Shown here: piece by piece, positions 1 to 64,000 of the stretch
How the letters are laid out: every line of letters starts with the position of its first letter
How positions within the stretch are numbered: position 1 is the first letter of the stretch
Origin: a virus
Reading direction: 5' to 3' (one strand)
Virus record (IMG/VR): IMGVR_UViG_3300042261_000762
Coordinates: 40,108-104,107 of that record
Length of the DNA: 64,000 bases
Made by a program: the position numbers and the translations under genes
The notes under the pieces: model-generated
The model's input: the letters and a program-made list of their open reading frames with translations, nothing else
What the model was told of the DNA's origin: nothing
Databases searched by the model: none

Positions 1-128
1 AAGCTGGTCGTCTAAAACATGAGAAGAAACGTAAGAAAACACGTGAAGAGATTGAAGTAACAATTCCTATCAACAAAAATGAAGGAACTGCTATTTATAA
101 TGCTCTTAAAGAAAGAGCTGAGGATTAA
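1..128 (+). CDS. 3' end of a gene truncated by the window edge (...AGRLKHEKKRKKTREE...ALKERAED*)
   Basis: Open frame from nt 3 to TAA at 126-128, followed by a terminator. Confidence 0.6.
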   Translation, partial: AGRLKHEKKRKKTREEIEVTIPINKNEGTAIYNALKERAED

Positions 129-174
129 TATCATTAATGGTGGTGTCCCTCTAATGCGTCCCTTTCTTATTATT

Positions 175-206
175 ACCGAACTACGTTAATAGTTCGGTTT
201 TTTTTT
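175..206 (+). terminator. Intrinsic terminator
   Basis: ACCGAACTA-cgttaa-TAGTTCGGT stem followed by a T run. Confidence 0.85.
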
Positions 207-238
207 AAACTTACCTTTCATTAATTTGTATATAATAC

Positions 239-439
239 ATGATAGATATAATTGAAAAAGAACAAACAACAATCAATCAATTTGGATGCGAAATCAGTAT
301 TGATTGTAAATACGTTTCATCTGTGGAAGATGAAAGACGTAATAGAATAGCATATGTCTATGAAATAGATAAAAAGACTCTATATGTCTTGAATAAGAAT
401 TTCAAAACTCTAAAAATAGAATACGTCCCGAATGAGTAA
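239..439 (+). CDS. Hypothetical protein
   Basis: 66-aa ORF overlapping the start of the next gene. Confidence 0.6.
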   Translation: MIDIIEKEQTTINQFGCEISIDCKYVSSVEDERRNRIAYVYEIDKKTLYVLNKNFKTLKIEYVPNE

Positions 440-1787
440 TAATCATCCAAAAATAACTAATTCTATTGATGTGATGATTTCTGATGCCATGCTTGGTCTT
501 CAGTATTATGGCGAATTTTGCCAGTATATAAATTTTAAAAATTATCACGCTATTGGAACTTGTGGAGTTAGAGTAGATTTAGCTGGTATGCGTTATTTCT
601 ATAACGAAGAATTTGTTGATGAAATGACACAAGGAGAAATGAATTTCATCATGTTACATGAAGTTCTTCACCTTTTATGGGATCATCAAGCAAGAACAAG
701 AAGATGTGGTTATGATCATGAGCTTAGCAATATAGTTCAAGATATGATTATCAATGATGTTATTAAAACTGATATTATTGATAAGATGGAGTATAGTAAT
801 AAAATAAATAAAAGAAATTGTCATTTTGCTGATATTCCAAGAAAAGAAGTAATGGTAAAACATGCCGATGGTAGTAAGACCGTTGGTAGAGAAGTTTGGG
901 TTTTAGAAAAACCAGCAGAATATAAAGGGAAATTGTCATACGAAGAAATGTATGAATGGATATACGGCGAGAAACAAAAATATGATGAATGGAAAGATCA
1001 TTGTGAGTGCGATAAAAGCTTGCCATGTAAATGTAATAGAAAAGACGGCGGAACAAAAGAAGGCAATCAGAAATGTAAATGTCAAGAATGTCCTGTAAGT
1101 AATTATTTGCGTGGCATTTTTGAGAAAATGGATATGGGTTTATTAGAATGGTTAGATAAACATTTACCTAGTGATATTCCAGAAGATTATAGAAAAAGCA
1201 TAATAGAGAATGTAAAAAATAATCTTAGAGCAAGAGGATTAGAATCTGCTGATATTCTTGCAACTTTAGATAAGATAACAAAATCTAAAAAAGATTATAT
1301 TAAAAATATAAAAATAGGTATAAATGAACTTTTTGGGAATTATAAAAATAAATCAATAACTAAAAGAAATAGAAGATCTATAGAAGGAGTAAAAGGTAAA
1401 AGAAAAGAATCTTACGCTCTTAATGTTCTGCTGGATGTTTCTGGAAGTATGGAAGGATATTTTGAAAAAGCGTTATCTTATATTTTTCAAAATGGTATAA
1501 AAATAAATCTTATACAATGTGATACTGTGGTAAAAGATTACATGGTTATAAAAGATAAAGCCCATTTTAGAAAAATAAAAATAAATGGATTGGGCGGGAC
1601 AATTCTTCAACCAGGTATAGATTTCATATCATCAAACAAAGATTTGAGCGATTTGAATACTTTAATATTAACAGATGGAATGACTGATGAACTTGATGTA
1701 ACAAAACTCAAAAAGACTATGATTATAAGTCATAATCAGAAATGTAAAGTAATAGGCGAGGCAAGACAAATTGTAATAAAAGAATGA
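432..1787 (+). CDS. Metallopeptidase-like (DUF2201-type) plus C-terminal vWA domain protein
   Basis: HEVLH (HExxH) motif; MIDAS elements DVSGSM, GGT and LTDG; Cys-rich insert; partner AAA ATPase downstream. Confidence 0.85.
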   Translation: MSNNHPKITNSIDVMISDAMLGLQYYGEFCQYINFKNYHAIGTCGVRVDLAGMRYFYNEEFVDEMTQGEMNFIMLHEVLHLLWDHQARTRRCGYDHELSNIVQDMIINDVIKTDIIDKMEYSNKINKRNCHFADIPRKEVMVKHADGSKTVGREVWVLEKPAEYKGKLSYEEMYEWIYGEKQKYDEWKDHCECDKSLPCKCNRKDGGTKEGNQKCKCQECPVSNYLRGIFEKMDMGLLEWLDKHLPSDIPEDYRKSIIENVKNNLRARGLESADILATLDKITKSKKDYIKNIKIGINELFGNYKNKSITKRNRRSIEGVKGKRKESYALNVLLDVSGSMEGYFEKALSYIFQNGIKINLIQCDTVVKDYMVIKDKAHFRKIKINGLGGTILQPGIDFISSNKDLSDLNTLILTDGMTDELDVTKLKKTMIISHNQKCKVIGEARQIVIKE

Positions 1788-2227
1788 ATTGGACTTATAA
1801 GGAAATAAATTATTTTGATTTTTTGTTGGAATTTCCAGAAGTAGTAGATACTTTTTATTTACCAGCTGGTATAGATCCTTTATTCTACATAGAATATGTA
1901 AAAGAAATTCATAAAACTAATCCAACTAAAAAACCTTTGATAATATTAGATAATGTGAAGTTATCAGAAGTTGTACATAGATGCATTAAAACAAATGAAG
2001 AAAAATTCGATATATTTAGAGGATATTTAAGTGTAAAAGTGAACAATGATGAAATTTTTCATGTAAAACCAACAAAAAATCTTTTAAGTTACGAAAGAAA
2101 TAATTTGAAAGAATTAGAAGGAGAATTTACTATAATATCATCATTTCCACCGGGTTATTATAATTTTGATGAAGTGGAAATGAAAAACTTAAAAAGAGAC
2201 CTTTTAATAGGTAAAATGTTTAGATGA
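1784..2227 (+). CDS. Hypothetical protein
   Basis: ATGA overlaps with both neighbours. Confidence 0.7.
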   Translation: MNWTYKEINYFDFLLEFPEVVDTFYLPAGIDPLFYIEYVKEIHKTNPTKKPLIILDNVKLSEVVHRCIKTNEEKFDIFRGYLSVKVNNDEIFHVKPTKNLLSYERNNLKELEGEFTIISSFPPGYYNFDEVEMKNLKRDLLIGKMFR

Positions 2228-2481
2228 AAACAATTAATATAAATGGTGACATATTTCATTTACAAAATGACGAACTTCATAGAGAAGATGGTCCAGCTAT
2301 AGAATTTGCTAGTGGTATTCAATGGTGGATGCAAAGAGGTAAATTACATAGAGAGAATGGACCTGCGATAGTCGATAAAAGAGAATTTATTGAATATTGG
2401 CTAAATGGAGAATCAGCCACAGAAGAAGAAATAATCAACATTAAAAGAAATAAATGGATAGATAAAAGTTATGAAAATTGA
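2224..2481 (+). CDS. LHRxDGPA-repeat protein
   Basis: LHREDGPA and LHRENGPA repeats, typical of phage and giant-virus proteins. Confidence 0.75.
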   Translation: MKTININGDIFHLQNDELHREDGPAIEFASGIQWWMQRGKLHRENGPAIVDKREFIEYWLNGESATEEEIINIKRNKWIDKSYEN

Positions 2482-3700
2482 CGAGAAAAGATACACTCTA
2501 TTATCAGATAGAGAAAGATTTTATTTTGATGTATTAGCATCAGGAAATTCCCTCTATTTAAGAGGAAGACCAGGAACAGCAAAATCTGCAATTGGACTAT
2601 CAATGTCCAGAAAACTCAAGATCAGATATGTGGATAGAAGATTGAGTCAGATCGATGAGACAGATATTGGATTATACCCAGTATTAGATGATGGATTTAA
2701 GAATTTAGAAAAACTTGGAAAATTAATGGAATTTGGTTATCTAACAAATGAAGAGTTTAATGAAATGAAAAAACCAATCCTCGATAACATCATCAACGGG
2801 CAAGTTGATATTCTTCATTTTGCTGTTCCAGATTGGGCATTTTCAGCCAACGTTGAACCAACTATCGTTCATTTGGAAGAATTGAATAGGGCTAATCTTC
2901 ATGTAAGAAACGCTGCTCTTCAATTATTAAATGAAAGACAAATAGGCGATTTGAAACTAAATGATAATGTATATATCATGTCTTCTGGAAATCTTGGTGA
3001 AGAAGATGGCACTGAAGTTGATGAAATGGATTTGGCTTTAAGTAATCGTTTAGTCATAGTAGATCATGATTTGCCTTATGAAGAATGGATTAATGAATTT
3101 GCTCAATATCATGTGTGGCAAATAATTATAGATTATATAAGAGCAAATCCCGGTGAATACTATAAATTACCAAATGAAAAAGAATTAAGATATGCCACAC
3201 CTAGAAGTTGGACAAATTTATCAAAATTCATAACCCATAAATGGGGAAGAGAACCAGACTTAAAGGAAAATGTTATTCCTTTCTTATTACATAGCGGGAA
3301 ATGTTTTCTGGGGTCGAGTATAACAAATTTCACAAGATATTGTCAAGATATTTCTAATATTAATATCAATGATATTTTAATACGTTGGGAAGAAGTTAGA
3401 GCTGAAGTGGCTGGATTTAATAGATCAAGAATGTCGGAATTAATATCTAATTTGAGATACATGGATCTTAGGACACTAGACGAACTTCAATTTAGAAATT
3501 TATTAAATTTCCTATCCTCATTAAAAGACGATGATGAATTGACAAGTTACATAATTCATATACTTGACAGCACAAACGAATCCAATTATGATGTGAATAG
3601 TAGAATCATAAAACATTTTGATAAGAAAGTAAGAGAGTTAAGAAGTTATACAAGTCAAAATTTAAAGAAAGCTGAAACGACTGCTACTCCTCAGGTATAA
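2471..3700 (+). CDS. MoxR/AAA_5-like ATPase
   Basis: Walker A GRPGTAKS, Walker B LEELNRA, SNRL arginine finger, TPRSW. Confidence 0.85.
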   Translation: MKIDEKRYTLLSDRERFYFDVLASGNSLYLRGRPGTAKSAIGLSMSRKLKIRYVDRRLSQIDETDIGLYPVLDDGFKNLEKLGKLMEFGYLTNEEFNEMKKPILDNIINGQVDILHFAVPDWAFSANVEPTIVHLEELNRANLHVRNAALQLLNERQIGDLKLNDNVYIMSSGNLGEEDGTEVDEMDLALSNRLVIVDHDLPYEEWINEFAQYHVWQIIIDYIRANPGEYYKLPNEKELRYATPRSWTNLSKFITHKWGREPDLKENVIPFLLHSGKCFLGSSITNFTRYCQDISNININDILIRWEEVRAEVAGFNRSRMSELISNLRYMDLRTLDELQFRNLLNFLSSLKDDDELTSYIIHILDSTNESNYDVNSRIIKHFDKKVRELRSYTSQNLKKAETTATPQV

Positions 3701-3716
3701 AAAATAATTATTATAT

Positions 3717-3929
3717 ATGACAGTAAACTATGAAGATAATATATTATATGTTGATTATGTTAATATGAAACACAGAATGATTCTCTATAACAATAGATCT
3801 AAAAGAATAAGATTGATCTTAGGACAAATTATAGATGAACAAAATTTTGATATAACTGTAGATACTATAAAACATTTACCGGAAGATATTAACCTTAAAG
3901 TTAAAGAATATATCAGAACTATATTTTAA
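3717..3929 (+). CDS. Hypothetical protein
   Basis: 70-aa ORF in the operon. Confidence 0.55.
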   Translation: MTVNYEDNILYVDYVNMKHRMILYNNRSKRIRLILGQIIDEQNFDITVDTIKHLPEDINLKVKEYIRTIF

Positions 3930-3935
3930 TATATA
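3927..3935 (+). promoter_or_regulatory. Putative phage (late-type) promoter TAATATATA
   Basis: The same motif precedes many genes on both strands: 5533, 6904, 11347, 39934, 45597, 55927, 59363, 60030 (+); 14786, 17859, 27792, 28982, 50567 (-). Confidence 0.6.
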
Positions 3936-3940
3936 GATTC

Positions 3941-4975
3941 ATGATTAAATTATTTGATAATTTCATTAATGAACAATACGAATTAGATCCTTACGGTGAA
4001 GAAAATTTGGATGATAATGTTAAAGTTAGAATTGCCAAATGTAAAAAAGATTTCAAAATAGGGCGTGATAAGGTAGTGCTGTTTCATAAAGGGGATGAAT
4101 ATGAAATAGTAGATGATCACGATTGGGACGGATTTATGATTCTCAAAACTCAAATACATGGAACTCCACATAATCACGCAATACCATTAAATAACATGTA
4201 TAAAGATTCTTTTTGGAAACATTTTATTATTAAAGAAAATATTAAATCTGATGTAGATCCTTATGGTGAAGAAAATTGGAATGATTTGGAGCCAGTTGAT
4301 GATGTAGTTCTAAGATTTCGAAATTATTATAAATGTGTTGAATGTGGCAATGAATGGGAAGATGAATGGGATTCTACTTGCGATGATGAATGTCCAAATT
4401 GTGGCACTATAATGACGCCATATGAAAGCGAAGATATAAATGAATCTTTTACAGAGGATGATCCTTATGGTGAAGAAATATGGAATGACATTAAACCGGA
4501 TCCAATAAATAGAGATACTGAAATAGAAATTGGTGATAAGATATATTATCATTACGATAGAAATAATATCGAACCAGCATTCATGGGTGAAGTTGAAAGA
4601 ATAATTAATCACCCTAAGTTTGGATTTGTTGATTATTTAATATCTGGAAAATATTCTCGAGAAATCAGTAAAATGAATTTGATTGGATGTGGGGCTAGAA
4701 TAATAAAAAGGACAAATGAGACAATAAATATTGATCCTTATAATGAAGAAAATTGGAAAGATGAAGAGGAATTTAATATTGGTGATGAATTAATTTGTAA
4801 AGAAGATATAATGACATCTACTGGCAAATATTGGCTGTTTCATCAAGGAAAAACGTATAGTATAATTAGAGTTACACATGATTGGATATTCGTTCTCACG
4901 AAATCTTTAGGACACGAAGTTAATATTCCTTTCACAAGAAAGGGCATTTGGAAAAGTTTCGATAAAAAAAATTAA
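3941..4975 (+). CDS. Modular protein with capsid-targeting-like N-terminus, four DPY[GN]EE motifs and a zinc ribbon
   Basis: MIKLFDNFINE start; each module preceded by xxE then DPYGEE; CVECG...CPNCG. Confidence 0.8.
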   Translation: MIKLFDNFINEQYELDPYGEENLDDNVKVRIAKCKKDFKIGRDKVVLFHKGDEYEIVDDHDWDGFMILKTQIHGTPHNHAIPLNNMYKDSFWKHFIIKENIKSDVDPYGEENWNDLEPVDDVVLRFRNYYKCVECGNEWEDEWDSTCDDECPNCGTIMTPYESEDINESFTEDDPYGEEIWNDIKPDPINRDTEIEIGDKIYYHYDRNNIEPAFMGEVERIINHPKFGFVDYLISGKYSREISKMNLIGCGARIIKRTNETINIDPYNEENWKDEEEFNIGDELICKEDIMTSTGKYWLFHQGKTYSIIRVTHDWIFVLTKSLGHEVNIPFTRKGIWKSFDKKN

Positions 4976-5002
4976 AAAGTTTTTTATTTCACAGATATTT
5001 CA

Positions 5003-5010
5003 TATCTTTG
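5003..5010 (+). promoter_or_regulatory. Bacteroidota-type -7 promoter element TAnnTTTG
   Basis: TATCTTTG; similar elements at 5484, 7564, 13373 and about 25651. Confidence 0.5.
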
Positions 5011-5014
5011 TAGT

Positions 5015-5248
5015 ATGAAAATTAAGTACTACGGATACGATTGTATTTTTCTTCCAACTGGACATATAGGGAAGATTATGAATGAATTGGATTCATTCAA
5101 ATCTTTATGCTGGGACCCGAATAAGAAAGAATCTTATTACAAAGAATATCCTCCTCAATGGGGTATTTATTGGTATGGTGGAGATCAAATACGACAAAAA
5201 GGAATGCCAAATTATTGGCAAGATAAAGATTTAATTCAGATATTATGA
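5015..5248 (+). CDS. Hypothetical protein
   Basis: 77-aa ORF after the promoter element. Confidence 0.65.
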   Translation: MKIKYYGYDCIFLPTGHIGKIMNELDSFKSLCWDPNKKESYYKEYPPQWGIYWYGGDQIRQKGMPNYWQDKDLIQIL

Positions 5249-5467
5249 AATCAAATGCTCAGAGATTAGGTGTGTTTTTATCAATTTTAACAATAATTGT
5301 ATGTGGAATTATTGGTGGAATGTTATGGTGCAAGATTTTTAGATTTTTGTAAAGGACACCCATATTGGATTTCTTCATGGATTTTGATTCTTCTTATTTT
5401 TGTAAATCCAGAAACATCTTATGATTTTTATAAAAAAATCAGTTATTTTTTTAGAATAATTTTTTAA
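5245..5467 (+). pseudogene. Small membrane protein gene, apparently frameshifted
   Basis: MKSNAQRLGVFLSILTIIVCGIIGGM continues in another frame as YGARFLDFCKGHPYWISSWILILLIFVNPE... Confidence 0.35.
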
Positions 5468-5564
5468 TTAAGCAAACTTTTTGTAATTTTGTAGTACAAA
5501 TTAAGAAATGGAAAAAATTGACATTTTTTGGTTAATATATAACAAAGTATAAAAATTAAATATT

Positions 5565-5645
5565 ATGAACTTTCGAATAGAGAATATGATACAAGAACAG
5601 ATGCAACAGATGGATAATCTGATTGGATGGACTATATCGTATTGA
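5565..5645 (+). CDS. Leader peptide of a putative tRNA-array attenuator (MNFRIENMIQEQMQQMDNLIGWTISY)
   Basis: 26-codon ORF rich in ATA/GAG/GAA/ATG/CAA/CAG, lying between the promoter and the terminator ahead of the first tRNA. Confidence 0.75.
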   Translation: MNFRIENMIQEQMQQMDNLIGWTISY

Positions 5646-5681
5646 CAAAGTTCTAGATGATATAAACAAAACCCAATCAGA
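5618..5681 (+). promoter_or_regulatory. Antiterminator helix
   Basis: TCTGATTGG (5618-5626) pairs with CCAATCAGA (5673-5681, terminator 5' arm); inner helix TATATCGT (5633-5640) with ATGATATA (5657-5664). Confidence 0.7.
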
Positions 5682-5706
5682 AAACTGATTGGGTTTTTTG
5701 TTTTTT
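5668..5706 (+). terminator. Intrinsic terminator (attenuator)
   Basis: AAAACCCAATCAG-aaaa-CTGATTGGGTTTT plus T-rich tail, ending 7 nt before the first tRNA. Confidence 0.9.
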
Positions 5707-5713
5707 GACATAT

Positions 5714-5784
5714 GCTCCTATCGTCTAAAGGAAGGATTCGACTTTTTCACAGTCGGGATGCGGTCTCGGGATCCGCTGGGAGTA
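5714..5784 (+). tRNA. tRNA-Glu(TTC) with atypical T loop
   Basis: Acceptor GCTCCTA/TGGGAGT; anticodon arm CGACT-TTTTCAC-AGTCG; T arm GCGGT-CTCGGGA-TCCGC. Confidence 0.75.
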
Positions 5785-5795
5785 CAAAAGATTAA

Positions 5796-5806
5796 GTTCT
5801 TTGACA
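5796..5806 (+). promoter_or_regulatory. boxA-like antitermination element
   Basis: GTTCTTTGACA in a tRNA spacer; similar GTTCATTGAA at 7585-7594. Confidence 0.4.
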
Positions 5807-5823
5807 TATTGGGAATAAATTAT

Positions 5824-5948
5824 AGGGAGGTAGTGTAATGGCTAGCACGACGTAATTCAACAAAAGTATTTTGACAAAAATATTTACAGCAAATCAAAAG
5901 AAGAGGCATCATAAGCCGTATGTGGATGTTCGAATCATCCCCTCCCAA
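5824..5948 (+). tRNA. tRNA(CAT) with a 53-nt insertion in the anticodon stem
   Basis: GGGAGG/CCTCCC acceptor; D arm GTGT/GCAC; T arm GGATG-TTCGAAT-CATCC; removing 5853-5905 restores ACGGC-ATCATAA-GCCGT. Confidence 0.65.
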
Positions 5949-6029
5949 CAAATTGAGAAATGGACTCATCATTCCGAATTTAAACGGTCACAAAAAATTC
6001 CATTGACAGTCTGGAAAGACAGACGACAT

Positions 6030-6111
6030 AGCAACGTGCCGGAGTGGTCTATCGGGGATGTCTCATAAGCATCTGGCTTTGCCTTCGTGGGTTCAAACCC
6101 CACCGTTGCTA
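6030..6111 (+). tRNA. Class II-type tRNA (long variable arm) with CAT anticodon
   Basis: AGCAACG/CGTTGCT acceptor; GATGT-CTCATAA-GCATC; variable arm GGC-TTT-GCC; T arm GTGGG-TTCAAAC-CCCAC. Confidence 0.8.
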
Positions 6112-6116
6112 CACAT

Positions 6117-6199
6117 CGCGGGGTCGAGTAGATGGCCCAGCTATCTGGTCTCCAGGTCTCCCCAAAAGGGAGTCGTAGGTTCGAATCCTACCCCCGCTA
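6117..6199 (+). ncRNA. tRNA-fMet-like RNA lacking an anticodon loop
   Basis: CGCGGGG/CCCCGCT acceptor and perfect T arm; anticodon arm reduced to CTGG-TCT-CCAG; extra arm CTCCC-CAAAA-GGGAG. Confidence 0.6.
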
Positions 6200-6213
6200 C
6201 TAAAAACAAACAT

Positions 6214-6289
6214 GGCCTCCTAGTGTAATGGTTGAGCATTTCTCCCTTTGAAGGAGCGGGTATTGGTTCGAATCCAGTGGGGGCTGCCA
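6214..6289 (+). tRNA. tRNA-Gln(TTG)
   Basis: Cloverleaf, loop CTTTGAA, encoded CCA. Confidence 0.9.
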
Positions 6290-6292
6290 AAT

Positions 6293-6363
6293 TGTTCTTT
6301 GGTGTAACGGGAGCATAAGTGACTCTGAATCACTCAGTCCTGGTTCGAATCCAGGAAGAACAA
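6293..6363 (+). tRNA. tRNA-Gln(CTG)
   Basis: Cloverleaf, AGTGA-CTCTGAA-TCACT. Confidence 0.9.
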
Positions 6364-6386
6364 CAACAAAAATAGGAGATAAAAAT

Positions 6387-6644
6387 ATGAAAGGTATTAC
6401 ATTTAAAATCAACGGAGAACTTTCAGAAGAAGGTAAAAAGAAACTTCTGAAACACATTGAGGAAGGTAGAAAAAAAATGGAAGCCAGAATTGAAAAGTAT
6501 AGAAAATACTTCGATCTTTTAGAAAAAATGAATAAAGATAATAGACACGAAGACTTCATTTATTTAGAGAATGGTAAACATTATATAGTATCTTGGGACA
6601 GTGGGAAATGGTCAGATCCGAGAGAAATTACATTTTTGGAATAA
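6387..6644 (+). CDS. Hypothetical protein within the tRNA array
   Basis: 85-aa ORF with GGAG upstream. Confidence 0.65.
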   Translation: MKGITFKINGELSEEGKKKLLKHIEEGRKKMEARIEKYRKYFDLLEKMNKDNRHEDFIYLENGKHYIVSWDSGKWSDPREITFLE

Positions 6645-6913
6645 ACTTAAAAAACGAACCTCGAACTTTTTATACATTAGAAACACATTGTAGAGGAAAT
6701 CTAATAATTGAAAGAATAGAAGAAAAAATAAAACAAAAACAAAAGAACTTCATACATGGTTTTATGTTAAGAAGGAAAGTAGAGAGACCAACTTATGAAA
6801 AACTAATTGACGAGATAGAAAATCTTGGACTAGAGGGAGTTGGTAGAAAATATGGAGTAACTGGTAAAGCGATTAAAAAATGGGTTATTACATATCAAAA
6901 ATATAATATATAA
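6593..6913 (+). pseudogene. Probable remnant of a homing-endonuclease C-terminal HTH
   Basis: RKVERPTYEKL...VGRKYGVTGKAIKKW is typical of HNH-associated HTH tails; no nuclease domain; weak start. Confidence 0.45.
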
Positions 6914-6918
6914 TGTAT

Positions 6919-6994
6919 TGATCATTAGCGCAATTGGTAGAGCGTTGGGTTTTGGTCCCAAAGGTTGGAGGTTCGAACCCTCCATGATCAACCA
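6919..6994 (+). tRNA. tRNA-Gln(TTG)
   Basis: TGATCAT/ATGATCA acceptor; TTGGG-TTTTGGT-CCCAA; encoded CCA. Confidence 0.9.
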
Positions 6995-7006
6995 AAGTTT
7001 TTTATT

Positions 7007-7528
7007 ATGAAGAAATTATTTACTATATTATTCATTATTATATCATTCTGTCTAAACGCCCAAACAAAGGGAACTTTCACAGATAATCGTGACAATAAAA
7101 CCTACAGATGGATAAAAATAGGCGAACAAGTTTGGATGAGGGATAATCTAAAATATAAAGATACAATATTTTATGATTATAAATCTGAAAAAAAGAATGA
7201 TACATTAAAACTAGTTGCTTCTTGTCCAGATGGATGGCATCTACCAACACTAATAGAATGGAATCAATTGTTTACTACTCTTGGAAGAGTAAATGCTGCT
7301 AATAGATTGCAAGAAGAAAATAGTTTTGATTGTTTATTGAATGGTAGATATAATGCTGATATAAAATCAGTTGAAAATAGAGGAACACATGCATATTACT
7401 GGACTTCGACTGTTAGAGATGAAAATACAATGTGGACAATATTTATATTTTATGGTTCTGGAATGACAAGTAAAATAGATGGTGATAAGAGATATGGTTA
7501 TTCTATAAGATGTATAAAAGATAAATAA
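7007..7528 (+). CDS. Secreted FISUMP (Fibrobacter succinogenes major paralogous) domain protein
   Basis: Signal peptide MKKLFTILFIIISFCLNA; DNRDNKTY, IGEQVWMRDNL, CPDGWHLPT, YYWTS, SIRCIKD. Confidence 0.85.
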   Translation: MKKLFTILFIIISFCLNAQTKGTFTDNRDNKTYRWIKIGEQVWMRDNLKYKDTIFYDYKSEKKNDTLKLVASCPDGWHLPTLIEWNQLFTTLGRVNAANRLQEENSFDCLLNGRYNADIKSVENRGTHAYYWTSTVRDENTMWTIFIFYGSGMTSKIDGDKRYGYSIRCIKDK

Positions 7529-7610
7529 TTTTCCTGAAATTTTTTTAATTCGTAAATAAGTCGTATTTTTGTATTGTTAAATCAGTTCATTGAATTATTG
7601 AAAAATATAT

Positions 7611-7684
7611 GGCGGGGTAGAGCAGAAGAAGCTCGTCGGGCTCATAATCCGAAGGTCGTGGTTGAGCATTTCCCACCCCCGCAA
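7611..7684 (+). tRNA. tRNA-fMet(CAT)-like with aberrant T loop
   Basis: TCGGG-CTCATAA-TCCGA; 1:72 mismatch; T arm GTGG-TTGAGCATTTC-CCAC. Confidence 0.65.
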
Positions 7685-7689
7685 CACAT

Positions 7690-7764
7690 CGCGGGATGGA
7701 GCAGAGGTAGCTCGCAAGGCTCATAACCTTGAGGCCGAGGGTTCGATCCCCTCTCCCGCAACCA
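7690..7764 (+). tRNA. tRNA-fMet(CAT)
   Basis: C1:A72 mismatch, CAAGG-CTCATAA-CCTTG, encoded CCA. Confidence 0.9.
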
Positions 7765-7767
7765 AAT

Positions 7768-7840
7768 GGTCTCGTAGCTCAGGGGTGAGAGCAGGAAGCT
7801 TATACCTTCAAGGTCGGTGGTTCAATTCCATCCGGGACTA
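7768..7840 (+). tRNA. tRNA-Ile(TAT)
   Basis: Cloverleaf, loop CTTATAC. Confidence 0.85.
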
Positions 7841-7850
7841 CAAATAAAAC

Positions 7851-7924
7851 TGGAGTGTAACTCAGTTGGTTAGAGTTCGAAGCTTATACCTTCGCGGTCG
7901 GGGGTTCAAGTCCCTCCACTCCAA
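7851..7924 (+). tRNA. tRNA-Ile(TAT)
   Basis: Cloverleaf, CGAAG-CTTATAC-CTTCG. Confidence 0.85.
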
Positions 7925-7928
7925 CAAT

Positions 7929-8048
7929 AGATAGTAAACCAGCTTCCCTATTCGCGACGGTGCCTATCCTACAAGGCCGGAACCATTAGCACCCGAGGGA
8001 ACAATTAAGGTGGGAAGGGCGAGTCTCCCAATCTAACTGGAACTATCT
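7929..8048 (+). ncRNA. Candidate 120-nt structured RNA of unknown class
   Basis: GC-rich island with nested helices AGATAGT/ACTATCT, CCAG/CTGG, TTCCCT/AGGGAA, GGTGC/GCACC and TGGGA/TCCCA. Confidence 0.55.
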
Positions 8049-8084
8049 TAAATTTTAATAAATAAATCAAAAAAACAACTAAAT

Positions 8085-8309
8085 ATGAAGATTCTCAGAA
8101 AAGGTGACGATTTCGTCAAAATGAATGACGCTACTGTTCAGGACATTGCGAAAATTGAAGATAAGATTAAAGATGGTTGGAAGTATTCTCCAAAGAAAGA
8201 TTACAAGGATTTTTATAAAGCCGAAAAGACAGCGACAGAAGTAAAGACCGAAGAGAAGAAAGAGAAGAAGGCAAAGGAAAAGAAAGAAAAAAATAAGAAT
8301 AAAAAATAA
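8085..8309 (+). CDS. Small Lys/Glu-rich hypothetical protein
   Basis: 74-aa ORF with an A-rich start region. Confidence 0.7.
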   Translation: MKILRKGDDFVKMNDATVQDIAKIEDKIKDGWKYSPKKDYKDFYKAEKTATEVKTEEKKEKKAKEKKEKNKNKK

Positions 8310-8330
8310 TATATATCCATAAAAATTATT

Positions 8331-8876
8331 ATGTATAAGATAATTGTAAAAGGACCAGCTGGCGAATCAAATGTTTCTGATAGAAAAAAATTAGACGGCA
8401 TTGATTGTCAGGACGAATTCTCTGAATATTTTCATGAAGCTTGGAATATAGGGGGAAAAGAAGATAGAAATCAGCAGAATTTGATTGATAAAGGAGTATC
8501 CGGTGGTTATATGAGGTTCGAATATGAACACAATAAACTATACGTAATAGTTGAGTATAATTCCGATGAAAAATTAAACGATGATGAAATCGAAGAGTTG
8601 AAAGACTACACCCAAGGTCAACTTTCCGACGGTATTGGTGAGGGATTTGAACAACAACCAGTCATGTATGAGAACGATAAAGAAATTTTTATATCTCCCT
8701 GGTTTAGAGGACAAAAACTAAAAGTTGAACAAATTGAAGATGATACAATTGAACCAAAAAAGAAAGTCGCTGAAGATGATAATACATATTGGGAAGACCA
8801 ATGTAAAAAAGATATAGAAAAAATGAACGCTTTAATGGACGAATTAAAAAAACTCCTCGATAAAGATAAAAAATAA
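8331..8876 (+). CDS. Hypothetical protein (GQLSDGIGEGFEQ motif)
   Basis: 181-aa ORF. Confidence 0.75.
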   Translation: MYKIIVKGPAGESNVSDRKKLDGIDCQDEFSEYFHEAWNIGGKEDRNQQNLIDKGVSGGYMRFEYEHNKLYVIVEYNSDEKLNDDEIEELKDYTQGQLSDGIGEGFEQQPVMYENDKEIFISPWFRGQKLKVEQIEDDTIEPKKKVAEDDNTYWEDQCKKDIEKMNALMDELKKLLDKDKK

Positions 8877-8882
8877 CTAAAC

Positions 8883-8957
8883 GCTCCTGTCGTCTAATCG
8901 GTTAGGACATCGCCCTTTCACGGCGAAGATTTGCGGGTTCGAGTCCCGTCGGGAGTA
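8883..8957 (+). tRNA. tRNA-Glu(TTC)
   Basis: Canonical cloverleaf, TCGCC-CTTTCAC-GGCGA. Confidence 0.92.
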
Positions 8958-8969
8958 CAAAAAATTTAC

Positions 8970-9042
8970 CGCCCTATCGACTAACAGGCTAGGTCACCGC
9001 TCTCTCACAGCGGAAATTCGGAATCGTACTCCGATAGGGTGA
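8970..9042 (+). tRNA. tRNA-Glu(CTC) with atypical T loop ATCGTAC
   Basis: CGCCCTA/TAGGGTG acceptor; CCGCT-CTCTCAC-AGCGG. Confidence 0.85.
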
Positions 9043-9255
9043 CTCCTTTCAATATTAAAGATATAGTAGATTTTGCACATTTAAGTTTTCTTGCAATATC
9101 TATTTTTTTAGACCCATCTTTGTATCTATTTTATCCCACACTTTTTTATCCATAGTTCGTTTTCTTTTGAGTAGATAAAAAAATTGAACTATTTCTATTT
9201 TATAAACAAGTACAATAATGTATAATATATACTATGTAAAAAGAATCAAGTTTTT

Positions 9256-9498
9256 ATGAGAATAATAGCACAATCTTTACTGTTTATACTCAACAAGTGG
9301 AATTTATCAATGGATGAATTCAATCCTATTGGTAAATTTTTATGGTATATACCAAATTTTCTAAATAACGTTTTAACACAGATTTTTTATTTCTGTTTAT
9401 TCCCGTTTGTCTGTTTGTATTTTTATCTACACGAGAAGTCACAACTATACATTTTAATGTATAAGTTATTTTTAATACTTTTGAAAATTAATCAATAA
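9256..9498 (+). CDS. Putative membrane protein
   Basis: Hydrophobic 80-aa ORF. Confidence 0.5.
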   Translation: MRIIAQSLLFILNKWNLSMDEFNPIGKFLWYIPNFLNNVLTQIFYFCLFPFVCLYFYLHEKSQLYILMYKLFLILLKINQ

Positions 9499-10321
9499 CT
9501 CTAATTGGAGCCTGTTTAATGTGGTCTAATTCTGAGAACGGTGGTTTATAAACATGCCATCTTCCTTTTGGATCTAGTAATACTATTTCCTTCTTACGAT
9601 CTCCTGGTTCTTTCATTATAACATCAGATACAAGGAATCTATCCTTGAATTTATATCCTCTTCTCATTTCATTTCCAATCCCTTCAGGAGTCATTATTAT
9701 AGTTTTATTTAGAAGTTGATCTTTTACTAATTTTATTATTTGATTATCAGTCATTCTTCCGAAATCCTGTAGAGAAAACGAAACAGTATTATCTTCTCCT
9801 TGTTCTTCCCATTCTTCTTCACCATACGGATCTTCTTCATCGTGATTAGCTTCTTCTTTGCCATCCTCATTTTCTAAGACTCTTAAAAATCTTCTACATC
9901 TAGCCAATCCCTCTTGTTTTTTATGATTTCTAGCTAATTTATCTGGGTTCCTCATTATATTCTCTATAACTACTTTAATATCTTCCGCTAAATCCGCGTA
10001 GTTATTTTCGGCATACTCTTGAGCCATGTGATCAACTAGGGTTTTAAGATCTTCGTCAGACATTTTATCCATAGCTTTGTTTGTCAAATCATGCATATTA
10101 TAAAGAAGACCTAATTTTTTGGATCTTGCTATAAATATATCTAATTCTCTAAAGACTCCTCTCATCGGTTTCGACCAGAAAAATAATGCTTTTAATACTC
10201 CTAATAAAGCATGTGCTTTAGCAAAACTATATTCGAGTTTGACTCTTCTACCAAATCTTTTAACATCTTTCCAATTTAATTCTTCATTTACAAACTCATC
10301 GTATCCTTTAATATTGTTCAT
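9488..10321 (-). CDS. Hypothetical protein with capsid-targeting-like N-terminus and DPYGEE motif
   Basis: MNNIKGYDEFVNEE; DPYGEEEW. Confidence 0.8.
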   Translation of the reverse strand: MNNIKGYDEFVNEELNWKDVKRFGRRVKLEYSFAKAHALLGVLKALFFWSKPMRGVFRELDIFIARSKKLGLLYNMHDLTNKAMDKMSDEDLKTLVDHMAQEYAENNYADLAEDIKVVIENIMRNPDKLARNHKKQEGLARCRRFLRVLENEDGKEEANHDEEDPYGEEEWEEQGEDNTVSFSLQDFGRMTDNQIIKLVKDQLLNKTIIMTPEGIGNEMRRGYKFKDRFLVSDVIMKEPGDRKKEIVLLDPKGRWHVYKPPFSELDHIKQAPIRVID

Positions 10322-10331
10322 GTTCTCTTAA

Positions 10332-10622
10332 TTATTTATATGTTGGAAGATTTTCCCAATATTTTTTTTGGAATATACTTAAAGGTTTTTCTTTCTTCAA
10401 AACATTTCCAAAATTAATAGGTTTTACTTTATTTCCATATTTGGCTAGAACTCTCCACTTATAAGGTTTCTTACCTATATATCTTTTTGGAACATTAAAT
10501 CCTGGGAAGTCCTCACCGTTGTATCGTACGAAATTTGGAAAAATTTGAACATTTTCAAGTTTTCCTTCGTTTATGTTATTATAAGTATTAAAATTTTGTA
10601 CTCCCATATTTTTATATTTCAT
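10332..10622 (-). CDS. Hypothetical protein
   Basis: 96-aa ORF with NFNTYNNINE near the N-terminus. Confidence 0.7.
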   Translation of the reverse strand: MKYKNMGVQNFNTYNNINEGKLENVQIFPNFVRYNGEDFPGFNVPKRYIGKKPYKWRVLAKYGNKVKPINFGNVLKKEKPLSIFQKKYWENLPTYK

Positions 10623-10628
10623 TTTATA

Positions 10629-11297
10629 TCAATCCATTGGAATAGATCCTAATGGATCCATTAAAAAATATCCATCATTCCAGTTTTTAGTAAAATCGTT
10701 CCATTCCTTGTTAGGATCATTTACACGATGACGATATGATCTGACATGATGCATCTTATTTTTAGATAAACCTGTTCCTTTACAAAATCTACATTTTCCT
10801 TTTCCTTCTGGATCTCTTCCAGTCCCATCGCAATATTCACACACTCCATTTAAGCTACCCTGTACTCTCTTTTTACCTTCACTTGTCATAACAGAATCTT
10901 GTTCTACATTATTTACATTATCTTTAGTTCCAAAATTAATTTTAACATATTTATAATATTTATTAACAATATCCTGAGCTGTTCTTTTAGAATCTTTAGA
11001 ATTATCTACCATTCTCTTAACTTCTGAAGCTTTCTCTGCTCCTAAATTAAAGAAAGAATTACAAACCTTATCTATATCTTGATCATTGGCATTAGGATTC
11101 TTTTTCAAAAGCATAGGTTTAAGAATAATTTTCATATGTTCTTGTATTTGTTGAAACTTATTTTCACTTCTTATATAGTCTGGATTATTAGACATATCAT
11201 CTGATGTTACGCCCACTTCTTGTCTATTCATGGGCCATTCATTAGAATATGTTTGTTCTAGAACAAATTTGTCGAATTTTTTTATAAGTTGGCTCAT
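10629..11297 (-). CDS. Hypothetical protein with DnaJ-type zinc finger
   Basis: IKKFDKFVLE start; CEYCDGTG...CRFCKGTG. Confidence 0.75.
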   Translation of the reverse strand: MSQLIKKFDKFVLEQTYSNEWPMNRQEVGVTSDDMSNNPDYIRSENKFQQIQEHMKIILKPMLLKKNPNANDQDIDKVCNSFFNLGAEKASEVKRMVDNSKDSKRTAQDIVNKYYKYVKINFGTKDNVNNVEQDSVMTSEGKKRVQGSLNGVCEYCDGTGRDPEGKGKCRFCKGTGLSKNKMHHVRSYRHRVNDPNKEWNDFTKNWNDGYFLMDPLGSIPMD

Positions 11298-11360
11298 TTA
11301 ATTGTTCATATTTTATGATATATATAAAAAACTGAAAATCGTTTTTTAATATATATGTGC

Positions 11361-12371
11361 ATGATAAGAAAATTTGAGTTATTCGAGTCCAAAGAACCAT
11401 TTAATCCAAATATACATGAAGGAGATAGAATAATAATAACCAATGGAAAACATAAAAATCAAACTGGAGTGGTAATATTTGTGGAATCTCCAGAAGATTG
11501 TGGATTTATCGTAAACGATGTTGAAGTTAGAATGGATTATACTGAAAAGGAAATAGGGTTTAAATTTTCAGATATCGAAAAATTAGATCCAATCGTTAAT
11601 GTTACATCGGAAGACCCATACGGTGAAGAAGATTATAGAAACGATCCATGGGAAACATTTAGATATATAGAATACATAAGAGAAAACGAACTTAGGCTTG
11701 ATGGTAAGCATGGATTCTTTATGTTCTTAAAACTCATAGACGATATGAAGATGCATTTTATTAAGACAAATCATTTTCTTAACGTTGGTAAATATCAATA
11801 TTTCTTTACAACAGAAGCAATAAGAAGAAAAGATGAATTTATGGCATATTTCAAAGATTCTTTGTCTCTTAAAGTTACTTGTAGTACTGCTTTAAGAATA
11901 AAAGATGAAAGATTATCTTTTTATTTCGGTGTTAAAGGAAATAAATTGGAATATGGATTCCACGACGACATGAAAAGAGATATTTATAAGACTGGAATAT
12001 TTGATATAAATACAAGATATTTAAGAAGTTTAAAATCTTATAAATGTTTAGTTCTTATCGAGAATATATTAAAATATTCTAACATATCTAATTTGAATCT
12101 TCTACAAGAAATTAAATCGCATTTTAAAGGGTGGTATGAAGGAAAAGGTAATGTATTAATATTGAATGAAAACATGATTAGAAAAACTCTTAAAAGAGAA
12201 GATATACATGATGATGCTAAAGAATCTGTAGCTTTATTACAAAAGTATGAAAAATGGTGTGAGAAATTTAAGTGGTGTAATAAAGTATATTATTATATAG
12301 ATAATGAGGAAGAGAATGAAGTAGATTTTTATATTAAAATAAAACCTAAAAAGAATGTTGAAGAAGTTTGA
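11361..12371 (+). CDS. Hypothetical protein (KOW-like N-terminal module, DPYGEE motif)
   Basis: MIRKFELFES; GDRIIITNGKHKNQTGVV; DPYGEEDY. Confidence 0.8.
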   Translation: MIRKFELFESKEPFNPNIHEGDRIIITNGKHKNQTGVVIFVESPEDCGFIVNDVEVRMDYTEKEIGFKFSDIEKLDPIVNVTSEDPYGEEDYRNDPWETFRYIEYIRENELRLDGKHGFFMFLKLIDDMKMHFIKTNHFLNVGKYQYFFTTEAIRRKDEFMAYFKDSLSLKVTCSTALRIKDERLSFYFGVKGNKLEYGFHDDMKRDIYKTGIFDINTRYLRSLKSYKCLVLIENILKYSNISNLNLLQEIKSHFKGWYEGKGNVLILNENMIRKTLKREDIHDDAKESVALLQKYEKWCEKFKWCNKVYYYIDNEEENEVDFYIKIKPKKNVEEV

Positions 12372-12690
12372 ACAGTTTAATGATCCTTATGGTGAAGAAA
12401 ACGATGATGTAATGTTAGAGCCACCTGAAGATTATTCTGGAGAAAATAGAAATCTGGAAGAAATTCTATCTGTTCTTGATAAAAAAGGATTTATAGAGGG
12501 CGATGATTTATTCGATGAAGAGTATGATATTATTGATAATAATTTAGTTGATATAATATATAGAGGAGTAAATTTATCAGATAATTGTAATCTTTTTCAA
12601 CTCGGAGAACTTATTGTTAGTCTTGATAAAGGAGATGAATATGGCCAAGGTTATTATCTGGCCAAAATAGATAGAATGGAAGAAGAATGA
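12355..12690 (+). CDS. Acidic DPYGEE-motif protein
   Basis: MLKKFEQFNDPYGEE. Confidence 0.75.
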   Translation: MLKKFEQFNDPYGEENDDVMLEPPEDYSGENRNLEEILSVLDKKGFIEGDDLFDEEYDIIDNNLVDIIYRGVNLSDNCNLFQLGELIVSLDKGDEYGQGYYLAKIDRMEEE

Positions 12691-13007
12691 TAAAAAGATA
12701 TAAAATATTTGAACAAATTGACGATCCTTATGGTGAAGAAGTTGATGAATTCACAGACGGAAAAGACGAATTTGATGTAGAAGATCTTGAATTTTTAAAT
12801 GGAAACGCTGAAACAAAATTCACATTAAATTATAAATTGTTTAATGATTGCATTACGTTTGAAGTATTTTACGATGATATGGGATATAATTATTATGAAA
12901 TATATAATAAAAATGAACTCCCTGAGAATATAATAAATTTATTAGAAGAATACAATGATGAAATTAGAATAAAATTACAAGAAGATATAAGAAATGGGAG
13001 ATTTTAA
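12687..13007 (+). CDS. Acidic DPYGEE-motif protein
   Basis: MIKRYKIFEQIDDPYGEE. Confidence 0.75.
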   Translation: MIKRYKIFEQIDDPYGEEVDEFTDGKDEFDVEDLEFLNGNAETKFTLNYKLFNDCITFEVFYDDMGYNYYEIYNKNELPENIINLLEEYNDEIRIKLQEDIRNGRF

Positions 13008-13338
13008 GAAATATAACGAATTTTTATTAACTGAAAGAAAAAAGGATCTTTTTAGTATGGTTCTCAACGATATTAATATAAACGTTGATGAAGTAGTAAA
13101 ATTGTTATCAGAAAAATATAATTTTGGATGTTGGTTCTTATACAATAATGAAAACAATATAGCAATTGGATATTATCAAACATCAGACGATAGTAAAGAA
13201 AACGTAAATAAAATAAAAGAATTTTTATTTGAAAATCTTCCATACGTACAAAAAGTCGATGTTTATCCCGATGATAATAGAATGATGCTAAGATTTATAG
13301 AAATTGGTGATCCTGTGAAGTTTAAATTTTATTTTTGA
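12994..13338 (+). CDS. Hypothetical protein
   Basis: MGDFKKYNEFLLTE start. Confidence 0.75.
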   Translation: MGDFKKYNEFLLTERKKDLFSMVLNDININVDEVVKLLSEKYNFGCWFLYNNENNIAIGYYQTSDDSKENVNKIKEFLFENLPYVQKVDVYPDDNRMMLRFIEIGDPVKFKFYF

Positions 13339-13407
13339 TATTATTTTAATTTTTTTTAATAAAAAAAATTATTAAATTTGTTGAATGAAGAGTTAAAAAT
13401 AGAAAAA

Positions 13408-13686
13408 ATGAAAGTCTTATCAGAGAAAGAATTTGGGGTCATCTTTCACAAAAAGGAATCTTTGAAATTTAACAATCTGTATCTTACTTTTAAGTATCTT
13501 TGTATATGGTCGCCTTTTCTAGCGTTTATATGGTATATTGTGCCAAATCTTTGGTTATTTCCAACAATACTTCTTATTACAGTAGCTTCTTGGTTGTGTA
13601 GTGTTAAAATGAAATCTTTGAGAGATATAAATTACTTGGCAAGTAAATTCTTAAAAAATGAATATTTAGAAGAATACTTTAGATAA
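13408..13686 (+). CDS. Two-TM membrane protein
   Basis: Two hydrophobic segments; TAAATTTG element upstream. Confidence 0.65.
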   Translation: MKVLSEKEFGVIFHKKESLKFNNLYLTFKYLCIWSPFLAFIWYIVPNLWLFPTILLITVASWLCSVKMKSLRDINYLASKFLKNEYLEEYFR

Positions 13687-13765
13687 AACAAAAAAAACCT
13701 TGCCCGGGCACCAATGCAGGAGACCAGGACTTAAAGTCGGTTTTTCTATTTAATATCGAAAGATA

Positions 13766-14107
13766 TTAAGATCTCACTCTTCTAGAACCTTCTCCCCAGT
13801 TTCTAATACCTGTTTCCGACCATTTTCCTCCTTCATAATTAAAATACATAGCATCAGGATGCTCGGCTATGAATGTTATAAACTTCTGAGCGGCTTCTGA
13901 ATCTTTTTGTAACCATTTATCATATACCACTTTATATTTAGGATTTCTGGCTATCATTTGTTTACCTTTTTGTACTAATTCTTCGGGTGTCAAGAATCCA
14001 GCTCCTTTTCTGACAGCATTACCAACACCTTTCCAGTCTTCTCCTTTAAATGGATTGAATTCTTCGTTTGTATATGTTTCAAATGTTTTTAAATGATTAA
14101 GTTTCAT
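13766..14107 (-). CDS. Hypothetical protein with capsid-targeting-like N-terminus
   Basis: MKLNHLKTFETYTNEE. Confidence 0.75.
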   Translation of the reverse strand: MKLNHLKTFETYTNEEFNPFKGEDWKGVGNAVRKGAGFLTPEELVQKGKQMIARNPKYKVVYDKWLQKDSEAAQKFITFIAEHPDAMYFNYEGGKWSETGIRNWGEGSRRVRS

Positions 14108-14124
14108 ATCTAGTTTTTTATTTT

Positions 14125-14760
14125 TTATTCATCGTCATCAAAATCGAAGTCTATATCTTCTATTTCAGATTTATTCTCGTCCCATTCGTCATCTTCACCG
14201 TAGACTTCTTGTTTGGCTTGATTCAATAATCTTTTTCTCGTGCCTTCACCAGGGTCGAGATTTCCTTTTTTCTTGGATTGATTTCTTCTCCATTCTTTTA
14301 ATAGTCTTTGATAAACTGCGTCTACTTCACTATCACCAATTTCGTCTTCTATTAAATCATCATCGTCTTCATCTAAATCATCTTCGTCATCATATGGACC
14401 ATCTACAACCATATCGAAGTTTACTATGTATTTGACTTCATAAGTTTCAGATGCTCTTTCAAGATAATCTAGTGTTACTTCATACATTCTTTTCTTTTTT
14501 GCTCCTTCGGTAACTTCTAAAGTTAATTGTTCGTTAGGATCGATATATTGGAAATCTTGTTCAGTAACGTAAAATGACATAACAAGTCCTTCATCAGGAA
14601 CAAATTCAAATTTAGGTTTTTTAACTCTATCAAATATATCTCCAGCTATTTTCTTAGCTGTTTCTATGACTTCATTTGGAACATCATCCAACGATCTAGC
14701 TTCCTTATCAGAATCAACGGCCTCATTAACAAAGTGTCTATATTTTCTGAGTATGTCCAT
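14125..14760 (-). CDS. Acidic hypothetical protein
   Basis: MDILRKYRHFVNEA; D/E-rich tracts. Confidence 0.8.
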   Translation of the reverse strand: MDILRKYRHFVNEAVDSDKEARSLDDVPNEVIETAKKIAGDIFDRVKKPKFEFVPDEGLVMSFYVTEQDFQYIDPNEQLTLEVTEGAKKKRMYEVTLDYLERASETYEVKYIVNFDMVVDGPYDDEDDLDEDDDDLIEDEIGDSEVDAVYQRLLKEWRRNQSKKKGNLDPGEGTRKRLLNQAKQEVYGEDDEWDENKSEIEDIDFDFDDDE

Positions 14761-14840
14761 CTTTAATAATTCTTTTGTTTTGCTTTATATATTAATATAA
14801 AAAATTCATTTTTTTATTTTCTTGATAATTTTCTTTTTCT

Positions 14841-15899
14841 TTACTTAAGAAAGTCTGGATCCTTATTTTCGAAATAATCATATAGTAATGTATAGATTTT
14901 ATCTAATTTCCTATCCATTTTTTTACCAACTTTATTGAAATATCTTGTATATCTATCCAATGTGGCGTCTAATTCAACCTCTGTTATTTTTTTATCTATG
15001 TCTATTTTGATTGGAATGTTTTTGAAAAAATCTTCTACACTATCAAATTCAGATATTCTTTTACCTAATTGTTTCATTACAGTAAAGAAAATTAATTTCT
15101 GGTCTGTTGTTGTTACGGGCGTTGTTTTGCCATCCTTTGTTCTGGCTTTTACATTAAACATTTTCTTCACATCAACATTTGATAAATCTCTAGCTAATCT
15201 AAATTCATAATTTTTTCTTTTAGTGAAATAATCTCTTAATTCTTGAACGTTCTTAATTTTTCTATATTTTAATTTGCCGTATAATTCTGCCACAAAAGAT
15301 CCTTGTTCTATATTTATCGATAGATAAACAAGACTAAGAAAATCTCTATATGGGAAAACATCAAAACTCTCTTTCAAAATATTATTTCTTAAATATTTTG
15401 GATTGAATTTCATTTTAGTCTTACCCATTTTAACAAATTGTATAGCGTGATTTACTTCGTGATAAATATAATGTTTCCATATTTTATCTCTAAGTTTTCT
15501 ATGAGTAAATGAAAAATGGAAAATATATCCGTCTTTTGTTAATTTGGAATGTAGCGGATCAAAAGAACCTTCAGATTTAGGATCAAATTTTTCTGTTTTA
15601 CCACTGGAGTTTATTACATTTACAGAACTCCTATAATTTATTATTATTTTATATAAATTAATATCCAATTCGGGAAGTTCATCTATATTTATTACATCTC
15701 TTTGTCTATGTCTCCCCAAGAGTCTTTGTAATAAAGGTAAATTTTTCTTATTTTCTTTATTTTCCTTTTGAAAAACGTAAGTCTTGTCCGGTTCAGCCTT
15801 GTTTAATTTATTAATAATAAAGTCAGATAAAACTTCAACATCTTTATTAACTCCAAGCCTTTCATTCACGAAACTATAATATTTATGAATAGACATCAT
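14841..15899 (-). CDS. Putative zincin-like metalloprotein
   Basis: HEVNH (HExxH) motif; capsid-targeting-like start HKYYSFVNE. Confidence 0.6.
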   Translation of the reverse strand: MMSIHKYYSFVNERLGVNKDVEVLSDFIINKLNKAEPDKTYVFQKENKENKKNLPLLQRLLGRHRQRDVINIDELPELDINLYKIIINYRSSVNVINSSGKTEKFDPKSEGSFDPLHSKLTKDGYIFHFSFTHRKLRDKIWKHYIYHEVNHAIQFVKMGKTKMKFNPKYLRNNILKESFDVFPYRDFLSLVYLSINIEQGSFVAELYGKLKYRKIKNVQELRDYFTKRKNYEFRLARDLSNVDVKKMFNVKARTKDGKTTPVTTTDQKLIFFTVMKQLGKRISEFDSVEDFFKNIPIKIDIDKKITEVELDATLDRYTRYFNKVGKKMDRKLDKIYTLLYDYFENKDPDFLK

Positions 15900-15918
15900 A
15901 TGTCTATATATAAAAATA

Positions 15919-16929
15919 TTATTTTAGAAAATCGTAATCTATAATGATATTAATTTTTATTAGAAGATCGCCTCTCTGATGGGGATTCATCAATAACCCT
16001 TTTCCAGCTATACGTAAAAGTTCCCCGTCTTTTGTTTTTGGTGGAATTTTCAGAGCATATTTTTTACCATCGAGATGCTCATATTCAAAATCATATCCAT
16101 CAACTGCATATTGATAATGTAAATCTAAATGATAAATAAGAGTAGCTCCTTCTCTCGTGTAATGTGGATCATGATTATATTCCGCGTCAATAATTAAAGT
16201 GCCAACTTTATTGGCATAATGTTTCGATTGATGTCCCATTCCTTTAATATATTTGACAAAACTTTTATCTACTGTAAAAACATTACCAAAAGCAAATTCC
16301 TCTTCTTTTGGAATTACTTTACTGCCATTACATTTTGTACAAGTTCCCGTATGAATTTTTCCAGTTCCATTACAATATTTACATTTGGTGAATCCGTCGC
16401 CGCCCTTACCATCACAAGCATCGCATTCAAACTCATCTCCTTTTGGATCAAACCCCGTGAAATTGCAGTTATTACATTTTACATTGTGTGTAAATTTAAC
16501 TGGTATATTGCTATTATTATAAACATCTTTTAGTGTAACTTTAGTTGGAAAATGAATATCTAAATCTTCTGGAAATTCTTCTTTTCTATTAAAAATATCT
16601 CTAAAGAAAGGATCATTAAATGGACTTCCAAAATTACCAAAAGCTTCAAAAGGATTAAATCCACCACTACCACCAAATGTGAATCTAAATCCACCAAAAT
16701 TATTCGGGTTGTAATTTTTCCCATGCGGACTTTGAATATCATATCTACTACGCATTCCTTCGTCGCCTAACGTTTCATAAGCTTCTGAAAGATCTTTAAA
16801 TTTATTTTCATCACCTCCTTTATCTGGATGATGTTCTTTTGCTAATTTTCTATAAGATGAAATAATTTCCTTACTAGTTGCATCTTTATTTAATCCTAAT
16901 ATTGAGTAATAATTTTTTTCACAATTCAT
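15919..16929 (-). CDS. dnaJ: Chaperone DnaJ
   Basis: J domain with HPD, G/F-rich region, CxxCxGxG repeats, C-terminal domain. Confidence 0.95.
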   Translation of the reverse strand: MNCEKNYYSILGLNKDATSKEIISSYRKLAKEHHPDKGGDENKFKDLSEAYETLGDEGMRSRYDIQSPHGKNYNPNNFGGFRFTFGGSGGFNPFEAFGNFGSPFNDPFFRDIFNRKEEFPEDLDIHFPTKVTLKDVYNNSNIPVKFTHNVKCNNCNFTGFDPKGDEFECDACDGKGGDGFTKCKYCNGTGKIHTGTCTKCNGSKVIPKEEEFAFGNVFTVDKSFVKYIKGMGHQSKHYANKVGTLIIDAEYNHDPHYTREGATLIYHLDLHYQYAVDGYDFEYEHLDGKKYALKIPPKTKDGELLRIAGKGLLMNPHQRGDLLIKINIIIDYDFLK

Positions 16930-17836
16930 ATTTATACCATTTTCTTTTTAATATAGGAATATCTATATTTCTGATAATAGAAATCAATTTGTCAGCTTTA
17001 CTACCGGTTATTTGTATAATAAAGGAATTGTGGGTTGGATATATCTTATTTTTTTTTATTTCTATAATTTCCCCTAAAGTTTCTTTTACCCATTTTATAA
17101 TATGGAAGCTACCTATTAATTGAATTCTCATATTGTTTTTATTTTTGTATATGCAACCATCACCGTCTATTAGACCAGCCATATAAGATAATTTATTTTC
17201 AAAATTATCTATATTTGGCGGTTTTAATGTCAAAGATTTTGCTGGGGTTATTTGAAAATTATTAAATAGATCGTTGATAATATCTCTAGAGTACAATTCT
17301 ATTATGGAATATTCTAAAATATTACCAGTAGCAGTCTTGTTAGTTTTATTTCTAATAGGGGCATCAGTCATTAAAGTTTTTTTAAAGAGTTCTAGATGAT
17401 CTACATCTTTTTTTGATAATTTTATTCCTACCCCGTATGTTCCCTTTCTGATATATCCATCGGCGGCAATAAACCCAGCCCAATATGAGTTTAAATTGTT
17501 AATGTTATTAAAGAAATCATGAAGAACTCTATATTTATAATTTATATAGATCCTATTACTTTTTAATTTTAATAATGTTGCTCTGTTTAATATAGAACTA
17601 TAAGTTCTATTTCTTAATAAACTTTTATAATCTTCAAATGGCATTTTCCCATATTTATCAGATAAAATCTCATCTTCATCTTTACTCCATGTTTTTTTAA
17701 GATTTAAGGAATTCATTTTTGAACTAATTGATATTTCAGATCTGCCAAGTTCCACAGATAAATTCTTTATAGTTTTATAAATATAATTTTCTTTTAAAAA
17801 TATTTCTTCGTCTAATGTCCATTTTCTTTTGTTCAT
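16919..17836 (-). mobile_element. Free-standing LAGLIDADG homing endonuclease
   Basis: WAGFIAADG and MAGLIDGDG motifs; N-terminal WT/WSxxE repeats. Confidence 0.85.
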
Positions 17837-17900
17837 GCCTCATTAAATTCTTTAAAAGTATATATTATTTTTATAAAATGGTTTTTTATATATAGAATGC

Positions 17901-18902
17901 GTGATAACTAAGTTTAAATTATTTGAAGCCAATAAGTACACAGACTATGATCCTGATGGTAACTTTAACGTCGGTGATAGAGTCATTGTTAATGGTCATT
18001 ATGTTAATATAACTTTCAAGGGGGAATCAGGAACAATAATTAATTTTTATGAAGCCGGAGATAATAGTAAAAAAAGGGAGATTTTAATTAGATTTGACAG
18101 TAGATTTAATACAGATTTAATGTCGGGTGATAACAATGAAGATCCAAGTGGGACTTCATATTATGTCACTAGTGATTTGGTAGAATTGGAAGATAAAACT
18201 CCTGGGAAAATTAAATGGTATAGTAAGGGTCTTTGGGAGAAATATAATGAAATAGATCCATATAATGAAGAAGACTGGGATGACAAGAATCAAATATTTG
18301 TAATGTATAAAGGTTTTATGGCGGGCGAAGGACAAAGCTATCATTTACATGTAGTTGTTAATAAACATTATGGTGGAAACACAAACGGTCAATATCTTTG
18401 GGATGTAGATAAAAGAGGAATGCCTGATGTTGTTAAATGCGTTTCAGTATATGATCCACGTAGACATAAATTTGCTAGTAGTGAAGAAATAGAGAAATAT
18501 TTAGATTTAGAAAAATTAGAGTCGGTATTTAATTATAGAAATGGTGAAGTTAGAGAAAGTGTTAAATGGTATAAAAATGGAAATTTTGAAAATGAGCCAG
18601 AATGTAAACATGGTAAACATGAATATGTATTAACTCAGAAAGCAACATTTGATAAAAACACATTAAAACCATATTATAAAAATGAAATAAAATGTAAAAG
18701 ATGTGGTAGTGTTAAAAAATATTGTAAGCACGCTTGGTCATATTATGATCTAGTTACACAAGATAGGAATGGAAATAATAAAGTAAAACATTTGTTAAGA
18801 TGTACCAAATGTGGAGAGTATGAAACAGATTTATCAAAAATGCCAAAAGAAAAGGGTGATAGTTTTTCGACAAAAATTAAAAAAATAATCAAAAAGAAAT
18901 AA
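17901..18902 (+). CDS. Modular hypothetical protein (DPYNEE, KWY motifs, C-terminal Cys/His zinc ribbons)
   Basis: MITKFKLFEA; IKWYSKG; VKWYKNG; CKRCG; CTKCG. Confidence 0.8.
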   Translation: MITKFKLFEANKYTDYDPDGNFNVGDRVIVNGHYVNITFKGESGTIINFYEAGDNSKKREILIRFDSRFNTDLMSGDNNEDPSGTSYYVTSDLVELEDKTPGKIKWYSKGLWEKYNEIDPYNEEDWDDKNQIFVMYKGFMAGEGQSYHLHVVVNKHYGGNTNGQYLWDVDKRGMPDVVKCVSVYDPRRHKFASSEEIEKYLDLEKLESVFNYRNGEVRESVKWYKNGNFENEPECKHGKHEYVLTQKATFDKNTLKPYYKNEIKCKRCGSVKKYCKHAWSYYDLVTQDRNGNNKVKHLLRCTKCGEYETDLSKMPKEKGDSFSTKIKKIIKKK

Positions 18903-19319
18903 TTGATAACGAAATTCAAAATATTTGAAAATAACACATTTAGTTTTAAGTTGGATGATATTCTATCACGAAATAGAATGCAAACAAATAGTGAAGCTGA
19001 TCCTTACGGTGAAGAAGATTGGAATAATATTAATGAGGATTCTATAAAAAAAGAATTGATGGGAATAGTTTTAAATAGACACGTCGAGTTTAGAACTTTA
19101 TCATCAGAAGGACCTTTATATAATAAAAAAGTTATCAAGGGTGTTGTTAAAGATGTTATTGTCAAATGGATACCCCATCATCTTGAATATTGGATACTTT
19201 TTTTAATTAATGGTAAAAATCATTATGTTTATCCTAATTTAGATATAAAAGTTAAAGAAAATTTAATGGAACACATAGATATAGATCCTTATGGAGAAGA
19301 AAAATGGGATGAAGAATGA
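18903..19319 (+). CDS. DPYGEE-motif protein (two copies)
   Basis: MITKFKIFEN; ends IDPYGEEKWDEE*. Confidence 0.75.
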   Translation: MITKFKIFENNTFSFKLDDILSRNRMQTNSEADPYGEEDWNNINEDSIKKELMGIVLNRHVEFRTLSSEGPLYNKKVIKGVVKDVIVKWIPHHLEYWILFLINGKNHYVYPNLDIKVKENLMEHIDIDPYGEEKWDEE

Positions 19320-22300
19320 TAAAGAAATTTAAAATATTTAAGATAAATGAAGGAATGTCATTAAATGACATAATATCCAAAGCTGAGAACAAAGGATACG
19401 GTGGAGATATTAGATATATCAAAAAAGATCTAGAGAATAATTTTCTTAATAAAAGAGTCAGAATATATAAAAAAGGCAAACCTTATGTAGAAATAGATGT
19501 GGGAGCAATAGTTCGCGAAGGATTCACTTTTTATTTTGAGGCGTTGGAAGTTTTAGATATGGGAAATCGCGGCATGTATTGGAATTCTTATTCAGAAGCT
19601 GAGAAAAATACAATGATTGGTTTAGTAAAAGGACAAGATACTATTTTTATAAGAATAGACAGCGACGATGATATAGATATTATTGGTGAAGCGGATATTA
19701 AAAAGATAACAAGAAAGAAAGAACAGAGAAAATTAAGAGAATTAAAAAAAGACGTAGATCCTTATGGTGAAGAAGATTGGGGAGAAGACACTAATAAAGT
19801 AATATCTAAATATGATATAAATAGCCCAGATGGACAAGAAAATTTATACAAAAAAGGCGAGGAATATGAAATCGAAACAAACGCAATACACGGTGATCTT
19901 ATTGGAGTAAAAACAGAATTGTCATTTGGACAAAAATATGTTCATTATTTTAGAAGAGAAGACTTCAATGATTATTTTGATAGAATAACAGAATCAATTG
20001 AAAATTTAGATCCTTATGGCGAAGAAAATTGGAATGATGATGAATCTCAGCTTTTTTTGGATTCAATTACTCGATACTTAGATATAAATGCAAAAATACA
20101 TAATATTAAAGATAAATGGTATATTTATTTTGAAAAAGATGATGAATTTTATAAAATATGCAACAATGACGCTGGAAAAATACTTTTATATAATCGCACA
20201 AATCATCATTCAATTGAATTAGTTGATAATGATATAGGTACAAAATTCGATTGGCTAAATATTAGATTAGCTATGCAAAAATTAGAACATAAAAAATCCT
20301 ATGCAAAATTTCAAAATGAAAAAAGAGATTATAAAGACGTTGATCCTTATGGTGAAGAAATTTGGGCTGAAGAAGATGAATATAATTGGATTTATATTAA
20401 TGATCCATATGCTGAAGATGCTAATCCAACATTGAATTTATTAGAGCAACAAATAGGTAAATTTATTGTATTTAAGATTGATTGGACAAATGAATATAAA
20501 GAAGGAGTTTTACAATCTGTTATGATTAATGTGCTTGGAGAAATAGAATTGGAGGTTGATAATCATTTTTATCTATTAGACGAAAGAGAAAGAATAGGAG
20601 TAGCAAAGGAAAATATAATAACGGAACAGTATGATGAACAAGATCCATATGGTGAGGAAATTTGGAATGAAGATCCAAAATTTCAAATAGGAGATAGAGT
20701 AGAATTTGCAAAAGATCCACCCAATAGATCATATTATTATCTGATTGAAGAATTTTTCCCGGATGATCGATCGTATAGATTGAGCATACACGATAAAAAT
20801 ACCAATGAAAGATTTCCTGGTCATGTTTTGATAGATGAATTTAATTTAAAATTAGAAAATATAAAGGAAGAATTCAAGTGGAGAAATAAAAACTATATTT
20901 ATTATACTCAAACATTTATGGATAATAATAAAGTCAATAGAATAATGGAAAAAATTAGTCCTGAATGGATTACTAATAATCCTGTGGCTTTTGAAACATA
21001 CAATAATAAATTATACTTAACTGAGGGACATCATAGATTTGAGGCTTGTTTAAGAAAGAATGATAAAAATTTATTAGAAACTTTATTTAAAACTGCTTTA
21101 TATTATCCAGTGAAAAGAGAACCTAGAAAATTTAAGAAAAAATATATTCCTGAAGATATTAAAATGATAAAAGAAAATAAAGAAATAACAGACGAAAAGA
21201 TAAAAGCAACCATTGATTTTATTTCTAAAACAATAAAAGGCACTGAATGGGAAGGTAAAGTTTATATGGCTGGCGGCGGCGTTAGAGACGAACTCATGGG
21301 CAGAACTTCAAAAGATATAGATTTACTTATTAATGTACCAGACGGCGGAATAAACTTTGCTATATGGTTTACAAAGAAATTGAAAATATACAGAGAAGAT
21401 AAAAATCCTGTTATCTATCCAAGATTTGGAACCGCTAAATTTACTCTAAGAAAACAAAAACATAACGGATTAGATTTATCAGGAATTGATATTGAATGTG
21501 TTATGCCAAGAAAAGAAACTTATACTGAAGGAAGTAGAGATCCAGAGGTAAGTCAAGGCACACTTAAAGATGATGTCGATAGGAGAGATTTTACAGTTAA
21601 TAGTTTGTTGAAAGATTTATCTACTGGGGAAATTCTAGACTTAACAGGAATGGGTAAAGAAGATATTAAAAGGGGAATAGTGAGAACTTCACTTAATCCT
21701 GATGTTATTTTTACTGAAGATCCTTTAAGAATGTTAAGAGCTATAAGATTCACAGTTAAATGTGATTGGGATTTACCTTTATTTATGATTAGAGCCTTAA
21801 AGAAGAACGCAAAACAACTTCAAATAATATCTTCAGAGAGAGTTCAAGATGAATTGAACAAAATGTTATTAACAGGTCATCCTGATAAGGCTATAAGATT
21901 ACTTCAGATAACGGGGTTGAGTAAATATATTTTCCCTGAACTTGATAAACTTATAAAAATGAAACAAAACAAGCATCATAAATATGATGCTATGCGTCAT
22001 TCTTTAGAAGTATTAAAGAATACTCCTCCAGATCTTGTAACAAGATTGTCTGCTTTATTACACGATATAGGTAAAAGTAAAACAAGAGAAATAATTGATA
22101 ATGAAGTTCATTTTTATGAGCATGAAAGGATTGGCGCATTTATGGTAAGGGATATATTAAAAAGGTTGAGATATCCAAAAGAAATAATAAATGCTGTTGT
22201 TATTGCAGTTGAAAATCACATGAAAACAAAACAGTCTGGAGATAAGGGAGATTTAAGTGATAGATCTTTAAGAAAATTGAAACAAGATTTGGGTCCACAT

Positions 22301-22630
22301 CTTCAACAAACATTAGATTTAATTCACGCTGATAATATATCACATTCAGAAGAATCTAACATGCCAAATCAAGTAACTAATATCTTAAAAAGATTTGCTG
22401 ATTTGGAAGAAAGAGATAAACAAAAACAAAAACCAAATCCTTTAACTGGCAGCGAAGTAATGAAAATACTTGATATTAAAGAAGGACCAAAGGGTCCAGA
22501 AGATTCTAAAATGCGTCCTATTGTAGGAAAAATATTAAGATTATTGGGCGATATGTATTTAGATGACCCACATATGAGTAAAGAAGAATTAACTGAAATA
22601 GTCAAAAAATCATACGAAGAATATAAATGA
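19316..22630 (+). CDS. Multi-module protein ending in a CCA-adding enzyme/poly(A) polymerase with HD domain
   Basis: AGGGVRD...DIDL, RRDFTVN, EDPLRMLRAIRF, ERVQDEL, LLHDIGK; about 620-aa N-terminal extension with four DPYGEE motifs and a ParB-like EGHHR. Confidence 0.9.
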   Translation: MIKKFKIFKINEGMSLNDIISKAENKGYGGDIRYIKKDLENNFLNKRVRIYKKGKPYVEIDVGAIVREGFTFYFEALEVLDMGNRGMYWNSYSEAEKNTMIGLVKGQDTIFIRIDSDDDIDIIGEADIKKITRKKEQRKLRELKKDVDPYGEEDWGEDTNKVISKYDINSPDGQENLYKKGEEYEIETNAIHGDLIGVKTELSFGQKYVHYFRREDFNDYFDRITESIENLDPYGEENWNDDESQLFLDSITRYLDINAKIHNIKDKWYIYFEKDDEFYKICNNDAGKILLYNRTNHHSIELVDNDIGTKFDWLNIRLAMQKLEHKKSYAKFQNEKRDYKDVDPYGEEIWAEEDEYNWIYINDPYAEDANPTLNLLEQQIGKFIVFKIDWTNEYKEGVLQSVMINVLGEIELEVDNHFYLLDERERIGVAKENIITEQYDEQDPYGEEIWNEDPKFQIGDRVEFAKDPPNRSYYYLIEEFFPDDRSYRLSIHDKNTNERFPGHVLIDEFNLKLENIKEEFKWRNKNYIYYTQTFMDNNKVNRIMEKISPEWITNNPVAFETYNNKLYLTEGHHRFEACLRKNDKNLLETLFKTALYYPVKREPRKFKKKYIPEDIKMIKENKEITDEKIKATIDFISKTIKGTEWEGKVYMAGGGVRDELMGRTSKDIDLLINVPDGGINFAIWFTKKLKIYREDKNPVIYPRFGTAKFTLRKQKHNGLDLSGIDIECVMPRKETYTEGSRDPEVSQGTLKDDVDRRDFTVNSLLKDLSTGEILDLTGMGKEDIKRGIVRTSLNPDVIFTEDPLRMLRAIRFTVKCDWDLPLFMIRALKKNAKQLQIISSERVQDELNKMLLTGHPDKAIRLLQITGLSKYIFPELDKLIKMKQNKHHKYDAMRHSLEVLKNTPPDLVTRLSALLHDIGKSKTREIIDNEVHFYEHERIGAFMVRDILKRLRYPKEIINAVVIAVENHMKTKQSGDKGDLSDRSLRKLKQDLGPHLQQTLDLIHADNISHSEESNMPNQVTNILKRFADLEERDKQKQKPNPLTGSEVMKILDIKEGPKGPEDSKMRPIVGKILRLLGDMYLDDPHMSKEELTEIVKKSYEEYK

Positions 22631-23529
22631 AAGAATCTCTAATTACATATAAAGATTATAAAAGAAAAAGAAATTTCGCTATATGTGTTCATGATGTGGT
22701 CGAATACGATTATTTAATGGATTTTTTAGAAGACAATAATTTTATATGGGGTGGATCAAGAACTCCCGTTAGGGATTTAAATCTCGCTAGATATATTGGA
22801 GTTGAAGGAATATATATTTATATATCTTCATATAAAACTATTTCTTGGTCTGGATCATATCCCAAATCTGAAAAAGTTGTACAATTTAATGATTTTTTTG
22901 TTAGAAGCAATATGAAAAAAATAGAAAGACCTGATCAAGATCCTTATAATGAAGAAGATTGGGGATATGAAACAAATGAACAATCTGACGCGGAACAATA
23001 TGCAAAATTTCAAGATTATTATGGTAGATTAAAGGCTAAAAAAGAAGATGACGATTTATTTCCAATATTTAAAGTTGGAGATGAAGTAACTCCTGAAGAT
23101 CCATATGGTGAAGAAGATTGGTCTGATAATTTTTATGAAAAAATGACAATTAAATTTTCAAGATTTTCTAAAATACAAGAAAATTCAAAGGATGAAGAAA
23201 TAATTTATATGAAAAATTTGTATGAAGAATATGATTATGTGTCTGATATTATAGAATATCTTAAACCGAAAATAATTGGTCATGAAATTAAAATTCAAAA
23301 AAGAGATGAGAAAGGAGGGTGGAAAGATTTTATATTTGGATTAAATATTAATTATTATATTGAAAATATTTCAGGACATTATAATGATGATTTGAAAATA
23401 ACATTATTAGTTAAACCAAAAGAAATTGGATGGGTTATGATTGATGAAAATTGTATATTAATAATAAAACCAATAGTTCGGGTTTTTTCTAAAAGCGATC
23501 CTTATGGTGAAGAAGTTTGGGAAATGTAA
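22627..23529 (+). CDS. DPYGEE-motif protein (three copies)
   Basis: DPYNEEDW, DPYGEEDW and terminal DPYGEEVWEM*. Confidence 0.8.
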   Translation: MKESLITYKDYKRKRNFAICVHDVVEYDYLMDFLEDNNFIWGGSRTPVRDLNLARYIGVEGIYIYISSYKTISWSGSYPKSEKVVQFNDFFVRSNMKKIERPDQDPYNEEDWGYETNEQSDAEQYAKFQDYYGRLKAKKEDDDLFPIFKVGDEVTPEDPYGEEDWSDNFYEKMTIKFSRFSKIQENSKDEEIIYMKNLYEEYDYVSDIIEYLKPKIIGHEIKIQKRDEKGGWKDFIFGLNINYYIENISGHYNDDLKITLLVKPKEIGWVMIDENCILIIKPIVRVFSKSDPYGEEVWEM

Positions 23530-23664
23530 AAAAGAATAGAAATAATGAGAGATTGGTTTTTTCTTTTATATTTTGGAATAATAGGATTTATAGCAATAAT
23601 ATTCATGTTCCTATCTTATATGGGAATTTTATTATATTATCCAATATATTTATTAATAAAAAAA

Positions 23665-24882
23665 TTATAATATAGGATATACTATTTCTGGAAATACTTG
23701 AAGTATTTCTTCCTTCTTGTTTTCATAAGGAATCTGATTTAGTATATATCTCATAGCATTCAATTTAGCAAACCTCTTATCGTTGGAATCTACAATAATC
23801 CAAGGCGATTTCTCTGTCGAAGTCTTTCTAAACATTTCTTCTTTATAAGCAGAGAAAGCATCCCATTTTTCCATAGCCTTAGCATCATTTGGACTAAATT
23901 TCCAATATTTCAATGGACTGGTTTGTCTCAATTTAAATCTTATTTTCTGAGTACTGTCTGTTATAGAAAACCAGAACTTAATTAGATAATAACCACTATC
24001 TATCATTTTATATTCAAATGGTAATACTTCTTGCATAAATTCTTTATATTGTTCCGTTGTACAATATCCCATTACTGGTTCGACGACAGCCCTATTATAC
24101 CAGCTTCTATCATAAAATGCTATTTGTTGACTACTTGGAAGAACTTCCAAATATCTTTTAAACCAATTTTTCTTCTCTTCATCTGAAGGTATTCCGAATG
24201 TATTTATTCTATATGAATTTGGTGGAAGATTTTCAACAGCACTCTTTATAAAAGATCCTTTACCCGCAGCGTCTCTTCCTTCTAATACAATGATGAGTTT
24301 TTTATTATTTGATTTCAACCATTCTAACATATGTAACAATTCAATATGTAATTGTGCCTTTTCAATTTCAAATCTATTTCTCTTCATTCTAAATCTTGGC
24401 GCTTCAGCAACTACTTTTCTCCATTCATCAAATTCTTTTCCACTTAAATATGGATCATAGTAAACGTCTTCAGTGTCTATATCATCGTGAGTATCTTTTA
24501 TATCAATATTTTGTTCTTGGTTGTACATTATTTTCAATCTCTTAGGAATAGTTGATATATAGTCATTAAAATAAACATCAATTTTCTTTTCCTTCCCCTT
24601 TAACATTAGGTTATTAATTCCTCTGAAAAAAGTGTCAATATTTAATTCTTCAACTACTTTTCTATCAACAGTGCCTTCTATTTCTTGAAGTAAAGCTTTA
24701 TCAATTTTTCTGATTTCGCCTTTCATTATTTTATTCTTATATGATGTAAGAATTCTAATAAGATCTGTTTCTAATTTTTCAATATCGTCTTGACTATCGA
24801 AATAAGATCTAATGTTATGAAGAAGTTTAGTAAATTCCTTCTTTAAGTCCTCATTGAGAAATTCACCATAGTTATTTATCAT
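23665..24882 (-). CDS. ppk2: Polyphosphate kinase 2 with N-terminal extension
   Basis: EGRDAAGKG Walker A, DRSWYNRA, WKFSPND. Confidence 0.93.
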   Translation of the reverse strand: MINNYGEFLNEDLKKEFTKLLHNIRSYFDSQDDIEKLETDLIRILTSYKNKIMKGEIRKIDKALLQEIEGTVDRKVVEELNIDTFFRGINNLMLKGKEKKIDVYFNDYISTIPKRLKIMYNQEQNIDIKDTHDDIDTEDVYYDPYLSGKEFDEWRKVVAEAPRFRMKRNRFEIEKAQLHIELLHMLEWLKSNNKKLIIVLEGRDAAGKGSFIKSAVENLPPNSYRINTFGIPSDEEKKNWFKRYLEVLPSSQQIAFYDRSWYNRAVVEPVMGYCTTEQYKEFMQEVLPFEYKMIDSGYYLIKFWFSITDSTQKIRFKLRQTSPLKYWKFSPNDAKAMEKWDAFSAYKEEMFRKTSTEKSPWIIVDSNDKRFAKLNAMRYILNQIPYENKKEEILQVFPEIVYPIL

Positions 24883-24964
24883 TTAAAAGAATGCTTTTTC
24901 TTTCTATATATAAAAATATTTTTTCTAAAAATAAACTTTAATACGATGATTACATATCATATTT

Positions 24965-25432
24965 ATGAAAAAGCTATTATTAACTCTGTTATCATTCTTG
25001 GCTTCCGTAATTGTCTTTGGCCAAGTTCAGTTTGATCAAATGATCAACATCGACGACTATTTAGGTCTCAATAAACAACAAATTAAAAAGGTAATGAAAT
25101 CTGAAGGTATAAAACCAAACATTTCAGATAAATTATATGTTATTGTTAATGAAAAAGGAAGTTGGGATTTAGATGAAAAGAATTACTCTTATATATTTGA
25201 CTATGATGATTATCATATAATATCATCATTTAATAATATTACAGATAAATGTGTTCGCACACACGTAAAAACTAAAATAGATTATTTTTATGATTATGTT
25301 AAATTATTTGATAAAACATACAAGAGAAGTAATAGCGATTTAGTTTGGTATGGTGCAGATGTAAAAATAGTTATACACTTTATAATATCAGAAGACAAAT
25401 ATTATATGGGAATATATTACGAAAAACAATAA
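24965..25432 (+). CDS. Secreted hypothetical protein
   Basis: Signal peptide MKKLLLTLLSFLASVIVFGQ. Confidence 0.75.
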   Translation: MKKLLLTLLSFLASVIVFGQVQFDQMINIDDYLGLNKQQIKKVMKSEGIKPNISDKLYVIVNEKGSWDLDEKNYSYIFDYDDYHIISSFNNITDKCVRTHVKTKIDYFYDYVKLFDKTYKRSNSDLVWYGADVKIVIHFIISEDKYYMGIYYEKQ

Positions 25433-25448
25433 AAAATAACTAAAAAAG

Positions 25449-25640
25449 ATGGAAGTAAAAGAATTGCAATTTATTAAAGGAAAAACCTTAAATGAAGCTA
25501 AGAAATTAGTTGAACCATTCTGGATTGAAGAAACCAGAGTTGATGGAGTTGATAAATATGTTTCGGCTGAGCTACATAAGAAAAGAATTTTAGTTGAAAC
25601 TTCCAAAGGAATAATTACAAAAATTATAGGAAATTATTAA
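25449..25640 (+). CDS. Small protein, possibly protease-inhibitor I78-like fold
   Basis: GKTLNEAKK...KRILVETSKGIITKI pattern. Confidence 0.5.
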   Translation: MEVKELQFIKGKTLNEAKKLVEPFWIEETRVDGVDKYVSAELHKKRILVETSKGIITKIIGNY

Positions 25641-25671
25641 AATAAATATTAAATTTGTAAAAAGAAAAGTT

Positions 25672-26166
25672 ATGAAGAAAATTTTTATGACATTGATTGG
25701 TATTGTATTTACAATAACCACTTTATTTGGACAAACTTTCATTGGCATGGATAAGAAAGATGTAATGAAAGATATTAAAGTTAACGCTAAGAGTATTGGA
25801 AAGCCTGAAAAGGATGATAGAGGTTATTACTCTATTACTGCTAAATTTGATAATAACACAAACATGTATTCATTTACCGATGAAGATATGTGTTATTTCT
25901 ACATGATTATGGAATATTATAGTTTAGAAAGATATAACTTTACTCTAAATTATTACGACCAAAATTATTTGAGAATTTATGATGATAGAAAAGAAAATAA
26001 ATTTGATAATACTGTAACTATTTGGAAAGAACCAAAAGGAGAAACTCTCATCTATAGATGGATTGTAGTAAATTATAATACTGGTGTCATGTACACACTC
26101 TATCTAACAAAAGAAAATTACGAGAATAATAAATATTCTTATTTGAAATCACTATTAGGGAGTTAA
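25672..26166 (+). CDS. Secreted hypothetical protein
   Basis: Signal peptide MKKIFMTLIGIVFTITTLFGQ. Confidence 0.75.
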   Translation: MKKIFMTLIGIVFTITTLFGQTFIGMDKKDVMKDIKVNAKSIGKPEKDDRGYYSITAKFDNNTNMYSFTDEDMCYFYMIMEYYSLERYNFTLNYYDQNYLRIYDDRKENKFDNTVTIWKEPKGETLIYRWIVVNYNTGVMYTLYLTKENYENNKYSYLKSLLGS

Positions 26167-26168
26167 AA

Positions 26169-26692
26169 ATGAAAATAAGAATAAATAAAGCCGGGAATAA
26201 AAAACATCTTCGTACAAGATAACGAATCAAAATCTAAAAAAAGGGACACTGAGGGGATTACACTTTCAGTGTCCTCCTTTTGAACAAGGAAAATTAGTTA
26301 GAGTTATAAATGGTTCGGCGAGTGGTATAAGAACTTAGTAAATGAAGAATTTGATGTTGATGTTGTGACAAGATACATCGGTTATTGATTTCGCTGTAGA
26401 TTTAAGGAAAAATTCACCAACTTACGGTAAATGGACATCCGCTACACTAACATCTGAAAATAAACATATATTCTGGGTGCCACCGGGATTTGCACACGGT
26501 TTTGTGGCATTAGAAGATGATACAGTTTTTTCTTATAAATGTACAAATGTATATAATAAAGAATCCGAAAGATGTATAATATGGAATGATGAGGATTTAA
26601 ATATAGATTGGCAAATAAAATCCCCAATATTATCGTTAAAAGATACTATGGGGATTTCATTTAAAGATTTTGAATCGCCTTTTATTCTATAG
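26169..26692 (+). pseudogene. rmlC: dTDP-4-dehydrorhamnose 3,5-epimerase, disrupted
   Basis: FVQDNESKSKKGTLRGLHFQ...QGKLVRV, VDLRKNSPTYGKW, WVPPGFAHGF; N-terminus shortened and frameshifted; 63-nt insert with stops at 26318-26380. Confidence 0.85.
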
Positions 26693-27701
26693 ATTTCATA
26701 GTTTTTAGAATTTTTCTTGTTACTCTATAAGGATCCATATTTGAAGCCGGTCTTCTATCTTCCAAATACCCCTTCCAATCATTTAAAGGAACAGATATAG
26801 GAATTCTAATTGATGCTCCTCTATCAGATAATCCATAAGAAAAAGTATTTATATCAGCAGTTTCATGATGCCCTGTCAATCTTTCATCATTATTTGACCC
26901 ATAAGCCAAGATATGTTCATCGTGGTTTTTTCTTAAAGCTTCACATATACTTGTAAAATATTCTCTGCCTCCTTCATCTCTCATTTTAGTATTCGAAAAA
27001 TTAACGTGACACCCACTCCCATTCCAGTTTCCTTTAACTGGTTTTGGGTGAAGTTCTATTTTTAGACTATATTTTTCTGATAATCTATTTAATAAATACC
27101 TAGCCAACCAGAGATCGTCCGATGCTTGTTGTGCCCCTTTTCCAAATAACTGAAATTCCCACTGTCCAAGTAATACTTCAGCATTTATCCCTGTTACATC
27201 AAGACCAGATTCTAAACAGGCATCTAGGTGTTCTTCAACTAATTGTCTAGCCTCAACGTGTCCGTGACCTACTGAGCAATAATACATACCTTGTCCTTCT
27301 GGATAACCATTTTCAGGAAAACCAACTGGTCTATTTGTTTTAGGATTTATTAGTGTATATTCTTGTTCAAACCCCCACCAAAAATCACTATCATTTGAAT
27401 ATTCGTTTAATTTTGCCCTTCTATTAGAGATATGTGGCGTTCTGTCTGGATTAAGAACTTCGCACATAACAAGAAAAGCATTTTTTCTCTGTGGATCTTT
27501 TATCATTCTAACTGGTTTTATCAAACAATCAGAAGAATGACCGTCTGCTTGTTGAGTTGAACTTCCATCGAAACTCCACTCTGGCAATTGCCACGGATAT
27601 TGAAATTCTTCTTTTAGAACTTTAGTTTTGGATCTAAGATTTGGGTCGGGTCTGTACCCATCTAACCAAATATATTCATAACGGTATTTCTCAAGTATCA
27701 T
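26682..27701 (-). CDS. glnII: Glutamine synthetase type II
   Basis: EYIWLDG, LRSKTK, WSFDGSST, GINAEV...QWEFQ, WNGSGCH, RLTGHHET, EDRRPASN. Confidence 0.95.
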   Translation of the reverse strand: MILEKYRYEYIWLDGYRPDPNLRSKTKVLKEEFQYPWQLPEWSFDGSSTQQADGHSSDCLIKPVRMIKDPQRKNAFLVMCEVLNPDRTPHISNRRAKLNEYSNDSDFWWGFEQEYTLINPKTNRPVGFPENGYPEGQGMYYCSVGHGHVEARQLVEEHLDACLESGLDVTGINAEVLLGQWEFQLFGKGAQQASDDLWLARYLLNRLSEKYSLKIELHPKPVKGNWNGSGCHVNFSNTKMRDEGGREYFTSICEALRKNHDEHILAYGSNNDERLTGHHETADINTFSYGLSDRGASIRIPISVPLNDWKGYLEDRRPASNMDPYRVTRKILKTMKSIE

Positions 27702-27728
27702 TCTTTATAATTTATTTTTTAAAAACAG

Positions 27729-27755
27729 AAAAGGGTGGAATTATCCACCCTTTTT
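27729..27755. terminator. Intrinsic terminator
   Basis: AAAAGGGTGGA-atta-TCCACCCTTTT. Confidence 0.8.
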
Positions 27756-27894
27756 AGTTTATGTTTTTATTGTAATTAATTTCATATATCTTATATATTA
27801 AAAATATTTTTTTGTTTATTTTAATCGACTTCTGACCAGTTACATATTCTTTCCCGCTGAAGCTTTCATTTGATTTAATTTTAAAGACATATTT

Positions 27895-28140
27895 TTACCA
27901 AGATGAAGCGAATTTTTTATCTCCCCAGTGAAAATCAATAAAATTAACTTTACACGGTTTTCCTATTAATCTAATATAATATGTGTTATCTTCAAAACCA
28001 AAGGTGTCTTGAAGACAATCCATAATAGTAGATTTCCCTGCACCGTTATCTATTTTTTCTAGAAATATAAAATCTTTTAATGTTTTCTTGGTTACTTCTT
28101 CTTCCTCAGTATGTTGTTCGTTGAATTTTAAAACTTTCAT
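27895..28140 (-). CDS. Small protein with isolated P-loop-like segment
   Basis: MKVLKFNE start; DNGAGKST. Confidence 0.6.
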   Translation of the reverse strand: MKVLKFNEQHTEEEEVTKKTLKDFIFLEKIDNGAGKSTIMDCLQDTFGFEDNTYYIRLIGKPCKVNFIDFHWGDKKFASSW

Positions 28141-28535
28141 TTGAAGTCATTGTATTTTTTTATTCTTTCATCGACGGAATCTTTTCCATACCACTTTATA
28201 TTTCCACCGTTGAAATTATTAGCATCCATTTCATTTAATAATTCATCTTTATATTCTTGTGCTTTTTTCTTAGTTCCTTTGGAATAATATCCTCCTTTGT
28301 AATTAATTATATGATCTAAAGTATTTTTTATAAATTCCTCTGCAGTCGTTACTCTTGTGCCGACTACTTTCATGTTTTCTCCTTCTACTGTAATAGATCC
28401 ATTACAACACTCACCCCATCCTTCTTCCATTAAATCTTGATCCATTTCTGTTAATCTCTCAGATTCAAACCAACGAGGATAAGCTGATCCATCTCCACCA
28501 TTACCGACTGAATACCATAAAGTTAATTTTGCCAT
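28137..28535 (-). CDS. Hypothetical protein
   Basis: IKWYGKD motif; C-terminal RIKKYNDFK. Confidence 0.75.
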   Translation of the reverse strand: MAKLTLWYSVGNGGDGSAYPRWFESERLTEMDQDLMEEGWGECCNGSITVEGENMKVVGTRVTTAEEFIKNTLDHIINYKGGYYSKGTKKKAQEYKDELLNEMDANNFNGGNIKWYGKDSVDERIKKYNDFK

Positions 28536-28538
28536 ATC

Positions 28539-28964
28539 TTAAAAATTTTTGAAATCGTTGAACCTATGAATATTTTTCAATTCTTTTGGTGGTTCTTTTT
28601 CTTTCATTATTTTTTCTTTTAATCTTTTATTTTTCATCGCGTTTAACATACCTGGACATGTACAACCCCATACTGTTTCTGGCCAGACTATAGATATTCC
28701 ATTACCGTGTTCTGAACCACAATAGGGGCAATAAGCATAATTGCCTTTATATTTTATGGGCAACATATCTAGTTCTTTAGTGTCACTATCGACTATTCCT
28801 TTTTTTAATTTATCTTCAATTTTTTCTATCTTCACTGCTTTTCTCATTCCTTCACAATCACACATTTTTACGATATCTGCATATACATTAGATATACCAT
28901 TACCGAATTCTCTATTACAATAAGGACAATATAAATAATTCCCTCTACTTTTTATAGGTAGCAT
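28539..28964 (-). CDS. Tandem-duplicated zinc-ribbon protein
   Basis: Two MLPIKxxGNYxYCPYC...GNGIS...CxCxGM units. Confidence 0.8.
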   Translation of the reverse strand: MLPIKSRGNYLYCPYCNREFGNGISNVYADIVKMCDCEGMRKAVKIEKIEDKLKKGIVDSDTKELDMLPIKYKGNYAYCPYCGSEHGNGISIVWPETVWGCTCPGMLNAMKNKRLKEKIMKEKEPPKELKNIHRFNDFKNF

Positions 28965-29000
28965 ACTATTTGTTTTTTATTTATATATTAAAAATGAAAT

Positions 29001-29477
29001 TTAATTTATGCCAAATCCTGAAAAATAATCGCCGCCTTGGTTGTCATCTAGTATGGTGTAATCGAATTCTTCACCTAATACTATTTCTATTCCGTATTTA
29101 TTATTGAAATATTCTGTGGCATATTCGTCAGCTAGATAATACAACTCACCTACTGGACCTATAGATGAAAAATGAACATGATCTTCTAAAATCATTTTTT
29201 CCATTTCATTAGAAAACAAAATAATATTCAATATACTTTGAATCTCTTTCATATCTAATCTTTCATCGCCATTTTGTATTAACTTATATTGGCTGTATGG
29301 TGTGATTTCATTTAGTAAAAGATATGATGTTATATTATTCTCTCTTAAAAAACTTTCAAGAACTGGAGAAGATTTTATTTTATGCACTATTTGTTTAGTA
29401 TAATTAATAGTTTTGAGGTCGAAGTGTTCTCCCCATCTGTTAAAGAAATCATTTATTTCACCTATTAGAGACATCAT
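29001..29477 (-). CDS. Hypothetical protein
   Basis: 158-aa ORF in the operon. Confidence 0.75.
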   Translation of the reverse strand: MMSLIGEINDFFNRWGEHFDLKTINYTKQIVHKIKSSPVLESFLRENNITSYLLLNEITPYSQYKLIQNGDERLDMKEIQSILNIILFSNEMEKMILEDHVHFSSIGPVGELYYLADEYATEYFNNKYGIEIVLGEEFDYTILDDNQGGDYFSGFGIN

Positions 29478-29487
29478 AAATTATATA

Positions 29488-30234
29488 TTATTTTGCAAAT
29501 TTAAGTTTTAATACACTTTCCAAGAAATTTGTTCCAGGAAACATTAGATCTATATTCAATAAATAAGAATCCAATTCTTTATCGTAATCATAACCACTGA
29601 ATTGCATTTCATCAAAATTACTAAATAAACTTAAAGCATATTTATATTGAGACTCCTTATCAAAATAAAAGAAATCTTTTTCATTTAAAATATAATCTCT
29701 AAATATCTGAGTATTAAAATATTGAGATGTAGTAATAAAACTAATTTCATCAAATAGTGACTTGAATCCTTTTTTCAGATATATGTCAAAATCAAGATCT
29801 AGATATTCTATGATATATTTTAGGTTATTAGATATGTTTAGTGGATTTTCTGTAGCTATGTATTTTAGGCCGCTTGGTTCGAGATTCATTCCCATTTTAT
29901 TTAGCATAACATTCATAAGAGTTGGAAGGATGTCCCAACTATAATAGAAGAATGTTGGTATAAATTCGCTGTCTGGAGTAAGAATAAAAACAAATCTAAA
30001 ATCCTTATAATAAAAGTCAACGAATCTGCCTATTTTTTGATATTCATTTGATTTGAATATATCTTCAAGAATTGTTATGTCGGTTTCTTGTGGTATGATT
30101 ATTTTAATATAATCAAATAACTGTTTTTCTTTATAAACAAAAGGAATTTCATTACGAATTTCCTTTCCATCTAATTTATCAGAAACTTCTTTAAGAAGTT
30201 TAAGGAATTCAGGTCTTTCCAGTTTCCTGCTCAT
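29488..30234 (-). CDS. Hypothetical protein, possibly a degenerate nucleotidyltransferase-like fold
   Basis: 248-aa ORF; no clear catalytic motif. Confidence 0.55.
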   Translation of the reverse strand: MSRKLERPEFLKLLKEVSDKLDGKEIRNEIPFVYKEKQLFDYIKIIIPQETDITILEDIFKSNEYQKIGRFVDFYYKDFRFVFILTPDSEFIPTFFYYSWDILPTLMNVMLNKMGMNLEPSGLKYIATENPLNISNNLKYIIEYLDLDFDIYLKKGFKSLFDEISFITTSQYFNTQIFRDYILNEKDFFYFDKESQYKYALSLFSNFDEMQFSGYDYDKELDSYLLNIDLMFPGTNFLESVLKLKFAK

Positions 30235-30454
30235 ATAATTTTATTAATTCATTTTTTGCATCCATATAAGATGGAAAAACTTTAACATTGGCATATTCCA
30301 AATCGTTCTCAAGAATATATGCCCATCCATACCATTTTCTTTCTTTTATGGCATAGAACCACACGGCGTTTAATCTCTTCTTAGCGGTGAAAGAAGTCTT
30401 TGATATTGACCAAGTACTTACTTTTCTATATTTAACTATTTTATATTTTTTCAA
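30209..30454 (-). CDS. Hypothetical protein
   Basis: 81-aa ORF overlapping its neighbours. Confidence 0.65.
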   Translation of the reverse strand: MKKYKIVKYRKVSTWSISKTSFTAKKRLNAVWFYAIKERKWYGWAYILENDLEYANVKVFPSYMDAKNELIKLYEQETGKT

Positions 30455-30860
30455 TTAACTCATTAAATTTTTCTTCAAATATGATATTATCTGGTATTTC
30501 TTCAATTCTAAACATCATAGCCATTTCCTCGGGAGAATAGAAATTTAAATTTGTGCCTTCGCCTTTGTATGCAATAAAAAAATCTTTATCTGGATTCTCC
30601 TTTGCAAATACATAAAGTCCATGTATTTCTTGCATTATCTGTCCAACTGTTCTGCTAGGTTGTTTTTTCTTTGTCAAATCTTTTGTTATAATAGCATAAG
30701 ATTGTCCTTGCATACCGTGACACCTTCCATATATGGCTCCGAAATTTTGATAAGCATATAGGGCTGCACCTTTACCGTGTCGACCTTCTGTGTTAGCACC
30801 AAATACAAATATTTCATTAGGTAATAATTCTTTTATATCACCTTTATAAGTTCTTCTCAT
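30441..30860 (-). CDS. Conserved phage protein, macro-like (IFVFGxNxxGxHGxGAA family)
   Basis: EIFVFGANTEGRHGKGAA...GQSYAI. Confidence 0.8.
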   Translation of the reverse strand: MRRTYKGDIKELLPNEIFVFGANTEGRHGKGAALYAYQNFGAIYGRCHGMQGQSYAIITKDLTKKKQPSRTVGQIMQEIHGLYVFAKENPDKDFFIAYKGEGTNLNFYSPEEMAMMFRIEEIPDNIIFEEKFNELIEKI

Positions 30861-30862
30861 TT

Positions 30863-31399
30863 TTAATCCTCCCAAATTTCTTCACCATAAGGATCTAAAT
30901 CTGATATTATTTGTCCTCTTGGCTCTTCTGGTTCATTATTATTATATTTAAAATCTAAGTATGCCAAATGTCCAACTGGAGCTGACATAGGTTTAACAGC
31001 AACTAAATCAAGTCCAATAGTTTTAGCCGCCACTTTCATGGAAAGTGGTAATAACCCTTCGTTACAATCACGAATAGATGTTCCTTCATCATCCCAGTTT
31101 TCCTCACCGTAAGGATCTATTTCTGATATTTTTTGTCCTTTTGGTTCTTGGTGTGCATCCCAATAAGGGTCATAAGATCCAAAATAACCATTAATATCAT
31201 CTATAACTGGATTCTCACTCGGTTTAACCTTTACTAGATCAAGCCCAATAGTTTGCTTAGCTTTATTCCAAGTGTCAGCATTAATATTATCATTCCAATC
31301 ATCGTAGAAATTCCTCCACTCTGGTGATATACCAAGTTTGCTCCACCTATCTATTACTTCTTGGCGGGTATCTTTAATTTTCCCATTGTTCTTCTCCAT
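30863..31399 (-). CDS. Major-capsid-fragment protein with two DPYGEE tags
   Basis: TIGLDLV twice; LLPLSMKVAAKTIGLDLVAVKPMSAPVGHLAYLDFKY resembles the gp23 Gol region. Confidence 0.7.
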   Translation of the reverse strand: MEKNNGKIKDTRQEVIDRWSKLGISPEWRNFYDDWNDNINADTWNKAKQTIGLDLVKVKPSENPVIDDINGYFGSYDPYWDAHQEPKGQKISEIDPYGEENWDDEGTSIRDCNEGLLPLSMKVAAKTIGLDLVAVKPMSAPVGHLAYLDFKYNNNEPEEPRGQIISDLDPYGEEIWED

Positions 31400-31748
31400 A
31401 TGGATCTAAATCTGAATATACTCTTTTTATTTCTTTTCTTGGAGTTCTAACTAAATGTTCTACCTCTCTTTTAATTATATCTCTTAAATTAGATCTTACA
31501 TCTATATTAAAGTAAGATCTCATATCTTCTAACATACTCCTATTAACAGAACAACTTATTTCTCTTCCGTCCAATAGTCTGATCCTCATTCTTGGAGCCC
31601 ATGTAGCCTCACTAATCATTTGAACAGACTGTATTCCATATTCTATCATTTCTTCTTCAGAGAATAAAGAATTATCTTTACTTGTAGTTTTCTCTATAAC
31701 AGGTTTTGACTGTTCTTTATATCTTTCCCAATTATTAAAAAAATTCAT
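31374..31748 (-). CDS. Major-capsid-fragment-like protein with C-terminal DPYGEE tag
   Basis: QSVQMISEATWAPRMRIR; ends KRVYSDLDPYGEEQWEN*. Confidence 0.6.
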   Translation of the reverse strand: MNFFNNWERYKEQSKPVIEKTTSKDNSLFSEEEMIEYGIQSVQMISEATWAPRMRIRLLDGREISCSVNRSMLEDMRSYFNIDVRSNLRDIIKREVEHLVRTPRKEIKRVYSDLDPYGEEQWEN

Positions 31749-31749
31749 A

Positions 31750-32004
31750 TTATTCCTCCCAATCTTCTTCTCCAAAAGGATCTAGTTCAGAATATATCCT
31801 TTTTATTTCTTTTTGTTTTGACGGAATATTTATTGTAGAATAAAATCTATTATCTATCATAGTTGTTGCATACCTAGATTTAATAGTCTTCTTTGGAATA
31901 TTAGTTGAAACATCCACAACTTCACATGGTTTATAAGGCATGTAAACATAACCTTGATTATTTTTTATCCTTTCCATCTCTAGTCTATACATATTATAAC
32001 TCAT
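31750..32004 (-). CDS. Major-capsid C-terminal fragment with DPFGEE tag
   Basis: GYVYMPY...PKKTIKSRYA...NRFY resembles gp23 GIYYAPY...PVMGFKTRYG...NAYF. Confidence 0.7.
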   Translation of the reverse strand: MSYNMYRLEMERIKNNQGYVYMPYKPCEVVDVSTNIPKKTIKSRYATTMIDNRFYSTINIPSKQKEIKRIYSELDPFGEEDWEE

Positions 32005-32007
32005 AAT

Positions 32008-32202
32008 TTAATCCTCCCAATCTTCTTCCCCAAAAGGATCTAAGTCTGAATATACTCTCTTTATTTCCTTTTCTGGCATACTGTGTAATACTGAATATTC
32101 TCTAATCCATGCCATTTTTTCTTCGTCTGTTATTTTAAGTTTGCGTTCTTGCGGTAAAACCCAACTCTTTACAGCTTTTTCTTTATCTATAATTAAATAC
32201 AT
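32008..32202 (-). CDS. Major-capsid N-terminal-like fragment with DPFGEE tag
   Basis: IIDKEKAVKSW...ITDEEKMAWIREYSVLH; ends LDPFGEEDWED*. Confidence 0.55.
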   Translation of the reverse strand: MYLIIDKEKAVKSWVLPQERKLKITDEEKMAWIREYSVLHSMPEKEIKRVYSDLDPFGEEDWED

Positions 32203-32205
32203 AAA

Positions 32206-32592
32206 TTAATCCTCCCAATCTTCTTCGCCATAAGGATCTAAATCTGTAAATTTTTGACCCTTTGGTACATGAGTACTATTATTGCTTATTCCTCCTGTTC
32301 CACTTGATCCACTTACTCCATGAGGACTACAAGAATAATAAGGTCTCCCTATTCCGGCAACTCCTGATGTTCCGCTAGTGCCTACTGCACCACTCATTCC
32401 CATTTTAGCCTTACTAAATCCTGGATCTGCCACTATATCGTAAGATAATATTTTGTGGGATTTAATATATCTATCTACTACTTCTCCTACTCCTCTACTA
32501 CAAACAACAAAATTAGCAGGCGCTGTTCTGCCAGCCTCTGATATTATATTAGAAGCTTCAAGTATCTTGCCTACTAATTTTTTGTTGTTCAT
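32206..32592 (-). CDS. Major-capsid fragment plus SGTSG tract with DPYGEE tag
   Basis: KILEASNIISEAGRTAPANFVVCSRGV resembles gp23 IARQTGRGEGNFIIASRNV. Confidence 0.7.
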   Translation of the reverse strand: MNNKKLVGKILEASNIISEAGRTAPANFVVCSRGVGEVVDRYIKSHKILSYDIVADPGFSKAKMGMSGAVGTSGTSGVAGIGRPYYSCSPHGVSGSSGTGGISNNSTHVPKGQKFTDLDPYGEEDWED

Positions 32593-32951
32593 AATTCTAT
32601 ACTTCCTATCCCCTCATTCCTATCTATACATATTGCTGTAGCCGAATTAGACCCGTCTGATTTCTTATCATTTATAACTATTCTCTCACCTCTACCTAAT
32701 CCCATAACAAGTTGATCATATACAACACCAGATTCAGCTAATTGTTTAATAGTAAAATCTCTTAAACATTCCCTTCTTCCTGTAGTTATAACAACATAAT
32801 AACCAGCCACTTCCCATTCGTCTAATTTTTCTTTAACTCCAGGTAAAAGAACTGTTTCATTATCTTTCAAGGATGACGAATGTCCTCCGTGATGTTTTAA
32901 TAAACATCCGTCTATGTCTAGAAAAATTACTTTACTACTATAATCTATCAT
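32589..32951 (-). CDS. HAD-family phosphatase-like protein
   Basis: FLDIDG, TTGR, INDK. Confidence 0.8.
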   Translation of the reverse strand: MIDYSSKVIFLDIDGCLLKHHGGHSSSLKDNETVLLPGVKEKLDEWEVAGYYVVITTGRRECLRDFTIKQLAESGVVYDQLVMGLGRGERIVINDKKSDGSNSATAICIDRNEGIGSIEL

Positions 32952-34084
32952 TTATCTTTAAATTCTTTTTTATCTACTGATTGATAAAACTTAGAAAAAT
33001 CGAAATATTTATCAAATACATTTCTAATTTCCTCATAAGTCAGAGTTGGTAATATTTTCTCTAAAGAGAACTTATCCATCTCTATAAATTTATATCCATT
33101 ATTATGTAATAAGATGTTTTCTTTTTCGTATTTATTTTGATAGTATTTCTTAGTTATTTCAAATCTTTCCCTTGTTAAATATTTATCTGGATTATCTAAT
33201 ATATTCTTTATTAATTCCTGAACTTTATCTACATTCTTATTTGAAGTTACAGTCTCAAATATAGCTATGGCAGAATTATTAGTTACTTCTCTATTATAAC
33301 AATGAACAAAATACACAAGCCCGTGCTTCTCTCTTATTTCTTGATAAAGAGGAGATTTCAATCCGCCACCTAACATTCTTGTTATGAATTGAAGATGTGG
33401 GAAATGATCATGTATAATTGGTGATAAGTTAATAATAGAAGATTTATCTTTATAACTATTTCCTTTTTCATATATGAAATCGTTATCTACATTAAGAACT
33501 AACTCTTTATCTTCATAGGTTCTATTATCAAATTCCACTTTAGAGAAGAATTCTTCTGTCTTTTTATCTGTGCTTTTTGATACGTCTACAATCATAGTTG
33601 GTTTTCTGTATTGTAGTTCAAAGAAATCCTGACAATCTTTTAATGTTAGACCTTCTAAATCTTCTAGTAATCCTATTGCTTCATAATAACCATATAATTT
33701 TCTAAAAAGATTTTGACCGTGAGCGTCTGATTGTTTATTGAAAGAATCTTTATATTCTTCTATAACAATTTTTTTCTCATTTTGAAATTGCTCTTCAGTG
33801 ATATTGAAATTCTGAAGATGTTCGAAGAATTTCTTTTTCCATCTTTTAACATTTTTATCCATTCCAGTCATATAAAATACAATCTCTTTGTCTGAAGTAT
33901 ATGCATTCCAATGTATAGCATCTCTTTCGAAATCTTCCATTAGACTATCTATTCCTTTACATACAAGGTGTTCCATTATGTGTGAAATACCATAGATTCC
34001 TTTATGTTCATTCATTGTGCTTCCATAATAAGCAATGTAAAACCCAGATAAGGGTGTTGGTGATTTGATTTTCTTATAATTCAT
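32948..34084 (-). CDS. M16 family zinc peptidase
   Basis: GISHIMEH (HxxEH), NAYTS, LYQEIREKHGLVY. Confidence 0.92.
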   Translation of the reverse strand: MNYKKIKSPTPLSGFYIAYYGSTMNEHKGIYGISHIMEHLVCKGIDSLMEDFERDAIHWNAYTSDKEIVFYMTGMDKNVKRWKKKFFEHLQNFNITEEQFQNEKKIVIEEYKDSFNKQSDAHGQNLFRKLYGYYEAIGLLEDLEGLTLKDCQDFFELQYRKPTMIVDVSKSTDKKTEEFFSKVEFDNRTYEDKELVLNVDNDFIYEKGNSYKDKSSIINLSPIIHDHFPHLQFITRMLGGGLKSPLYQEIREKHGLVYFVHCYNREVTNNSAIAIFETVTSNKNVDKVQELIKNILDNPDKYLTRERFEITKKYYQNKYEKENILLHNNGYKFIEMDKFSLEKILPTLTYEEIRNVFDKYFDFSKFYQSVDKKEFKDK

Positions 34085-34088
34085 ATAT

Positions 34089-35081
34089 TTATTTATTTTT
34101 AATTTTTATTAACATATCTTTATCTATAACATTATAGATTGAATCATCATTTTTTAAATATTCTTGATAACAAGTGCCATTGAATCTATCTGACCATCTA
34201 TTACTTTTCATTGGTTTATAAATGTCAATTTGAGAATCTTGAACTTCTTGTCCTGATAATAGTTTCAAAAGAAGATTTTCTTTTTCGACTGACCATTTTA
34301 TTAATCCAGTTAACCATTTTTTTAACATACAATCTTCCATAAAATAAACTAACCAAGATGTCAAGTGTAAAGCATAAGTTGGATAATCTGTTGATGATAA
34401 AAATTTTCTAAACCAGCTTTCACTTTTTGCTTTTTCGGTTATTGCATATAATTTATATCCATTATTAGCATCAGATTTTTCATCATAAACCCAACCTTTA
34501 CCATCCCAATTATGCCACAATCCTGTATTTGGATCAACATCCATATACCATAGACTATCTCTATCTTTATAACCTAACATTTTATATAATAGTTTATTCC
34601 ATAAAATACCAGGCACGAATTCTATAAGTTCGAATATTCCAAATAGATTTGTCCACCATTTACTTTTTGATGTTGCCATTCTAATCCAAACCCATAAAGT
34701 AGGACCCATAAGAAATCTCTTACTCAATCTAAATCTTAAATGTCTTCCTATTTCTTTAAGTTCTTTTTCATCTCCATTAAATTTCAATGAAGCCAAAGCC
34801 ATTATAGTTTGATCACGGCTCATGTCATTTTCGCCATATCTAGGATAACATCTTGCCCCTTGATAATAATATTTACCATTAGGTTTTTCGACTTTTGTAA
34901 AACATGATAATATTCCTTCTTTAAGAATTTTATCTCCATAAGAAATATAAGACATTGATGTTCTGTGACAAGCGTCAGCTTCTCCTATATTTTTTGGATT
35001 TTCCCAACCCTCGGGAGTTTGAAACATCATTTTTTTATTAATGTCAAAAAATCTATATGTTTTTGATGTAGTATTAAACAT
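34089..35081 (-). CDS. Hypothetical protein
   Basis: 330-aa ORF containing DMSRDQ. Confidence 0.75.
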   Translation of the reverse strand: MFNTTSKTYRFFDINKKMMFQTPEGWENPKNIGEADACHRTSMSYISYGDKILKEGILSCFTKVEKPNGKYYYQGARCYPRYGENDMSRDQTIMALASLKFNGDEKELKEIGRHLRFRLSKRFLMGPTLWVWIRMATSKSKWWTNLFGIFELIEFVPGILWNKLLYKMLGYKDRDSLWYMDVDPNTGLWHNWDGKGWVYDEKSDANNGYKLYAITEKAKSESWFRKFLSSTDYPTYALHLTSWLVYFMEDCMLKKWLTGLIKWSVEKENLLLKLLSGQEVQDSQIDIYKPMKSNRWSDRFNGTCYQEYLKNDDSIYNVIDKDMLIKIKNK

Positions 35082-35096
35082 AATTTTAATTATTTT

Positions 35097-35303
35097 TTAT
35101 GAACTAAAATGTTCATATACAGTTTTTAATGGCATCAAATAACAATTATCCACATCACCTTCACTGGATTCTATGATTATTACTTGAACGTCATTTTTGT
35201 CGTTTTTATTTGTGAAACTTCTAGTTTCAGCGTAATAATATTGGTCCTTCTTAAAAGGACCAATATCTTTTACGCATTTTATTTTAACTTCTGTTATATC
35301 CAT
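35097..35303 (-). CDS. Hypothetical protein
   Basis: 68-aa ORF in the operon. Confidence 0.6.
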   Translation of the reverse strand: MDITEVKIKCVKDIGPFKKDQYYYAETRSFTNKNDKNDVQVIIIESSEGDVDNCYLMPLKTVYEHFSS

Positions 35304-36238
35304 CTTACTGAGTGTAAATCTTCTAATTTTCTACCTCCACCATAACTTATACTTGATTGTAAACATTCAGTCAAATAATCAAGATATTCCAAAGTGGAAA
35401 CATTTTTTAGTTTATTTAATTTTACAGTGCCTTCTATTCTATTTAATTTTTTACCTTGTCTTGTAGAAGCACTCCCATAAAATTCTTTAAATTTAACATC
35501 ATCAATTTCAACAACTCTTCCAGGCGAATCTAAAAAAGCTGACATCATACCACCAACCATAACCACAGAAGCTCCAAGAACTATAGATTTAGCAATATCT
35601 GCGGGGGATTTAATTCCACCGTCAGCTATTATGTGTTTCTTTGTTACTTTAGAACAATCATGAACAACAGAAGCTTGTATATTTCTACTACCAAAACCTG
35701 TTGTTGGATAAGTAGTACAAGCACTTCCTGGTCCAACTCCTACTTTTATAGCGTCAGCTCCCCAATTATCTAGGTCGACAGTTGCTTCTATACTAGCAAC
35801 ATTTCCAGCTATAATAAAACTTTTAATATCAAGATCTTTTAAAAATTTGAGAATTTTTTTCATCTTCTTACAATGACCGTGAGCTATATCTATAGTTATA
35901 AAGTCTGGTACTAATTTTTCTTTAACTAATTCTCTCATAAGATCATAAGAATCTTCATTCACTCCAATTGAAATTGAAGTTGGTAGATTTTCTTTTTTCA
36001 TGTCCATGATGAATTTTTTATTATCAACTCCAAATCTATGCATTATATAAAAATATCCATTTCTAGCTAAAATCTTAGATAATTCTTCGTCTATTACACA
36101 TTCCATATTGGCAGGTATAACAGGATTTTTGAATCTAAAATCGCCGAATTGAATATTTGTATCACATTCGCTTCTACTATCAACAGTACTATATCTTGGA
36201 ATCAAATTTATATCATCGTAGTCAAATTTTCCTATCAT
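35294..36238 (-). CDS. guaC: GMP reductase
   Basis: FDYDDINLIP, SRSECD, PANM, IDIAHGH, KVGVGPGSACTT, IIADGGI. Confidence 0.93.
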   Translation of the reverse strand: MIGKFDYDDINLIPRYSTVDSRSECDTNIQFGDFRFKNPVIPANMECVIDEELSKILARNGYFYIMHRFGVDNKKFIMDMKKENLPTSISIGVNEDSYDLMRELVKEKLVPDFITIDIAHGHCKKMKKILKFLKDLDIKSFIIAGNVASIEATVDLDNWGADAIKVGVGPGSACTTYPTTGFGSRNIQASVVHDCSKVTKKHIIADGGIKSPADIAKSIVLGASVVMVGGMMSAFLDSPGRVVEIDDVKFKEFYGSASTRQGKKLNRIEGTVKLNKLKNVSTLEYLDYLTECLQSSISYGGGRKLEDLHSVRWI

Positions 36239-36420
36239 AAGTCTAGTTTTAATTGATTGGGATTTTCGTTTAATTTTTCTTTATCTTCTATGAAATCTAA
36301 TATTTTTTTATAACTATCATTCGATCCTTCCATGTAAGGAGATGGAGAACAGCCGTTTATATAACAATATCTTTCATTGCTTTTAATTAATTGTAAAATA
36401 TAATTCTTTACATCTTTCAT
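36235..36420 (-). CDS. Hypothetical protein
   Basis: 61-aa ORF with ATGA overlap. Confidence 0.6.
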   Translation of the reverse strand: MKDVKNYILQLIKSNERYCYINGCSPSPYMEGSNDSYKKILDFIEDKEKLNENPNQLKLDL

Positions 36421-36422
36421 AA

Positions 36423-37409
36423 TTAATTTTTTATTTTTTCGTTTAATTCTAATAATCGATTAAACATATTAATTCTGAATATATCAGATATTCTTTTTAT
36501 AAATTTATCATATTTGATATTATCAACATAATGTTGGAACATTCCAATGTCCAATTTGTCTTCTGGTATTCTTGACATTCTGTTCATATTTTTTTCAAGC
36601 CATTTGACAGAATCTAACTCTATATTCTTTTTTTGTGATGTTACTGTATCATATAAATGGGCGCTTTCAGCCATCTTAAATTTCTCATAAGACTCTTTTA
36701 ACTCTTCAACATATGATGTATGATAATATTCGCCGCCATCGGTATATGAAAAATATAAAATTTGAGAATCTTTCAAGAATCTTCTCAAATTATCATTATC
36801 TGGATGTTGAATCCATGTATTTTCATTTTCCGCTGGCTTTACTATCATCGTTATTGGATCTAAAGAAGAGATATCAATGATGTTTTTTTGTTTATCATCG
36901 TATATTACTTCATAAGCCAGATACCCGTCTATTAATAATACTTTAATTGTATGATAAAAGCTAATATCTTCAACATCTACAATTTTTCTTATTGGGTCAT
37001 ATTTCGGATGACTATAGAATCCTTTTATGCTATCCCATATATCATCTGTTACAATATCAATAAAATTTTTAATTTCGTCTTTTATTGATAATTGCCTTAA
37101 TGTTTTTCTTTTTTCTAAATAAGTTCTATCTCTATAATCGATTGAAGATTTTCTATTATAAGATTCTTCTATTATGGATATTTTTGTTTTGGATTGTAAA
37201 GCGTTAATTCTTTTATTTATAGTTTTACCTAATTTGTCTAGATATTTTTCTTCATCCCCATAATCTTTTACGACTGTTTGAGTGATGCCCACATCCCATC
37301 CGTTTTCTTTTAGATATTCATTTATTAAATAAATTATTGTCGATTTTCCGGTATTAGACCAACCTTTAACAACGATCGACAGTTCGTTGATTTCTTTCTC
37401 TTTTTTCAT
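36423..37409 (-). CDS. P-loop segment fused to a condensed portal (gp20-like) paralogue
   Basis: GWSNTGKST; LLIDGYLAYEVIY...LDP...SYVEEL...SRIP...IKYDKFIKRI resemble T4-type portal blocks. Confidence 0.6.
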   Translation of the reverse strand: MKKEKEINELSIVVKGWSNTGKSTIIYLINEYLKENGWDVGITQTVVKDYGDEEKYLDKLGKTINKRINALQSKTKISIIEESYNRKSSIDYRDRTYLEKRKTLRQLSIKDEIKNFIDIVTDDIWDSIKGFYSHPKYDPIRKIVDVEDISFYHTIKVLLIDGYLAYEVIYDDKQKNIIDISSLDPITMIVKPAENENTWIQHPDNDNLRRFLKDSQILYFSYTDGGEYYHTSYVEELKESYEKFKMAESAHLYDTVTSQKKNIELDSVKWLEKNMNRMSRIPEDKLDIGMFQHYVDNIKYDKFIKRISDIFRINMFNRLLELNEKIKN

Positions 37410-37465
37410 TTTGATTTGATTATTTTTTGATTTGTTTTGGTTTTCATTTTGTTTTGTTTTGTTTT

Positions 37466-38362
37466 TTATATTAAATCTGACTCATCAATTTCGTCATTAA
37501 TTCCACATTCTTTACATCTATCCCACAATAGTCCTCCGGGAATACCTATATCATTGGGAGTAAATTTTTCTCCTTTTTCGTTACACATTACCATTTCATT
37601 ATTTAATTCCCAATCTCCTTTTTCTATGAAATGACAATATCCAGATTCTTGATTGTGTTTACTCGGATTGTGATCGGAATATGGGCAAGGTTTCTCATCA
37701 TAACAATAAACACCACTAGGTATTATTGATGTGTCCTTATTTTTTACTTTTTTACTTATTTCTAATAATTCTTTGTAACATTTTCTACAAAGAGGAATGT
37801 AACTATCATTCCCTCCTATTTCCACTTGTTCTCCTTCTGTTACTATATCTTTAAAATGACCATATAAGAAATCTTTTTTCTTATATCTTATATTTAATAC
37901 TGCTTTCTTTTCACAATTATGACACAGGGTTTTTAATTCTTCTATTTGATCTGCTAAAGTTAACATATAAATAGAACCTTCAAATGGTTCTGTTTGGAAA
38001 TCACTTCTTAGTCCATAAACGATAACCGGAATATTTAATTTATCTACTATGTCAGCTAATTCGTAGATGTGATGTTTCTTAAAGAATTGAACTTCATCTA
38101 CTAAAATACAATCATAATTATAATTATTTCTTGGTTTGTGAGTTCTAACATATTCAAATATGTTCATTTCGTCTGTAATTCCAACAGCCGGTTTTTCCAA
38201 ACCAGTTCTTGATTTTACGATATTATCACCGTATCTATTGTCTTTGGCTGATGTTAGTATAAGAACATTTTTGTGGTGTTCTTCGTAGTTGTAACAAGTT
38301 TTTAATAAATCTAAACTTTTACCTGCTCCCATTGAGCTATATCTGAAAAATAATTTTGCCAT
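37466..38362 (-). CDS. tdk: Thymidine kinase with Cys-rich C-terminal extension
   Basis: SSMGAGKS, LVDEVQF, YGLRSDF, FEGS, IGGNDSYIPLCRKC. Confidence 0.95.
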   Translation of the reverse strand: MAKLFFRYSSMGAGKSLDLLKTCYNYEEHHKNVLILTSAKDNRYGDNIVKSRTGLEKPAVGITDEMNIFEYVRTHKPRNNYNYDCILVDEVQFFKKHHIYELADIVDKLNIPVIVYGLRSDFQTEPFEGSIYMLTLADQIEELKTLCHNCEKKAVLNIRYKKKDFLYGHFKDIVTEGEQVEIGGNDSYIPLCRKCYKELLEISKKVKNKDTSIIPSGVYCYDEKPCPYSDHNPSKHNQESGYCHFIEKGDWELNNEMVMCNEKGEKFTPNDIGIPGGLLWDRCKECGINDEIDESDLI

Positions 38363-38364
38363 AT

Positions 38365-38946
38365 TTACATTCCTATCGTATTATAATGTTTTTCTGATGA
38401 TTCTTCCCACGATTTTGGAAATTCATAAAGTCCTAACATTATATCATCATATGCCATTCTCATTTGTTTAGCACATAAATCATAAGGAACTTTACCTACA
38501 CCAGTACCGAATCCACTCATAGTTACAGTCTTAATTCTTTCCTCTTCTTGTTTCAATAAGAGAAATACCGCTCTTGCGGCAAGATAAACATTTGGAGTTT
38601 TTTCTAAAATCATTGGAACTCTCATTGTTGGTGCTGATATACAAAAAGGTATATCTCTATTGTCAGTTTCCACTAATTCAGCCTGACCAACAAGTAATTC
38701 GCCGTTGTATTTTTCTTTTATTTGTTTTTGTAATTTTTCTTGAACTTGCCAGCCAATAACCATAGATATTGCTAAATCTAAACCACCATCCATATATCCA
38801 AAAGAATTAGCTGGAGATACTACGCAGTCTGTTGGTAGATCAAAAAAGTCACCATGATGAACTATAACATCTGGAATATCTTTGAAAAAATATTTCCAGA
38901 TATTACACATGGGTTTATTTCTATCAATTAATTGAATTTTTGTCAT
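38365..38946 (-). CDS. Macro-domain (ADP-ribose processing) protein
   Basis: VSPANSFGYMDGGLD, APTMRVP, GFGTGVG. Confidence 0.9.
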   Translation of the reverse strand: MTKIQLIDRNKPMCNIWKYFFKDIPDVIVHHGDFFDLPTDCVVSPANSFGYMDGGLDLAISMVIGWQVQEKLQKQIKEKYNGELLVGQAELVETDNRDIPFCISAPTMRVPMILEKTPNVYLAARAVFLLLKQEEERIKTVTMSGFGTGVGKVPYDLCAKQMRMAYDDIMLGLYEFPKSWEESSEKHYNTIGM

Positions 38947-39236
38947 TTACTTAAATAATCCTCTATTTCTTTTTTGGATCTTTCTTCTTCCTCTATTTGA
39001 AATTTAGCTTCTAATTCTTTTTTCAAGTCTGAAGCTAAATTAAACATGTTCAAATATTCTTCTCTGGATATTTGTTCCGATATATGATCATAAGCTATTG
39101 AATAGTTAGATGCTAAGTTAAATACAGATATACATATATCTCCACTTATGGTGCATCCGCCACTAAACCAAATATGGTCTGGGTGTTTTATTGATTTCAA
39201 GCTTTTATGAAAAGCTTCTATTAGTTTATCTTTCAT
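38943..39236 (-). CDS. Hypothetical protein
   Basis: ATGA overlaps. Confidence 0.65.
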   Translation of the reverse strand: MKDKLIEAFHKSLKSIKHPDHIWFSGGCTISGDICISVFNLASNYSIAYDHISEQISREEYLNMFNLASDLKKELEAKFQIEEEERSKKEIEDYLSK

Positions 39237-39568
39237 CTTTTTATATCCTCATAATTTTCTGGCGCATCAGGATAAAAATCCTTCAACATTTCCCATTTTT
39301 TCAATTCTTCAAAATCACCTTTTGTTAATTGATTCAATCTAAGAGCTTTAGCCCAAGTGAACATTATTCTCAATTGATCTTTAGTAAATCCCCCTACAGT
39401 TCTTTCGGGTTCCGAATCTACTTGATTTATAGAATTTATTTTTTTATCTAATAATTCTCTATAATTTTTTTCTTTTTTAATTTTAATAATATCTGATGTT
39501 ATTCCTAATTGTTCCTCTATGAAGAGCAATCTTTCTTCTAAATTCGATATTCTTTCAGCTAATGTCAT
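39233..39568 (-). CDS. Hypothetical protein
   Basis: 111-aa ORF in the operon. Confidence 0.7.
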   Translation of the reverse strand: MTLAERISNLEERLLFIEEQLGITSDIIKIKKEKNYRELLDKKINSINQVDSEPERTVGGFTKDQLRIMFTWAKALRLNQLTKGDFEELKKWEMLKDFYPDAPENYEDIKR

Positions 39569-39569
39569 A

Positions 39570-39857
39570 TTAATAATTTTCTATTTCTTTTAAGACTCTA
39601 TCTATTTGTCTTCCGATGTCTAAAGGCAACATCATATTGGTTCTACATTGTTCCAATAAATATTTCATTCTCATAGACACATCGAGAAGAGCGGCTATGT
39701 CTTTTTCCATATTTTTATCCATTTTTTGTTTATTAGATGATTCTACTTGTTCTCTTAATTTTTGATTTTCCAATCTGAGATATTCAAGTTCGTAATTTTT
39801 ATCTTCATTTCCCCAACCAGGCAAAGCCCAAGGATCTTTTTTCTTTCTAGTTGCCAT
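39570..39857 (-). CDS. Hypothetical coiled-coil protein
   Basis: Likely start at MATRKKK. Confidence 0.65.
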   Translation of the reverse strand: MATRKKKDPWALPGWGNEDKNYELEYLRLENQKLREQVESSNKQKMDKNMEKDIAALLDVSMRMKYLLEQCRTNMMLPLDIGRQIDRVLKEIENY

Positions 39858-39962
39858 TTTAGAACATTCTTTTTTTGTTATATAATTTTTTAACTGAAAG
39901 GTTTTATTTATCAAAAAAACAATTTTTTGAATTTAATATATAACAAAAAGAAAATATTAACC

Positions 39963-40412
39963 ATGAAAGTTAAAACATTATTAGATTTCATAAACGAACA
40001 ATCTGGTAGCGATTACGATAAAATTTTTTGGGATCCATCAGGACCATATGGCGTTGGTAAGGCAGATAAACCAATTTATAAAAAGCTCAGAGAGAGAATA
40101 ATTCCCGGATATGATGGTCCGATTGAAGAAGAGGATGAAGATCCATTCATGTCCGGCCTTAATCAAAAAAGAAATTACAACAAAATAGAGAATGATGCTG
40201 AAGTTTTATATCATTCTGTAGAACCAGAAAATCTTGAAGATGTTATGGAAGAAGGACTTCATGGTCAAATATATTTAACAAAAACTCCACAAGAAGCACG
40301 TAAACATCATCCTATAGTCCTAAAAATAAACGTTAAAGGTCGTAAATTAACAGTAAAAGATGAAGGTTTTGTAGTAAAAGATGTTCCTGTAGATCAAATA
40401 ACTGAATTATAA
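39963..40412 (+). CDS. Putative ADP-ribosyltransferase-fold (Tpt1/KptA-like) protein with capsid-targeting-like start
   Basis: MKVKTLLDFINEQ; LYHS...I/VxxEGL...IYLT...VLKIN...VPVDQI. Confidence 0.55.
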   Translation: MKVKTLLDFINEQSGSDYDKIFWDPSGPYGVGKADKPIYKKLRERIIPGYDGPIEEEDEDPFMSGLNQKRNYNKIENDAEVLYHSVEPENLEDVMEEGLHGQIYLTKTPQEARKHHPIVLKINVKGRKLTVKDEGFVVKDVPVDQITEL

Positions 40413-40429
40413 AAGAAATTATAAAAAAA

Positions 40430-40939
40430 ATGACGGATAAAGAACAAAAATTATTAAATTCATTATATCAATTTTATTCTACTGAAGAAAAAAAACCTGT
40501 TGCTGGAAATTTTGAATTCTCTGAAGGAGATAATGTTATTTATAACAACATGGGAGAAAGACATGCCGGAGAAGTTGGTGTTTATAAAGGTAGAAGACAA
40601 GAAGATGGTAAAATTAAAATAAAATACGCTAATGTTATTTTTTGGGCTAATCCAAAATATGTGGCTCCAGCCAATACAGTAAAAGATTTATCTAGATTAT
40701 ATAGAATATTAGATCAAATGGTACAAGATGGAGATCTATCAAGATCAGTTGTGGATAAATTTAAAAGAGAAGTAGAACAAAAAACTCAAAGGAAAAAATT
40801 AGATCCATATAACGAAGAATCTTGGGATGACGATGAACCTGAGCAAATTATAAAACCACCTAGACCAAATCCTCCTCAACAAAGAAGACAAACCGCTGAC
40901 CCATGCGCCAGAGGCGGATATACTAGAGGAGGTTGTTAA
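40430..40939 (+). CDS. Hypothetical protein with DPYNEE motif
   Basis: LDPYNEESW; ends DPCARGGYTRGGC. Confidence 0.75.
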   Translation: MTDKEQKLLNSLYQFYSTEEKKPVAGNFEFSEGDNVIYNNMGERHAGEVGVYKGRRQEDGKIKIKYANVIFWANPKYVAPANTVKDLSRLYRILDQMVQDGDLSRSVVDKFKREVEQKTQRKKLDPYNEESWDDDEPEQIIKPPRPNPPQQRRQTADPCARGGYTRGGC

Positions 40940-40940
40940 T

Positions 40941-41813
40941 ATGATATTATACGGAAAAGAAATAGAACCAAGACAATATTATTGTCAATTATTCGATTGC
41001 GATTTAGAGGCAGTAGAAAAACCTTATATGAACATTCAAGTTAAATTAAAAGGATGTAATGCTGATTGTTTGTTCTGTGAAAGTAAAGAACCAGGTAATT
41101 TTGACGAAGATAAATATTTTGAAAAATTGAAGAAAATATCCGAGCAAGTACCAATTTATAAATTGAACTTCACTGGAGGCGAGCCAACACTAAATTTCGA
41201 AAGACTTAAAAGATTAATAAAAGGATCAATTGAAATCATACCCGATGTTTATATCGCTATAAACACCAATGGATATAACTTCGAAAGATTATTTGAAGAA
41301 AATATACATGAATTAGTTGGTAATATTCAATTATCAAGACACCATTATAGCGATATGTTAAACGATAAAATTCTTGGAGTTAAATCTGTTTCTAAAGATA
41401 CAATAAAATCTATCGCTTCGAAATTAGAGAATAAAAGACTTCTCAATTTGTCTTGCAATCTTATAAAAAGTTGTATTGATAATGAAGAAGAAATAATAAG
41501 ATATTTAGAAGAAGCATCAGCAATTGATATAAGATGGGTTGGTTTTGTAACTCTTATACCATTAAATGATTTTTGTGTAGATCAAAAAATATTATTCGAA
41601 GACATGAAATTGGAATGTGATAGGTTTATATTAACAAAACATTGGAAATATGAAAATAAATGTCAGTGTTATGGTTATGTGTATATTCCAACAGACGGTG
41701 GAGACCCAATAAGAGTTTATAATAAGAGAACTGAGAAAGCAGATCTTAAGAACATATTAGTCTTTGATGGGGAAAATTTTAATATTGGATTCTCAAATGA
41801 TGCTTTACTTTAA
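40941..41813 (+). CDS. Radical SAM protein
   Basis: CNADCLFC, FTGGEP, INTNG. Confidence 0.9.
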   Translation: MILYGKEIEPRQYYCQLFDCDLEAVEKPYMNIQVKLKGCNADCLFCESKEPGNFDEDKYFEKLKKISEQVPIYKLNFTGGEPTLNFERLKRLIKGSIEIIPDVYIAINTNGYNFERLFEENIHELVGNIQLSRHHYSDMLNDKILGVKSVSKDTIKSIASKLENKRLLNLSCNLIKSCIDNEEEIIRYLEEASAIDIRWVGFVTLIPLNDFCVDQKILFEDMKLECDRFILTKHWKYENKCQCYGYVYIPTDGGDPIRVYNKRTEKADLKNILVFDGENFNIGFSNDALL

Positions 41814-42434
41814 TGGTCTAGCATATATCTCCAACATATTAGATGGCGCTGGATCGTAATCATAAGGCTGTTTAACAACAACATTAGATTCTATTATTTC
41901 AAATCTTTTGGAAATTAGTTCATCCCATTGTTCTTTTGTCCTCATAGATTTGCCTGTATTTATTCCGCCAACATTAACTATTTTAACAGATACGAACAAT
42001 AATCCATTCATTGTAATAGTTCTATGAAATTCATCTAAAATATTTGATGTTTGTTCGTCATTGAAATAATGTAGAGATAATCTTGAAAATATAATATCAA
42101 ACATTCCCTCTCTAAATGGTAATTTTCCTTCACTTATGTCTTGTAATATCCATGTATTATTTGGTAAAATATCTTTTATTTTATTAATAGCAACATCACT
42201 TATATCTATTCCATATACATCATAACCTTTCTTATCAAAATATAAAGCATTAGATCCGTCACCGACTCCAACGTCTAGAACTTTTCCTCTTTTGATAATT
42301 GAAGATATTTTATCTATATTGTTATCTGGAGTGCTTTGTGTATATTTTCCTGTTCCAATTTTACCATATAAATCATTCCACATTTCTGTAGCACTACTAT
42401 ATTGTTCATTTAAGATGTGTGTGAATTTTCTCAT
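41805..42434 (-). CDS. Class I SAM-dependent methyltransferase
   Basis: VLDVGVGDG, GIDIS, FDIIFS; start MRKFTHILNE. Confidence 0.9.
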   Translation of the reverse strand: MRKFTHILNEQYSSATEMWNDLYGKIGTGKYTQSTPDNNIDKISSIIKRGKVLDVGVGDGSNALYFDKKGYDVYGIDISDVAINKIKDILPNNTWILQDISEGKLPFREGMFDIIFSRLSLHYFNDEQTSNILDEFHRTITMNGLLFVSVKIVNVGGINTGKSMRTKEQWDELISKRFEIIESNVVVKQPYDYDPAPSNMLEIYARPLK

Positions 42435-42586
42435 GAATTATAATGCTCTAACTTTTTAGTTATCTCTTGATAAGTTTTTTCAGGAAGAAGTTTTTTAATT
42501 TCGGATATTTCATCCAATATCGGCAATACTACCGCCGTAACTTCTTCTAATTGTCTAAGTAATTTTATTTCTTCTGAATCTGCCAT
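42431..42586 (-). CDS. 51-aa hypothetical protein (not in the ORF track)
   Basis: MADSEEIKLLRQLEEVTAVVLPILDEISE...; TGA overlaps the next ATG. Confidence 0.6.
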   Translation of the reverse strand: MADSEEIKLLRQLEEVTAVVLPILDEISEIKKLLPEKTYQEITKKLEHYNS

Positions 42587-42602
42587 TTTATTTTATTTAT
42601 TA

Positions 42603-43334
42603 TTAAAACCAACCTCCGAAAAAAGAAGTCTGTTGTTTTGGTGGTTTAAGACAAGTAGATTTTGTCCACATATTAAAATAACCAGTTATTAATCCAAGTG
42701 ATGTGTTTGGTACTCTAATTAAATAATCACATTTATCAGTATTTGGAGAATCACAGAGGTTGTGATGTTTGTAACTTACATGATCTATTTTTATTACAGT
42801 TACTTGTTTACCGTGATGTAAATTCCACATATAAGGAAAACAATTAATATCTGGAACATATGTATATACTCCATTTACCTTAATTTTTTCTACTGATTTT
42901 TGATTTTGTTTTCCTGGTCCAGTTCCGTTTTTTATTGTTAAAGTCCCGTCTTTATCATCAATACTCCAATTTCCTGGTTTATGCCAAGGGCCATTTGGAT
43001 CTTTAGATTTCTGCTCTGGTTTAGCGACCGGTTTAGGCTCTGTCTTTTCTTTTTTCTTAAAACATTTGGTCCATGCTATAGTGATATTTCTTTGACATTC
43101 ATTGGCTTTTTTATATCTTTTGGCTTTTGGATACAAAGATTCTATTTCTTTCATCAAAGGCAACGCCATATCAACAAGAAATCTAAGTCTATCTTCCATA
43201 GCTTTATTTGAATTTGAATCTGAATCTGTATTAATAAAAGCTGGCATGCCATCCACGTCTTCAGCATTCTTATCTATTGATTCTGATAAAAACTTTTTAT
43301 AATTTTTATTAATTTTCCCAGTCTTCTTCTCCAT
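42603..43334 (-). CDS. Hypothetical protein
   Basis: 243-aa ORF; NYKKFLSE near the N-terminus. Confidence 0.7.
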   Translation of the reverse strand: MEKKTGKINKNYKKFLSESIDKNAEDVDGMPAFINTDSDSNSNKAMEDRLRFLVDMALPLMKEIESLYPKAKRYKKANECQRNITIAWTKCFKKKEKTEPKPVAKPEQKSKDPNGPWHKPGNWSIDDKDGTLTIKNGTGPGKQNQKSVEKIKVNGVYTYVPDINCFPYMWNLHHGKQVTVIKIDHVSYKHHNLCDSPNTDKCDYLIRVPNTSLGLITGYFNMWTKSTCLKPPKQQTSFFGGWF

Positions 43335-43644
43335 ATGGATCTTCTTTTGTTATTTTTCTTTTTCCCTGAGGATAATAAGGCACATCTTTGCCACTCATCA
43401 TCATACCCATTCTTATAGCACTTACATAAGAAAATATATTAGCTAATCCCATCTGACTAGCTGTTGTTTGATAGATTTCCGTCCCGTCTTTTATTTTTAA
43501 TACGAACATGTTGTTTTCTGTTACCATTGATAAATGTGGATATATTTTCCAAACCGCGGCCATTATTCCTTTTATGTCGTCAATAGTAACATCATCGCCA
43601 TGTTTCATTTGTTCTTTTAATATATCTTGAAATCTTTTAACCAT
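43309..43644 (-). CDS. DPYGEE-tagged protein
   Basis: MVKRFQDILKE; ends EDPYGEEDWEN*. Confidence 0.75.
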   Translation of the reverse strand: MVKRFQDILKEQMKHGDDVTIDDIKGIMAAVWKIYPHLSMVTENNMFVLKIKDGTEIYQTTASQMGLANIFSYVSAIRMGMMMSGKDVPYYPQGKRKITKEDPYGEEDWEN

Positions 43645-44216
43645 TACTTCATGTTATTTTCATATCTTAATTTTAACAACAAATAATCAGTAACTAAATC
43701 GTGGATTTTAATATTATCTATATCACCCAAACTTACTTTAACTACTCTATTTTCTTCTGTTATTTTTACGCTAGATTGTTTATAATCGTTATAATTTATA
43801 TTTAATAAACATATATGGTATTGACCAACATTATTATCTCCTTTGAATAATACTTTATCTACTTCTATTGGAAAAAGATTATTAAGTACTACTCCCGTTT
43901 TTTCATAAAGTATTCTTCTAACATTTTGCGTTGGAGTTTGATCATCATTAAAATCATCTTTGATGGTAGTAAGATAAAAATCTACTGTATTATATTCTGA
44001 TTTATCTTTATATTTGAACTTAAAAGCAGGACATTTTTCATATTTTAGAAGTATAAATCCATCGTCTTTGAAATATGGAAGTATTACGACTTGAGCGTTG
44101 CTTATAATAATATCTTTATCATCGAACTTTATAATAGATATTTCATCATTCTTGAAAAGATCTTCATTTGATTTTGTTTTTGGTTCATTCTTTTTTATTT
44201 TTGTAAATTTTTCCAT
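43644..44216 (-). CDS. Degenerate NUDIX-like protein
   Basis: VVILPY...TPTQNVRRILYEKTG resembles a decayed Nudix box. Confidence 0.55.
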   Translation of the reverse strand: MEKFTKIKKNEPKTKSNEDLFKNDEISIIKFDDKDIIISNAQVVILPYFKDDGFILLKYEKCPAFKFKYKDKSEYNTVDFYLTTIKDDFNDDQTPTQNVRRILYEKTGVVLNNLFPIEVDKVLFKGDNNVGQYHICLLNINYNDYKQSSVKITEENRVVKVSLGDIDNIKIHDLVTDYLLLKLRYENNMK

Positions 44217-44231
44217 ATTTATTTAATTTTT

Positions 44232-44582
44232 TTATCTTTCTAATTTTCCTACAAAAATTAAAGATCTGTCAACTTGAGCTTGCATGTAAGGATCTTCTTC
44301 TCCCCTGTTTCCATTATTAAAATTTATATTTATAAATTCATCTATGTTTTCACCTATTACTTTAGTCCTGGTATCTACAATATTCGGTCCTATTACGTTT
44401 TGATTAATATTCCAAATTATATAAACATATCCTCTAATAAAATGGTTTTCATAATTTCTTGTGCATAAATATATGTTATTCATACTTGTTATTTCCTGTT
44501 CTTCTACAGGATTCCATATTTCCTCACCATATGGATCTATTTTATTAAATTTCTCAAATGTCTTTATTATGCTTTTTTCCAT
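44232..44582 (-). CDS. DPYGEE-motif protein
   Basis: IKTFEKFNKIDPYGEEIW. Confidence 0.75.
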   Translation of the reverse strand: MEKSIIKTFEKFNKIDPYGEEIWNPVEEQEITSMNNIYLCTRNYENHFIRGYVYIIWNINQNVIGPNIVDTRTKVIGENIDEFININFNNGNRGEEDPYMQAQVDRSLIFVGKLER

Positions 44583-44932
44583 AATCCGTCAAATTCTCCT
44601 TTTTTTAGTTGAGATCCGTCTGCTGTTACTAACCTATAATCGCCTGGTTTATTATTATCTATTAATAATTTAGCTCTTTCAAGATTAAATTTTAAAACTC
44701 TTTCGTCTCTATACTTAATGTTTTTTCCACCAGACATCGCTGTAAATTGGTTAAACTTACCATCTCTCATTTGCGTTAGAAAAAATTTTTTACCATGTTC
44801 CACTTTAAATATAGCCCATCCTCTTTCATACCAAGGCAAATCATCTTCAAAATCTTCTTCAGTATTATCTACTTCATCGAAATTACCTTTTTTATACCAT
44901 TTGATAGAAAATTCTTCAAACATCTTAACCAT
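44567..44932 (-). CDS. Hypothetical protein with KWY motif
   Basis: MVKMFEEFSIKWYKKG. Confidence 0.75.
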   Translation of the reverse strand: MVKMFEEFSIKWYKKGNFDEVDNTEEDFEDDLPWYERGWAIFKVEHGKKFFLTQMRDGKFNQFTAMSGGKNIKYRDERVLKFNLERAKLLIDNNKPGDYRLVTADGSQLKKGEFDGLWKKA

Positions 44933-45548
44933 TTATATTAATTAATTTTTCAAAAGCCTCTTCCACTAATTGTGGACTTAATAATGTAATATCTGAAATA
45001 TTAAAATCACCTTCATTTCCTAAATTCCATCTCTGTATGACTCTTATAGAAACCTTATCCATCGGTTTCGAATCAAGAACATGCGGGGCATCATCTACTT
45101 GAACATCAGATTGATCCCATTTATCTAATGATCTAGGAACAAAAGATATATCATCATAAGGTATTTTATATTTTCTTATCCAGTCCATTGCTCCTTGTTG
45201 AGCATTCTTTCCAGGTTGGCATGTAACTATTCTAACCAAAATACCATTATTTTGTGTGTATTCATACACTTCTCTCATCGTTTCTACTGCTCCTACATAT
45301 GGTTTTGAATTTTTCCACATTTCATATCTATGATCGTCTATCCATTTATAAGGATCCATCCCATTATAGTCTAAAGAATGGTACCAATACCAGTCTGATA
45401 CTTGATTCGATGGAATGAATTTATTACCTGGAAAACATTTAGAATAAACGCAATTGAAGCTTTCGGCAAAATCGTTCAAGACTCCATCCAAATCTATTCC
45501 CAGTACCTTTTCATTTAAATGGTTGAATTTTTCGAAAGTTTTTAACAT
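44925..45548 (-). CDS. 5'(3')-deoxyribonucleotidase, HAD family
   Basis: GIDLDGVL, PYVGAVE, VDDAP. Confidence 0.85.
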   Translation of the reverse strand: MLKTFEKFNHLNEKVLGIDLDGVLNDFAESFNCVYSKCFPGNKFIPSNQVSDWYWYHSLDYNGMDPYKWIDDHRYEMWKNSKPYVGAVETMREVYEYTQNNGILVRIVTCQPGKNAQQGAMDWIRKYKIPYDDISFVPRSLDKWDQSDVQVDDAPHVLDSKPMDKVSIRVIQRWNLGNEGDFNISDITLLSPQLVEEAFEKLINING

Positions 45549-45673
45549 TAAGAAATCTTTGTTTTATGCTATATATAAAAAACTAAAAATATAATTTAAT
45601 ATATACGAAAGAGATATTTTGTTTTATTTAAAAAACGCTGTATCTTAGCTGTACAAAAAACAATTTTGAAAAT

Positions 45674-46246
45674 ATGAAATTTGGACAATTTTTAAGAAAA
45701 AAATCTCAAGAAGATAGAAAAGATGAATGGATTGAACAACCAATAAATCCAATCATGGAACAAAGATATGGTGACGATGACGATGACGATGATCGTCCTG
45801 GAAAATATCCGCCAAAGAAAGGAAAACCTGGTAAAGAAGAAAAATCTCATAAAGAATTTTATCCTGGGGATATATTAGTTTTGGTTGATAATAAACCATC
45901 TAGGAAAGTTCCACAAGATGCTTGGGATTTTCTTATGACATATAAAGAATTTAAGGTAAGAAAAATAAACGATAAAGGGCAACTAGATCTTGGTTGTCTA
46001 ATATCTAAAAATACTCCTGAAGGTGGTGTAGAAAAAAGATATATGTTCTCACCTAATAGATTCGAACTTAAGAATGCAAGACCTGAAGGATGGGTGAAAC
46101 CAGTTCCAGAAGGAGGAATAAAACCACTTGAAGTAGACGAAGATGGTAATCCTGTTACCGCTCCTGGATTTGCTTCAGAAGATGGTCCACATATGGATGT
46201 TAGAGCAACAGCACCTGGATTCTGGGATAATTTTCCTCTAAGATAA
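45674..46246 (+). CDS. Hypothetical protein
   Basis: 190-aa ORF downstream of TAATATATA. Confidence 0.75.
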   Translation: MKFGQFLRKKSQEDRKDEWIEQPINPIMEQRYGDDDDDDDRPGKYPPKKGKPGKEEKSHKEFYPGDILVLVDNKPSRKVPQDAWDFLMTYKEFKVRKINDKGQLDLGCLISKNTPEGGVEKRYMFSPNRFELKNARPEGWVKPVPEGGIKPLEVDEDGNPVTAPGFASEDGPHMDVRATAPGFWDNFPLR

Positions 46247-46334
46247 GCAGATTTGAGTGAATTCCGTTACGATTTAACCGATGACGATGATGATGAAAAT
46301 GTCGGTAGAGCTTATATAGCTTAATTTAAATAAC

Positions 46335-46373
46335 AAAAAAAAAGAGATCCGATTAATTCGGATCTCTTTTTTT
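46335..46373. terminator. Bidirectional intrinsic terminator
   Basis: A9-GAGATCCGA-ttaat-TCGGATCTC-T7 between convergent genes. Confidence 0.9.
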
Positions 46374-46395
46374 GCGATAAAGTAAGTGAGTCGGA

Positions 46396-46806
46396 TTATT
46401 GTTTTATTGTTTTTAATTTATTAAGCCCCCAGAATATATCAACTATTCTACATTTAATAACACCGTAATATGGTTGTGCATTCCAACTTGTTGATTTCTG
46501 CGGTTTTTGTAACAAAGCAGTTACCCAGATTATATCTCCTCTTTTAACTTCTTTTACTCCGAGATCAGCGTTAAAAGTAGGTCCGCCTGATATGTTTTCT
46601 TCTAATTTAGCTATTCTATCTTTATCGGTTATGACTGAAGTTACCTGAACTATCTCAACTGGATCCGTAATTTTTTCTATATCGCCATTCTCCAGTTCTC
46701 TTAAAGCAATAATATCCGATGAAAGTTGATCAAATTCTTTTTTTCTTTTGAACTCTTTTACTTTTCCTTTTTTATATTCTTCAAAGTCTTTAGTTATATC
46801 AGACAT
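46396..46806 (-). CDS. Hypothetical protein
   Basis: 136-aa ORF. Confidence 0.75.
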   Translation of the reverse strand: MSDITKDFEEYKKGKVKEFKRKKEFDQLSSDIIALRELENGDIEKITDPVEIVQVTSVITDKDRIAKLEENISGGPTFNADLGVKEVKRGDIIWVTALLQKPQKSTSWNAQPYYGVIKCRIVDIFWGLNKLKTIKQ

Positions 46807-46829
46807 TATTTTCTTTAATATTTTTTAAC

Positions 46830-47186
46830 TTACCAATCTTCCTCTCCGTAAGGATCTACACTTCTCATTCTATCTTTTAATTGTTGTTTCTTGATCATCC
46901 ACTTATCAAAATCTTTTTTTTTAAGAAAATTGTTATGCCATTGAGTTCCTATTAGTATTCCGGATTCTATATCTATTATATCAAGAAGACCGTCTGATCT
47001 AGAATCAGTAACTCTATATGCATTACCTGTAGTTAGATAACGATTTGTGAATGTGCTATAAATAATATCTCCAACATCAAATGGTTGTTTTGGACCTTTT
47101 CCTTTAGGATGTTTCATTTCAGGAGCCCTGTGTGGAAGATTTGTCTCATATATGTATCTTTCAAATGATCTTATATTATTAAGCAT
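46830..47186 (-). CDS. DPYGEE-tagged protein
   Basis: Ends exactly VDPYGEEDW*. Confidence 0.75.
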   Translation of the reverse strand: MLNNIRSFERYIYETNLPHRAPEMKHPKGKGPKQPFDVGDIIYSTFTNRYLTTGNAYRVTDSRSDGLLDIIDIESGILIGTQWHNNFLKKKDFDKWMIKKQQLKDRMRSVDPYGEEDW

Positions 47187-47664
47187 TATTTCTCGATCTT
47201 TTTTGACTTCTTTTTAAATCGGATACCTCTTTTAATAAAAGATCCATAGTTTCTTTTATTTTTTTATATTCTTCGTCTTCTTCATCGTCTTCTTCTGAAA
47301 ATTCTTCAACATCTTCCTGAATGTCTTCAACATCTTCCTGAATGTCTTCAACATCTTCCTGAATATCCTCTACGTCTTCTTGAATTTCTTCAACGTCTTT
47401 TTGAATATCTTCAACATCAGAAGCAACAGATTCAAGTTTTTTGGCTTGAAAATTAACACTCATTTGAATAAATATAGAGAGGTAGATTGCTTCTAAAGAT
47501 ACTATTGTAGTTAATACTAATAGTACAGTGCTGATGTCTATTCCTAGAACATATAGAACGAAAAATACTATAAAAAGAACTGTATGAATAATTAATGATT
47601 CAACTGATCCTATCCATTTGATAGCTTTAGCTGAAAATGTCTCAAGTACCTCCCTTTTAATCAT
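47179..47664 (-). CDS. DUF1003-like membrane protein with VEDIQED heptad repeats
   Basis: Two TM helices, VSLEAIYLSIFIQMS; 21-bp tandem repeats at about 47300-47420. Confidence 0.8.
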   Translation of the reverse strand: MIKREVLETFSAKAIKWIGSVESLIIHTVLFIVFFVLYVLGIDISTVLLVLTTIVSLEAIYLSIFIQMSVNFQAKKLESVASDVEDIQKDVEEIQEDVEDIQEDVEDIQEDVEDIQEDVEEFSEEDDEEDEEYKKIKETMDLLLKEVSDLKRSQKRSRNNA

Positions 47665-47717
47665 ATGTTAATCTCCTTATCCCATTTTAAATGAATTTAT
47701 TTCTTTATTATTTATAT

Positions 47718-49310
47718 TTACTCTGCTGGTGGTATTACCATCGGAGCGAACTTTTTCTTGACTTTAATATTATAATGAGTCAATCTTTGAAGTGTTCCTT
47801 CTTTACCAATAATTTCCATTATATCAAACAGAGAAGGACCATATCCCATTCCAGTTAAAACAAGTCTTAAAATTGGAGCAATATCTCCAAATTGAAGATT
47901 GTTTTGTGCTACATATCCTTCAAAAGCCTTTTGAATATTTTCTGAGCTCCATTCAGATACAGTTGCTAAGGCGTCTTTTAAACCAGCTAGAATTGCAGGA
48001 CTTTTATCGTTCCATTTATTTTTAACTGTTTTTTCATCAAAATTCGTTGGTGGTTTGAATAAATACATAGAAGCTTCATAAATATCACCAATGAAATTGG
48101 CCTTACCTTTATTCATTTGAACCATTTTTGCTACGGTTCTATCAGGAAGATTAATTCCTTTTTCTTTTAGAATAGGAATAAGTTTAGCTGTACATTCTTC
48201 ATCAGATACTTGTTTTAAGTATTGACCATTGTACCATTTAGCTTTATCAATATTAAATTTAGCTCCTGCTCTACCACAACGCTCTAATGAGAATGCAGCG
48301 ATAAGTTCATCCATACTCATTATTTCTTGTTCTGTTCCTGGATTCCAACCTAAGAAAGCTAAGAAGTTTACAAAAGCTTCTGGGAAATATCCTTCTTCTT
48401 TATATTTTAATGTAAATACGGAAAATCCTAAATCTTCAGCATTACGTTTTGATAATTTTCCGGCTCCGCCTGGGTTAAGTAAGAGAGCCAAGTGGGCAAA
48501 TTTAGGAACTTCCCATCCTAAAGATTTGTACAGAAAAACATGAAGCGGGGCACTTGGAAGCCACTCTTCACCACGAATTACATGACTCGTTTTCATTAAA
48601 TGGTCATCAACTATGTTAGCTAAGTGATATGTTGGAAGACCATCCGACTTGAACAGAACTTTATCATCAAGTGTATTTGTGTTAGCTTCAACGTTACCTC
48701 TGATAACATCCTCTACAACTATAATTTCATTTTCTGGAAACTTCGCTCTGATTACATGAGGAGTATTCTTAGCAAGTAAGTTTTGTACTTCTTCTGAACT
48801 CATTGTAAGTGAGTTCTTCATTGTCATTCTAGTAGTATGATCATATTGTGGTGATGCTACCCCTTTTTCGATCAATTTGGATTTCATATTTTCGATATCG
48901 TCTGGAGTATCAAAACAATAATATGCGTGACCTTTATCAATAAGTTCCTTGGCATATTTTGGATAAATATCATATCTCTCAGACTGACGATATGGACCAT
49001 ATGGTCCACCGATCCATGGGGCTTCATCCGGAGCAATTCCCATCCAATCTAATGATTTTTTAATATAATCTTCCGCTCCTTGAACGAAACGCTGTTGGTC
49101 TGTATCTTCTATTCTAAGATAGAATACGCCATTATATTTTTTAGCAAAAAGGTAATTATAAAGAGCTGTTCTTGCTCCACCAATATGCAAAAGTCCCGTA
49201 GGACTGGGAGCGAATCTGGTGCGAACCGTCCCAGATACACTTTCTTTCATCATACCAACGAATTTTTCAAATTCAGTAATGTTTATTAAATTCATGTTTT
49301 TCATGTTCAT
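47718..49310 (-). CDS. gltX: Glutamate--tRNA ligase
   Basis: RTRFAPSPTG, HIGG, RIEDTD, IRGEEW, KLSKR. Confidence 0.97.
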   Translation of the reverse strand: MNMKNMNLINITEFEKFVGMMKESVSGTVRTRFAPSPTGLLHIGGARTALYNYLFAKKYNGVFYLRIEDTDQQRFVQGAEDYIKKSLDWMGIAPDEAPWIGGPYGPYRQSERYDIYPKYAKELIDKGHAYYCFDTPDDIENMKSKLIEKGVASPQYDHTTRMTMKNSLTMSSEEVQNLLAKNTPHVIRAKFPENEIIVVEDVIRGNVEANTNTLDDKVLFKSDGLPTYHLANIVDDHLMKTSHVIRGEEWLPSAPLHVFLYKSLGWEVPKFAHLALLLNPGGAGKLSKRNAEDLGFSVFTLKYKEEGYFPEAFVNFLAFLGWNPGTEQEIMSMDELIAAFSLERCGRAGAKFNIDKAKWYNGQYLKQVSDEECTAKLIPILKEKGINLPDRTVAKMVQMNKGKANFIGDIYEASMYLFKPPTNFDEKTVKNKWNDKSPAILAGLKDALATVSEWSSENIQKAFEGYVAQNNLQFGDIAPILRLVLTGMGYGPSLFDIMEIIGKEGTLQRLTHYNIKVKKKFAPMVIPPAE

Positions 49311-49462
49311 CTTTTATTTTTTATAATCCAATTATATCCTAAATATTTATAATTATTTTTAATTATACTTCTGAAATTAATTTTTAATTTTTTTCTTAAT
49401 TCGTAAATAGAATTATATATTTTTATTATAATGTGTATATGTATTGTTTATCTTTCATTCTA

Positions 49463-49939
49463 TTAAAAAAGCCAGTTTTCTTCTGGTTTGTAATCATTCA
49501 TATAATCGTTTATAATATCTTTTAATTTTTTATCTTCTCTTTCATCCCAATTTTCTTCGCTATATGGGTCTATATCAGATTCTTCTTCTACACTTTCCCA
49601 TACTTCTTCACCATAAGGATCTTCTGGATGTTCTTCCATCCATCTTAATCTTTTTATTTCAAATTCTTCTAATTTTCTTTTATATTTTTCTATTGTTTCT
49701 TTTGGAGCTTTTAATAGAAGTTTTTCTCCAACTATGTGACAAAATGGTTCTTCGTTGTCTATAAAACACACCTTGAATCTTCTAGGCCCGTGTTGGTATC
49801 CACGATAAGGTAAAGGAACTTCATCTATTATTTTAACAATACCTTTTTCTAGATGATTAAAATTTCCATTATAGATTGCATAATCTCCAACGTTTAAATC
49901 TCCTAATTGTTCATTTACAAAACTGTTAAAATTTAACAT
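49463..49939 (-). CDS. DPYGEE-motif protein (two copies)
   Basis: MLNFNSFVNEQ; DPYGEEVW and DPYSEENW. Confidence 0.8.
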   Translation of the reverse strand: MLNFNSFVNEQLGDLNVGDYAIYNGNFNHLEKGIVKIIDEVPLPYRGYQHGPRRFKVCFIDNEEPFCHIVGEKLLLKAPKETIEKYKRKLEEFEIKRLRWMEEHPEDPYGEEVWESVEEESDIDPYSEENWDEREDKKLKDIINDYMNDYKPEENWLF

Positions 49940-49947
49940 TAATTTTT

Positions 49948-50334
49948 TTATTTTTTTCTATAATTCAATTCATAATAATCTATATATCCTGTACCATTAC
50001 ATTCTGGACAATCAACTTCTTCGCCTGTGTCTTGGTCTGTCCATCCACCTTCTCCTCCACATTCATCACACATTTCATCATCTCTGTCACCACATAATTG
50101 CTTTAATTCTTCGTCTGTATAATTTAAAAGAGACTGTCTTATTAAATCACTTATGAAGTGTCTATAATCATAAGGATTATTAATTAGATCCTCTATTATA
50201 TCAGAAATCATTCTATCTCTATCTAATTCCATTGGTTTTTCATTCCAATTTTCTTCTCCATAAGGGTCTAATATATTATCCATGTCTTTTTTGTTTTCGA
50301 ATGCAAAATTATGAAAATTTTTTATATTTTCCAT
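49948..50334 (-). CDS. DPYGEE-motif protein with zinc finger
   Basis: MENIKNFHNFAFE; CDECGGEG...CPECNGTG. Confidence 0.75.
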   Translation of the reverse strand: MENIKNFHNFAFENKKDMDNILDPYGEENWNEKPMELDRDRMISDIIEDLINNPYDYRHFISDLIRQSLLNYTDEELKQLCGDRDDEMCDECGGEGGWTDQDTGEEVDCPECNGTGYIDYYELNYRKK

Positions 50335-50342
50335 CAAAATTT

Positions 50343-50561
50343 TTATTTTTCTTCCCAATTTTCTTCTCCATAAGGATCATTAATATATTTTGGAGGATCT
50401 ATTTCTTTATTCATAATTAAAGCAAGAATATCATCTAATCTTTGATTAATATTTTTTTCCATAAGTTCTAAACGTCTTATAACTCTTCTTGCACCAGAGT
50501 AAGCATCACAAGACTCATCTATTTTTTCAAATTCATCTATTATTTCATTAAAAGATTTCAC
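50343..50561 (-). CDS. Small DPYGEE-tagged protein
   Basis: GTG start; ends NDPYGEENWEEK*. Confidence 0.7.
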   Translation of the reverse strand: MKSFNEIIDEFEKIDESCDAYSGARRVIRRLELMEKNINQRLDDILALIMNKEIDPPKYINDPYGEENWEEK

Positions 50562-50627
50562 GTTCCTATATATTAAAATTATTTTTTAATTAATTATATA
50601 TCCCAACCCGGATCTTTTAAACACATA

Positions 50628-51734
50628 TCACATATCTTCTCTACAATCAGGACAAACTTGGTCTAACATTAAAGCATATGGATAACGTTCTCCACATATT
50701 CTACAATGAGTATAATCAAGTTCTCTATCTCTATCATCTAAATAATCCAATATCCCTCTATCAAATTCTTCCTTTTCCTTATCTTCGTTCCAGTTTTCTT
50801 CACCATAAGGATCTAAATCATTTTGATTTTCGAATATCTTAAATTTATTATCATTCAAATATTTTCTTTTATTATAGTCGTGAATTTTAAAAACTTCTTC
50901 CCAACTTATTATTCCTTCTTCTGGTCTTGATATCTCATCCGTTTTAATTTTTTTGAAAATATCAATCTCTTTAATAACAAAATCTTCCATTATTTTATCT
51001 CTCAATGTATCTTTTTCAAGACTATTAAAATATCTAGTTTTTTTCTTTCTATTATTTTCTATATTTTTATTTTTTTTAATCTTTTTAATTCTAGCTCTTC
51101 TGCTACCAGCAAAATATGGATCTTCTATTACGTCACTAGCAACACCAATAACATCTGGACGTCTGAATGTTGCAGAATCAGGACCTTTATTGAAAGAAGG
51201 ACCGGCATTTTGTTGATCGCTATGACCCATAGAACCATATCCTGTTACATTTCTATAATCAGAATACTCGTTTAGTGGACTTTGACACATTATAAAATCT
51301 TCTTTTGAAATTTTAAATATTTTCAATATATCTGAAAATTTTAAGTCTTGAAAATCCCCTTCTCCTTGCCAATCGCATACATATACTTTTATTCCAATTT
51401 TATCATCCATTACTAATTTCTTTTCTTCTTCGTTTAATGGAATAAAATCCCAGTCTGGAAGAGGGAAAAATTCAAATGAATATCCTTTTTCAAAACATTC
51501 ACCAACAGCCATTAAATAATCACATGCTTTTGTTCCTTGAAATCTAAATTGAATTATACCTCCTTCTTTATTAACCGGATTGGCGTCGTTGTGATAAGAA
51601 GAAAAATAATAAAACCCACCGTCTTTTAATGCTACTTTTTGAATATCAAATCCGTTTAATTCTTCCCATATTTCTTCACCATATGGGTCTATTTTATTTC
51701 TATCTTGTTCGAATAATTTGAATTTTTTTATCAT
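50628..51734 (-). CDS. Modular DPYGEE-motif protein (two copies) with terminal zinc ribbon
   Basis: MIKKFKLFEQ; internal KFKIFENQNDLDPYGEE; CRICG...CPDC. Confidence 0.8.
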   Translation of the reverse strand: MIKKFKLFEQDRNKIDPYGEEIWEELNGFDIQKVALKDGGFYYFSSYHNDANPVNKEGGIIQFRFQGTKACDYLMAVGECFEKGYSFEFFPLPDWDFIPLNEEEKKLVMDDKIGIKVYVCDWQGEGDFQDLKFSDILKIFKISKEDFIMCQSPLNEYSDYRNVTGYGSMGHSDQQNAGPSFNKGPDSATFRRPDVIGVASDVIEDPYFAGSRRARIKKIKKNKNIENNRKKKTRYFNSLEKDTLRDKIMEDFVIKEIDIFKKIKTDEISRPEEGIISWEEVFKIHDYNKRKYLNDNKFKIFENQNDLDPYGEENWNEDKEKEEFDRGILDYLDDRDRELDYTHCRICGERYPYALMLDQVCPDCREDM

Positions 51735-51748
51735 AAAATTAATTTTTT

Positions 51749-52414
51749 TTAAAATCTGTTATCTTCTCTAAAATATATTTCTTCTCTATGCATTAGCCAA
51801 TCGAAGTGTTCACTACACAAATAAGTTGTTAAATTATGTCTCATTTCAAATTCTCTATATTGTTCTTCTTCAAAATGTGGGTTCCACGGATTTTCTTCTC
51901 CTACTTTATGACTTGCCATATTTTGACAACCAACTATCATACATTTAACTCCTTTAACAGAACCTGGTAATTTATGTTCATCCCCCCAGTTTTCTTCCCC
52001 GTAAGGATCTATTTTATTTTTACCTCTTTTATATCTCTTATTCTCATCAATCTTATTTTCAATTCTTTTCTTCATTTTATTTATGAGTTCGTCTAATTGA
52101 AGAATAAAATTTTCTTTGGATGTTATGTTTGTTGTTTCTGTTTTTGTTTCATTCCCTCTTTCGTGTGATAATTGTAATGTATTTTGCCCGTGTAATTCAT
52201 AGAAATCGAAATTAAATCCCTTAAATTTAAATTCTATGGTTCTACCTATCTTTGGATAATCTGGATCAGCATCCATGTATGTAAAATTCTTAACTCCTCT
52301 TATATTTTTTATAAAATCGATGTAATCGTCAAATGGAAATTCATTCCAATCTTCCTCACCGTAAGGATCGATATTAGAGTCGATTTGTTCAAATATTTTA
52401 AATTTTCTTATCAC
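51749..52414 (-). CDS. DPYGEE-motif protein (two copies)
   Basis: MIRKFKIFEQIDSNIDPYGEEDW. Confidence 0.8.
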   Translation of the reverse strand: MIRKFKIFEQIDSNIDPYGEEDWNEFPFDDYIDFIKNIRGVKNFTYMDADPDYPKIGRTIEFKFKGFNFDFYELHGQNTLQLSHERGNETKTETTNITSKENFILQLDELINKMKKRIENKIDENKRYKRGKNKIDPYGEENWGDEHKLPGSVKGVKCMIVGCQNMASHKVGEENPWNPHFEEEQYREFEMRHNLTTYLCSEHFDWLMHREEIYFREDNRF

Positions 52415-53238
52415 TTAATTCTTTTTAATTTTTCTATTATTGGATCTATTCTTCTTTTAAGACCATATAAAATACTAGTCCCTTCAAAAGCGTCATTCCA
52501 AACATGGGCTATATATTTAATTCTAGCAATAGTTGCTTCGTCAATTTGACCATCACTCTTTTTCAAGAAAGATAAAATTTTCTTTTCTATTGTATCAGGT
52601 TTTGTATCTTTTAATAATTCAATAACTTCAGACATATTTTGTAATGTATCTAATAGATCAATAAATCCACTAACATCAGTGTGTACTGATTCTTGCGCCC
52701 ATTCACCTTCTACATAATTATATTTAAATTTTTTATTTTTATCTTTTTCTCCCCATTCTTCTTCACCATAAGGATCATGTGCTTGAATTTTTTTTCTTTC
52801 TTCTTCTTGTTCATCTTTATATTTTCTTGTAGCGACTGGATCTAATTCCAACATGTGTTCTGGAACTCCTTTTAATGTTCTTATAGTATCAGTTCTAGTT
52901 ATAGAATCCTTTTTACATCGTCCTTCTTCATCATAAATTAGATGCATAATTCCACTATAAACATCTAAAAATTCTATAGCATATGTATTTGTTTTAGATT
53001 TTGCAAATGGAATTTCAATATAACGATCTCTATCTATTCTATCGCCGATTCCTTGAAAAAAACTTCTACCTTTTTTTCTAGTTCCATATGAAATTTTACA
53101 TAATTTACCATCAAGTTCTTTATCGTTAGGATTATGATATATACAAATATCACCGCCATGAAATTTATGTTTATGAAAATGGTGTTCCAAACCCATTATT
53201 TTTACTTCTTCGTTATATTTCTGAAATTTCTTTATCAT
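52411..53238 (-). CDS. DPYGEE-motif protein
   Basis: Likely start MIKKFQKYNEE; HDPYGEEEW. Confidence 0.8.
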   Translation of the reverse strand: MIKKFQKYNEEVKIMGLEHHFHKHKFHGGDICIYHNPNDKELDGKLCKISYGTRKKGRSFFQGIGDRIDRDRYIEIPFAKSKTNTYAIEFLDVYSGIMHLIYDEEGRCKKDSITRTDTIRTLKGVPEHMLELDPVATRKYKDEQEEERKKIQAHDPYGEEEWGEKDKNKKFKYNYVEGEWAQESVHTDVSGFIDLLDTLQNMSEVIELLKDTKPDTIEKKILSFLKKSDGQIDEATIARIKYIAHVWNDAFEGTSILYGLKRRIDPIIEKLKRIK

Positions 53239-53376
53239 AAATTTTCTGACCAATCTTCTTCACCATAAGGATCAAAGATTTTATTTTTATTTTTTTATTT
53301 CTTCTAATTTTGTTCTTTGTTCATCGATGGCATTTTTCTTTTTTCTAAATATATTAAATTCTTCAAATGTTCTCAT
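53235..53376 (-). pseudogene. Frameshifted mini-gene: capsid-targeting-like start plus DPYGEE tag
   Basis: MRTFEEFN...LEEIKK*; removing one A from the A7 run (53290-53296) gives ...IKNKNKIFDPYGEEDWSENL*. Confidence 0.65.
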
Positions 53377-55901
53377 TATGTCCAATTTTTATTTACATAG
53401 TTATCAGTATAAATATTTCTATCTGCATTATCAGCCAATAATACTTTTTCAGCGTTAGCAATATAGTATTGATTTAATACATTCCTTATTTCATTATCTG
53501 GAATTATATCTGTTAATATTCTTAAATTAGTATATTTAATATTAGTTCCTTTTATTTCAATGTCAGATTCATGTGTGAAAGATTGATTTAACGTATCTGT
53601 GTACTTAACATCTTTAACAGTTATATAATCTGTTGATAAATTTCTAGACTCTTCTTGATTATCTACGGGTTTATATCCGGCACTTATTAAATAAGTATAT
53701 CCAGTTGAGTCCGCCCAATTTATAGATTCTACTTGATAAGAAGTAGGATTAAAGAACACTATATTATAATCATTTTCTCTTGTGTGCAAATTCAAAGATA
53801 ACGTTTGTTGTCTTTGATCTATGTTTATTACAAGAGAATACCAAATATTGGTCAATAGATTTACATTCTGTAATTTATAATATTGTTCATTTAATTGGAA
53901 ATTAATATCTTTTTTGAAATACCATAATCTATATCCTGTTTTAGTAGTTTCATCGTAATTATCTAATAACCAGAAATTAGTATTTTGATCAACGTTATAT
54001 AATTCTATAGCATTTTTATTCGGTTTTTCTGGTGTCCATCCATTATTGAAATTAAACCAACATATTATTGATCTGTTTGTTGATTCCGTAAAAGTATTAT
54101 CGGTCTTTTTATATACTATAGCAGTTTTTCCTATAGCCTTACTAAAATCATAATGACTCTTCGATACATCAAAATTACCATTTGTTATTAATTCTTGAAC
54201 TCTAATTACTTTATTATTAACAACGTAACGCATAGGATCAAAAGTAAATGGTTTGAATTGTTCGATATTAGCGATCATTTCTTCTTCATTTTTCTTTTCT
54301 GGGCCGAAGAGTTCGCTCATTGTAGTATTTTTTGTAAGAGTATCGAGTAAAGCTTTTGATTCTTCGTGTAAGTTTCTGATGTTTGCTTTTTGTTCGTATT
54401 TTTCTAATATTACTTTATAATAATATCCAGCGTTCATTACGTCTCTGAATACTTGTGCGTGTTTTATGTAATATAATCTATTTATAGGGCACATGAATAA
54501 TATGTCATTCTCTGAAGGACGTGCTGTTATTCCAAATTTACGTTTAAACTCATCTTTCAAAATATGAATTTCGAATGTATCAAAGAGATCAAGACTAAAT
54601 TGATTAAATTTAATCATGTTATCTGGGAATTTATTATCAGGCACAAGAACCTTTATTTTTTTCATATCAACTATATTGAATAATTGATATTCGTGTAATA
54701 TCATATCTTCACCATTTGAATCTGGATCTGTTAAATGATAATCAACTTCCCAAGCAAATATGTTATTAACATCATTTGCTAACTTATTAGCAAATGCCAT
54801 AATTTGTGTTATATCATATGGTTTCCATAATGTATCTGTGTTAGCTTGATTCTCTGCTGTCATTCCAGCCATAACTCCACCAGCTGGCACTGTTCCATTA
54901 GAACTTAAAGGGCTCGTGGAATAACAACTTAATCCTTGTGTCCAAAAATTCATATTTAGATCATATGGTGTCATCGCTCCTGTCGGAGTACCATTACCTG
55001 GTGCTATTCCATAAGATACTCCAGATGTAGTCGGAATATTAAATCCACAAGAATCTGTCGCTCCCGTTGATTGATTTATATAAGGTACTAAACAGTCTTG
55101 TCTTATTCCATATCTATTTGTTTTCAGATAATTAGCTGAAACGTTTTGAAAATTTCCAGTTAAAATAATATCATAAACGTTATTTGGTTGATCTGATTCT
55201 ATATATAATTTCACTTTATATTCAATTCTAGCAAACCTTAAATTATTAAATCTAAAAGTTGATATATTAGATTTTGTAAGTGGTTCCCATTTTGAATAAG
55301 TTCTTCCATTGTCTTGTGTAACTCTATACATAATATCAAGATTACCTGGATCATCCGCTATAATTTGAAAGTCACTCAAAGAGAATATTTTATAAATATC
55401 TTTTGGTATTAAGATAACTGCGTTGTCCTCTTCTGTGCCTCCAGACAGAGTAAAGGGTCCATCTGTATAATTGAATTCATAATCTCCATAAATAACCAAT
55501 GCTTGTGAGTATTGATCATCCCCAAAATAGATATTAGTTCTTGGGTGTTGTGCGTCATTCGCTCCATCGTCTACTCTCATTATAAAGAACTCAATATCAA
55601 AAGGAACATTCGGAAGACAAGTTATTCCGGTAATTGATTCTATTGGCATCATGTCACTCCAACAATCTTGACATCTAGCTCCTTCATTGTCATATTTATT
55701 TTGATATTTGAAAAATATCTTGACGTATTGCCATGTTTTTTCTCCTCTTATGATGTCAGTATATGCTCTTATATTTTTAACTCCTGTAATGGGAGCAGTT
55801 GGTCTAAGATACAACGTATTGTTTGTTGGGGACAAAATTTGATAACCAATGAAATTCATTGTAAAAGTGCCGTCATACATTTTATTTAAGAGATAATTCA
55901 T
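53376..55901 (-). CDS. Virion structural protein, possibly with a neck/head-closure (gp14-like) domain
   Basis: 841 aa; DMILHEY...FEIHI...RPSENDILF...RLYYI...YYKVILEKY; adjacent to tail-like genes. Confidence 0.55.
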   Translation of the reverse strand: MNYLLNKMYDGTFTMNFIGYQILSPTNNTLYLRPTAPITGVKNIRAYTDIIRGEKTWQYVKIFFKYQNKYDNEGARCQDCWSDMMPIESITGITCLPNVPFDIEFFIMRVDDGANDAQHPRTNIYFGDDQYSQALVIYGDYEFNYTDGPFTLSGGTEEDNAVILIPKDIYKIFSLSDFQIIADDPGNLDIMYRVTQDNGRTYSKWEPLTKSNISTFRFNNLRFARIEYKVKLYIESDQPNNVYDIILTGNFQNVSANYLKTNRYGIRQDCLVPYINQSTGATDSCGFNIPTTSGVSYGIAPGNGTPTGAMTPYDLNMNFWTQGLSCYSTSPLSSNGTVPAGGVMAGMTAENQANTDTLWKPYDITQIMAFANKLANDVNNIFAWEVDYHLTDPDSNGEDMILHEYQLFNIVDMKKIKVLVPDNKFPDNMIKFNQFSLDLFDTFEIHILKDEFKRKFGITARPSENDILFMCPINRLYYIKHAQVFRDVMNAGYYYKVILEKYEQKANIRNLHEESKALLDTLTKNTTMSELFGPEKKNEEEMIANIEQFKPFTFDPMRYVVNNKVIRVQELITNGNFDVSKSHYDFSKAIGKTAIVYKKTDNTFTESTNRSIICWFNFNNGWTPEKPNKNAIELYNVDQNTNFWLLDNYDETTKTGYRLWYFKKDINFQLNEQYYKLQNVNLLTNIWYSLVINIDQRQQTLSLNLHTRENDYNIVFFNPTSYQVESINWADSTGYTYLISAGYKPVDNQEESRNLSTDYITVKDVKYTDTLNQSFTHESDIEIKGTNIKYTNLRILTDIIPDNEIRNVLNQYYIANAEKVLLADNADRNIYTDNYVNKNWT

Positions 55902-55973
55902 AATTTAAAAAAAGGCATTTTTAATTTAATATATATATAAAAACAAGAAAACCAAAAAAATTAGTAAAGGATT

Positions 55974-56225
55974 ATGAATAATCTAAGGACTTTTGAAGAA
56001 TTTAAATGGCCTTTCAATTTTGGAAAGAAAAAGACAAATATTATAGATAATAATGATCCTTATAGTGAAGAAGTAGATGATCATGATAACGAAAAATCTT
56101 GGTATTATGAAGATCTACCGTCAAATGATTATAATAAAATACATTGTCCTTCATGCGGGAGTAGTGATACCTATGAAGAAAGATATGATTGGCATGTTTG
56201 CAATAACTGCAATAGTTGGTTTTAA
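55974..56225 (+). CDS. Zinc-ribbon protein with DPYSEE motif
   Basis: MNNLRTFEEF; CPSCGS...CNNC. Confidence 0.75.
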   Translation: MNNLRTFEEFKWPFNFGKKKTNIIDNNDPYSEEVDDHDNEKSWYYEDLPSNDYNKIHCPSCGSSDTYEERYDWHVCNNCNSWF

Positions 56226-56244
56226 AAAAAAATAATATAGAAAT

Positions 56245-56472
56245 ATGAGAAAAAGCAATAAGAAACTTAAAACTTTTGAACAATTCGAAGAGGTTGAAGT
56301 TGTGATTGATAAAAAAAGATTAACTGGACTTATTGACATGGCCAAACCAGTTCTTGATGAGATAGCACAAATGGTTCAACAAGAAGACGAAAGAACAATT
56401 TCAGTTGAAATGTATAGTAGAATCGTGGCAGCGTCTGAAGCTTTGGAGGAACTTGCAATAATGTATAGATAA
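56245..56472 (+). CDS. Hypothetical protein
   Basis: KLKTFEQFEE near the N-terminus. Confidence 0.7.
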   Translation: MRKSNKKLKTFEQFEEVEVVIDKKRLTGLIDMAKPVLDEIAQMVQQEDERTISVEMYSRIVAASEALEELAIMYR

Positions 56473-56489
56473 AAAAATAAAATAAAAAA

Positions 56490-57689
56490 ATGCCATATAT
56501 ACAACCTAATATATTATTAACACCAACAGAAAAACTCATAAAACCATATGAGTGTGCTTTCATTGTTATTGAAGGACCTAATATGAAAGGCAAACTCAGC
56601 CTTGAAGGTTTGGAAATTAAATATGATTCTTTTTATTTATCTCAATTAACCTTGAATGAGAATTCTAAGGATCAACCTCTTATGTATGGATTTTTAGGAG
56701 AAAGTGTTACATATTTAATGATTAGGGCAAAATATATGCCTTTAGATCCTAACTGGGCATTAGAAACGGATCAGTATATTCAGTATTATTTTAAGGATGA
56801 TCCGGGTCAAGTAAGATCAATGAGCCAGCTTTTAGTATTAACTGGGAATAGTACTAATAGAATTCCACAAATATTTTTCAATAATCCTAGTACTAAATAT
56901 AAAGTTTATCTTGAGGTATTGATGGCAAATCTACCACAACCTGATCTTAAGAATTTGCAGCAATACACTAATAGTAGTTCATTCAGCGGATTATATTATA
57001 ATTCTATTATATCTGATGTTGTAAATTACATTTCGCCAACCTCAACTGGATCTACAGAACTTCAGATTATAGATATTAACAGTAATCCAGTTTTAATAAT
57101 ACCTTATGTGAATATAAGAACAGTATTAAAAGTAAATGCTACTACATTAATAATTGGTCTTGATACTGAAGAGAAAGTAAAATTGGAATTTTTAAGTGAA
57201 TTTAATTGTGATCAAGCAAATAGTAGAATAAATTGGGTATTAGAATTAACAAGAAGAAGATATTTAACGAAAACGGATCCTCCTATAGATACTACTTCTC
57301 CTGTTATTACTTGGAATGATGTTCTTTCTGGAACAACAACAGGAATAACCAGTGGAACTACTACTATTTACTTAATACCGTCTGGACAAACATATTCGGA
57401 AACAAATATAAAAGAAATATTTTTATCTGGTATAACTGATAATAGAGACGGAGAAATAAGTATATATGACGCTATAGTCGAAATGCACGAATTGAACGAT
57501 ATTGTTCCTACAACAGGGATAACAAATATAGGAACATACGAAATATATATTAGTGTTAGAGACATAGCTAATAATTGGTACTATGCCGACACTAGATACG
57601 TATCTATATATACGACAGAAGACAATATAATTGAAACCGGGTATTGGGATGATGACGGAATATGGATTGATATAATACCATGGTTCTAA
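56490..57689 (+). CDS. Putative virion structural protein with C-terminal Ig-like domain
   Basis: DTTSPVI...TDNRDG...GTYEIYISVRDIANN. Confidence 0.65.
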   Translation: MPYIQPNILLTPTEKLIKPYECAFIVIEGPNMKGKLSLEGLEIKYDSFYLSQLTLNENSKDQPLMYGFLGESVTYLMIRAKYMPLDPNWALETDQYIQYYFKDDPGQVRSMSQLLVLTGNSTNRIPQIFFNNPSTKYKVYLEVLMANLPQPDLKNLQQYTNSSSFSGLYYNSIISDVVNYISPTSTGSTELQIIDINSNPVLIIPYVNIRTVLKVNATTLIIGLDTEEKVKLEFLSEFNCDQANSRINWVLELTRRRYLTKTDPPIDTTSPVITWNDVLSGTTTGITSGTTTIYLIPSGQTYSETNIKEIFLSGITDNRDGEISIYDAIVEMHELNDIVPTTGITNIGTYEIYISVRDIANNWYYADTRYVSIYTTEDNIIETGYWDDDGIWIDIIPWF

Positions 57690-57705
57690 AATAATTATAA
57701 AATGA

Positions 57706-58386
57706 ATGAGCGATTGGATATATTCAGGCGAAGATGGTTCATTAGTAAGGGCTAAACTAAATGAGCTCCACGATTACGTTTATGAAATACTAGAGGGAAC
57801 TAGTGGAAGTAGTGGCAAAAGTGGCACAAGCGGTAAAAGTGGCACAAGCGGTTCTTCAGGTAAATCTAGCTCATCTGGAATATCTGGGTCTTCAGGAACA
57901 TCTGGAACAAGTGGTACATCTGGAAGTTCTGGAGTTGATGGAAACTTTTATGGAACTTCAGGCACATCAGGGGTTAATGGGGAATTTTTAGGATCCAGTG
58001 GAACTAGTGGAATAAATGGAACCAGTGGAACTAGTGGAATAAATGGCACTAGCGGTACTAGCGGAATAAATGGCACTAGCGGTACTAGCGGAATAAATGG
58101 CACTAGTGGGTCTAGTGGCATAAGCGGAACTTCGGGCACTAGTGGAGATAGCGGCACTAGCGGAACTAATGGTTCGAGCGGGACTAGTGGTTTAACTGGA
58201 ACGAGTGGAACTAGTGGTTTAAGTGGAACTAGCGGGACAAATGGGACATCGGGTAGTTCTGGTAGTGGGAGTTCAGGAACGTCTCTTGTCACTAATGGAA
58301 TAACAACAATAACGGTTTTGACGCAAGCTCAATATGATGCCATAACAGAGCCTAATTTAACAACACTTTATATAATATCGGGATGA
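57706..58386 (+). CDS. Gly-x-Ser (SGT/SGS) triplet-repeat fibre-like protein
   Basis: About 160 aa of GTS/GSS repeats; C-terminal LTQAQYDAI...TLYII. Confidence 0.8.
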   Translation: MSDWIYSGEDGSLVRAKLNELHDYVYEILEGTSGSSGKSGTSGKSGTSGSSGKSSSSGISGSSGTSGTSGTSGSSGVDGNFYGTSGTSGVNGEFLGSSGTSGINGTSGTSGINGTSGTSGINGTSGTSGINGTSGSSGISGTSGTSGDSGTSGTNGSSGTSGLTGTSGTSGLSGTSGTNGTSGSSGSGSSGTSLVTNGITTITVLTQAQYDAITEPNLTTLYIISG

Positions 58387-59354
58387 AATTTTATTATAAT
58401 AATATATCTGGAGATACTGCTTATATGGGAAGTACTCTTGTTTCTAATTTTAAGATAGGAACAACTGAATCTGTAACAGATTATGATGGTAATGTTTATA
58501 CGATAATAAGAGTAGGAAAACAAAAATGGTTTCAACAAAATTTAAGAGTAACACATTTAAATGATGGTACTCTTATTACTAATTTAACTGGGGTAACAAC
58601 GCCTAATTCAATATTTTACTCTTGGTATAATAATAGTTATCAAACAGGAATAACTTATGGAGCTTTATATAGTGGATATGCAGCATTAGATTCTAATATA
58701 GCTCCAACTGGGTGTCATGTTCCAACAATAGAAGAGGTATCAGAATTATTTGATTATAAATTGAATGCAGGCGCTTTAAAAGAAACTGGATTTACATATT
58801 GGAATAGTCCTAATTCAGGTGCCACAAACTCTACTTATTTTACTGCTTTACCTGGCGGTTTAAGATGGCATGATGGAGATTTTTATTATATAAATATTGA
58901 TTGTAATTTATGGACTGCTTCTTTGTCAACATCTAGTGATTTGTGTTATTGGGGAGCTACCTATAGCACAAATGTCATGAATAGAGGACAATTTTATAAA
59001 AATGAAGGATTATCTATTAGATGTTTAAAAGATCAGGTTTTGAATAAGCCAACTGTTTCTATATCTATAAGTGACATAACTCAGAGCACGGTTGATGTAA
59101 CAATGACTATCGCATCGACTACAAGTGTCACTAGAAGAGGAGCTTGCTTTACTTACGGTACAGATAGAACTACGCCAACAACAACATTGAATAATGTATC
59201 TTTGAGTGGAACAGGAGATGGGACTTTTACATTTACAGTAACATTAGATGCAACGGGATTAATACATCCAAGAACTTATGATATAAGAGGATTTGCGCAA
59301 AATTCAGATGGTTTGGGATATAGTAATACAATTACATTTACTACATTATCATAA
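58383..59354 (+). CDS. FISUMP domain plus FN3-like domain, tail-associated protein
   Basis: TDYDGNVY...WFQQNL...YGALY...GLSIRCLKD; YDIRGFAQNSDGLGYS. Confidence 0.8.
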   Translation: MKFYYNNISGDTAYMGSTLVSNFKIGTTESVTDYDGNVYTIIRVGKQKWFQQNLRVTHLNDGTLITNLTGVTTPNSIFYSWYNNSYQTGITYGALYSGYAALDSNIAPTGCHVPTIEEVSELFDYKLNAGALKETGFTYWNSPNSGATNSTYFTALPGGLRWHDGDFYYINIDCNLWTASLSTSSDLCYWGATYSTNVMNRGQFYKNEGLSIRCLKDQVLNKPTVSISISDITQSTVDVTMTIASTTSVTRRGACFTYGTDRTTPTTTLNNVSLSGTGDGTFTFTVTLDATGLIHPRTYDIRGFAQNSDGLGYSNTITFTTLS

Positions 59355-59390
59355 TTAAAATTTAATATATAAAATAAAAATTTAAATAAA

Positions 59391-60002
59391 ATGACATATG
59401 AATATAATCTAGATAATTTTATAGCAGTGCCAACTACGAGCGATCAACGACTTTTCATTTACAATAAAAATAATGAATTTGTAGATAGTATAATAGTAGA
59501 TTTATCTCATTATTTTGTAAAAAACAATTGTCTGGTTATAAAAATTACTAACAAAAATGATCTTATGTTAAGTTTTGAAAGTAGAACAATAGCCCAATTG
59601 GCGCTTGAAAAATTAGATAGATTTAGAAAATCTATTATGACGCTTAGTGGAGAATTAGTAAAACCAGAAAGACCTACATTAAATACTACTAATCTAAATA
59701 TGTGGGCGTGTGATATTATACCGGGTGTTGATTTTCAATTAATTAGTGGCGCCACAGTATCTCAAGTTCCAAAATCCAGAATAGAAGTTATAGTTAATGG
59801 AAGTAGTCATGTTCCGTGTGGTTATCCTGATGGTCTTTATATAGGTTGTTATTTTACATCGGTAGAAGATAATGGAGACCCATTAAAAGCTAGAGTTAAT
59901 GACGGTGATGTTCAATTGGGCGATAATTTATATTGGATTGGTTCTGTGGCCGGATTTGATTTAGATAGTACAGATATGCTAGATTATAATTATCTAGTTT
60001 AA
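59391..60002 (+). CDS. Putative structural protein
   Basis: 203-aa ORF in the tail region, downstream of TAATATATA. Confidence 0.65.
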   Translation: MTYEYNLDNFIAVPTTSDQRLFIYNKNNEFVDSIIVDLSHYFVKNNCLVIKITNKNDLMLSFESRTIAQLALEKLDRFRKSIMTLSGELVKPERPTLNTTNLNMWACDIIPGVDFQLISGATVSQVPKSRIEVIVNGSSHVPCGYPDGLYIGCYFTSVEDNGDPLKARVNDGDVQLGDNLYWIGSVAGFDLDSTDMLDYNYLV

Positions 60003-60063
60003 TAACCTTTCTTTTCAAGATTTTTATTTTAATATATAAGAGAAAAACTTTTACAGCTAGTTT

Positions 60064-63000
60064 ATGATCTTACGTGACTTGATTCAAGGAAAACAGATAG
60101 ATGATTCTACTATACAACAAAGTAATTTAGATTTATCTCATCCAGATAATCTTTCTTTAACTGGATATACAACAGACGCTATTAATTCGGCTGTTACTGT
60201 TGGTTACTTAAATTACAGATTGCACGAACTTTATACTGGTGGAACTAGTGGAATATCCGGTTCAAGTGGTGTGGATGGTTCTTTTTTCGGAACACACGGC
60301 ACAAGTGGATCTAGTGGAAAAAGTGGATCTTCTGGGACTAGTGGTATTTCTGGAACTAGTGGTATTTCTGGCACAACAGGAACTTCAGGTAGTTCTGGTA
60401 AATCTGGTAGAGATGGGCACGATGGAACTAGCGGAGTTTCAGGAACAGCTGGATCTTCCGGTAAAGATGGTATTTTCTATGGATCTAGTGGATCTAGCGG
60501 AGAAAGCGGAACATCAGGAACTAGCGGTTTAACTGGAACATCAGGATCTAGTGGATCTAGTGGTATATCTGGTAGTTCTGGTAAATCTGGTAGAGATGGT
60601 AAATCCGGAGCTAAAGGTACGAGTGGAACTAGCGGTTCTAGTGGTTCTAGTGGTTCTAGTGGGTCTAGCGGATCTAGTGGGGGTTCTGGAACTTCTGGGT
60701 CTTCTGGGTCTTCTGGTATAGATGGTATTATGTCTGTTTCTGGAAACCAGGGGAATATACAATTTAGAGACAATGGAGTGTTGGGTAATAATACGGGGTT
60801 AACGTTCGATAAAACTTACGCTTATTTTGGTTTGGGGACTGATATTCCATTAACAAAATTACATTTTTATGGAGAACAGATAGGAGGAGATGAGAATGAA
60901 TTTCAGCGCGGAAATTCTTTAATGATAGATGGTTTAGAAAATTCTGATAAAAATTTAGTTTTTTCTTCTTTAAATGATCCAAAATGGGCAAATCAAATTT
61001 ACCGCGATGAAAATGGCGAATATTTATATATTTATAATTTTCAAACAAACAAAGAACCTTTCGTCTTATCAAGATCTGGAAGAGTTGGTATAAATAAATC
61101 TTCCAATATCATGAATTATCATAGTAGATATACTGGTAATGATATGAACAATGATGATATGGATGTTGGGGGTGTATTTAATAGACTATATCAAATAATG
61201 TATGAAATTAGTATATCTTCAACTGGAATTACTGATAAAATACAATGGCGAAAATCTTACGATAACGGAATATCATGGGGAAATTTTTCTTCTGATATAG
61301 AATTATCAATAGATCCTATTTATCTTGAATACGGTGTAAATATTTTTTTTGAAAATGTTAACGGACACGATATCGATGATAAATGGACTTTTACTGCATT
61401 TCCTCAATTGCCAGAAGGAACATTTACAGTATCTCCAACCATGTTTGATGAAGTACAAACAACCGCAGATTATACATCAGAAGAACCAATTTTCAACGAT
61501 CAAACATATAACGCGTCAACCACGTTCGGAACTCTTGTCAAAACTTTAACAGGTTCAACATCAGCTTTTTATACAGGTTTCAAAATTCAATATAATAATG
61601 TTTATTTCAAGATAAATAAACAAGGGGCTGGAGTTAATTTAAAAGTAGAATACTTGACATTATCTGGCTGGACTGAGATGTCTGAAACTCAGGAAATAAT
61701 AGATCAAACAAATAATCTTACTCAATCTGGGTCTATTTTATGGGATAGATCTCAAATGTCAGATTGGATAAAATCGTTTTTTACTGGGCATACAGATGAA
61801 CAATACAATTTATATTGGATTAGATTTACATCTAAGACTAATGTTACAGAGTCTCCTATGGCCGACGTTATAACATTAAATGGATCATATAGATTTGCTG
61901 TTTATTCTGCTCATCTGGATTATGCTCCTTCTTTTTATATTGATGGACAAGGAAGAACTATACTTGGCGATTATCTGAAATTGGGGTCTGGTGTTTCTGA
62001 ATTACAAGGTTATTTGGGCATTAATACAAATGAACCTCAAAATTTAATTCATTTATACGGTCTGAAAACAATTCCTGATTTAGATGATGATATGTCTAAT
62101 AATATTCAAATAGATGGTGTTTCCGGTGGTGATAGAGGTATAGTATGGGCAGATGATGGCAATAAAAAATGGGAAGATTATATTTATAGAAATGAAAATG
62201 GAGAATATAAATATTTATATAATTACGAGTTAGGAAAAGATATTTATGTAGTATCTAAAAATGCTAGATTTGGAATTAATAAACAAACAAACGTTGGTGG
62301 ACCTTTTTCAGAATATCTCGGATTTGATAATGGTTCATTAAATGATTTAATTATAGGAGGAATTTATATAAATTCTGTTCCAATATTATACGAAATTATC
62401 ATATCACACGAGGGAGTCCAAGACGAATGTAGATGGAGAAAATCATTAGATTATGGGGTCAATTGGAATTTTTATTCTGATCCAATATCTTGTTCAACGT
62501 CAGAGACTGATCTGGAACTTGGATTAACATTTAAATTTTCGAATATTACGGGGCATAATACTTTTGATAAGTGGAGATATTTAGCATTTTCACAACAGCC
62601 AATTGGAACATTTAGTATAGCGCCAAGGCATTACGCTGGGGTTTTTCTATCAGGTAACACGACAAGAAATTATACTTATAATTCACAAAACAATTATGCT
62701 GAAAATTTTCCATTTTTATTTAGTGGGGATACTTCATATTTATATGTTGGAGATTATGTTGAATTTTCAACTGTTTTTTGTAATCTTGTTGAACATGTTG
62801 CGTCTGGAATAAATTTAGTAGCCGAATATTGGAATGGAACACAATGGATTGTTTTTTCTAATAGTGGATATTCGTATACAGATAATACTATAGAAGGAGG
62901 ACATAATTTAAGATTGAGTGGTAATATAGAATGGAATAAATCTTTATTGACTAATTGGGAACAAAAAGATGAATTTGATTTGAATTTATATTGGATTAGA

Positions 63001-64000
63001 TTTTATTCGTCTATTAATGTTACTTCATCACCGATAGCGAAAACTTTAACACCACATGGAAAATATCGTTTTTCAATATATTCCGCTCATTATGATTATA
63101 TTCCACAATTATATATCGATTCAATAGGAAATATAGTTACTTCAAAGTCTATTTATGTTGGAAATTCAAATCAAAATAATTCTTCTAATTTATTACAAAT
63201 TGGATATTCTGGAAATACATTATTAGAATTTAATACTGGTGGAACTCTTAGATTAAATATTTATGAATCTGGTTTTTTAAAAACAGATACTCACGGTAAT
63301 GTATATTACGATAATTCAAATTATGCCGGGTCTTCCGGAACCAGCGGGCAATCTGGATTAGACGGTTCTTCGGGGGCTAGTGGAACTTCTGGTATATCAG
63401 GAACCAGTGGTACTTCAGGATCCAGTGGCGCATCAGGCACTAGTGGATCCAGTGGCACATCAGGCACTAGTGGATCCAGTGGCACATCAGGTACTAGTGG
63501 GTCTAGTGGGACTTCAGGAACTAGTGGATCCAGTGGCACATCAGGTACTAGTGGGTCTAGTGGGACTTCAGGAACTAGTGGATCCAGTGGAACTAGTGGG
63601 GTGTCAGGAACACACGGAGTTAGTGGTACATCAGGCACTAGTGGATCCAGTGGCACATCAGGTACTAGTGGGTCTAGTGGGACTTCAGGAACTAGTGGAT
63701 CTTCGGGTACATCAGGAACTAGTGGAACCAGTGGAACCAGTGGAACTAGTGGGGTGTCAGGAACACACGGAGTTAGTGGTACATCAGGCACTAGTGGAAC
63801 TAATGGAACATCGGGAACTAGCGGTTCTTCGGGTACATCAGGAACTAGTGGAACATCGGGGTTTAGTGGTTCTAGTGGAACCAGTGGAACTAGTGGGGTG
63901 TCAGGAACACACGGAGTTAGTGGTACATCAGGCACTAGTGGAACTAATGGAACATCGGGAACTAGCGGTTCTTCGGGTACATCAGGAACTAGTGGAACAT
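60064..64000 (+). CDS. Large tail-fibre-like protein, truncated at the window end (more than 1300 aa; missing from the ORF track)
   Basis: Open frame from MILRDLIQGKQID to the window end; GTS repeat tracts; duplicated module of about 390 aa (FGLGTDIP.../LGINTNEP...). Confidence 0.85.
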   Translation, partial: MILRDLIQGKQIDDSTIQQSNLDLSHPDNLSLTGYTTDAINSAVTVGYLNYRLHELYTGGTSGISGSSGVDGSFFGTHGTSGSSGKSGSSGTSGISGTSGISGTTGTSGSSGKSGRDGHDGTSGVSGTAGSSGKDGIFYGSSGSSGESGTSGTSGLTGTSGSSGSSGISGSSGKSGRDGKSGAKGTSGTSGSSGSSGSSGSSGSSGGSGTSGSSGSSGIDGIMSVSGNQGNIQFRDNGVLGNNTGLTFDKTYAYFGLGTDIPLTKLHFYGEQIGGDENEFQRGNSLMIDGLENSDKNLVFSSLNDPKWANQIYRDENGEYLYIYNFQTNKEPFVLSRSGRVGINKSSNIMNYHSRYTGNDMNNDDMDVGGVFNRLYQIMYEISISSTGITDKIQWRKSYDNGISWGNFSSDIELSIDPIYLEYGVNIFFENVNGHDIDDKWTFTAFPQLPEGTFTVSPTMFDEVQTTADYTSEEPIFNDQTYNASTTFGTLVKTLTGSTSAFYTGFKIQYNNVYFKINKQGAGVNLKVEYLTLSGWTEMSETQEIIDQTNNLTQSGSILWDRSQMSDWIKSFFTGHTDEQYNLYWIRFTSKTNVTESPMADVITLNGSYRFAVYSAHLDYAPSFYIDGQGRTILGDYLKLGSGVSELQGYLGINTNEPQNLIHLYGLKTIPDLDDDMSNNIQIDGVSGGDRGIVWADDGNKKWEDYIYRNENGEYKYLYNYELGKDIYVVSKNARFGINKQTNVGGPFSEYLGFDNGSLNDLIIGGIYINSVPILYEIIISHEGVQDECRWRKSLDYGVNWNFYSDPISCSTSETDLELGLTFKFSNITGHNTFDKWRYLAFSQQPIGTFSIAPRHYAGVFLSGNTTRNYTYNSQNNYAENFPFLFSGDTSYLYVGDYVEFSTVFCNLVEHVASGINLVAEYWNGTQWIVFSNSGYSYTDNTIEGGHNLRLSGNIEWNKSLLTNWEQKDEFDLNLYWIRFYSSINVTSSPIAKTLTPHGKYRFSIYSAHYDYIPQLYIDSIGNIVTSKSIYVGNSNQNNSSNLLQIGYSGNTLLEFNTGGTLRLNIYESGFLKTDTHGNVYYDNSNYAGSSGTSGQSGLDGSSGASGTSGISGTSGTSGSSGASGTSGSSGTSGTSGSSGTSGTSGSSGTSGTSGSSGTSGTSGSSGTSGTSGSSGTSGVSGTHGVSGTSGTSGSSGTSGTSGSSGTSGTSGSSGTSGTSGTSGTSGTSGVSGTHGVSGTSGTSGTNGTSGTSGSSGTSGTSGTSGFSGSSGTSGTSGVSGTHGVSGTSGTSGTNGTSGTSGSSGTSGTSGT
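63328..64000 (+). repeat. 9-bp-period Gly-Thr-Ser coding repeats with higher-order units
   Basis: GGAACTAGT, GGATCCAGT and GGCACATCA units; block GGGGTGTCAGGAACACACGGAGTTAGTGGTACATCAGGCACTAGT occurs three times. Confidence 0.9.

Follow-up and report, generated by a model that had tools for sequence, protein, structure and literature searches.

Why should dozens of proteins of one phage, with no detectable similarity to each other, end in or contain the same eight-residue acidic peptide? We examined this in a window of 64,000 nucleotides (positions 40,108 to 104,107 of IMG/VR record IMGVR_UViG_3300042261_000762). The contig, 104,107 bp in all, is about a third of a huge lake phage related to the 735-kb phage LR756501. 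About one in four genes in this piece carries the peptide on a flexible end or linker. It is apparently an undescribed address or docking label, which we tentatively link to phage head assembly, although no reader was identified.

Occurrence and position of the peptide

A six-frame scan found 34 strict DP[YF][GNS]EExW copies in the window and 40 in the whole contig. One DPYGEEDY and four W-less DPYGEE variants, the latter located just after an N-terminal leader, bring the window total to 39 copies in 25 ORFs plus one broken mini-ORF. The original prediction, of about 39 copies in about 26 ORFs on both strands, was therefore correct as an observation. Every copy lies in the sense frame of an ORF. 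No out-of-frame or intergenic copies, which had been named beforehand as evidence for a DNA element, were found, and no antisense copies either. Twenty Markov-2 shuffles of the contig gave 0-1 hits of a looser pattern. In LR756501 the DNA pattern occurs 103 times, against 0 for the reversed control.

The three positional classes that had been proposed (C-terminal, following an N-terminal leader, and between modules) are real. Thirteen of the 39 copies lie within 4 residues of the C-terminus, and in 184 carriers from relatives there is a sharp mode at exactly 2 residues after W (40 carriers). A second class sits at residues 8-16 after a conserved leader, and the remaining copies are internal. 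As had also been predicted, ordinary enzymes (TK, GMP reductase, glutamine synthetase and DnaJ) and the tail-fibre genes lack the tag. One correction is needed. Third codon positions had been described as varying freely; they vary, with synonymous variants at every degenerate position, but CCT, TAC and GGT are over-used relative to genome codon usage (in LR756501, p = 4e-13 for Pro and 1e-15 for Tyr).

Tagged ORFs and neighboring features. Coordinates are those of the window; tag positions include the variant copies.
Position	Strand	Length (aa)	Tag position (nt)	Description
3941..4975	+	344	3986 (W-less DPYGEENL), 4256, 4460, 4733	Leader MIKLFDNF plus W-less copy; full tags between modules
9488..10321	-	277	9832	Internal tag
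11355..12371	+	338	11613 (DPYGEEDY)	Residues 104-338 match an untagged 242-aa protein of LR756501, so the tagged N-terminal module is an add-on
12355..13007	+	111 and 106	12382, 12723 (W-less DPYGEE)	Two small ORFs, each with the leader (MLKKFEQF, MIKRYKIFEQ) followed by the W-less copy
17901..18902	+	333	18255	Tag in an insertion absent from the orthologue in LR756501
18903..19319	+	138	18999, 19284	Second tag C-terminal (W+3)
19316..22630	+	1104	19757, 20009, 20342, 20642	CCA-adding / poly(A) polymerase-HD enzyme; a ~640-aa N-terminal extension carries the four tags; the same enzyme is 481 aa and untagged in relatives G002 and L094
22627..23529	+	300	22939, 23098, 23497	Last tag C-terminal (W+2)
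30863..32592	-	178, 133, 84, 64 and 128	32238, 32040, 31782, 31406, 31117, 30895	Tandem array of five mini-proteins, each built from fragment(s) homologous to the gp23-like major capsid protein; one also contains a piece of the protease; each fragment is followed by a constant linker (KEIKRVYSDL or PKGQKFTDL) and a C-terminal tag plus 2 residues
32948..34084	-			M16 (HxxEH) peptidase in the same strand block as the array, separated from it by a 120-aa HAD-like ORF (32589-32951); context only, not shown to read the tag
36423..37409	-			Untagged paralogue of a portal fragment (46% identity to portal residues 82-268 of LR756501), in the same strand block
40430..40939	+	169	40802	Tag conserved at the same place in the LR756501 orthologue
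43309..43644	-	111	43341	C-terminal tag
44232..44582	-	116	44537	Leader plus tag at residue 16
46830..47186	-	118	46856	Tag at the very C-terminus; W is the last residue
49463..50561	-	158, 136 and 72	49621, 49570, 50268, 50378	Three carrier ORFs
50628..53253	-	368, 221 and 280	51689, 52369, 50813, 52009, 52776	Three carrier ORFs; the first two have leader plus tag at residue 16 (51689, 52369); the 368-aa ORF is a fusion of modules that are three separate genes in LR756501
53250..53273	-			Intact tag in a 19-codon frame just downstream of a 29-codon leader mini-ORF (MRTFEEFNIF...); the two frames are separated by a frame change in an A-run, hence a broken or slippage-dependent leader-tag mini-gene
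55974..56225	+	83	56055 (W-less DPYSEEVD)	ORF with W-less variant

Conservation, distribution and carriers

To determine whether the peptide behaves as a short linear motif, we compared orthologue pairs. The tag, with its eight fixed or near-fixed residues, is an island of conservation, with 0.85 identity against 0.23-0.36 in the flanks. Carriers showed no mutual BLAST similarity once the tag was masked. Moreover, tags are gained and lost between orthologues, as seen for the ORF at 17901-18902 and for the CCA-adding enzyme, and modules are fused. In the AlphaFold model of one carrier from a relative, a protease paralogue, the domain has a pLDDT of about 90 while the linker and tag are below 50, indicating a flexible context in that protein.

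The tag is confined to one sub-clade. It occurs in 103, 46, 48 and 40 copies in four genomes whose capsid protein is 77% identical or more, but is absent from a complete 640-kb relative and from 11 other related contigs. Among 50,697 phage records only LR756501 and LR756503 carry it. In 185,579 cellular genomes (596 Gb) it is absent beyond chance: the 72 single hits are about what we estimate from the degeneracy of the pattern, and about 20 of them are enolases.

Several results link the tag to the phage head. This contig itself lacks the head module, but the lineage has a T4-type portal, an S77 protease-scaffold fusion and a gp23-like capsid protein. In LR756501, PF07068 scored 82.9 bits, above its cut-off. 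PF03420 scored 24.1 bits, just below its 27-bit cut-off, but PHROGs assigned the same ORF as a head maturation protease (E = 4.9e-27) and also identified the portal and the major head protein. A protease paralogue carries the tag at its C-terminus in 13 of 18 family members. A new observation is that the five consecutive tagged mini-proteins of the window match successive parts of the capsid protein, with BLAST E-values from 5e-12 to 1.1 (four of the five at or below 2e-3). One of them copies the propeptide up to the predicted maturation site. In LR756501, 5 of 12 head-protein fragments are tagged, against 81 of 1039 other ORFs, a five-fold enrichment (Fisher p = 0.0016). However, the real portal, protease-scaffold and capsid proteins carry no tag. 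Head genes are also present in tag-free relatives, and untagged head-protein fragments exist in the tag-free relative, so the fragments and the tag are separable.

A separate N-terminal leader (MIKKFxxFE, in fuller form M-I-K-K-[FY]-x-x-[FY]-E) marks about 10% of ORFs and often precedes the tag. It is enriched 4.6-fold over shuffled N-termini, and its aromatic residues are 3 apart, as at residues 4 and 7 of the T4 capsid targeting sequence (CTS; PMC9026906).

Possible roles of the tag

The original prediction interpreted the peptide as a short linear docking motif that binds one phage or host hub. This interpretation is partly supported: the evidence fits a docking motif under selection at the peptide level, but no binding partner was identified, and differential gene content gave no specific candidate. 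Of the hubs that had been named, MoxR and the vWA-like protein are missing from the tag-rich relative G002 and are unlikely to be the reader. The M16 peptidase, as well as DnaJ, also occurs in the tag-free relative G006, so neither is specific to tagged phages. The M16 peptidase lies in the same strand block as the tagged array here and in LR756501, but this adjacency holds only in close relatives and is lost in G002. Conserved co-location, as expected for RiPP-like precursors with an M16 leader peptidase, was thus not observed. Among the roles that had been listed (packaging or ejection, a protease or AAA adaptor, localization to a replication compartment, or a modification site), the tagged capsid, portal and protease fragments, the T4-type head module and the CTS-like leader favor the packaging or head option, without proving it.

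In its extended form, [STN]-[DE]-[ILV]-D-P-[YF]-[GN]-E-E-x-W-[EDN]-[DE], the motif is a portable peptide tag specific to one sub-clade of Mahaphage-like huge phages, so it is most probably read by a phage-encoded partner. Our preferred hypothesis, to which we give a probability of about 0.42, is that it serves as a docking and/or processing peptide for T4-type prohead assembly. In this view, the tag would dock its carrier to the scaffold-protease core or to the inner face of the capsid shell. Its core, a hydrophobic residue-x-Glu followed by Glu, would then offer a cleavage site to the gp21-family head protease, and carriers would be loaded into the head and released there, as the T4 CTS does for internal proteins. 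The core [YFL]-G-E-E fits the L/I-x-E and S/A-x-E rules of gp21-family proteases (PMC9026906), and the third tag residue is Y, F, L or W across lineages. What our analysis establishes is selection on the peptide, its flexible context, its portability, its restriction to a clade and its enrichment on head-protein fragments; the reader and its binding, the packaging of carriers, their location and the cleavage are inferred. Several points weigh against this model. AlphaFold did not dock the tag onto the protease-like domain in cis, and an acidic tag has no obvious basic partner in the acidic scaffold repeats. A CCA-adding enzyme, a methyltransferase and a TPM phosphatase are not obvious head cargo, and 10-26% of ORFs would be a very large cargo list. 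Finally, x-x-Glu cleavage rules carry little information, and an invariant 8-mer is far more specific than known gp21 sites.

The strongest alternative, although we consider it unlikely, is a hub that is not part of the capsid: a phage protease, chaperone or AAA+ machine, or the scaffold of a replication or translation compartment, with carriers acting as adaptors or clients. LRR modules and capsid, portal or protease fragments would then be baits for host proteins, for example immune sensors of phage structural proteins. Indeed, 22 of the 100 largest carriers in relatives are LRR proteins, that is, binding modules, although the LRR expansion is confined to one lineage. The tagged capsid fragments include two copies of the region that, going by T4 numbering, would equal the Gol peptide sensed by Lit (PMC8829019), and phage proteins that block sensors of structural proteins exist, such as DSAD1 against DSR2 (PMC11087589). 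Multi-tag proteins would give avidity, and enzymes such as the CCA-adding enzyme fit a cytoplasmic hub better than a capsid. However, neither a hub nor compartment genes were found, and the distribution of MoxR, vWA, M16 and DnaJ described above argues against these candidates.

A purely proteolytic signal, cut by the head protease or the M16 peptidase to separate modules and trim ends, appears improbable. Tags do separate modules of about 70-130 aa in long ORFs, free-standing modules end exactly 2 residues after W as processed ends would, the same modules are separate genes in one genome and fused in another, and the core fits Glu-specific cleavage rules. Yet one third of copies lie 0-4 residues from the natural C-terminus, where cleavage achieves nothing, eight invariant residues exceed what known gp21 or M16 sites need, and W-less variants occur only in the N-terminal class. 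A modification site, for example on Tyr, or a stabilizing cap is even less likely. The invariant Tyr/Phe lies in an acidic context, and C-terminal acidic ends tend to protect proteins from tail-specific proteases, but Phe, Leu and Trp replace Tyr, which rules out a Tyr-specific chemistry. Internal and N-terminal copies do not fit a cap, and no dedicated modifying enzyme co-occurs with the tag. A DNA-level element, such as a recombination or regulatory site or a small mobile cassette, is largely refuted by the strict coding context and by conservation of the amino-acid consensus where the DNA differs, although codon choice at the tag is more uniform than genome usage and a near-identical 24-nt stretch could promote module shuffling.

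A broader possibility, which is not excluded but which we consider unlikely, is that this clade runs a proteome-wide protein-sorting system. The tag, often combined with the CTS-like leader, would send 10-26% of the encoded proteins to one phage-built destination, either the giant prohead or another hub. Carriers would include enzymes, LRR binders and deliberately kept fragments of the phage's own capsid, portal and protease, which may act as decoys or regulators aimed at host sensors of structural proteins or at head assembly itself. If the tag is an address label, a single peptide of 8-13 residues would define the cargo or client list of the largest known phages. About 90 proteins in the 735-kb genome would turn from ORFans into a functional class that could be read straight from metagenomes, and the tag would be a compact handle for loading foreign proteins into very large capsids. 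The tagged capsid, portal and protease fragments are a separate puzzle, to our knowledge without described precedent, and could bear on how phages manage bacterial immune systems that sense conserved structural proteins. The sharp boundary between tag-rich genomes and a tag-free complete relative provides a natural experiment for finding the reader.

Comparison with known peptide signals

Among the closest systems is the CTS of the T4 internal proteins IPI-III and Alt, a short portable peptide shared by otherwise unrelated, fast-evolving proteins of a phage with a gp20/gp21/gp23-type head. The CTS includes a Glu-specific protease site, and T4 also uses C-terminal propeptides, on gp21 and Alt (PMC3012670, PMC9026906). 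The CTS is N-terminal, about 10 residues long, with targeting aromatic residues at positions 4 and 7. This spacing is found in the separate leader, but not in the tag, which has a different, acidic sequence of 8-13 residues, is nearly invariant, and occurs at C-termini (mostly there or internally), at N-termini and inside proteins. Packaging of tag carriers in this uncultured lineage remains inferred.

Encapsulin cargo-loading peptides are also short conserved peptides on flexible linkers, usually C-terminal and sometimes N-terminal, that dock varied cargo to the inner face of an HK97-fold shell. Their consensus is different, being hydrophobic and Gly-rich. Encapsulin cargo genes sit next to the shell gene, whereas carriers here are scattered in arrays across the genome and are not next to the capsid gene; any binding of the tag to the capsid protein is hypothetical. 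Hub-binding motifs on viral adaptor families, such as the PRANC/F-box tail of poxvirus ankyrin proteins, similarly join a repeat or binding module (LRR here) to a short terminal motif shared by many paralogues. In our case no hub was identified, and carriers also include enzymes and capsid fragments. Finally, the tag core [YFLW]-G-E-E contains both types of cleavage motif of gp21-family prohead proteases (L/I-x-E in T4, S/A-x-E in phiKZ), but these known sites are 3 residues long and degenerate, while the tag is an invariant 8-mer with a required Trp.

Distribution and portability of the DPYGEExW tag

The window is bases 40108-104107 of a 104,107-bp IMG/VR virus contig. The contig has a GC content of 30%, and CheckV estimates that it represents about 32% of a genome. 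It encodes EF-G, class I aminoacyl-tRNA synthetases and GluRS, an RNA ligase, radical-SAM proteins, PPK2, TK, GMP reductase, a glutamine synthetase, DnaJ, a MoxR-like ATPase, a DUF2201/vWA-like protein, an M16 peptidase, a CCA-adding enzyme and tail-fibre proteins. Its nearest deposited relative is the 735,411-bp uncultured phage LR756501/LR756503. Al-Shayeb et al. 2020 place their five genomes above 634 kb in the Mahaphage clade, with predicted Bacteroidetes hosts (PMC7162821). LR756501 has a T4-type head module, composed of a portal, an S77-like protease fused to a scaffold-like repeat region and a gp23-like major capsid protein.

A six-frame scan detected 34 strict DP[YF][GNS]EExW copies in the window and 40 in the 104,107-bp contig. 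Adding one DPYGEEDY and four W-less DPYGEE copies gives 39 copies, in 25 ORFs plus one broken mini-ORF, so that the observation behind the original prediction, which had counted about 39 copies in about 26 ORFs, is confirmed. Every copy lies in the sense frame of an ORF, while Markov shuffles give 0-1. The motif is however longer than first written, and extends to the 13-mer [STN]-[DE]-[ILV]-DP[YF][GN]EExW-[EDN]-[DE] (for example SDLDPYGEEDWED). One third of the copies lie within 4 residues of the C-terminus, and in 184 carriers from related contigs there is a sharp mode at exactly two residues after W. A second class follows a conserved N-terminal leader, and the remaining copies lie between modules of about 70-130 residues. 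Third codon positions had been said to vary freely. Synonymous codons do vary, but not freely, since CCT, TAC and GGT are over-used relative to genome usage, which fits either accuracy selection at invariant sites or spread of the tag by DNA copying.

Several comparisons indicate that the tag is a portable peptide motif. With the tag masked, no two carriers of the contig are similar by BLAST at E below 1e-3. In orthologue pairs with three relatives, the tag is 85% identical, whereas the flanking 40 residues on each side are 23-36% identical. The CCA-adding enzyme is 481 aa and untagged in two relatives, but here and in LR756501 it has an N-terminal extension with four tags. An AlphaFold model of a tagged protease paralogue, built on an 18-sequence alignment, gives a confident domain and pLDDT below 50 for the linker and tag. 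Pfam and PHROGs searches of the window carriers named only the CCA-adding enzyme and gave a weak Gp23 hit; all other carriers are ORFans. Carriers have a slightly more acidic isoelectric point, which is partly due to the tag itself. A promoter-like TAATATATA / [AT]ATATATA motif is enriched 25-35 nt upstream of about 23% of start codons in this contig and in LR756501 and the related genomes G002, G012 and G006, against about 5% of random 60-nt windows. It lies upstream of the portal and protease genes of LR756501, but it is equally common for carriers and other genes and is therefore uninformative about the tag.

Features of the window and contig considered in this part of the analysis (window positions unless stated; strand where given)
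Position	Strand	Feature
432-3700		A DUF2201 metallopeptidase/vWA-like protein and a MoxR-like AAA+ ATPase, with two small ORFs between them. The first is called an HNH endonuclease by PHROGs, which looks like a mis-annotation
3941, 12355, 12687, 44582, 51734, 52414, 53232		Examples of the 18 ORF N-termini of the contig with the leader
16919-17836 and contig 1-40 kb		LAGLIDADG-type homing endonuclease next to dnaJ; upstream of the window, EF-G, a class I aminoacyl-tRNA synthetase, an RNA ligase, a radical-SAM/methyltransferase fusion and a PfkB kinase
17901-18902		Carrier ORF; its tag lies in an insertion that the LR756501 orthologue lacks
30863-32592		Five consecutive C-terminally tagged mini-proteins, each built from a fragment of the gp23-like capsid protein
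30863-32592 and 36423-37409; LR756501 loci L131-L167		Small ORFs that are fragments of the phage's own portal, protease-scaffold and major capsid protein
50628-51734		368-aa ORF fusing modules that are three genes in LR756501
53200-53480	minus	29-codon leader mini-ORF (MRTFEEFNIF...) and an intact tag in different frames, separated by an A-rich run; the next ORF probably starts at the ATG giving MIKKFQKYNEE rather than at the TTG at 53253

The split leader and tag at 53200-53480 could represent a broken gene, an assembly error in a homopolymer, or slippage.

The distribution of the tag was then examined. The DNA pattern hits more than 113 stretches of IMG/VR contigs, but among 50,697 deposited phage genomes only LR756501 and LR756503 carry the tag. 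Host mimicry was assayed by scanning 185,579 cellular genomes (596 Gb), which gave 72 single hits, about the number we estimate from the pattern's degeneracy, and this possibility was rejected. About 20 of these hits are enolases with SIEDPYGEEDW. The enolases of Lactobacillaceae, a Saccharibacteria MAG and a WWE3 MAG (cellular loci L169, L182-L184, L188 and others) contain (S/T)(I/V)EDPYGEE(D/E/A)W, identical to the tag plus its hydrophobic -1 position. This is very probably coincidence, since the stretch lies inside the enolase sequence rather than at a terminus. A few other hits are short contigs binned into bacterial MAGs (3.3-kb contigs in Bacteroidetes/Bacteroidales lake MAGs, cellular loci L170, L226 and L234, and locus L194), which carry a typical C-terminal tag and homologues of LR756501 proteins. 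They are probably phage fragments mis-binned with, or co-abundant with, Bacteroidetes.

Among relatives found through the capsid protein, the tag is confined to genomes whose capsid protein is 77% identical or more to that of LR756501. The third tag residue varies by lineage: Y in most genomes, L or F in G012, and a few W variants in G013, another related genome. A complete 640-kb relative, with a capsid protein 63% identical, has no copy even with a generalised pattern, and eleven other related contigs also have none. The reader is therefore most probably phage-encoded, or co-opted recently.

Tag copies in the tagged genomes
Genome	Copies	Size / ORFs
LR756501	103	735 kb
G002	46	243 kb
G012	48	189 ORFs
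this contig	40	104 kb

Tagged fragments of head proteins and the N-terminal leader

Within the array of five tagged mini-proteins, the 64-aa protein copies the N-terminal propeptide of the capsid protein up to the predicted maturation site. The 178-aa protein holds two copies of capsid residues ~106-157, the 128-aa protein holds residues ~459-494 plus 18 residues of the protease, and the 133- and 84-aa proteins hold the C-terminal segment. Each fragment is followed by a constant 10-residue linker and the tag. BLAST E-values against the LR756501 capsid protein run from 5e-12 to 1.1, and four of the five are at or below 2e-3. The array lies in one strand block with an M16 peptidase and a portal-fragment paralogue.

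Such fragments are not restricted to this contig, which has 6-7 of them. In LR756501, the portal, protease-scaffold and capsid protein are the three proteins with the most fragment paralogues (12 small ORFs), and five of those 12 are tagged, against 81 of 1039 other ORFs (Fisher p = 0.0016). Several fragments mimic the capsid propeptide (KA.KKW.PILDAL...EKR.WM..YAE.H). The tag-free 640-kb relative also has five such fragments, all untagged, so the fragments are older than the tag. They could be decoys, assembly regulators or remnants. Moreover, a small protease paralogue, which appears to have lost the Ser of the main protease's VSSRAAG stretch, carries the tag in 13 of 18 family members.

The N-terminal leader M-I-K-K-[FY]-x-x-[FY]-E forms a second signature. 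It starts 95 of 1013 ORFs in LR756501 and 18 of 170 here, about 10% of ORFs, whereas shuffled N-termini give about 21 and 4, a 4.6-fold enrichment. It is also present at about 5% in the tag-free relative. The leader co-occurs with N-terminal tags more often than expected by chance (odds ratio about 12), but mostly stands alone. All W-less tag variants but one sit directly after it.

A full-text literature search for DPYGEE found only unrelated eukaryotic hits, and we found no description of the motif in the literature. The present analysis adds the clade boundary with a tag-free complete relative, the lineage-specific variants of the third tag residue, the codon bias at the tag, the independent leader, the arguments against MoxR/vWA as the reader and the tagged capsid-protein fragments.

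A docking-plus-processing peptide as a tentative reading

Several features of the tag fit a docking-plus-processing peptide for the T4-type prohead. Its core is [YFLW]-G-E-E, it sits on flexible ends, and it occurs on a protease paralogue, on scaffold-repeat and capsid fragments, and after a CTS-like leader. We give this reading a probability of about 0.4. The analyses establish that selection acts on the peptide, that it is portable and lies in a flexible context (from one predicted structure), that it is restricted to one clade and that it is enriched on head-protein fragments; the identity of the reader, binding to it, loading into the head and cleavage are all inferred. The true head proteins are untagged, and AlphaFold did not predict docking of the tag in cis on the protease-like domain. 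Carriers such as the CCA-adding enzyme would also be odd cargo, and 10-26% of ORFs is a very long cargo list. The view put forward in the original prediction, a short linear docking motif that binds one hub, is only partly supported.

The main rival, which remains possible but is less favored, is docking to a hub that is not the capsid, with LRR modules (22 of the 100 largest carriers in relatives) and structural-protein fragments acting as baits. MoxR and the vWA-like protein, which had been suggested, are absent from the tag-rich G002, although the completeness of G002 is only estimated by CheckV. The M16 peptidase, also suggested, lies next to tagged genes only in close relatives, this adjacency being lost in G002, and both M16 and DnaJ occur in the tag-free relative G006. 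LRR proteins were rejected as the reader because their expansion is confined to the G002 lineage, with none in the related genomes G000, G012 or G013. A comparison of gene content (present in W01, G002 and G012, absent from G006) gave 35 families, including a tandem basic paralogue family upstream of the portal, which is a widespread viral family of unknown function in the ESM Atlas. A pure processing signal, a modification site and a DNA element are less likely.

Phage T4 loads diverse, fast-evolving internal proteins into the scaffolding core through a short capsid targeting sequence (CTS), which the gp21 protease then cuts off after L/I-x-E, and T4 gp21 and Alt also lose C-terminal propeptides (PMC3012670, PMC9026906). 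The aromatic spacing of the leader described here matches residues 4 and 7 of the T4 CTS, which carry the targeting function (PMC9026906).

Follow-up and report, generated by a model that had tools for sequence, protein, structure and literature searches.

A leader-peptide unit that stands ahead of a phage tRNA array (unit D) is very probably a ribosome-mediated transcription attenuator of the trp/his/ilv type regulating a tRNA operon; the probability of this reading was estimated at about 85%, in the absence of expression, 3'-end or ribosome data. Unit D was one member of a family: in this phage and its relatives, each main tRNA array had its own leader composed in the amino acids of that array. 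The family is regarded as a real and well-supported set of cis-regulatory elements, with a mechanism of a known kind, a target (tRNA genes) that is new, and a function that is inferred: the phage probably makes a given tRNA set only when the matching codons are being decoded slowly.

The window (the whole stretch of DNA that was analysed, 64,000 nt) comprised bases 40108-104107 of a linear 104-kb virus record (IMGVR_UViG_3300042261_000762), judged to be about 32% complete, and had a G+C content of about 29%. The record originated from lake or freshwater metagenomes and was assigned to a huge uncultured phage. Its nearest GenBank relative was LR756501, a 735-kb uncultured phage. The 104-kb genome carried at least 41 tRNAs and at least four arrays in all, the four main ones lying on the + strand: arrays A, B and C, all upstream of the window, and array D, inside it. 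Unit D had the following features (window coordinates):

5484-5491, + strand: TAATTTTG, a -7-like motif of the Bacteroidota type read from the sequence; possible upstream host-type promoter, function inferred.
5508-5542, + strand: conserved putative promoter box (A-run, GAC, T-run, about 5 nt, AATATATAA).
5565-5645, + strand: leader ORF from ATG to TGA, 26 codons plus the stop.
5577-5612, + strand: putative regulatory codons 5-16, core peptide IENMIQEQMQQM, 11 of 12 read by anticodons of the array.
5618-5626, + strand: region 2, the 5' strand of the antiterminator, within codons 18-21 of the ORF.
5633-5664, + strand: inner helix (5633-5640 with 5657-5664) around the stop codon, at the apex of the composite antiterminator hairpin.
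5668-5706, + strand: intrinsic terminator, with a 13-bp stem (5668-5697), a 4-nt loop and a T-run to 5706.
5673-5681, + strand: region 3, within the 5' arm of the terminator.
5714-9043, + strand: array D, the putatively gated tRNA genes (ARAGORN and Rfam).
7560-7581, + strand: internal promoter-like element with TATTTTTG (TAnnTTTG motif).

The initial annotation of this DNA had located the ORF, the terminator, the first tRNA and both pairings correctly. The promoter-like motif it had reported at 5533 (TAATATATA) was also present, as part of the larger conserved 35-nt box at 5508-5542 and not as an element by itself. The block around TAATTTTG (window 5455-5560) was 75% identical to the block preceding leader C in the same genome. 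The terminator hairpin alone (5668-5706) folded at -17.2 kcal/mol, no other + strand terminator-like site was detected between 4900 and 9600, and the fold of the full leader D was markedly more stable than those of shuffled sequences (z = -5.3). The first tRNA of array D started at 5714, 8 nt past the terminator. The order of the genes was Glu-UUC, a split CAU tRNA, Met-CAU, an odd tRNA-like gene, Gln-UUG, Gln-CUG, Gln-UUG, CAU, Met-CAU, two Ile-UAU, Glu-UUC and Glu-CUC, together with five small ORFs. Three of these tRNA-like genes were additional to the ARAGORN list: 5824-5948 (the split CAU gene), 7611-7684 (CAU) and 6118-6197 (the odd gene). The two extra CAU genes added no new anticodon type to the array; the third gene (6118-6197) was unassigned.

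Array D contained six anticodon types: Ile-UAU, Glu-CUC, Glu-UUC, Met-CAU, Gln-UUG and Gln-CUG. It had been proposed that these read 11 of the 12 codons at positions 5-16 of the leader, with every type represented by codon 12, and both statements were confirmed; the six types were all sampled within codons 5-12, and likewise within codons 5-14, the effective sensor codons. Codons readable by array D made up 17% of the codons in the long ORFs of the phage, so that the binomial chance of 11 matches in a single 12-codon window was 4e-8. Only one of the 100,729 stop-free 12-codon windows of the whole genome (six frames) reached 11 of 12, and it was leader D itself; the 12 of 12 window of unit C was likewise unique genome-wide. 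Orthologues of leader D (in LR756501, L022/L131 and L081) were of equal length or two codons shorter, and codons 8-15 were unchanged across the four orthologous leaders, except for one synonymous CAG/CAA change. Translation of the leaders is inferred. Their start contexts were A-rich and lacked a Shine-Dalgarno motif, as in most genes of this phage (such a motif was present in 7 of 72), which fits a Bacteroidota-like host.

Paralogous units were found by searching the genome with the leader region, partial copies of which preceded the other tRNA arrays. All four main + strand arrays shared the same build, that is, the conserved box, then an ORF of 22-31 codons, then an intrinsic terminator:

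Genome 10227-10322: leader of unit A, core SKHSKHSSFSSKWF, followed by Trp, His, Phe, Lys-UUU, Lys-CUU and Ser tRNAs.
Genome 24127-24204: leader of unit B, with ten Leu codons of five kinds, followed by five Leu tRNAs (GAG, UAG, CAA, UAA).
Genome 27804-27872: leader of unit C, core VYNINDCIYNDK, followed by Ile-GAU, Cys, Asp, Asn, Lys-CUU, Tyr and Val tRNAs.
Window 5565-5645: leader of unit D, core IENMIQEQMQQM, followed by Ile-UAU, Glu, Met and Gln tRNAs.

When the best 12-codon window of each leader was scored against each array, the diagonal of the 4 x 4 matrix reached 7, 8, 12 and 11 matches (A to D), against 1-6 off the diagonal. The agreement was incomplete for Ser in unit A: the leader had six Ser codons, and the sole confident tRNA-Ser of the array (CGA) did not cover them. 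No further tRNA-Ser was detected in array A by Rfam at E up to 1, and ARAGORN at an 85% threshold gave two low-confidence Ser-GGA candidates; the Ser codons of leader A are thus only partly explained. Other translation-related genes accompanied the phage tRNA arrays (bL12, aminoacyl-tRNA synthetases and CspA). A leucyl-tRNA synthetase gene lay directly after the Leu tRNAs of the B operon (TIGR00396, 570 bits, above the cut-off; 519 aa, shorter than the 843 positions of the model), array A contained TrpRS-like and HisRS-like genes, and array C carried bL12 and a GOLLD RNA. An ORF with a terminator after array C (genome 31556-31663) was considered as a fifth attenuator and rejected, since it had no promoter box, no complementarity between regions 2 and 3 and no downstream tRNAs.

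The arrangement was conserved in related phages. LR756501 had 66 tRNAs, also clustered, with orthologous leaders for types A to D and a fifth leader, whose core was rich in Thr, Pro, Ala, Val, Arg and Gly and which preceded an Arg/Thr/Val/Ala/Gly/Phe/Pro array. When IMG/VR was searched for the promoter-box pattern, it yielded 20 further units (box, ORF, terminator and downstream tRNAs), including 16 leaders not seen before. Box matches with no terminator within 330 nt (64 of 86) were set aside as ordinary promoters or chance matches, and one hit of a scan with a degenerate leader pattern (L130) was rejected as a GC-rich chance match. The final set comprised 25 non-identical units: 4 from this genome, 5 from LR756501 and 16 from IMG/VR.

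Over these 25 units, the best 12-codon window of a leader matched its own array at 8.52 codons on average, compared with 3.79 +/- 0.52 for permuted arrays, and none of 20,000 permutations reached the observed value. The contingency between leader and array at the amino-acid level had an odds ratio of 13.5 (p 6e-28). The units are related by descent, and these permutation p-values overstate their independence. Several individual cases were informative. The array of L075 held Gln tRNAs and its Thr/Gly/Ala/Pro leader included Gln codons; the array of L027 held Ile-GAU and its Trp/Lys/His/Phe leader included Ile codons; and in L023 a Ser/Leu/His/Tyr leader was followed by exactly a Tyr/Ser/His/Leu array. 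Leader content therefore tracked array content where tRNAs had moved between arrays. Co-variation of leader codons with array anticodons in related phages had been set beforehand as a test of the attenuator, with the absence of a leader or of a codon match at homologous arrays as the refuting outcome; the attenuator passed this test both in LR756501 and in IMG/VR.

The match was confined to the frame set by the ATG (8.56 codons, falling to 3.0 and 3.2 in the alternative frames; p 1e-5), which argues for reading by a ribosome over contact between two RNAs. This bears on the possibility that the leaders sense tRNA directly through codon-like specifier triplets, with no translation. T-boxes work in that way: they bind uncharged tRNA in an untranslated leader and regulate genes of the synthetase type by a choice between terminator and antiterminator. 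The phage units resemble them in regulating tRNA and synthetase genes, as T-box regulons do, and in having a terminator/antiterminator choice, but their signal consists of frame-specific codons, with 10-14 contiguous in-frame codons between a conserved ATG and a stop, and it is lost in the other frames. Moreover, the folds showed no Stem I or specifier-loop architecture, and searches for the T-box (RF00230) and other leader families gave no match at Rfam gathering scores (none even at E up to 1 for the unit in the window). Direct sensing of this kind is hardly tenable.

Further evidence for the attenuator concerned the pairings that would form the switch. In unit D, 5618-5626 was the exact reverse complement of 5673-5681, and the inner helix (5633-5640 with 5657-5664) had 8 bp including one G.U pair. 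In every unit, region 2 (in the 3' part of the ORF) was complementary to region 3 (in the 5' arm of the terminator), with pairs that differed in sequence yet remained complementary (TTCGGGGTT/AACCCCGAA, GGATTGGGT/ACCCAATCC and GGGTGTGGG/CCCACACCC); matched changes in the two regions were observed even among close relatives (L027 vs. L052; L013, L032 and L063 mutually). MAFFT alignments of the A-type units and of the Thr/Ala/Pro-type units placed regions 2 and 3 of divergent units out of register, and for this reason co-variation was assessed by permutation of partners and not by formal counting of pairs. The duplex between a unit's own regions 2 and 3 averaged -15.2 kcal/mol, vs. -8.9 +/- 0.6 kcal/mol for permuted partners, and none of 5,000 permutations reached the observed value.

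A composite antiterminator hairpin was predicted in all 23 units that were folded, most of them with an inner helix of differing sequence, at or around the stop codon, between regions 2 and 3. The effect of a ribosome was modelled by folding the RNA as it would be before synthesis of the 3' arm of the terminator and masking 30 nt as the ribosome footprint, and the predicted switch was obtained. In unit D, the pairing of region 2 with the 5' arm of the terminator had a probability of about 0.66 with the A site at codons 1-14; region 2 was covered with the A site at codons 16-26, and the arm was freed (the probability fell to 0.01-0.2 at codons 16-20 and did not reach 0.35 as far as codon 26). 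For a ribosome standing on the stop codon of leader D, the footprint just cleared region 2 and the probability was 0.61, so that termination would need steric exclusion or timing. A 1:2 protector or pause helix would enforce termination in the absence of translation and keep ribosome and polymerase in step; in the full-length minimum-free-energy fold of unit D, 5604-5611 paired with 5617-5625. In truncated equilibrium folds with no ribosome the antiterminator still formed (probability 0.5-0.9), which makes a 1:2 protector helix like that of trp weak or doubtful; according to these models, the untranslated state may read through instead of terminating. The co-variation, the frame specificity and the masked folds, taken together, support the trp/his-type attenuation that the initial annotation had put forward as its core reading.

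The same data bear on whether the leader ORFs encode functional micropeptides, with a composition selected for the peptide and not for its decoding. The N-termini were alike (often MKN...) and a C-terminal LIG motif recurred in types B, C and D, as might be expected of a functional peptide. Nevertheless, the order of residues in the core of leader A was shuffled with respect to its LR756501 orthologue, with the composition kept; composition followed the array and not the phylogenetic type; and the recurrent C-terminal residues fell in region 2, where RNA pairing limits the sequence. Selection for the peptide itself is consequently a very improbable explanation of the leaders.

The conserved box stood before each of the four leaders of this genome and each of the five in LR756501, and the copy at 5508-5542 was the sole one in the window at 3 mismatches or fewer. 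Looser copies preceded protein genes (CspA at genome 26647, and others at window 39910 and 14785), from which the box is most likely a promoter class of the phage and not a part of the sensor. The promoter role of 5508-5542 is inferred from sequence, with no mapped transcription start. Among public sequencing runs, only DNA runs, probably the source samples, matched window 5300-7300, and two metatranscriptome runs of the same study gave no contigs, a result that is uninformative either way. The caveat that internal promoters might serve the distal tRNAs holds for the motif noted at 7564: it lies in the 22-nt TAnnTTTG element at 7560-7581, a near-identical copy of which occurred at genome 26990-27011, before tRNA-Leu-UAA. 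Transcription of the distal CAU and Ile-UAU tRNAs may start from this element, separately from the attenuator, although this is again inferred.

An internal promoter of this sort is what would be expected if the terminator were constitutive and merely insulated the array, with the tRNAs driven from within and the small ORF present by chance, and short ORFs are indeed common in AT-rich DNA. On the other hand, the first tRNA begins 8 nt past the T-run, which leaves no room for a promoter there. The codon window of leader D was unique in the genome, four diagonal matches were found within a single genome, and no permutation among 20,000 equalled the match over the 25 units; chance would also leave the frame specificity and the co-varying antiterminator unexplained. 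After these comparative tests, which are all based on sequence, a constitutive terminator appears very unlikely.

Under the attenuation mechanism, transcription would start at the phage promoter box and RNA polymerase would enter the 26-codon leader ORF, followed by a ribosome; the coupling of the two is inferred. If codons 5-14 were read fast, the ribosome would cover region 2 (5618-5626) and the inner helix, the terminator (5668-5697 plus the T-run) would form, and transcription would stop 8 nt before the first tRNA. A ribosome slowed on any of the Ile-AUA, Glu, Met or Gln codons would leave region 2 free to pair with the emerging 5' arm of the terminator, and the polymerase would read through into the cognate tRNA genes. 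Since the tRNA product would relieve the stall, the circuit would act as closed negative feedback on how much charged cognate tRNA is available.

The physiological trigger of the switch is inferred, and a lack of charged cognate tRNA from any cause would act on the sensor in the same way. Some host defences cleave tRNA, and a phage can make up for the cleaved species with tRNAs of its own. The attenuator may have a counter-defence purpose, as an isoacceptor-resolved sensor of tRNA integrity that replaces tRNAs lost to host anticodon nucleases or to shut-off. The observations in favour concern the resolution of the leaders. All six anticodon types of array D were sampled in codons 5-12, and in the nine complete arrays 87% of the distinct anticodons had a cognate codon in their own leader, compared with 38% in leaders of other types. 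Ile was split by codon, with ATA leaders preceding Ile-UAU arrays and ATT/ATY leaders preceding Ile-GAU arrays (p 0.026), and both combinations occurred in two leaders of this genome (ATA with an Ile-UAU array, ATT with an Ile-GAU array). The association of C34 tRNAs with NNG leader codons, however, was only a trend (odds ratio 3.1, p 0.06), blurred by incomplete arrays at the ends of loci. Matching at the level of isoacceptors was accordingly mixed, and the sensing of each isoacceptor that had been proposed is supported by the Ile split and left as a trend by the C34/NNG comparison. Furthermore, sequence cannot distinguish cleavage from other shortages, such as amino-acid starvation, high demand from AT-rich phage genes or weak charging, and the co-regulated cognate synthetases point to supplying charged tRNA in general more than to repairing cleaved tRNA. 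An anti-defence trigger is plausible and remains an inference; as the purpose of the attenuator, isoacceptor-resolved counter-defence is judged unlikely. A broader proposal, put forward only tentatively and with low confidence, is that the units form a genome-wide, modular and isoacceptor-resolved monitor of decoding, in which the modules (tRNAs with a cognate synthetase, in some cases also GOLLD RNA or a ribosomal protein) are switched on separately, each upon slow reading of its own codons, letting the phage rebuild just those host tRNAs lost to defence nucleases, shut-off or its own AT-rich demand. Such a circuit, combining counter-defence with resource allocation, would have no described precedent.

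The usual view is that promoter strength, growth-rate control or repressors set the expression of tRNA genes in bacteria and phages. A full-text literature search, which left most subscription journals outside its scope, brought up no description of tRNA genes under leader-peptide attenuation, and no demand-sensing control of phage tRNA arrays was described in the literature searched. If the attenuation of tRNA genes is true, the decoding speed of a codon would set the synthesis of its own tRNA, a direct feedback, and this would explain how huge phages with 40-70 tRNAs avoid needless production and give a simple reason for the sorting of tRNAs into amino-acid-specific arrays. Each leader could then be read as a roster of the tRNAs that the phage expects to run short, and the purpose of phage tRNAs, adjustment to codon usage or replacement of tRNAs lost to defence, would become directly testable. 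The leaders would also represent compact natural multi-tRNA sensors that could serve synthetic biology.

Among known systems, multivalent leader-peptide attenuators occur in enterobacteria: thr (Thr and Ile) and ilvGMEDA (Ile, Leu and Val), beside trpL, hisL, leuL and pheL. Like the phage units as interpreted here, the thr and ilvGMEDA attenuators have a short, codon-rich translated leader and an intrinsic terminator, with the position of the ribosome deciding the outcome, as well as an alternative antiterminator whose 5' strand lies inside or just after the ORF, and they sample several amino acids per leader. The phage units differ in their target, which is tRNA genes (with cognate synthetase genes) and not biosynthetic enzymes, so that the loop would close on the decoding machinery. 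A single phage leader can sample as many as seven amino acids and as many as 13 anticodon species; a 1:2 protector helix appears weak in the phage, the units share no sequence homology with the enterobacterial leaders, and they constitute a set of paralogous phage-encoded modules. None of the known Rfam amino-acid operon leaders (Thr, Leu, His, Trp and others) matched the window at its gathering score, and the match of Thr_leader to unit A was weak and non-significant (23.4 bits, E 0.4; gathering score 55).

The pheST operon of E. coli, with its pheM leader, is a synthetase operon under leader-peptide attenuation. It is similar to the phage units in that a translation gene is set by the decoding speed at cognate codons, and differs in having no tRNA genes and in sensing a single amino acid. 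In the phage, the corresponding genes are LeuRS, placed behind a Leu leader, and the TrpRS-like and HisRS-like genes, placed behind a leader that contains Trp and His codons.

The tRNA clusters of T4, T5 and huge phages have been seen as compensation for codon usage or as replacement of cleaved tRNAs; as in this genome, their tRNA arrays lie alongside other translation genes.

The trn operon of Anabaena, a long tRNA array, is induced under translational stress (PMC8421152) and has a repressor, TrcR (PMC10272220); neither work refers to any leader, attenuator or terminator. Unlike the phage units, it is bacterial, plasmid-borne, not sorted by amino acid and controlled by a protein repressor. 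Like the phage arrays as proposed here, it is an accessory array, normally silent, that comes on under impaired translation, and it is the nearest printed analogue found for a stress-induced accessory tRNA array.

Five phage genes for translation proteins, encoding LeuRS, TrpRS-like and HisRS-like proteins, bL12 and a cold-shock protein, were located in the 104-kb record (C1) within gated tRNA arrays, i.e. arrays lying behind a putative attenuator. The array cargo also included two genes unrelated to translation: one for a Fib_succ_major-domain protein, among the tRNAs of array D (the array of the window), and one for an HNH endonuclease, in array A (upstream of the window).

C1:25099-26658, outside the window: short LeuRS, 519 aa (NCBIfam model, 843 positions)
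C1:13690-14409, outside the window: truncated TrpRS-like protein, 239 aa
C1:14581-15201, outside the window: truncated HisRS-like protein, 206 aa
C1:28094-28462, outside the window: ribosomal protein bL12
C1:26734-26922, outside the window: cold-shock protein
Window 7007-7528, + strand: Fib_succ_major-domain protein, apparently carrying a signal peptide
C1:10567-11115: HNH endonuclease with an HTH domain

Several tRNA genes of array D were unusual, and two of them, both CAU, were not called by ARAGORN (window 5824-5948 and 7611-7684).

Window 5824-5948, + strand: tRNA(CAU) with an insert (Rfam tRNA, 36.6 bits across the whole span)
Window 6118-6197, + strand: tRNA-like gene; acceptor and T arms well formed, variable arm long
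Window 7611-7684, + strand: additional CAU tRNA (Rfam, 36.8 bits) with an unusual T arm

The insert in the first of these, of about 53 nt, lay within the anticodon stem, on its 5' strand, a non-canonical position; its length was too small for a group I intron. The orthologue (L001, about 3318-3445) in LR756501, a 735-kb uncultured phage and the nearest GenBank relative, was interrupted at the same site by a longer, unrelated insert. LR756501 also kept, with compensatory changes, the non-canonical T loop of the first tRNA of array D (Glu-UUC, window 5714-5785). The tRNA-like gene lacked a normal 7-nt anticodon loop, and its sole match was a weak, below-threshold tRNA-Sec-like one (26 bits). An odd element resembling it was observed at genome 11665-11753.

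A relative from the same lake sample (a sequencing-run record) matched window 5551-5599, 5710-5783 and 6235-6307, with 106 other letters in place of the 3' part of the leader and the terminator of array D, and 152 letters in place of 5784-6234. This pattern suggests a strain whose attenuator has diverged and which lacks the split tRNA and the Met tRNA.

Directly 3' of the Ile-UAU tRNAs, a G+C-rich block without an ORF (window 7925-8040, + strand) may be a structured RNA of unassigned kind; a similar block was found upstream of tRNA-Leu-UAA (genome 27040-27170). Array C contained, 3' of its putative attenuator, a GOLLD RNA that enclosed tRNA-Lys-CUU.

C1:30199-30662 (L009:10199-10662), outside the window: GOLLD RNA (Rfam RF02032, 163 bits, above gathering)

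A 22-nt element (GTCGTAT.TTTGTAT.GTTAAA) was present in two copies, window 7560-7581 and C1:26990-27011, each followed by AGTTCATTGAA and by a tRNA 30-160 nt downstream. It is likely an unregulated internal promoter, and includes TAnnTTTG, which resembles the Bacteroidota -7 element.

Follow-up and report, generated by a model that had tools for sequence, protein, structure and literature searches.

Five tagged mini-genes stitched together from pieces of capsid-building proteins in a giant lake-water phage

In phage T4, the internal proteins and Alt share a short capsid targeting sequence (CTS), which is removed by the prohead protease gp21. T4 also provides the Gol peptide of gp23, which together with EF-Tu activates the Lit protease. 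Phage satellites utilize capsid-protein homologs to redirect helper capsid assembly. In the amino-group carrier protein LysW, an acidic C-terminal EDWGE motif is recognized by the RimK-family ligases LysX/ArgX (PMC10433800), and RimK acts on ribosomal protein S6. The locus described here resembles each of these systems only in part. Similar to the CTS, it involves a short peptide shared by unrelated proteins of a T4-type phage, and the clade possesses a T4-type portal, an S77 protease and a gp23 major capsid protein (MCP), with a scaffold carrying about 14 repeats ending in Y-I-A-E, like T4 cleavage sites. However, the CTS is an N-terminal leader of about 10 residues ending in an L/I-x-E cleavage site, whereas the shared peptide is acidic, is C-terminal in the five mini-genes, and elsewhere occurs at N-termini, in linkers and at C-termini, up to six times per protein; many of these tags follow an N-terminal M-I-K-K-F-K-I-F-E leader. 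In the case of Gol, mini-gene E keeps, twice, the segment matching Gp23 profile positions 5-48, the most conserved N-terminal stretch, where Gol lies, but Gol is part of the full capsid protein and triggers defence, while here the segment belongs to a free-standing tagged mini-protein. Compared with the satellite homologs, which are whole folded domains encoded by a parasite of the phage, these extra copies of capsid-protein sequence, which could interfere with assembly, are short mosaics encoded by the phage itself and carry a proteome-wide tag. Compared with LysW, the tag has an acidic tail with Trp of the form E-[ED]-W-[GE]-[ED], but the tails of the five genes end in WED, WEE or WEN rather than an invariant Glu, there is no Cys4 zinc ribbon, and the tag is often internal.

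The window analysed is a stretch of 64,000 nucleotides (positions 40,108 to 104,107 of IMG/VR record IMGVR_UViG_3300042261_000762), belonging to a 104-kb virus fragment that CheckV rates 32% complete. The GC content is about 29%, and stop-codon usage is standard. The nearest public relative is the 735-kb uncultured phage LR756501, with 76% nucleotide identity over 45% of a 6-kb probe. The DNA sequencing runs holding the stretch are lake or freshwater metagenomes, and no RNA run holding it was listed. Five tightly packed tandem minus-strand ORFs, named A to E in order of transcription, lie between 32592 and 30863. All of them end in [ST][DE]LDP[YF]GEExWE[DEN] followed by a TAA stop, and reading TAG as Gln changes nothing, so stop-codon recoding was rejected. 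Two linkers are shared, KEIKR[VI]YS in B, C and D, and P[KR]GQ in A and twice in E. The positions of the pieces are collected in Table 1.

Table 1. Mini-genes A to E and the adjacent phosphatase gene, with window coordinates; MCP and protease residue numbers refer to the proteins of LR756501.
Feature	Position	Strand	Length	Pieces and their positions	Remarks
Mini-gene A	32206..32592	-	128 aa	MCP 459-494-like piece (32476-32583); prohead-protease 149-166-like piece (32401-32454); collagen-like G-X-Y repeats (32275-32400); PKGQ linker plus tag (32209-32265)	
Mini-gene B	32008..32202	-	64 aa	Copy of the MCP N-terminal propeptide, MCP 26-68 (32071-32202); KEIKRVYS linker plus tag (32011-32070)	
Mini-gene C	31750..32004	-	84 aa	MCP C-terminal piece, about MCP 552-587 (31831-31959); KEIKRIYS linker plus tag (31753-31812)	Orthologs in LR756501 and in the related loci L053 and L324
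Mini-gene D	31374..31748	-	124 aa	MCP 562-579 piece (31578-31631); MCP 366-403 piece (31449-31562); linker plus tag (31377-31436)	Likely ATG start; the ORF listing gives a TTG at 31775; ortholog L053:4862-5293
Mini-gene E	30863..31399	-	178 aa	Degenerate MCP N-arm copy (31145-31261); internal read-through tag (31094-31117); well-kept MCP 106-149 copy, the T4 Gol-region equivalent (30938-31069); PRGQ linker plus tag (30866-30925)	Start overlaps D by 26 nt in another frame
Small cap-less HAD phosphatase (PNKP-phosphatase-like)	32589..32951	-			Stop overlaps the start of A

All five ORFs carry pieces of a T4 gp23-type MCP. A Pfam profile search gave Gp23 (PF07068) hits at three different profile positions, E at 5-48 (9e-5), C at 314-356 (8e-3) and A at 222-256 (0.047). 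The scores of 22.4, 16.1 and 13.5 bits are below the gathering score of 24.4 bits, and each hit covers only 35-45 of 376 profile positions; these are fragments of the family, not members. Since the real capsid gene is not on this fragment, the 608-aa MCP of LR756501, which aligns with T4 gp23, was used for comparison. By blastp with the tag masked, residues 111-154 of E match MCP 106-149 (59% identity, 3e-12), and a degenerate second copy at residues 47-85 matches MCP 119-157. Residues 1-44 of B match MCP 26-68 (2e-8), which is the true MCP N-terminus, because the ortholog in the tag-positive genome G001 (243 kb) starts at residue 26. D matches MCP 562-579 (78%, 1e-4), and A matches MCP 459-494 (7e-3) and also residues 149-166 of the prohead protease (72%, 8e-4). 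Shuffle tests confirm A (0 of 2000) and C (4 of 2000), and add the second piece of D, MCP 366-403 (0 of 2000). This piece lies after the C-terminal piece, hence the order is the reverse of that in the MCP. The Gly-rich part of A is a G-X-Y repeat like those of two giant collagen-like proteins of LR756501. The T4 gp23 equivalents assigned from sequence alone in the preliminary description map correctly.

The tag is not private to these genes. The DNA pattern for DPYGEE occurs 36 times in the window against 0.05 expected, and 40 peptide copies exist on the 104-kb contig. LR756501 has 109 DNA matches against 0 for the control, corresponding to 110 tags on 95 ORFs, of which 42 are C-terminal, 21 N-terminal and 47 internal. 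The tag is also present in G001 (38 copies) and in a further genome, G002, but is absent from three sister megaphages, LR756500, LR756502 and LR745206. At least 113 IMG/VR stretches carry it. In cellular genomes only single hits scattered over many taxa were found; with a rough estimate of a few dozen chance matches, there is no sign of a host motif being mimicked. The conserved module is longer than the core motif, at about 20 residues, and consists of basic residues, then [VI]-[FY]-[ST]-[DE]-[LI], then DPYGEE-x-W, followed by [ED][ED], with the Trp invariant in 66 of 66 C-terminal copies. The N-terminal M-I-K-K-F-K-I-F-E form looks like the same module. About 10% of the proteins of this megaphage clade carry the tag, and carriers with a known domain include a CCA-adding/HD enzyme, GNAT, methyltransferase, PRTase and LRR proteins. 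A DNA-level site was rejected, as every copy is in frame on the coding strand with synonymous variation, although codons are biased. The tag is also unlikely to be the prohead-protease cleavage site, since the scaffold repeats point to Y-I-A-E specificity instead. In the literature searched, DPYGEE appears in three unrelated papers only, with no mention in a phage paper, and a search for decoy or truncated capsid proteins in phages gave no precedent.

Fragment mini-proteins form a family. In LR756501, tagged small ORFs carry pieces of the portal (residues 259-334), the prohead protease domain (39-156), scaffold repeats, the MCP (three more pieces) and the tail sheath (28-67 and 1173-1262). In the protease piece, the His and Ser of the two conserved protease motifs of the parent appear to have been replaced, judged by eye from the sequences. 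Seventeen of 180 distinct tagged ORFs from IMG/VR match these four parents. Small ORFs with MCP, portal and protease pieces also exist in LR756500 and LR756502, without the tag.

At this locus, the number of mini-genes varies among relatives. Nine are found in L053, tiling most of the MCP and including a sheath piece, five here, two in LR756501 and L324, one in L328, and none in the other loci examined (L049/L326, L051/L052/L318, L331, L320/L322, L332, L336, L337), some of which are the same contig sampled twice. The array is a variable island situated next to a homing endonuclease, a methyltransferase-like gene, a Pol-beta-type nucleotidyltransferase and the HAD. The HAD sits directly upstream of every array of two or more mini-genes and nowhere else, being absent from the loci without an array. 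Orthologous mini-genes show dN/dS of 0.22-0.45 at dS above 1.2, except for the closer L053-LR756501 pair (dS 0.75), whereas neighbouring genes give 0.04-0.15. Such relaxed purifying selection rules out neutral decay.

Several candidates for the reader of the tag were excluded. The neighbouring M16B peptidase is conserved in loci without any mini-gene and in the tag-free LR756502 and LR745206, which also argues against RiPP precursors processed by a specifically linked peptidase. The HAD is absent from G001 despite its 38 tags. The 248-aa neighbour has a predicted Pol-beta-type nucleotidyltransferase fold (pLDDT 92). SH3-like beta-barrels lie next to many tags, but an AlphaFold2 model of a repeat unit leaves both tags disordered and undocked. 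Presence/absence profiling left 97 candidates, too many to be useful. Among them are a RimK/LysX-family ATP-grasp ligase (Pfam RimK 1.7e-20; NCBIfam rimK_fam 2.7e-25, LysX 1.5e-16), an acetylornithine-deacetylase-like protein (8e-43) and a class II aaRS-like protein, all present in the tag-positive LR756501 and G001 and absent from the tag-free LR756500 and LR756502. The ligase was not found on the present, incomplete 104-kb fragment. NCBIfam places this only ligase found with RimK, LysX and MptN, and no graspetide maturase family of the MvdC/MvdD type was hit, so a microviridin-type core is not supported. A predicted complex of the ligase with mini-protein B scored 0.00, below the mark, and gave no verdict.

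Taken together, the observation of five ORFs with different capsid-protein pieces and a common C-terminal tag holds, and is stronger than first claimed. The interpretation given in the preliminary description is partly supported. The genes do form a library of capsid-protein pieces out of capsid order, each fused to a shared tag; they are not a broken gene, being intact, tightly packed and conserved in relatives; and the idea that the tag links them to a common partner fits its presence on about 10% of the proteome. However, the tag is not specific to these genes, the pieces are mosaics derived also from the prohead protease, a collagen-like fibre and, in relatives, portal, scaffold and sheath, and the statement that the capsid N-terminus is missing is wrong, because B is the MCP propeptide. 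The proposed binding of host sensors and recruitment of a protease by the tag remain suppositions, and dominant-negative assembly poisoning remains a live alternative.

The preferred, though tentative, explanation is that each gene encodes a small bait fused to a docking tag. In this view, the bait is a mosaic of 18-45-residue segments copied long ago from the phage's own virion-building proteins, keeping the most conserved linear motifs in an order that cannot rebuild the capsid fold, and would act as a linear mimic of unassembled virion protein, occupying whatever binds those segments. This is judged most likely to be a host surveillance factor (a sensor, protease or chaperone recognizing conserved virion proteins), so that the proteins would act as decoys, and the tag, predicted to be flexible, would couple that event to a common, as yet unidentified partner of the clade. 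The anatomy, the origin of the pieces, the genome-wide spread of the tag, conservation and selection are demonstrated by the present analysis, whereas the binding partners and the decoy role are inferred, with no host sensor, hub or binding event in evidence. Stretches of 9-13 residues identical to the MCP inside otherwise diverged proteins point to selection on linear motifs, pieces of different proteins are combined in one 128-aa product, the same design employs portal, sheath, scaffold repeats and the protease domain, and the genes, in a variable island, are selected but fast-evolving, as accessory arms-race genes usually are. Furthermore, conserved virion proteins are established triggers of bacterial Avs sensors (preprint 10.64898/2026.01.04.697583). 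However, Avs-type sensors read folded cores, which these mosaics cannot form, and a bait resembling the Gol region could trigger rather than block a Lit-like system. A bolder and rather unlikely reading, which would have no described precedent in phages, is that megaphages run a proteome-wide peptide-address system, in this clade DPYGEExW, possibly read or modified by a RimK/LysX-like ligase, and use it to deploy poly-epitope mosaics of their own capsid, portal, protease and sheath proteins as decoys that would blunt bacterial pattern-recognition immunity. Since conserved virion proteins are the main molecular patterns detected by bacterial immune sensors, a virus making tagged mosaics of exactly those proteins points either to a new kind of counter-defence or to a new layer of control over the assembly of very large capsids. 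Meanwhile, the tag, marking about a hundred proteins per genome, gives a direct handle on an unknown phage-wide sorting or modification system.

A role in the phage's own morphogenesis is nearly as likely as the decoy role. The pieces may bind the phage's capsid protein, scaffold, protease, portal and sheath by mimicking an arm or strand, thereby holding subunits back from premature assembly, acting as competitive substrates or pseudo-enzyme regulators of the prohead protease, or sitting in the prohead core as small components, with the tag tying them to the tagged protein network. B keeps an M-x-E site like the MCP's own, other family members carry scaffold repeats full of Y-I-A-E sites and the apparently inactivated protease domain, and the same portal (about 265-335), sheath (about 1175-1260) and MCP N-arm pieces recur in four genomes, including tag-free ones. 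The untagged small ORFs of LR756500 and LR756502 suggest an old, stable role needing no tag, which fits an assembly function as well or better. However, the copy number of 0 to 9 among close relatives and the faster evolution than in the neighbours speak against it, mosaics mixing unrelated proteins are odd for a specific assembly contact, and sheath pieces lie in the same array as head pieces. Dominant-negative weapons against the capsid, portal or sheath assembly of co-infecting related phages or satellites are improbable; the pieces cover conserved, probably interface-forming segments and the array content is variable, but the motifs are shared with the MCP of the phage's own clade, so self-poisoning would need a separate escape, and no evidence of satellites or of any exclusion phenotype was found.

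Equally doubtful, and concerning the tag only, is the possibility that the acidic EExW[EG][ED] tail is a handle for the RimK/LysX-type ligase and a deacylase-like enzyme, by analogy with LysW or S6, so that tagged proteins would be modified or carried rather than simply docked. The ligase lies in a run with two tagged genes, and tags ending in EEDWGE occur. However, about two thirds of the tags are internal or N-terminal, the ligase scores are far below family cut-offs, more distant ligase homologs have no tags within 10-20 kb, and the co-occurrence could simply be shared descent, as 97 genes show the same pattern. It is also unlikely that the ORFs are largely by-products of a tag-coding cassette that spreads by recombination and captures gene fragments, giving chimeric ORFs with little function of their own. 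Tag codons are more uniform than genome usage predicts (CCT 0.66-0.69 against 0.33-0.37, GGT 0.62-0.66 against 0.33-0.50), suggesting spread as DNA, the pieces are reshuffled between genomes, and E carries an internal read-through tag. On the other hand, all five frames are open and tightly coupled, orthologs persist at dS above 1.2 under the selection described above, MCP-like key residues are kept while the flanks diverge, and the same pieces recur across distant genomes.

Several genes in the window carry the DPYGEExW tag in more than one copy. The CCA-adding/poly(A)-polymerase plus HD enzyme, of 1104 aa, possesses a 450-residue N-terminal extension in which five tags are situated, and its ortholog in the 735-kb relative LR756501 (1233 aa) also contains a cytidine-deaminase domain. 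A 333-aa protein, which heads a run of three multi-tag genes, combines the M-I-T-K-F-K-L-F-E leader, an SH3-like beta-barrel, a variant tag DPYNEEDW, W-Y-x-x-G repeats, and Cys-rich stretches. In the tag-positive relative G001, a 673-aa protein is built of six units, each constituted by an SH3-like barrel, a basic helix, and then RLKHMDIDPYGEEDW. Further variants of the tag, DPWQEEDW and DPWSEEIW, were observed in more distant relatives.

Coordinates of the features in the window and in related genomes (L-numbers denote individual loci sampled from relatives)
Source	Position	Strand	Feature
Window	17901-18902	+	Multi-tag run, first gene
Window	19316-22630	+	CCA-adding/poly(A)-polymerase plus HD enzyme
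Window	29488-30234	-	Conserved 248-aa protein just downstream of the array island
Window	32203-32215, 32005-32017, 31749-31760, 30860-30872	-	W-E-[DE] codons of the terminal tags
Window	32948-34084	-	M16B 'processing protease'
Window	19 sites (e.g. 3927, 11347, 28982, 50567)		TAATATATA
LR756501	73913-76336 (L013:16913-19336)		S77 prohead protease-scaffold fusion
LR756501	86972-89503 (L014)		RimK/LysX-like ligase next to a class II aaRS-like protein and two tagged genes
G001	77009-79030 (L064)		Six-unit SH3-like protein
G001	115016-118063 (L066)		RimK/LysX-like ligase next to a class II aaRS-like protein and two tagged genes
L004	6069-6869		LAGLIDADG-type homing-endonuclease-like ORF
L053	2489-3301		LAGLIDADG-type homing-endonuclease-like ORF
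L320, L347/L348	L320:8775-10580		Variant tags

Around the array of mini-genes, the M16B protease retains an intact H-x-x-E-H motif and is a core gene shared with the tag-free megaphages. In two relatives, but not in the window, an ORF resembling a LAGLIDADG-type homing endonuclease, identified by eye from its motifs, is situated between the M16 gene and the HAD-plus-array cassette. The AlphaFold2 model of the 248-aa protein (pLDDT 92) matches Pol beta/lambda nucleotidyltransferase folds (Foldseek E 1.7e-4, TM about 0.45), and this protein has 41 homologs, all of them unnamed.

In LR756501 and G001, a RimK/LysX-like ATP-grasp ligase lies next to a class II aaRS-like protein and two tagged genes, and an acetylornithine-deacetylase-like gene is situated elsewhere; all are absent from LR756500 and LR756502. 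In LR756501, the S77 prohead protease is fused with a scaffold to form a protein of 807 aa, in which the scaffold carries about 14 tandem 14-residue repeats ending in Y-I-A-E, like T4 gp21 cleavage sites.

At the nucleotide level, the 19 occurrences of TAATATATA compare with 5.3 expected, and most of them are located 5-25 nt upstream of start codons. Near-variants of this motif in LR756501 precede the portal, protease-scaffold, and sheath genes, as well as 13 of the 28 tagged genes that have an upstream gap. In addition, the codons for W-E-[DE] in the terminal tags of the array spell GGAGG 7-9 nt before the ATG of the next gene, so the tag end doubles as a Shine-Dalgarno-like site.
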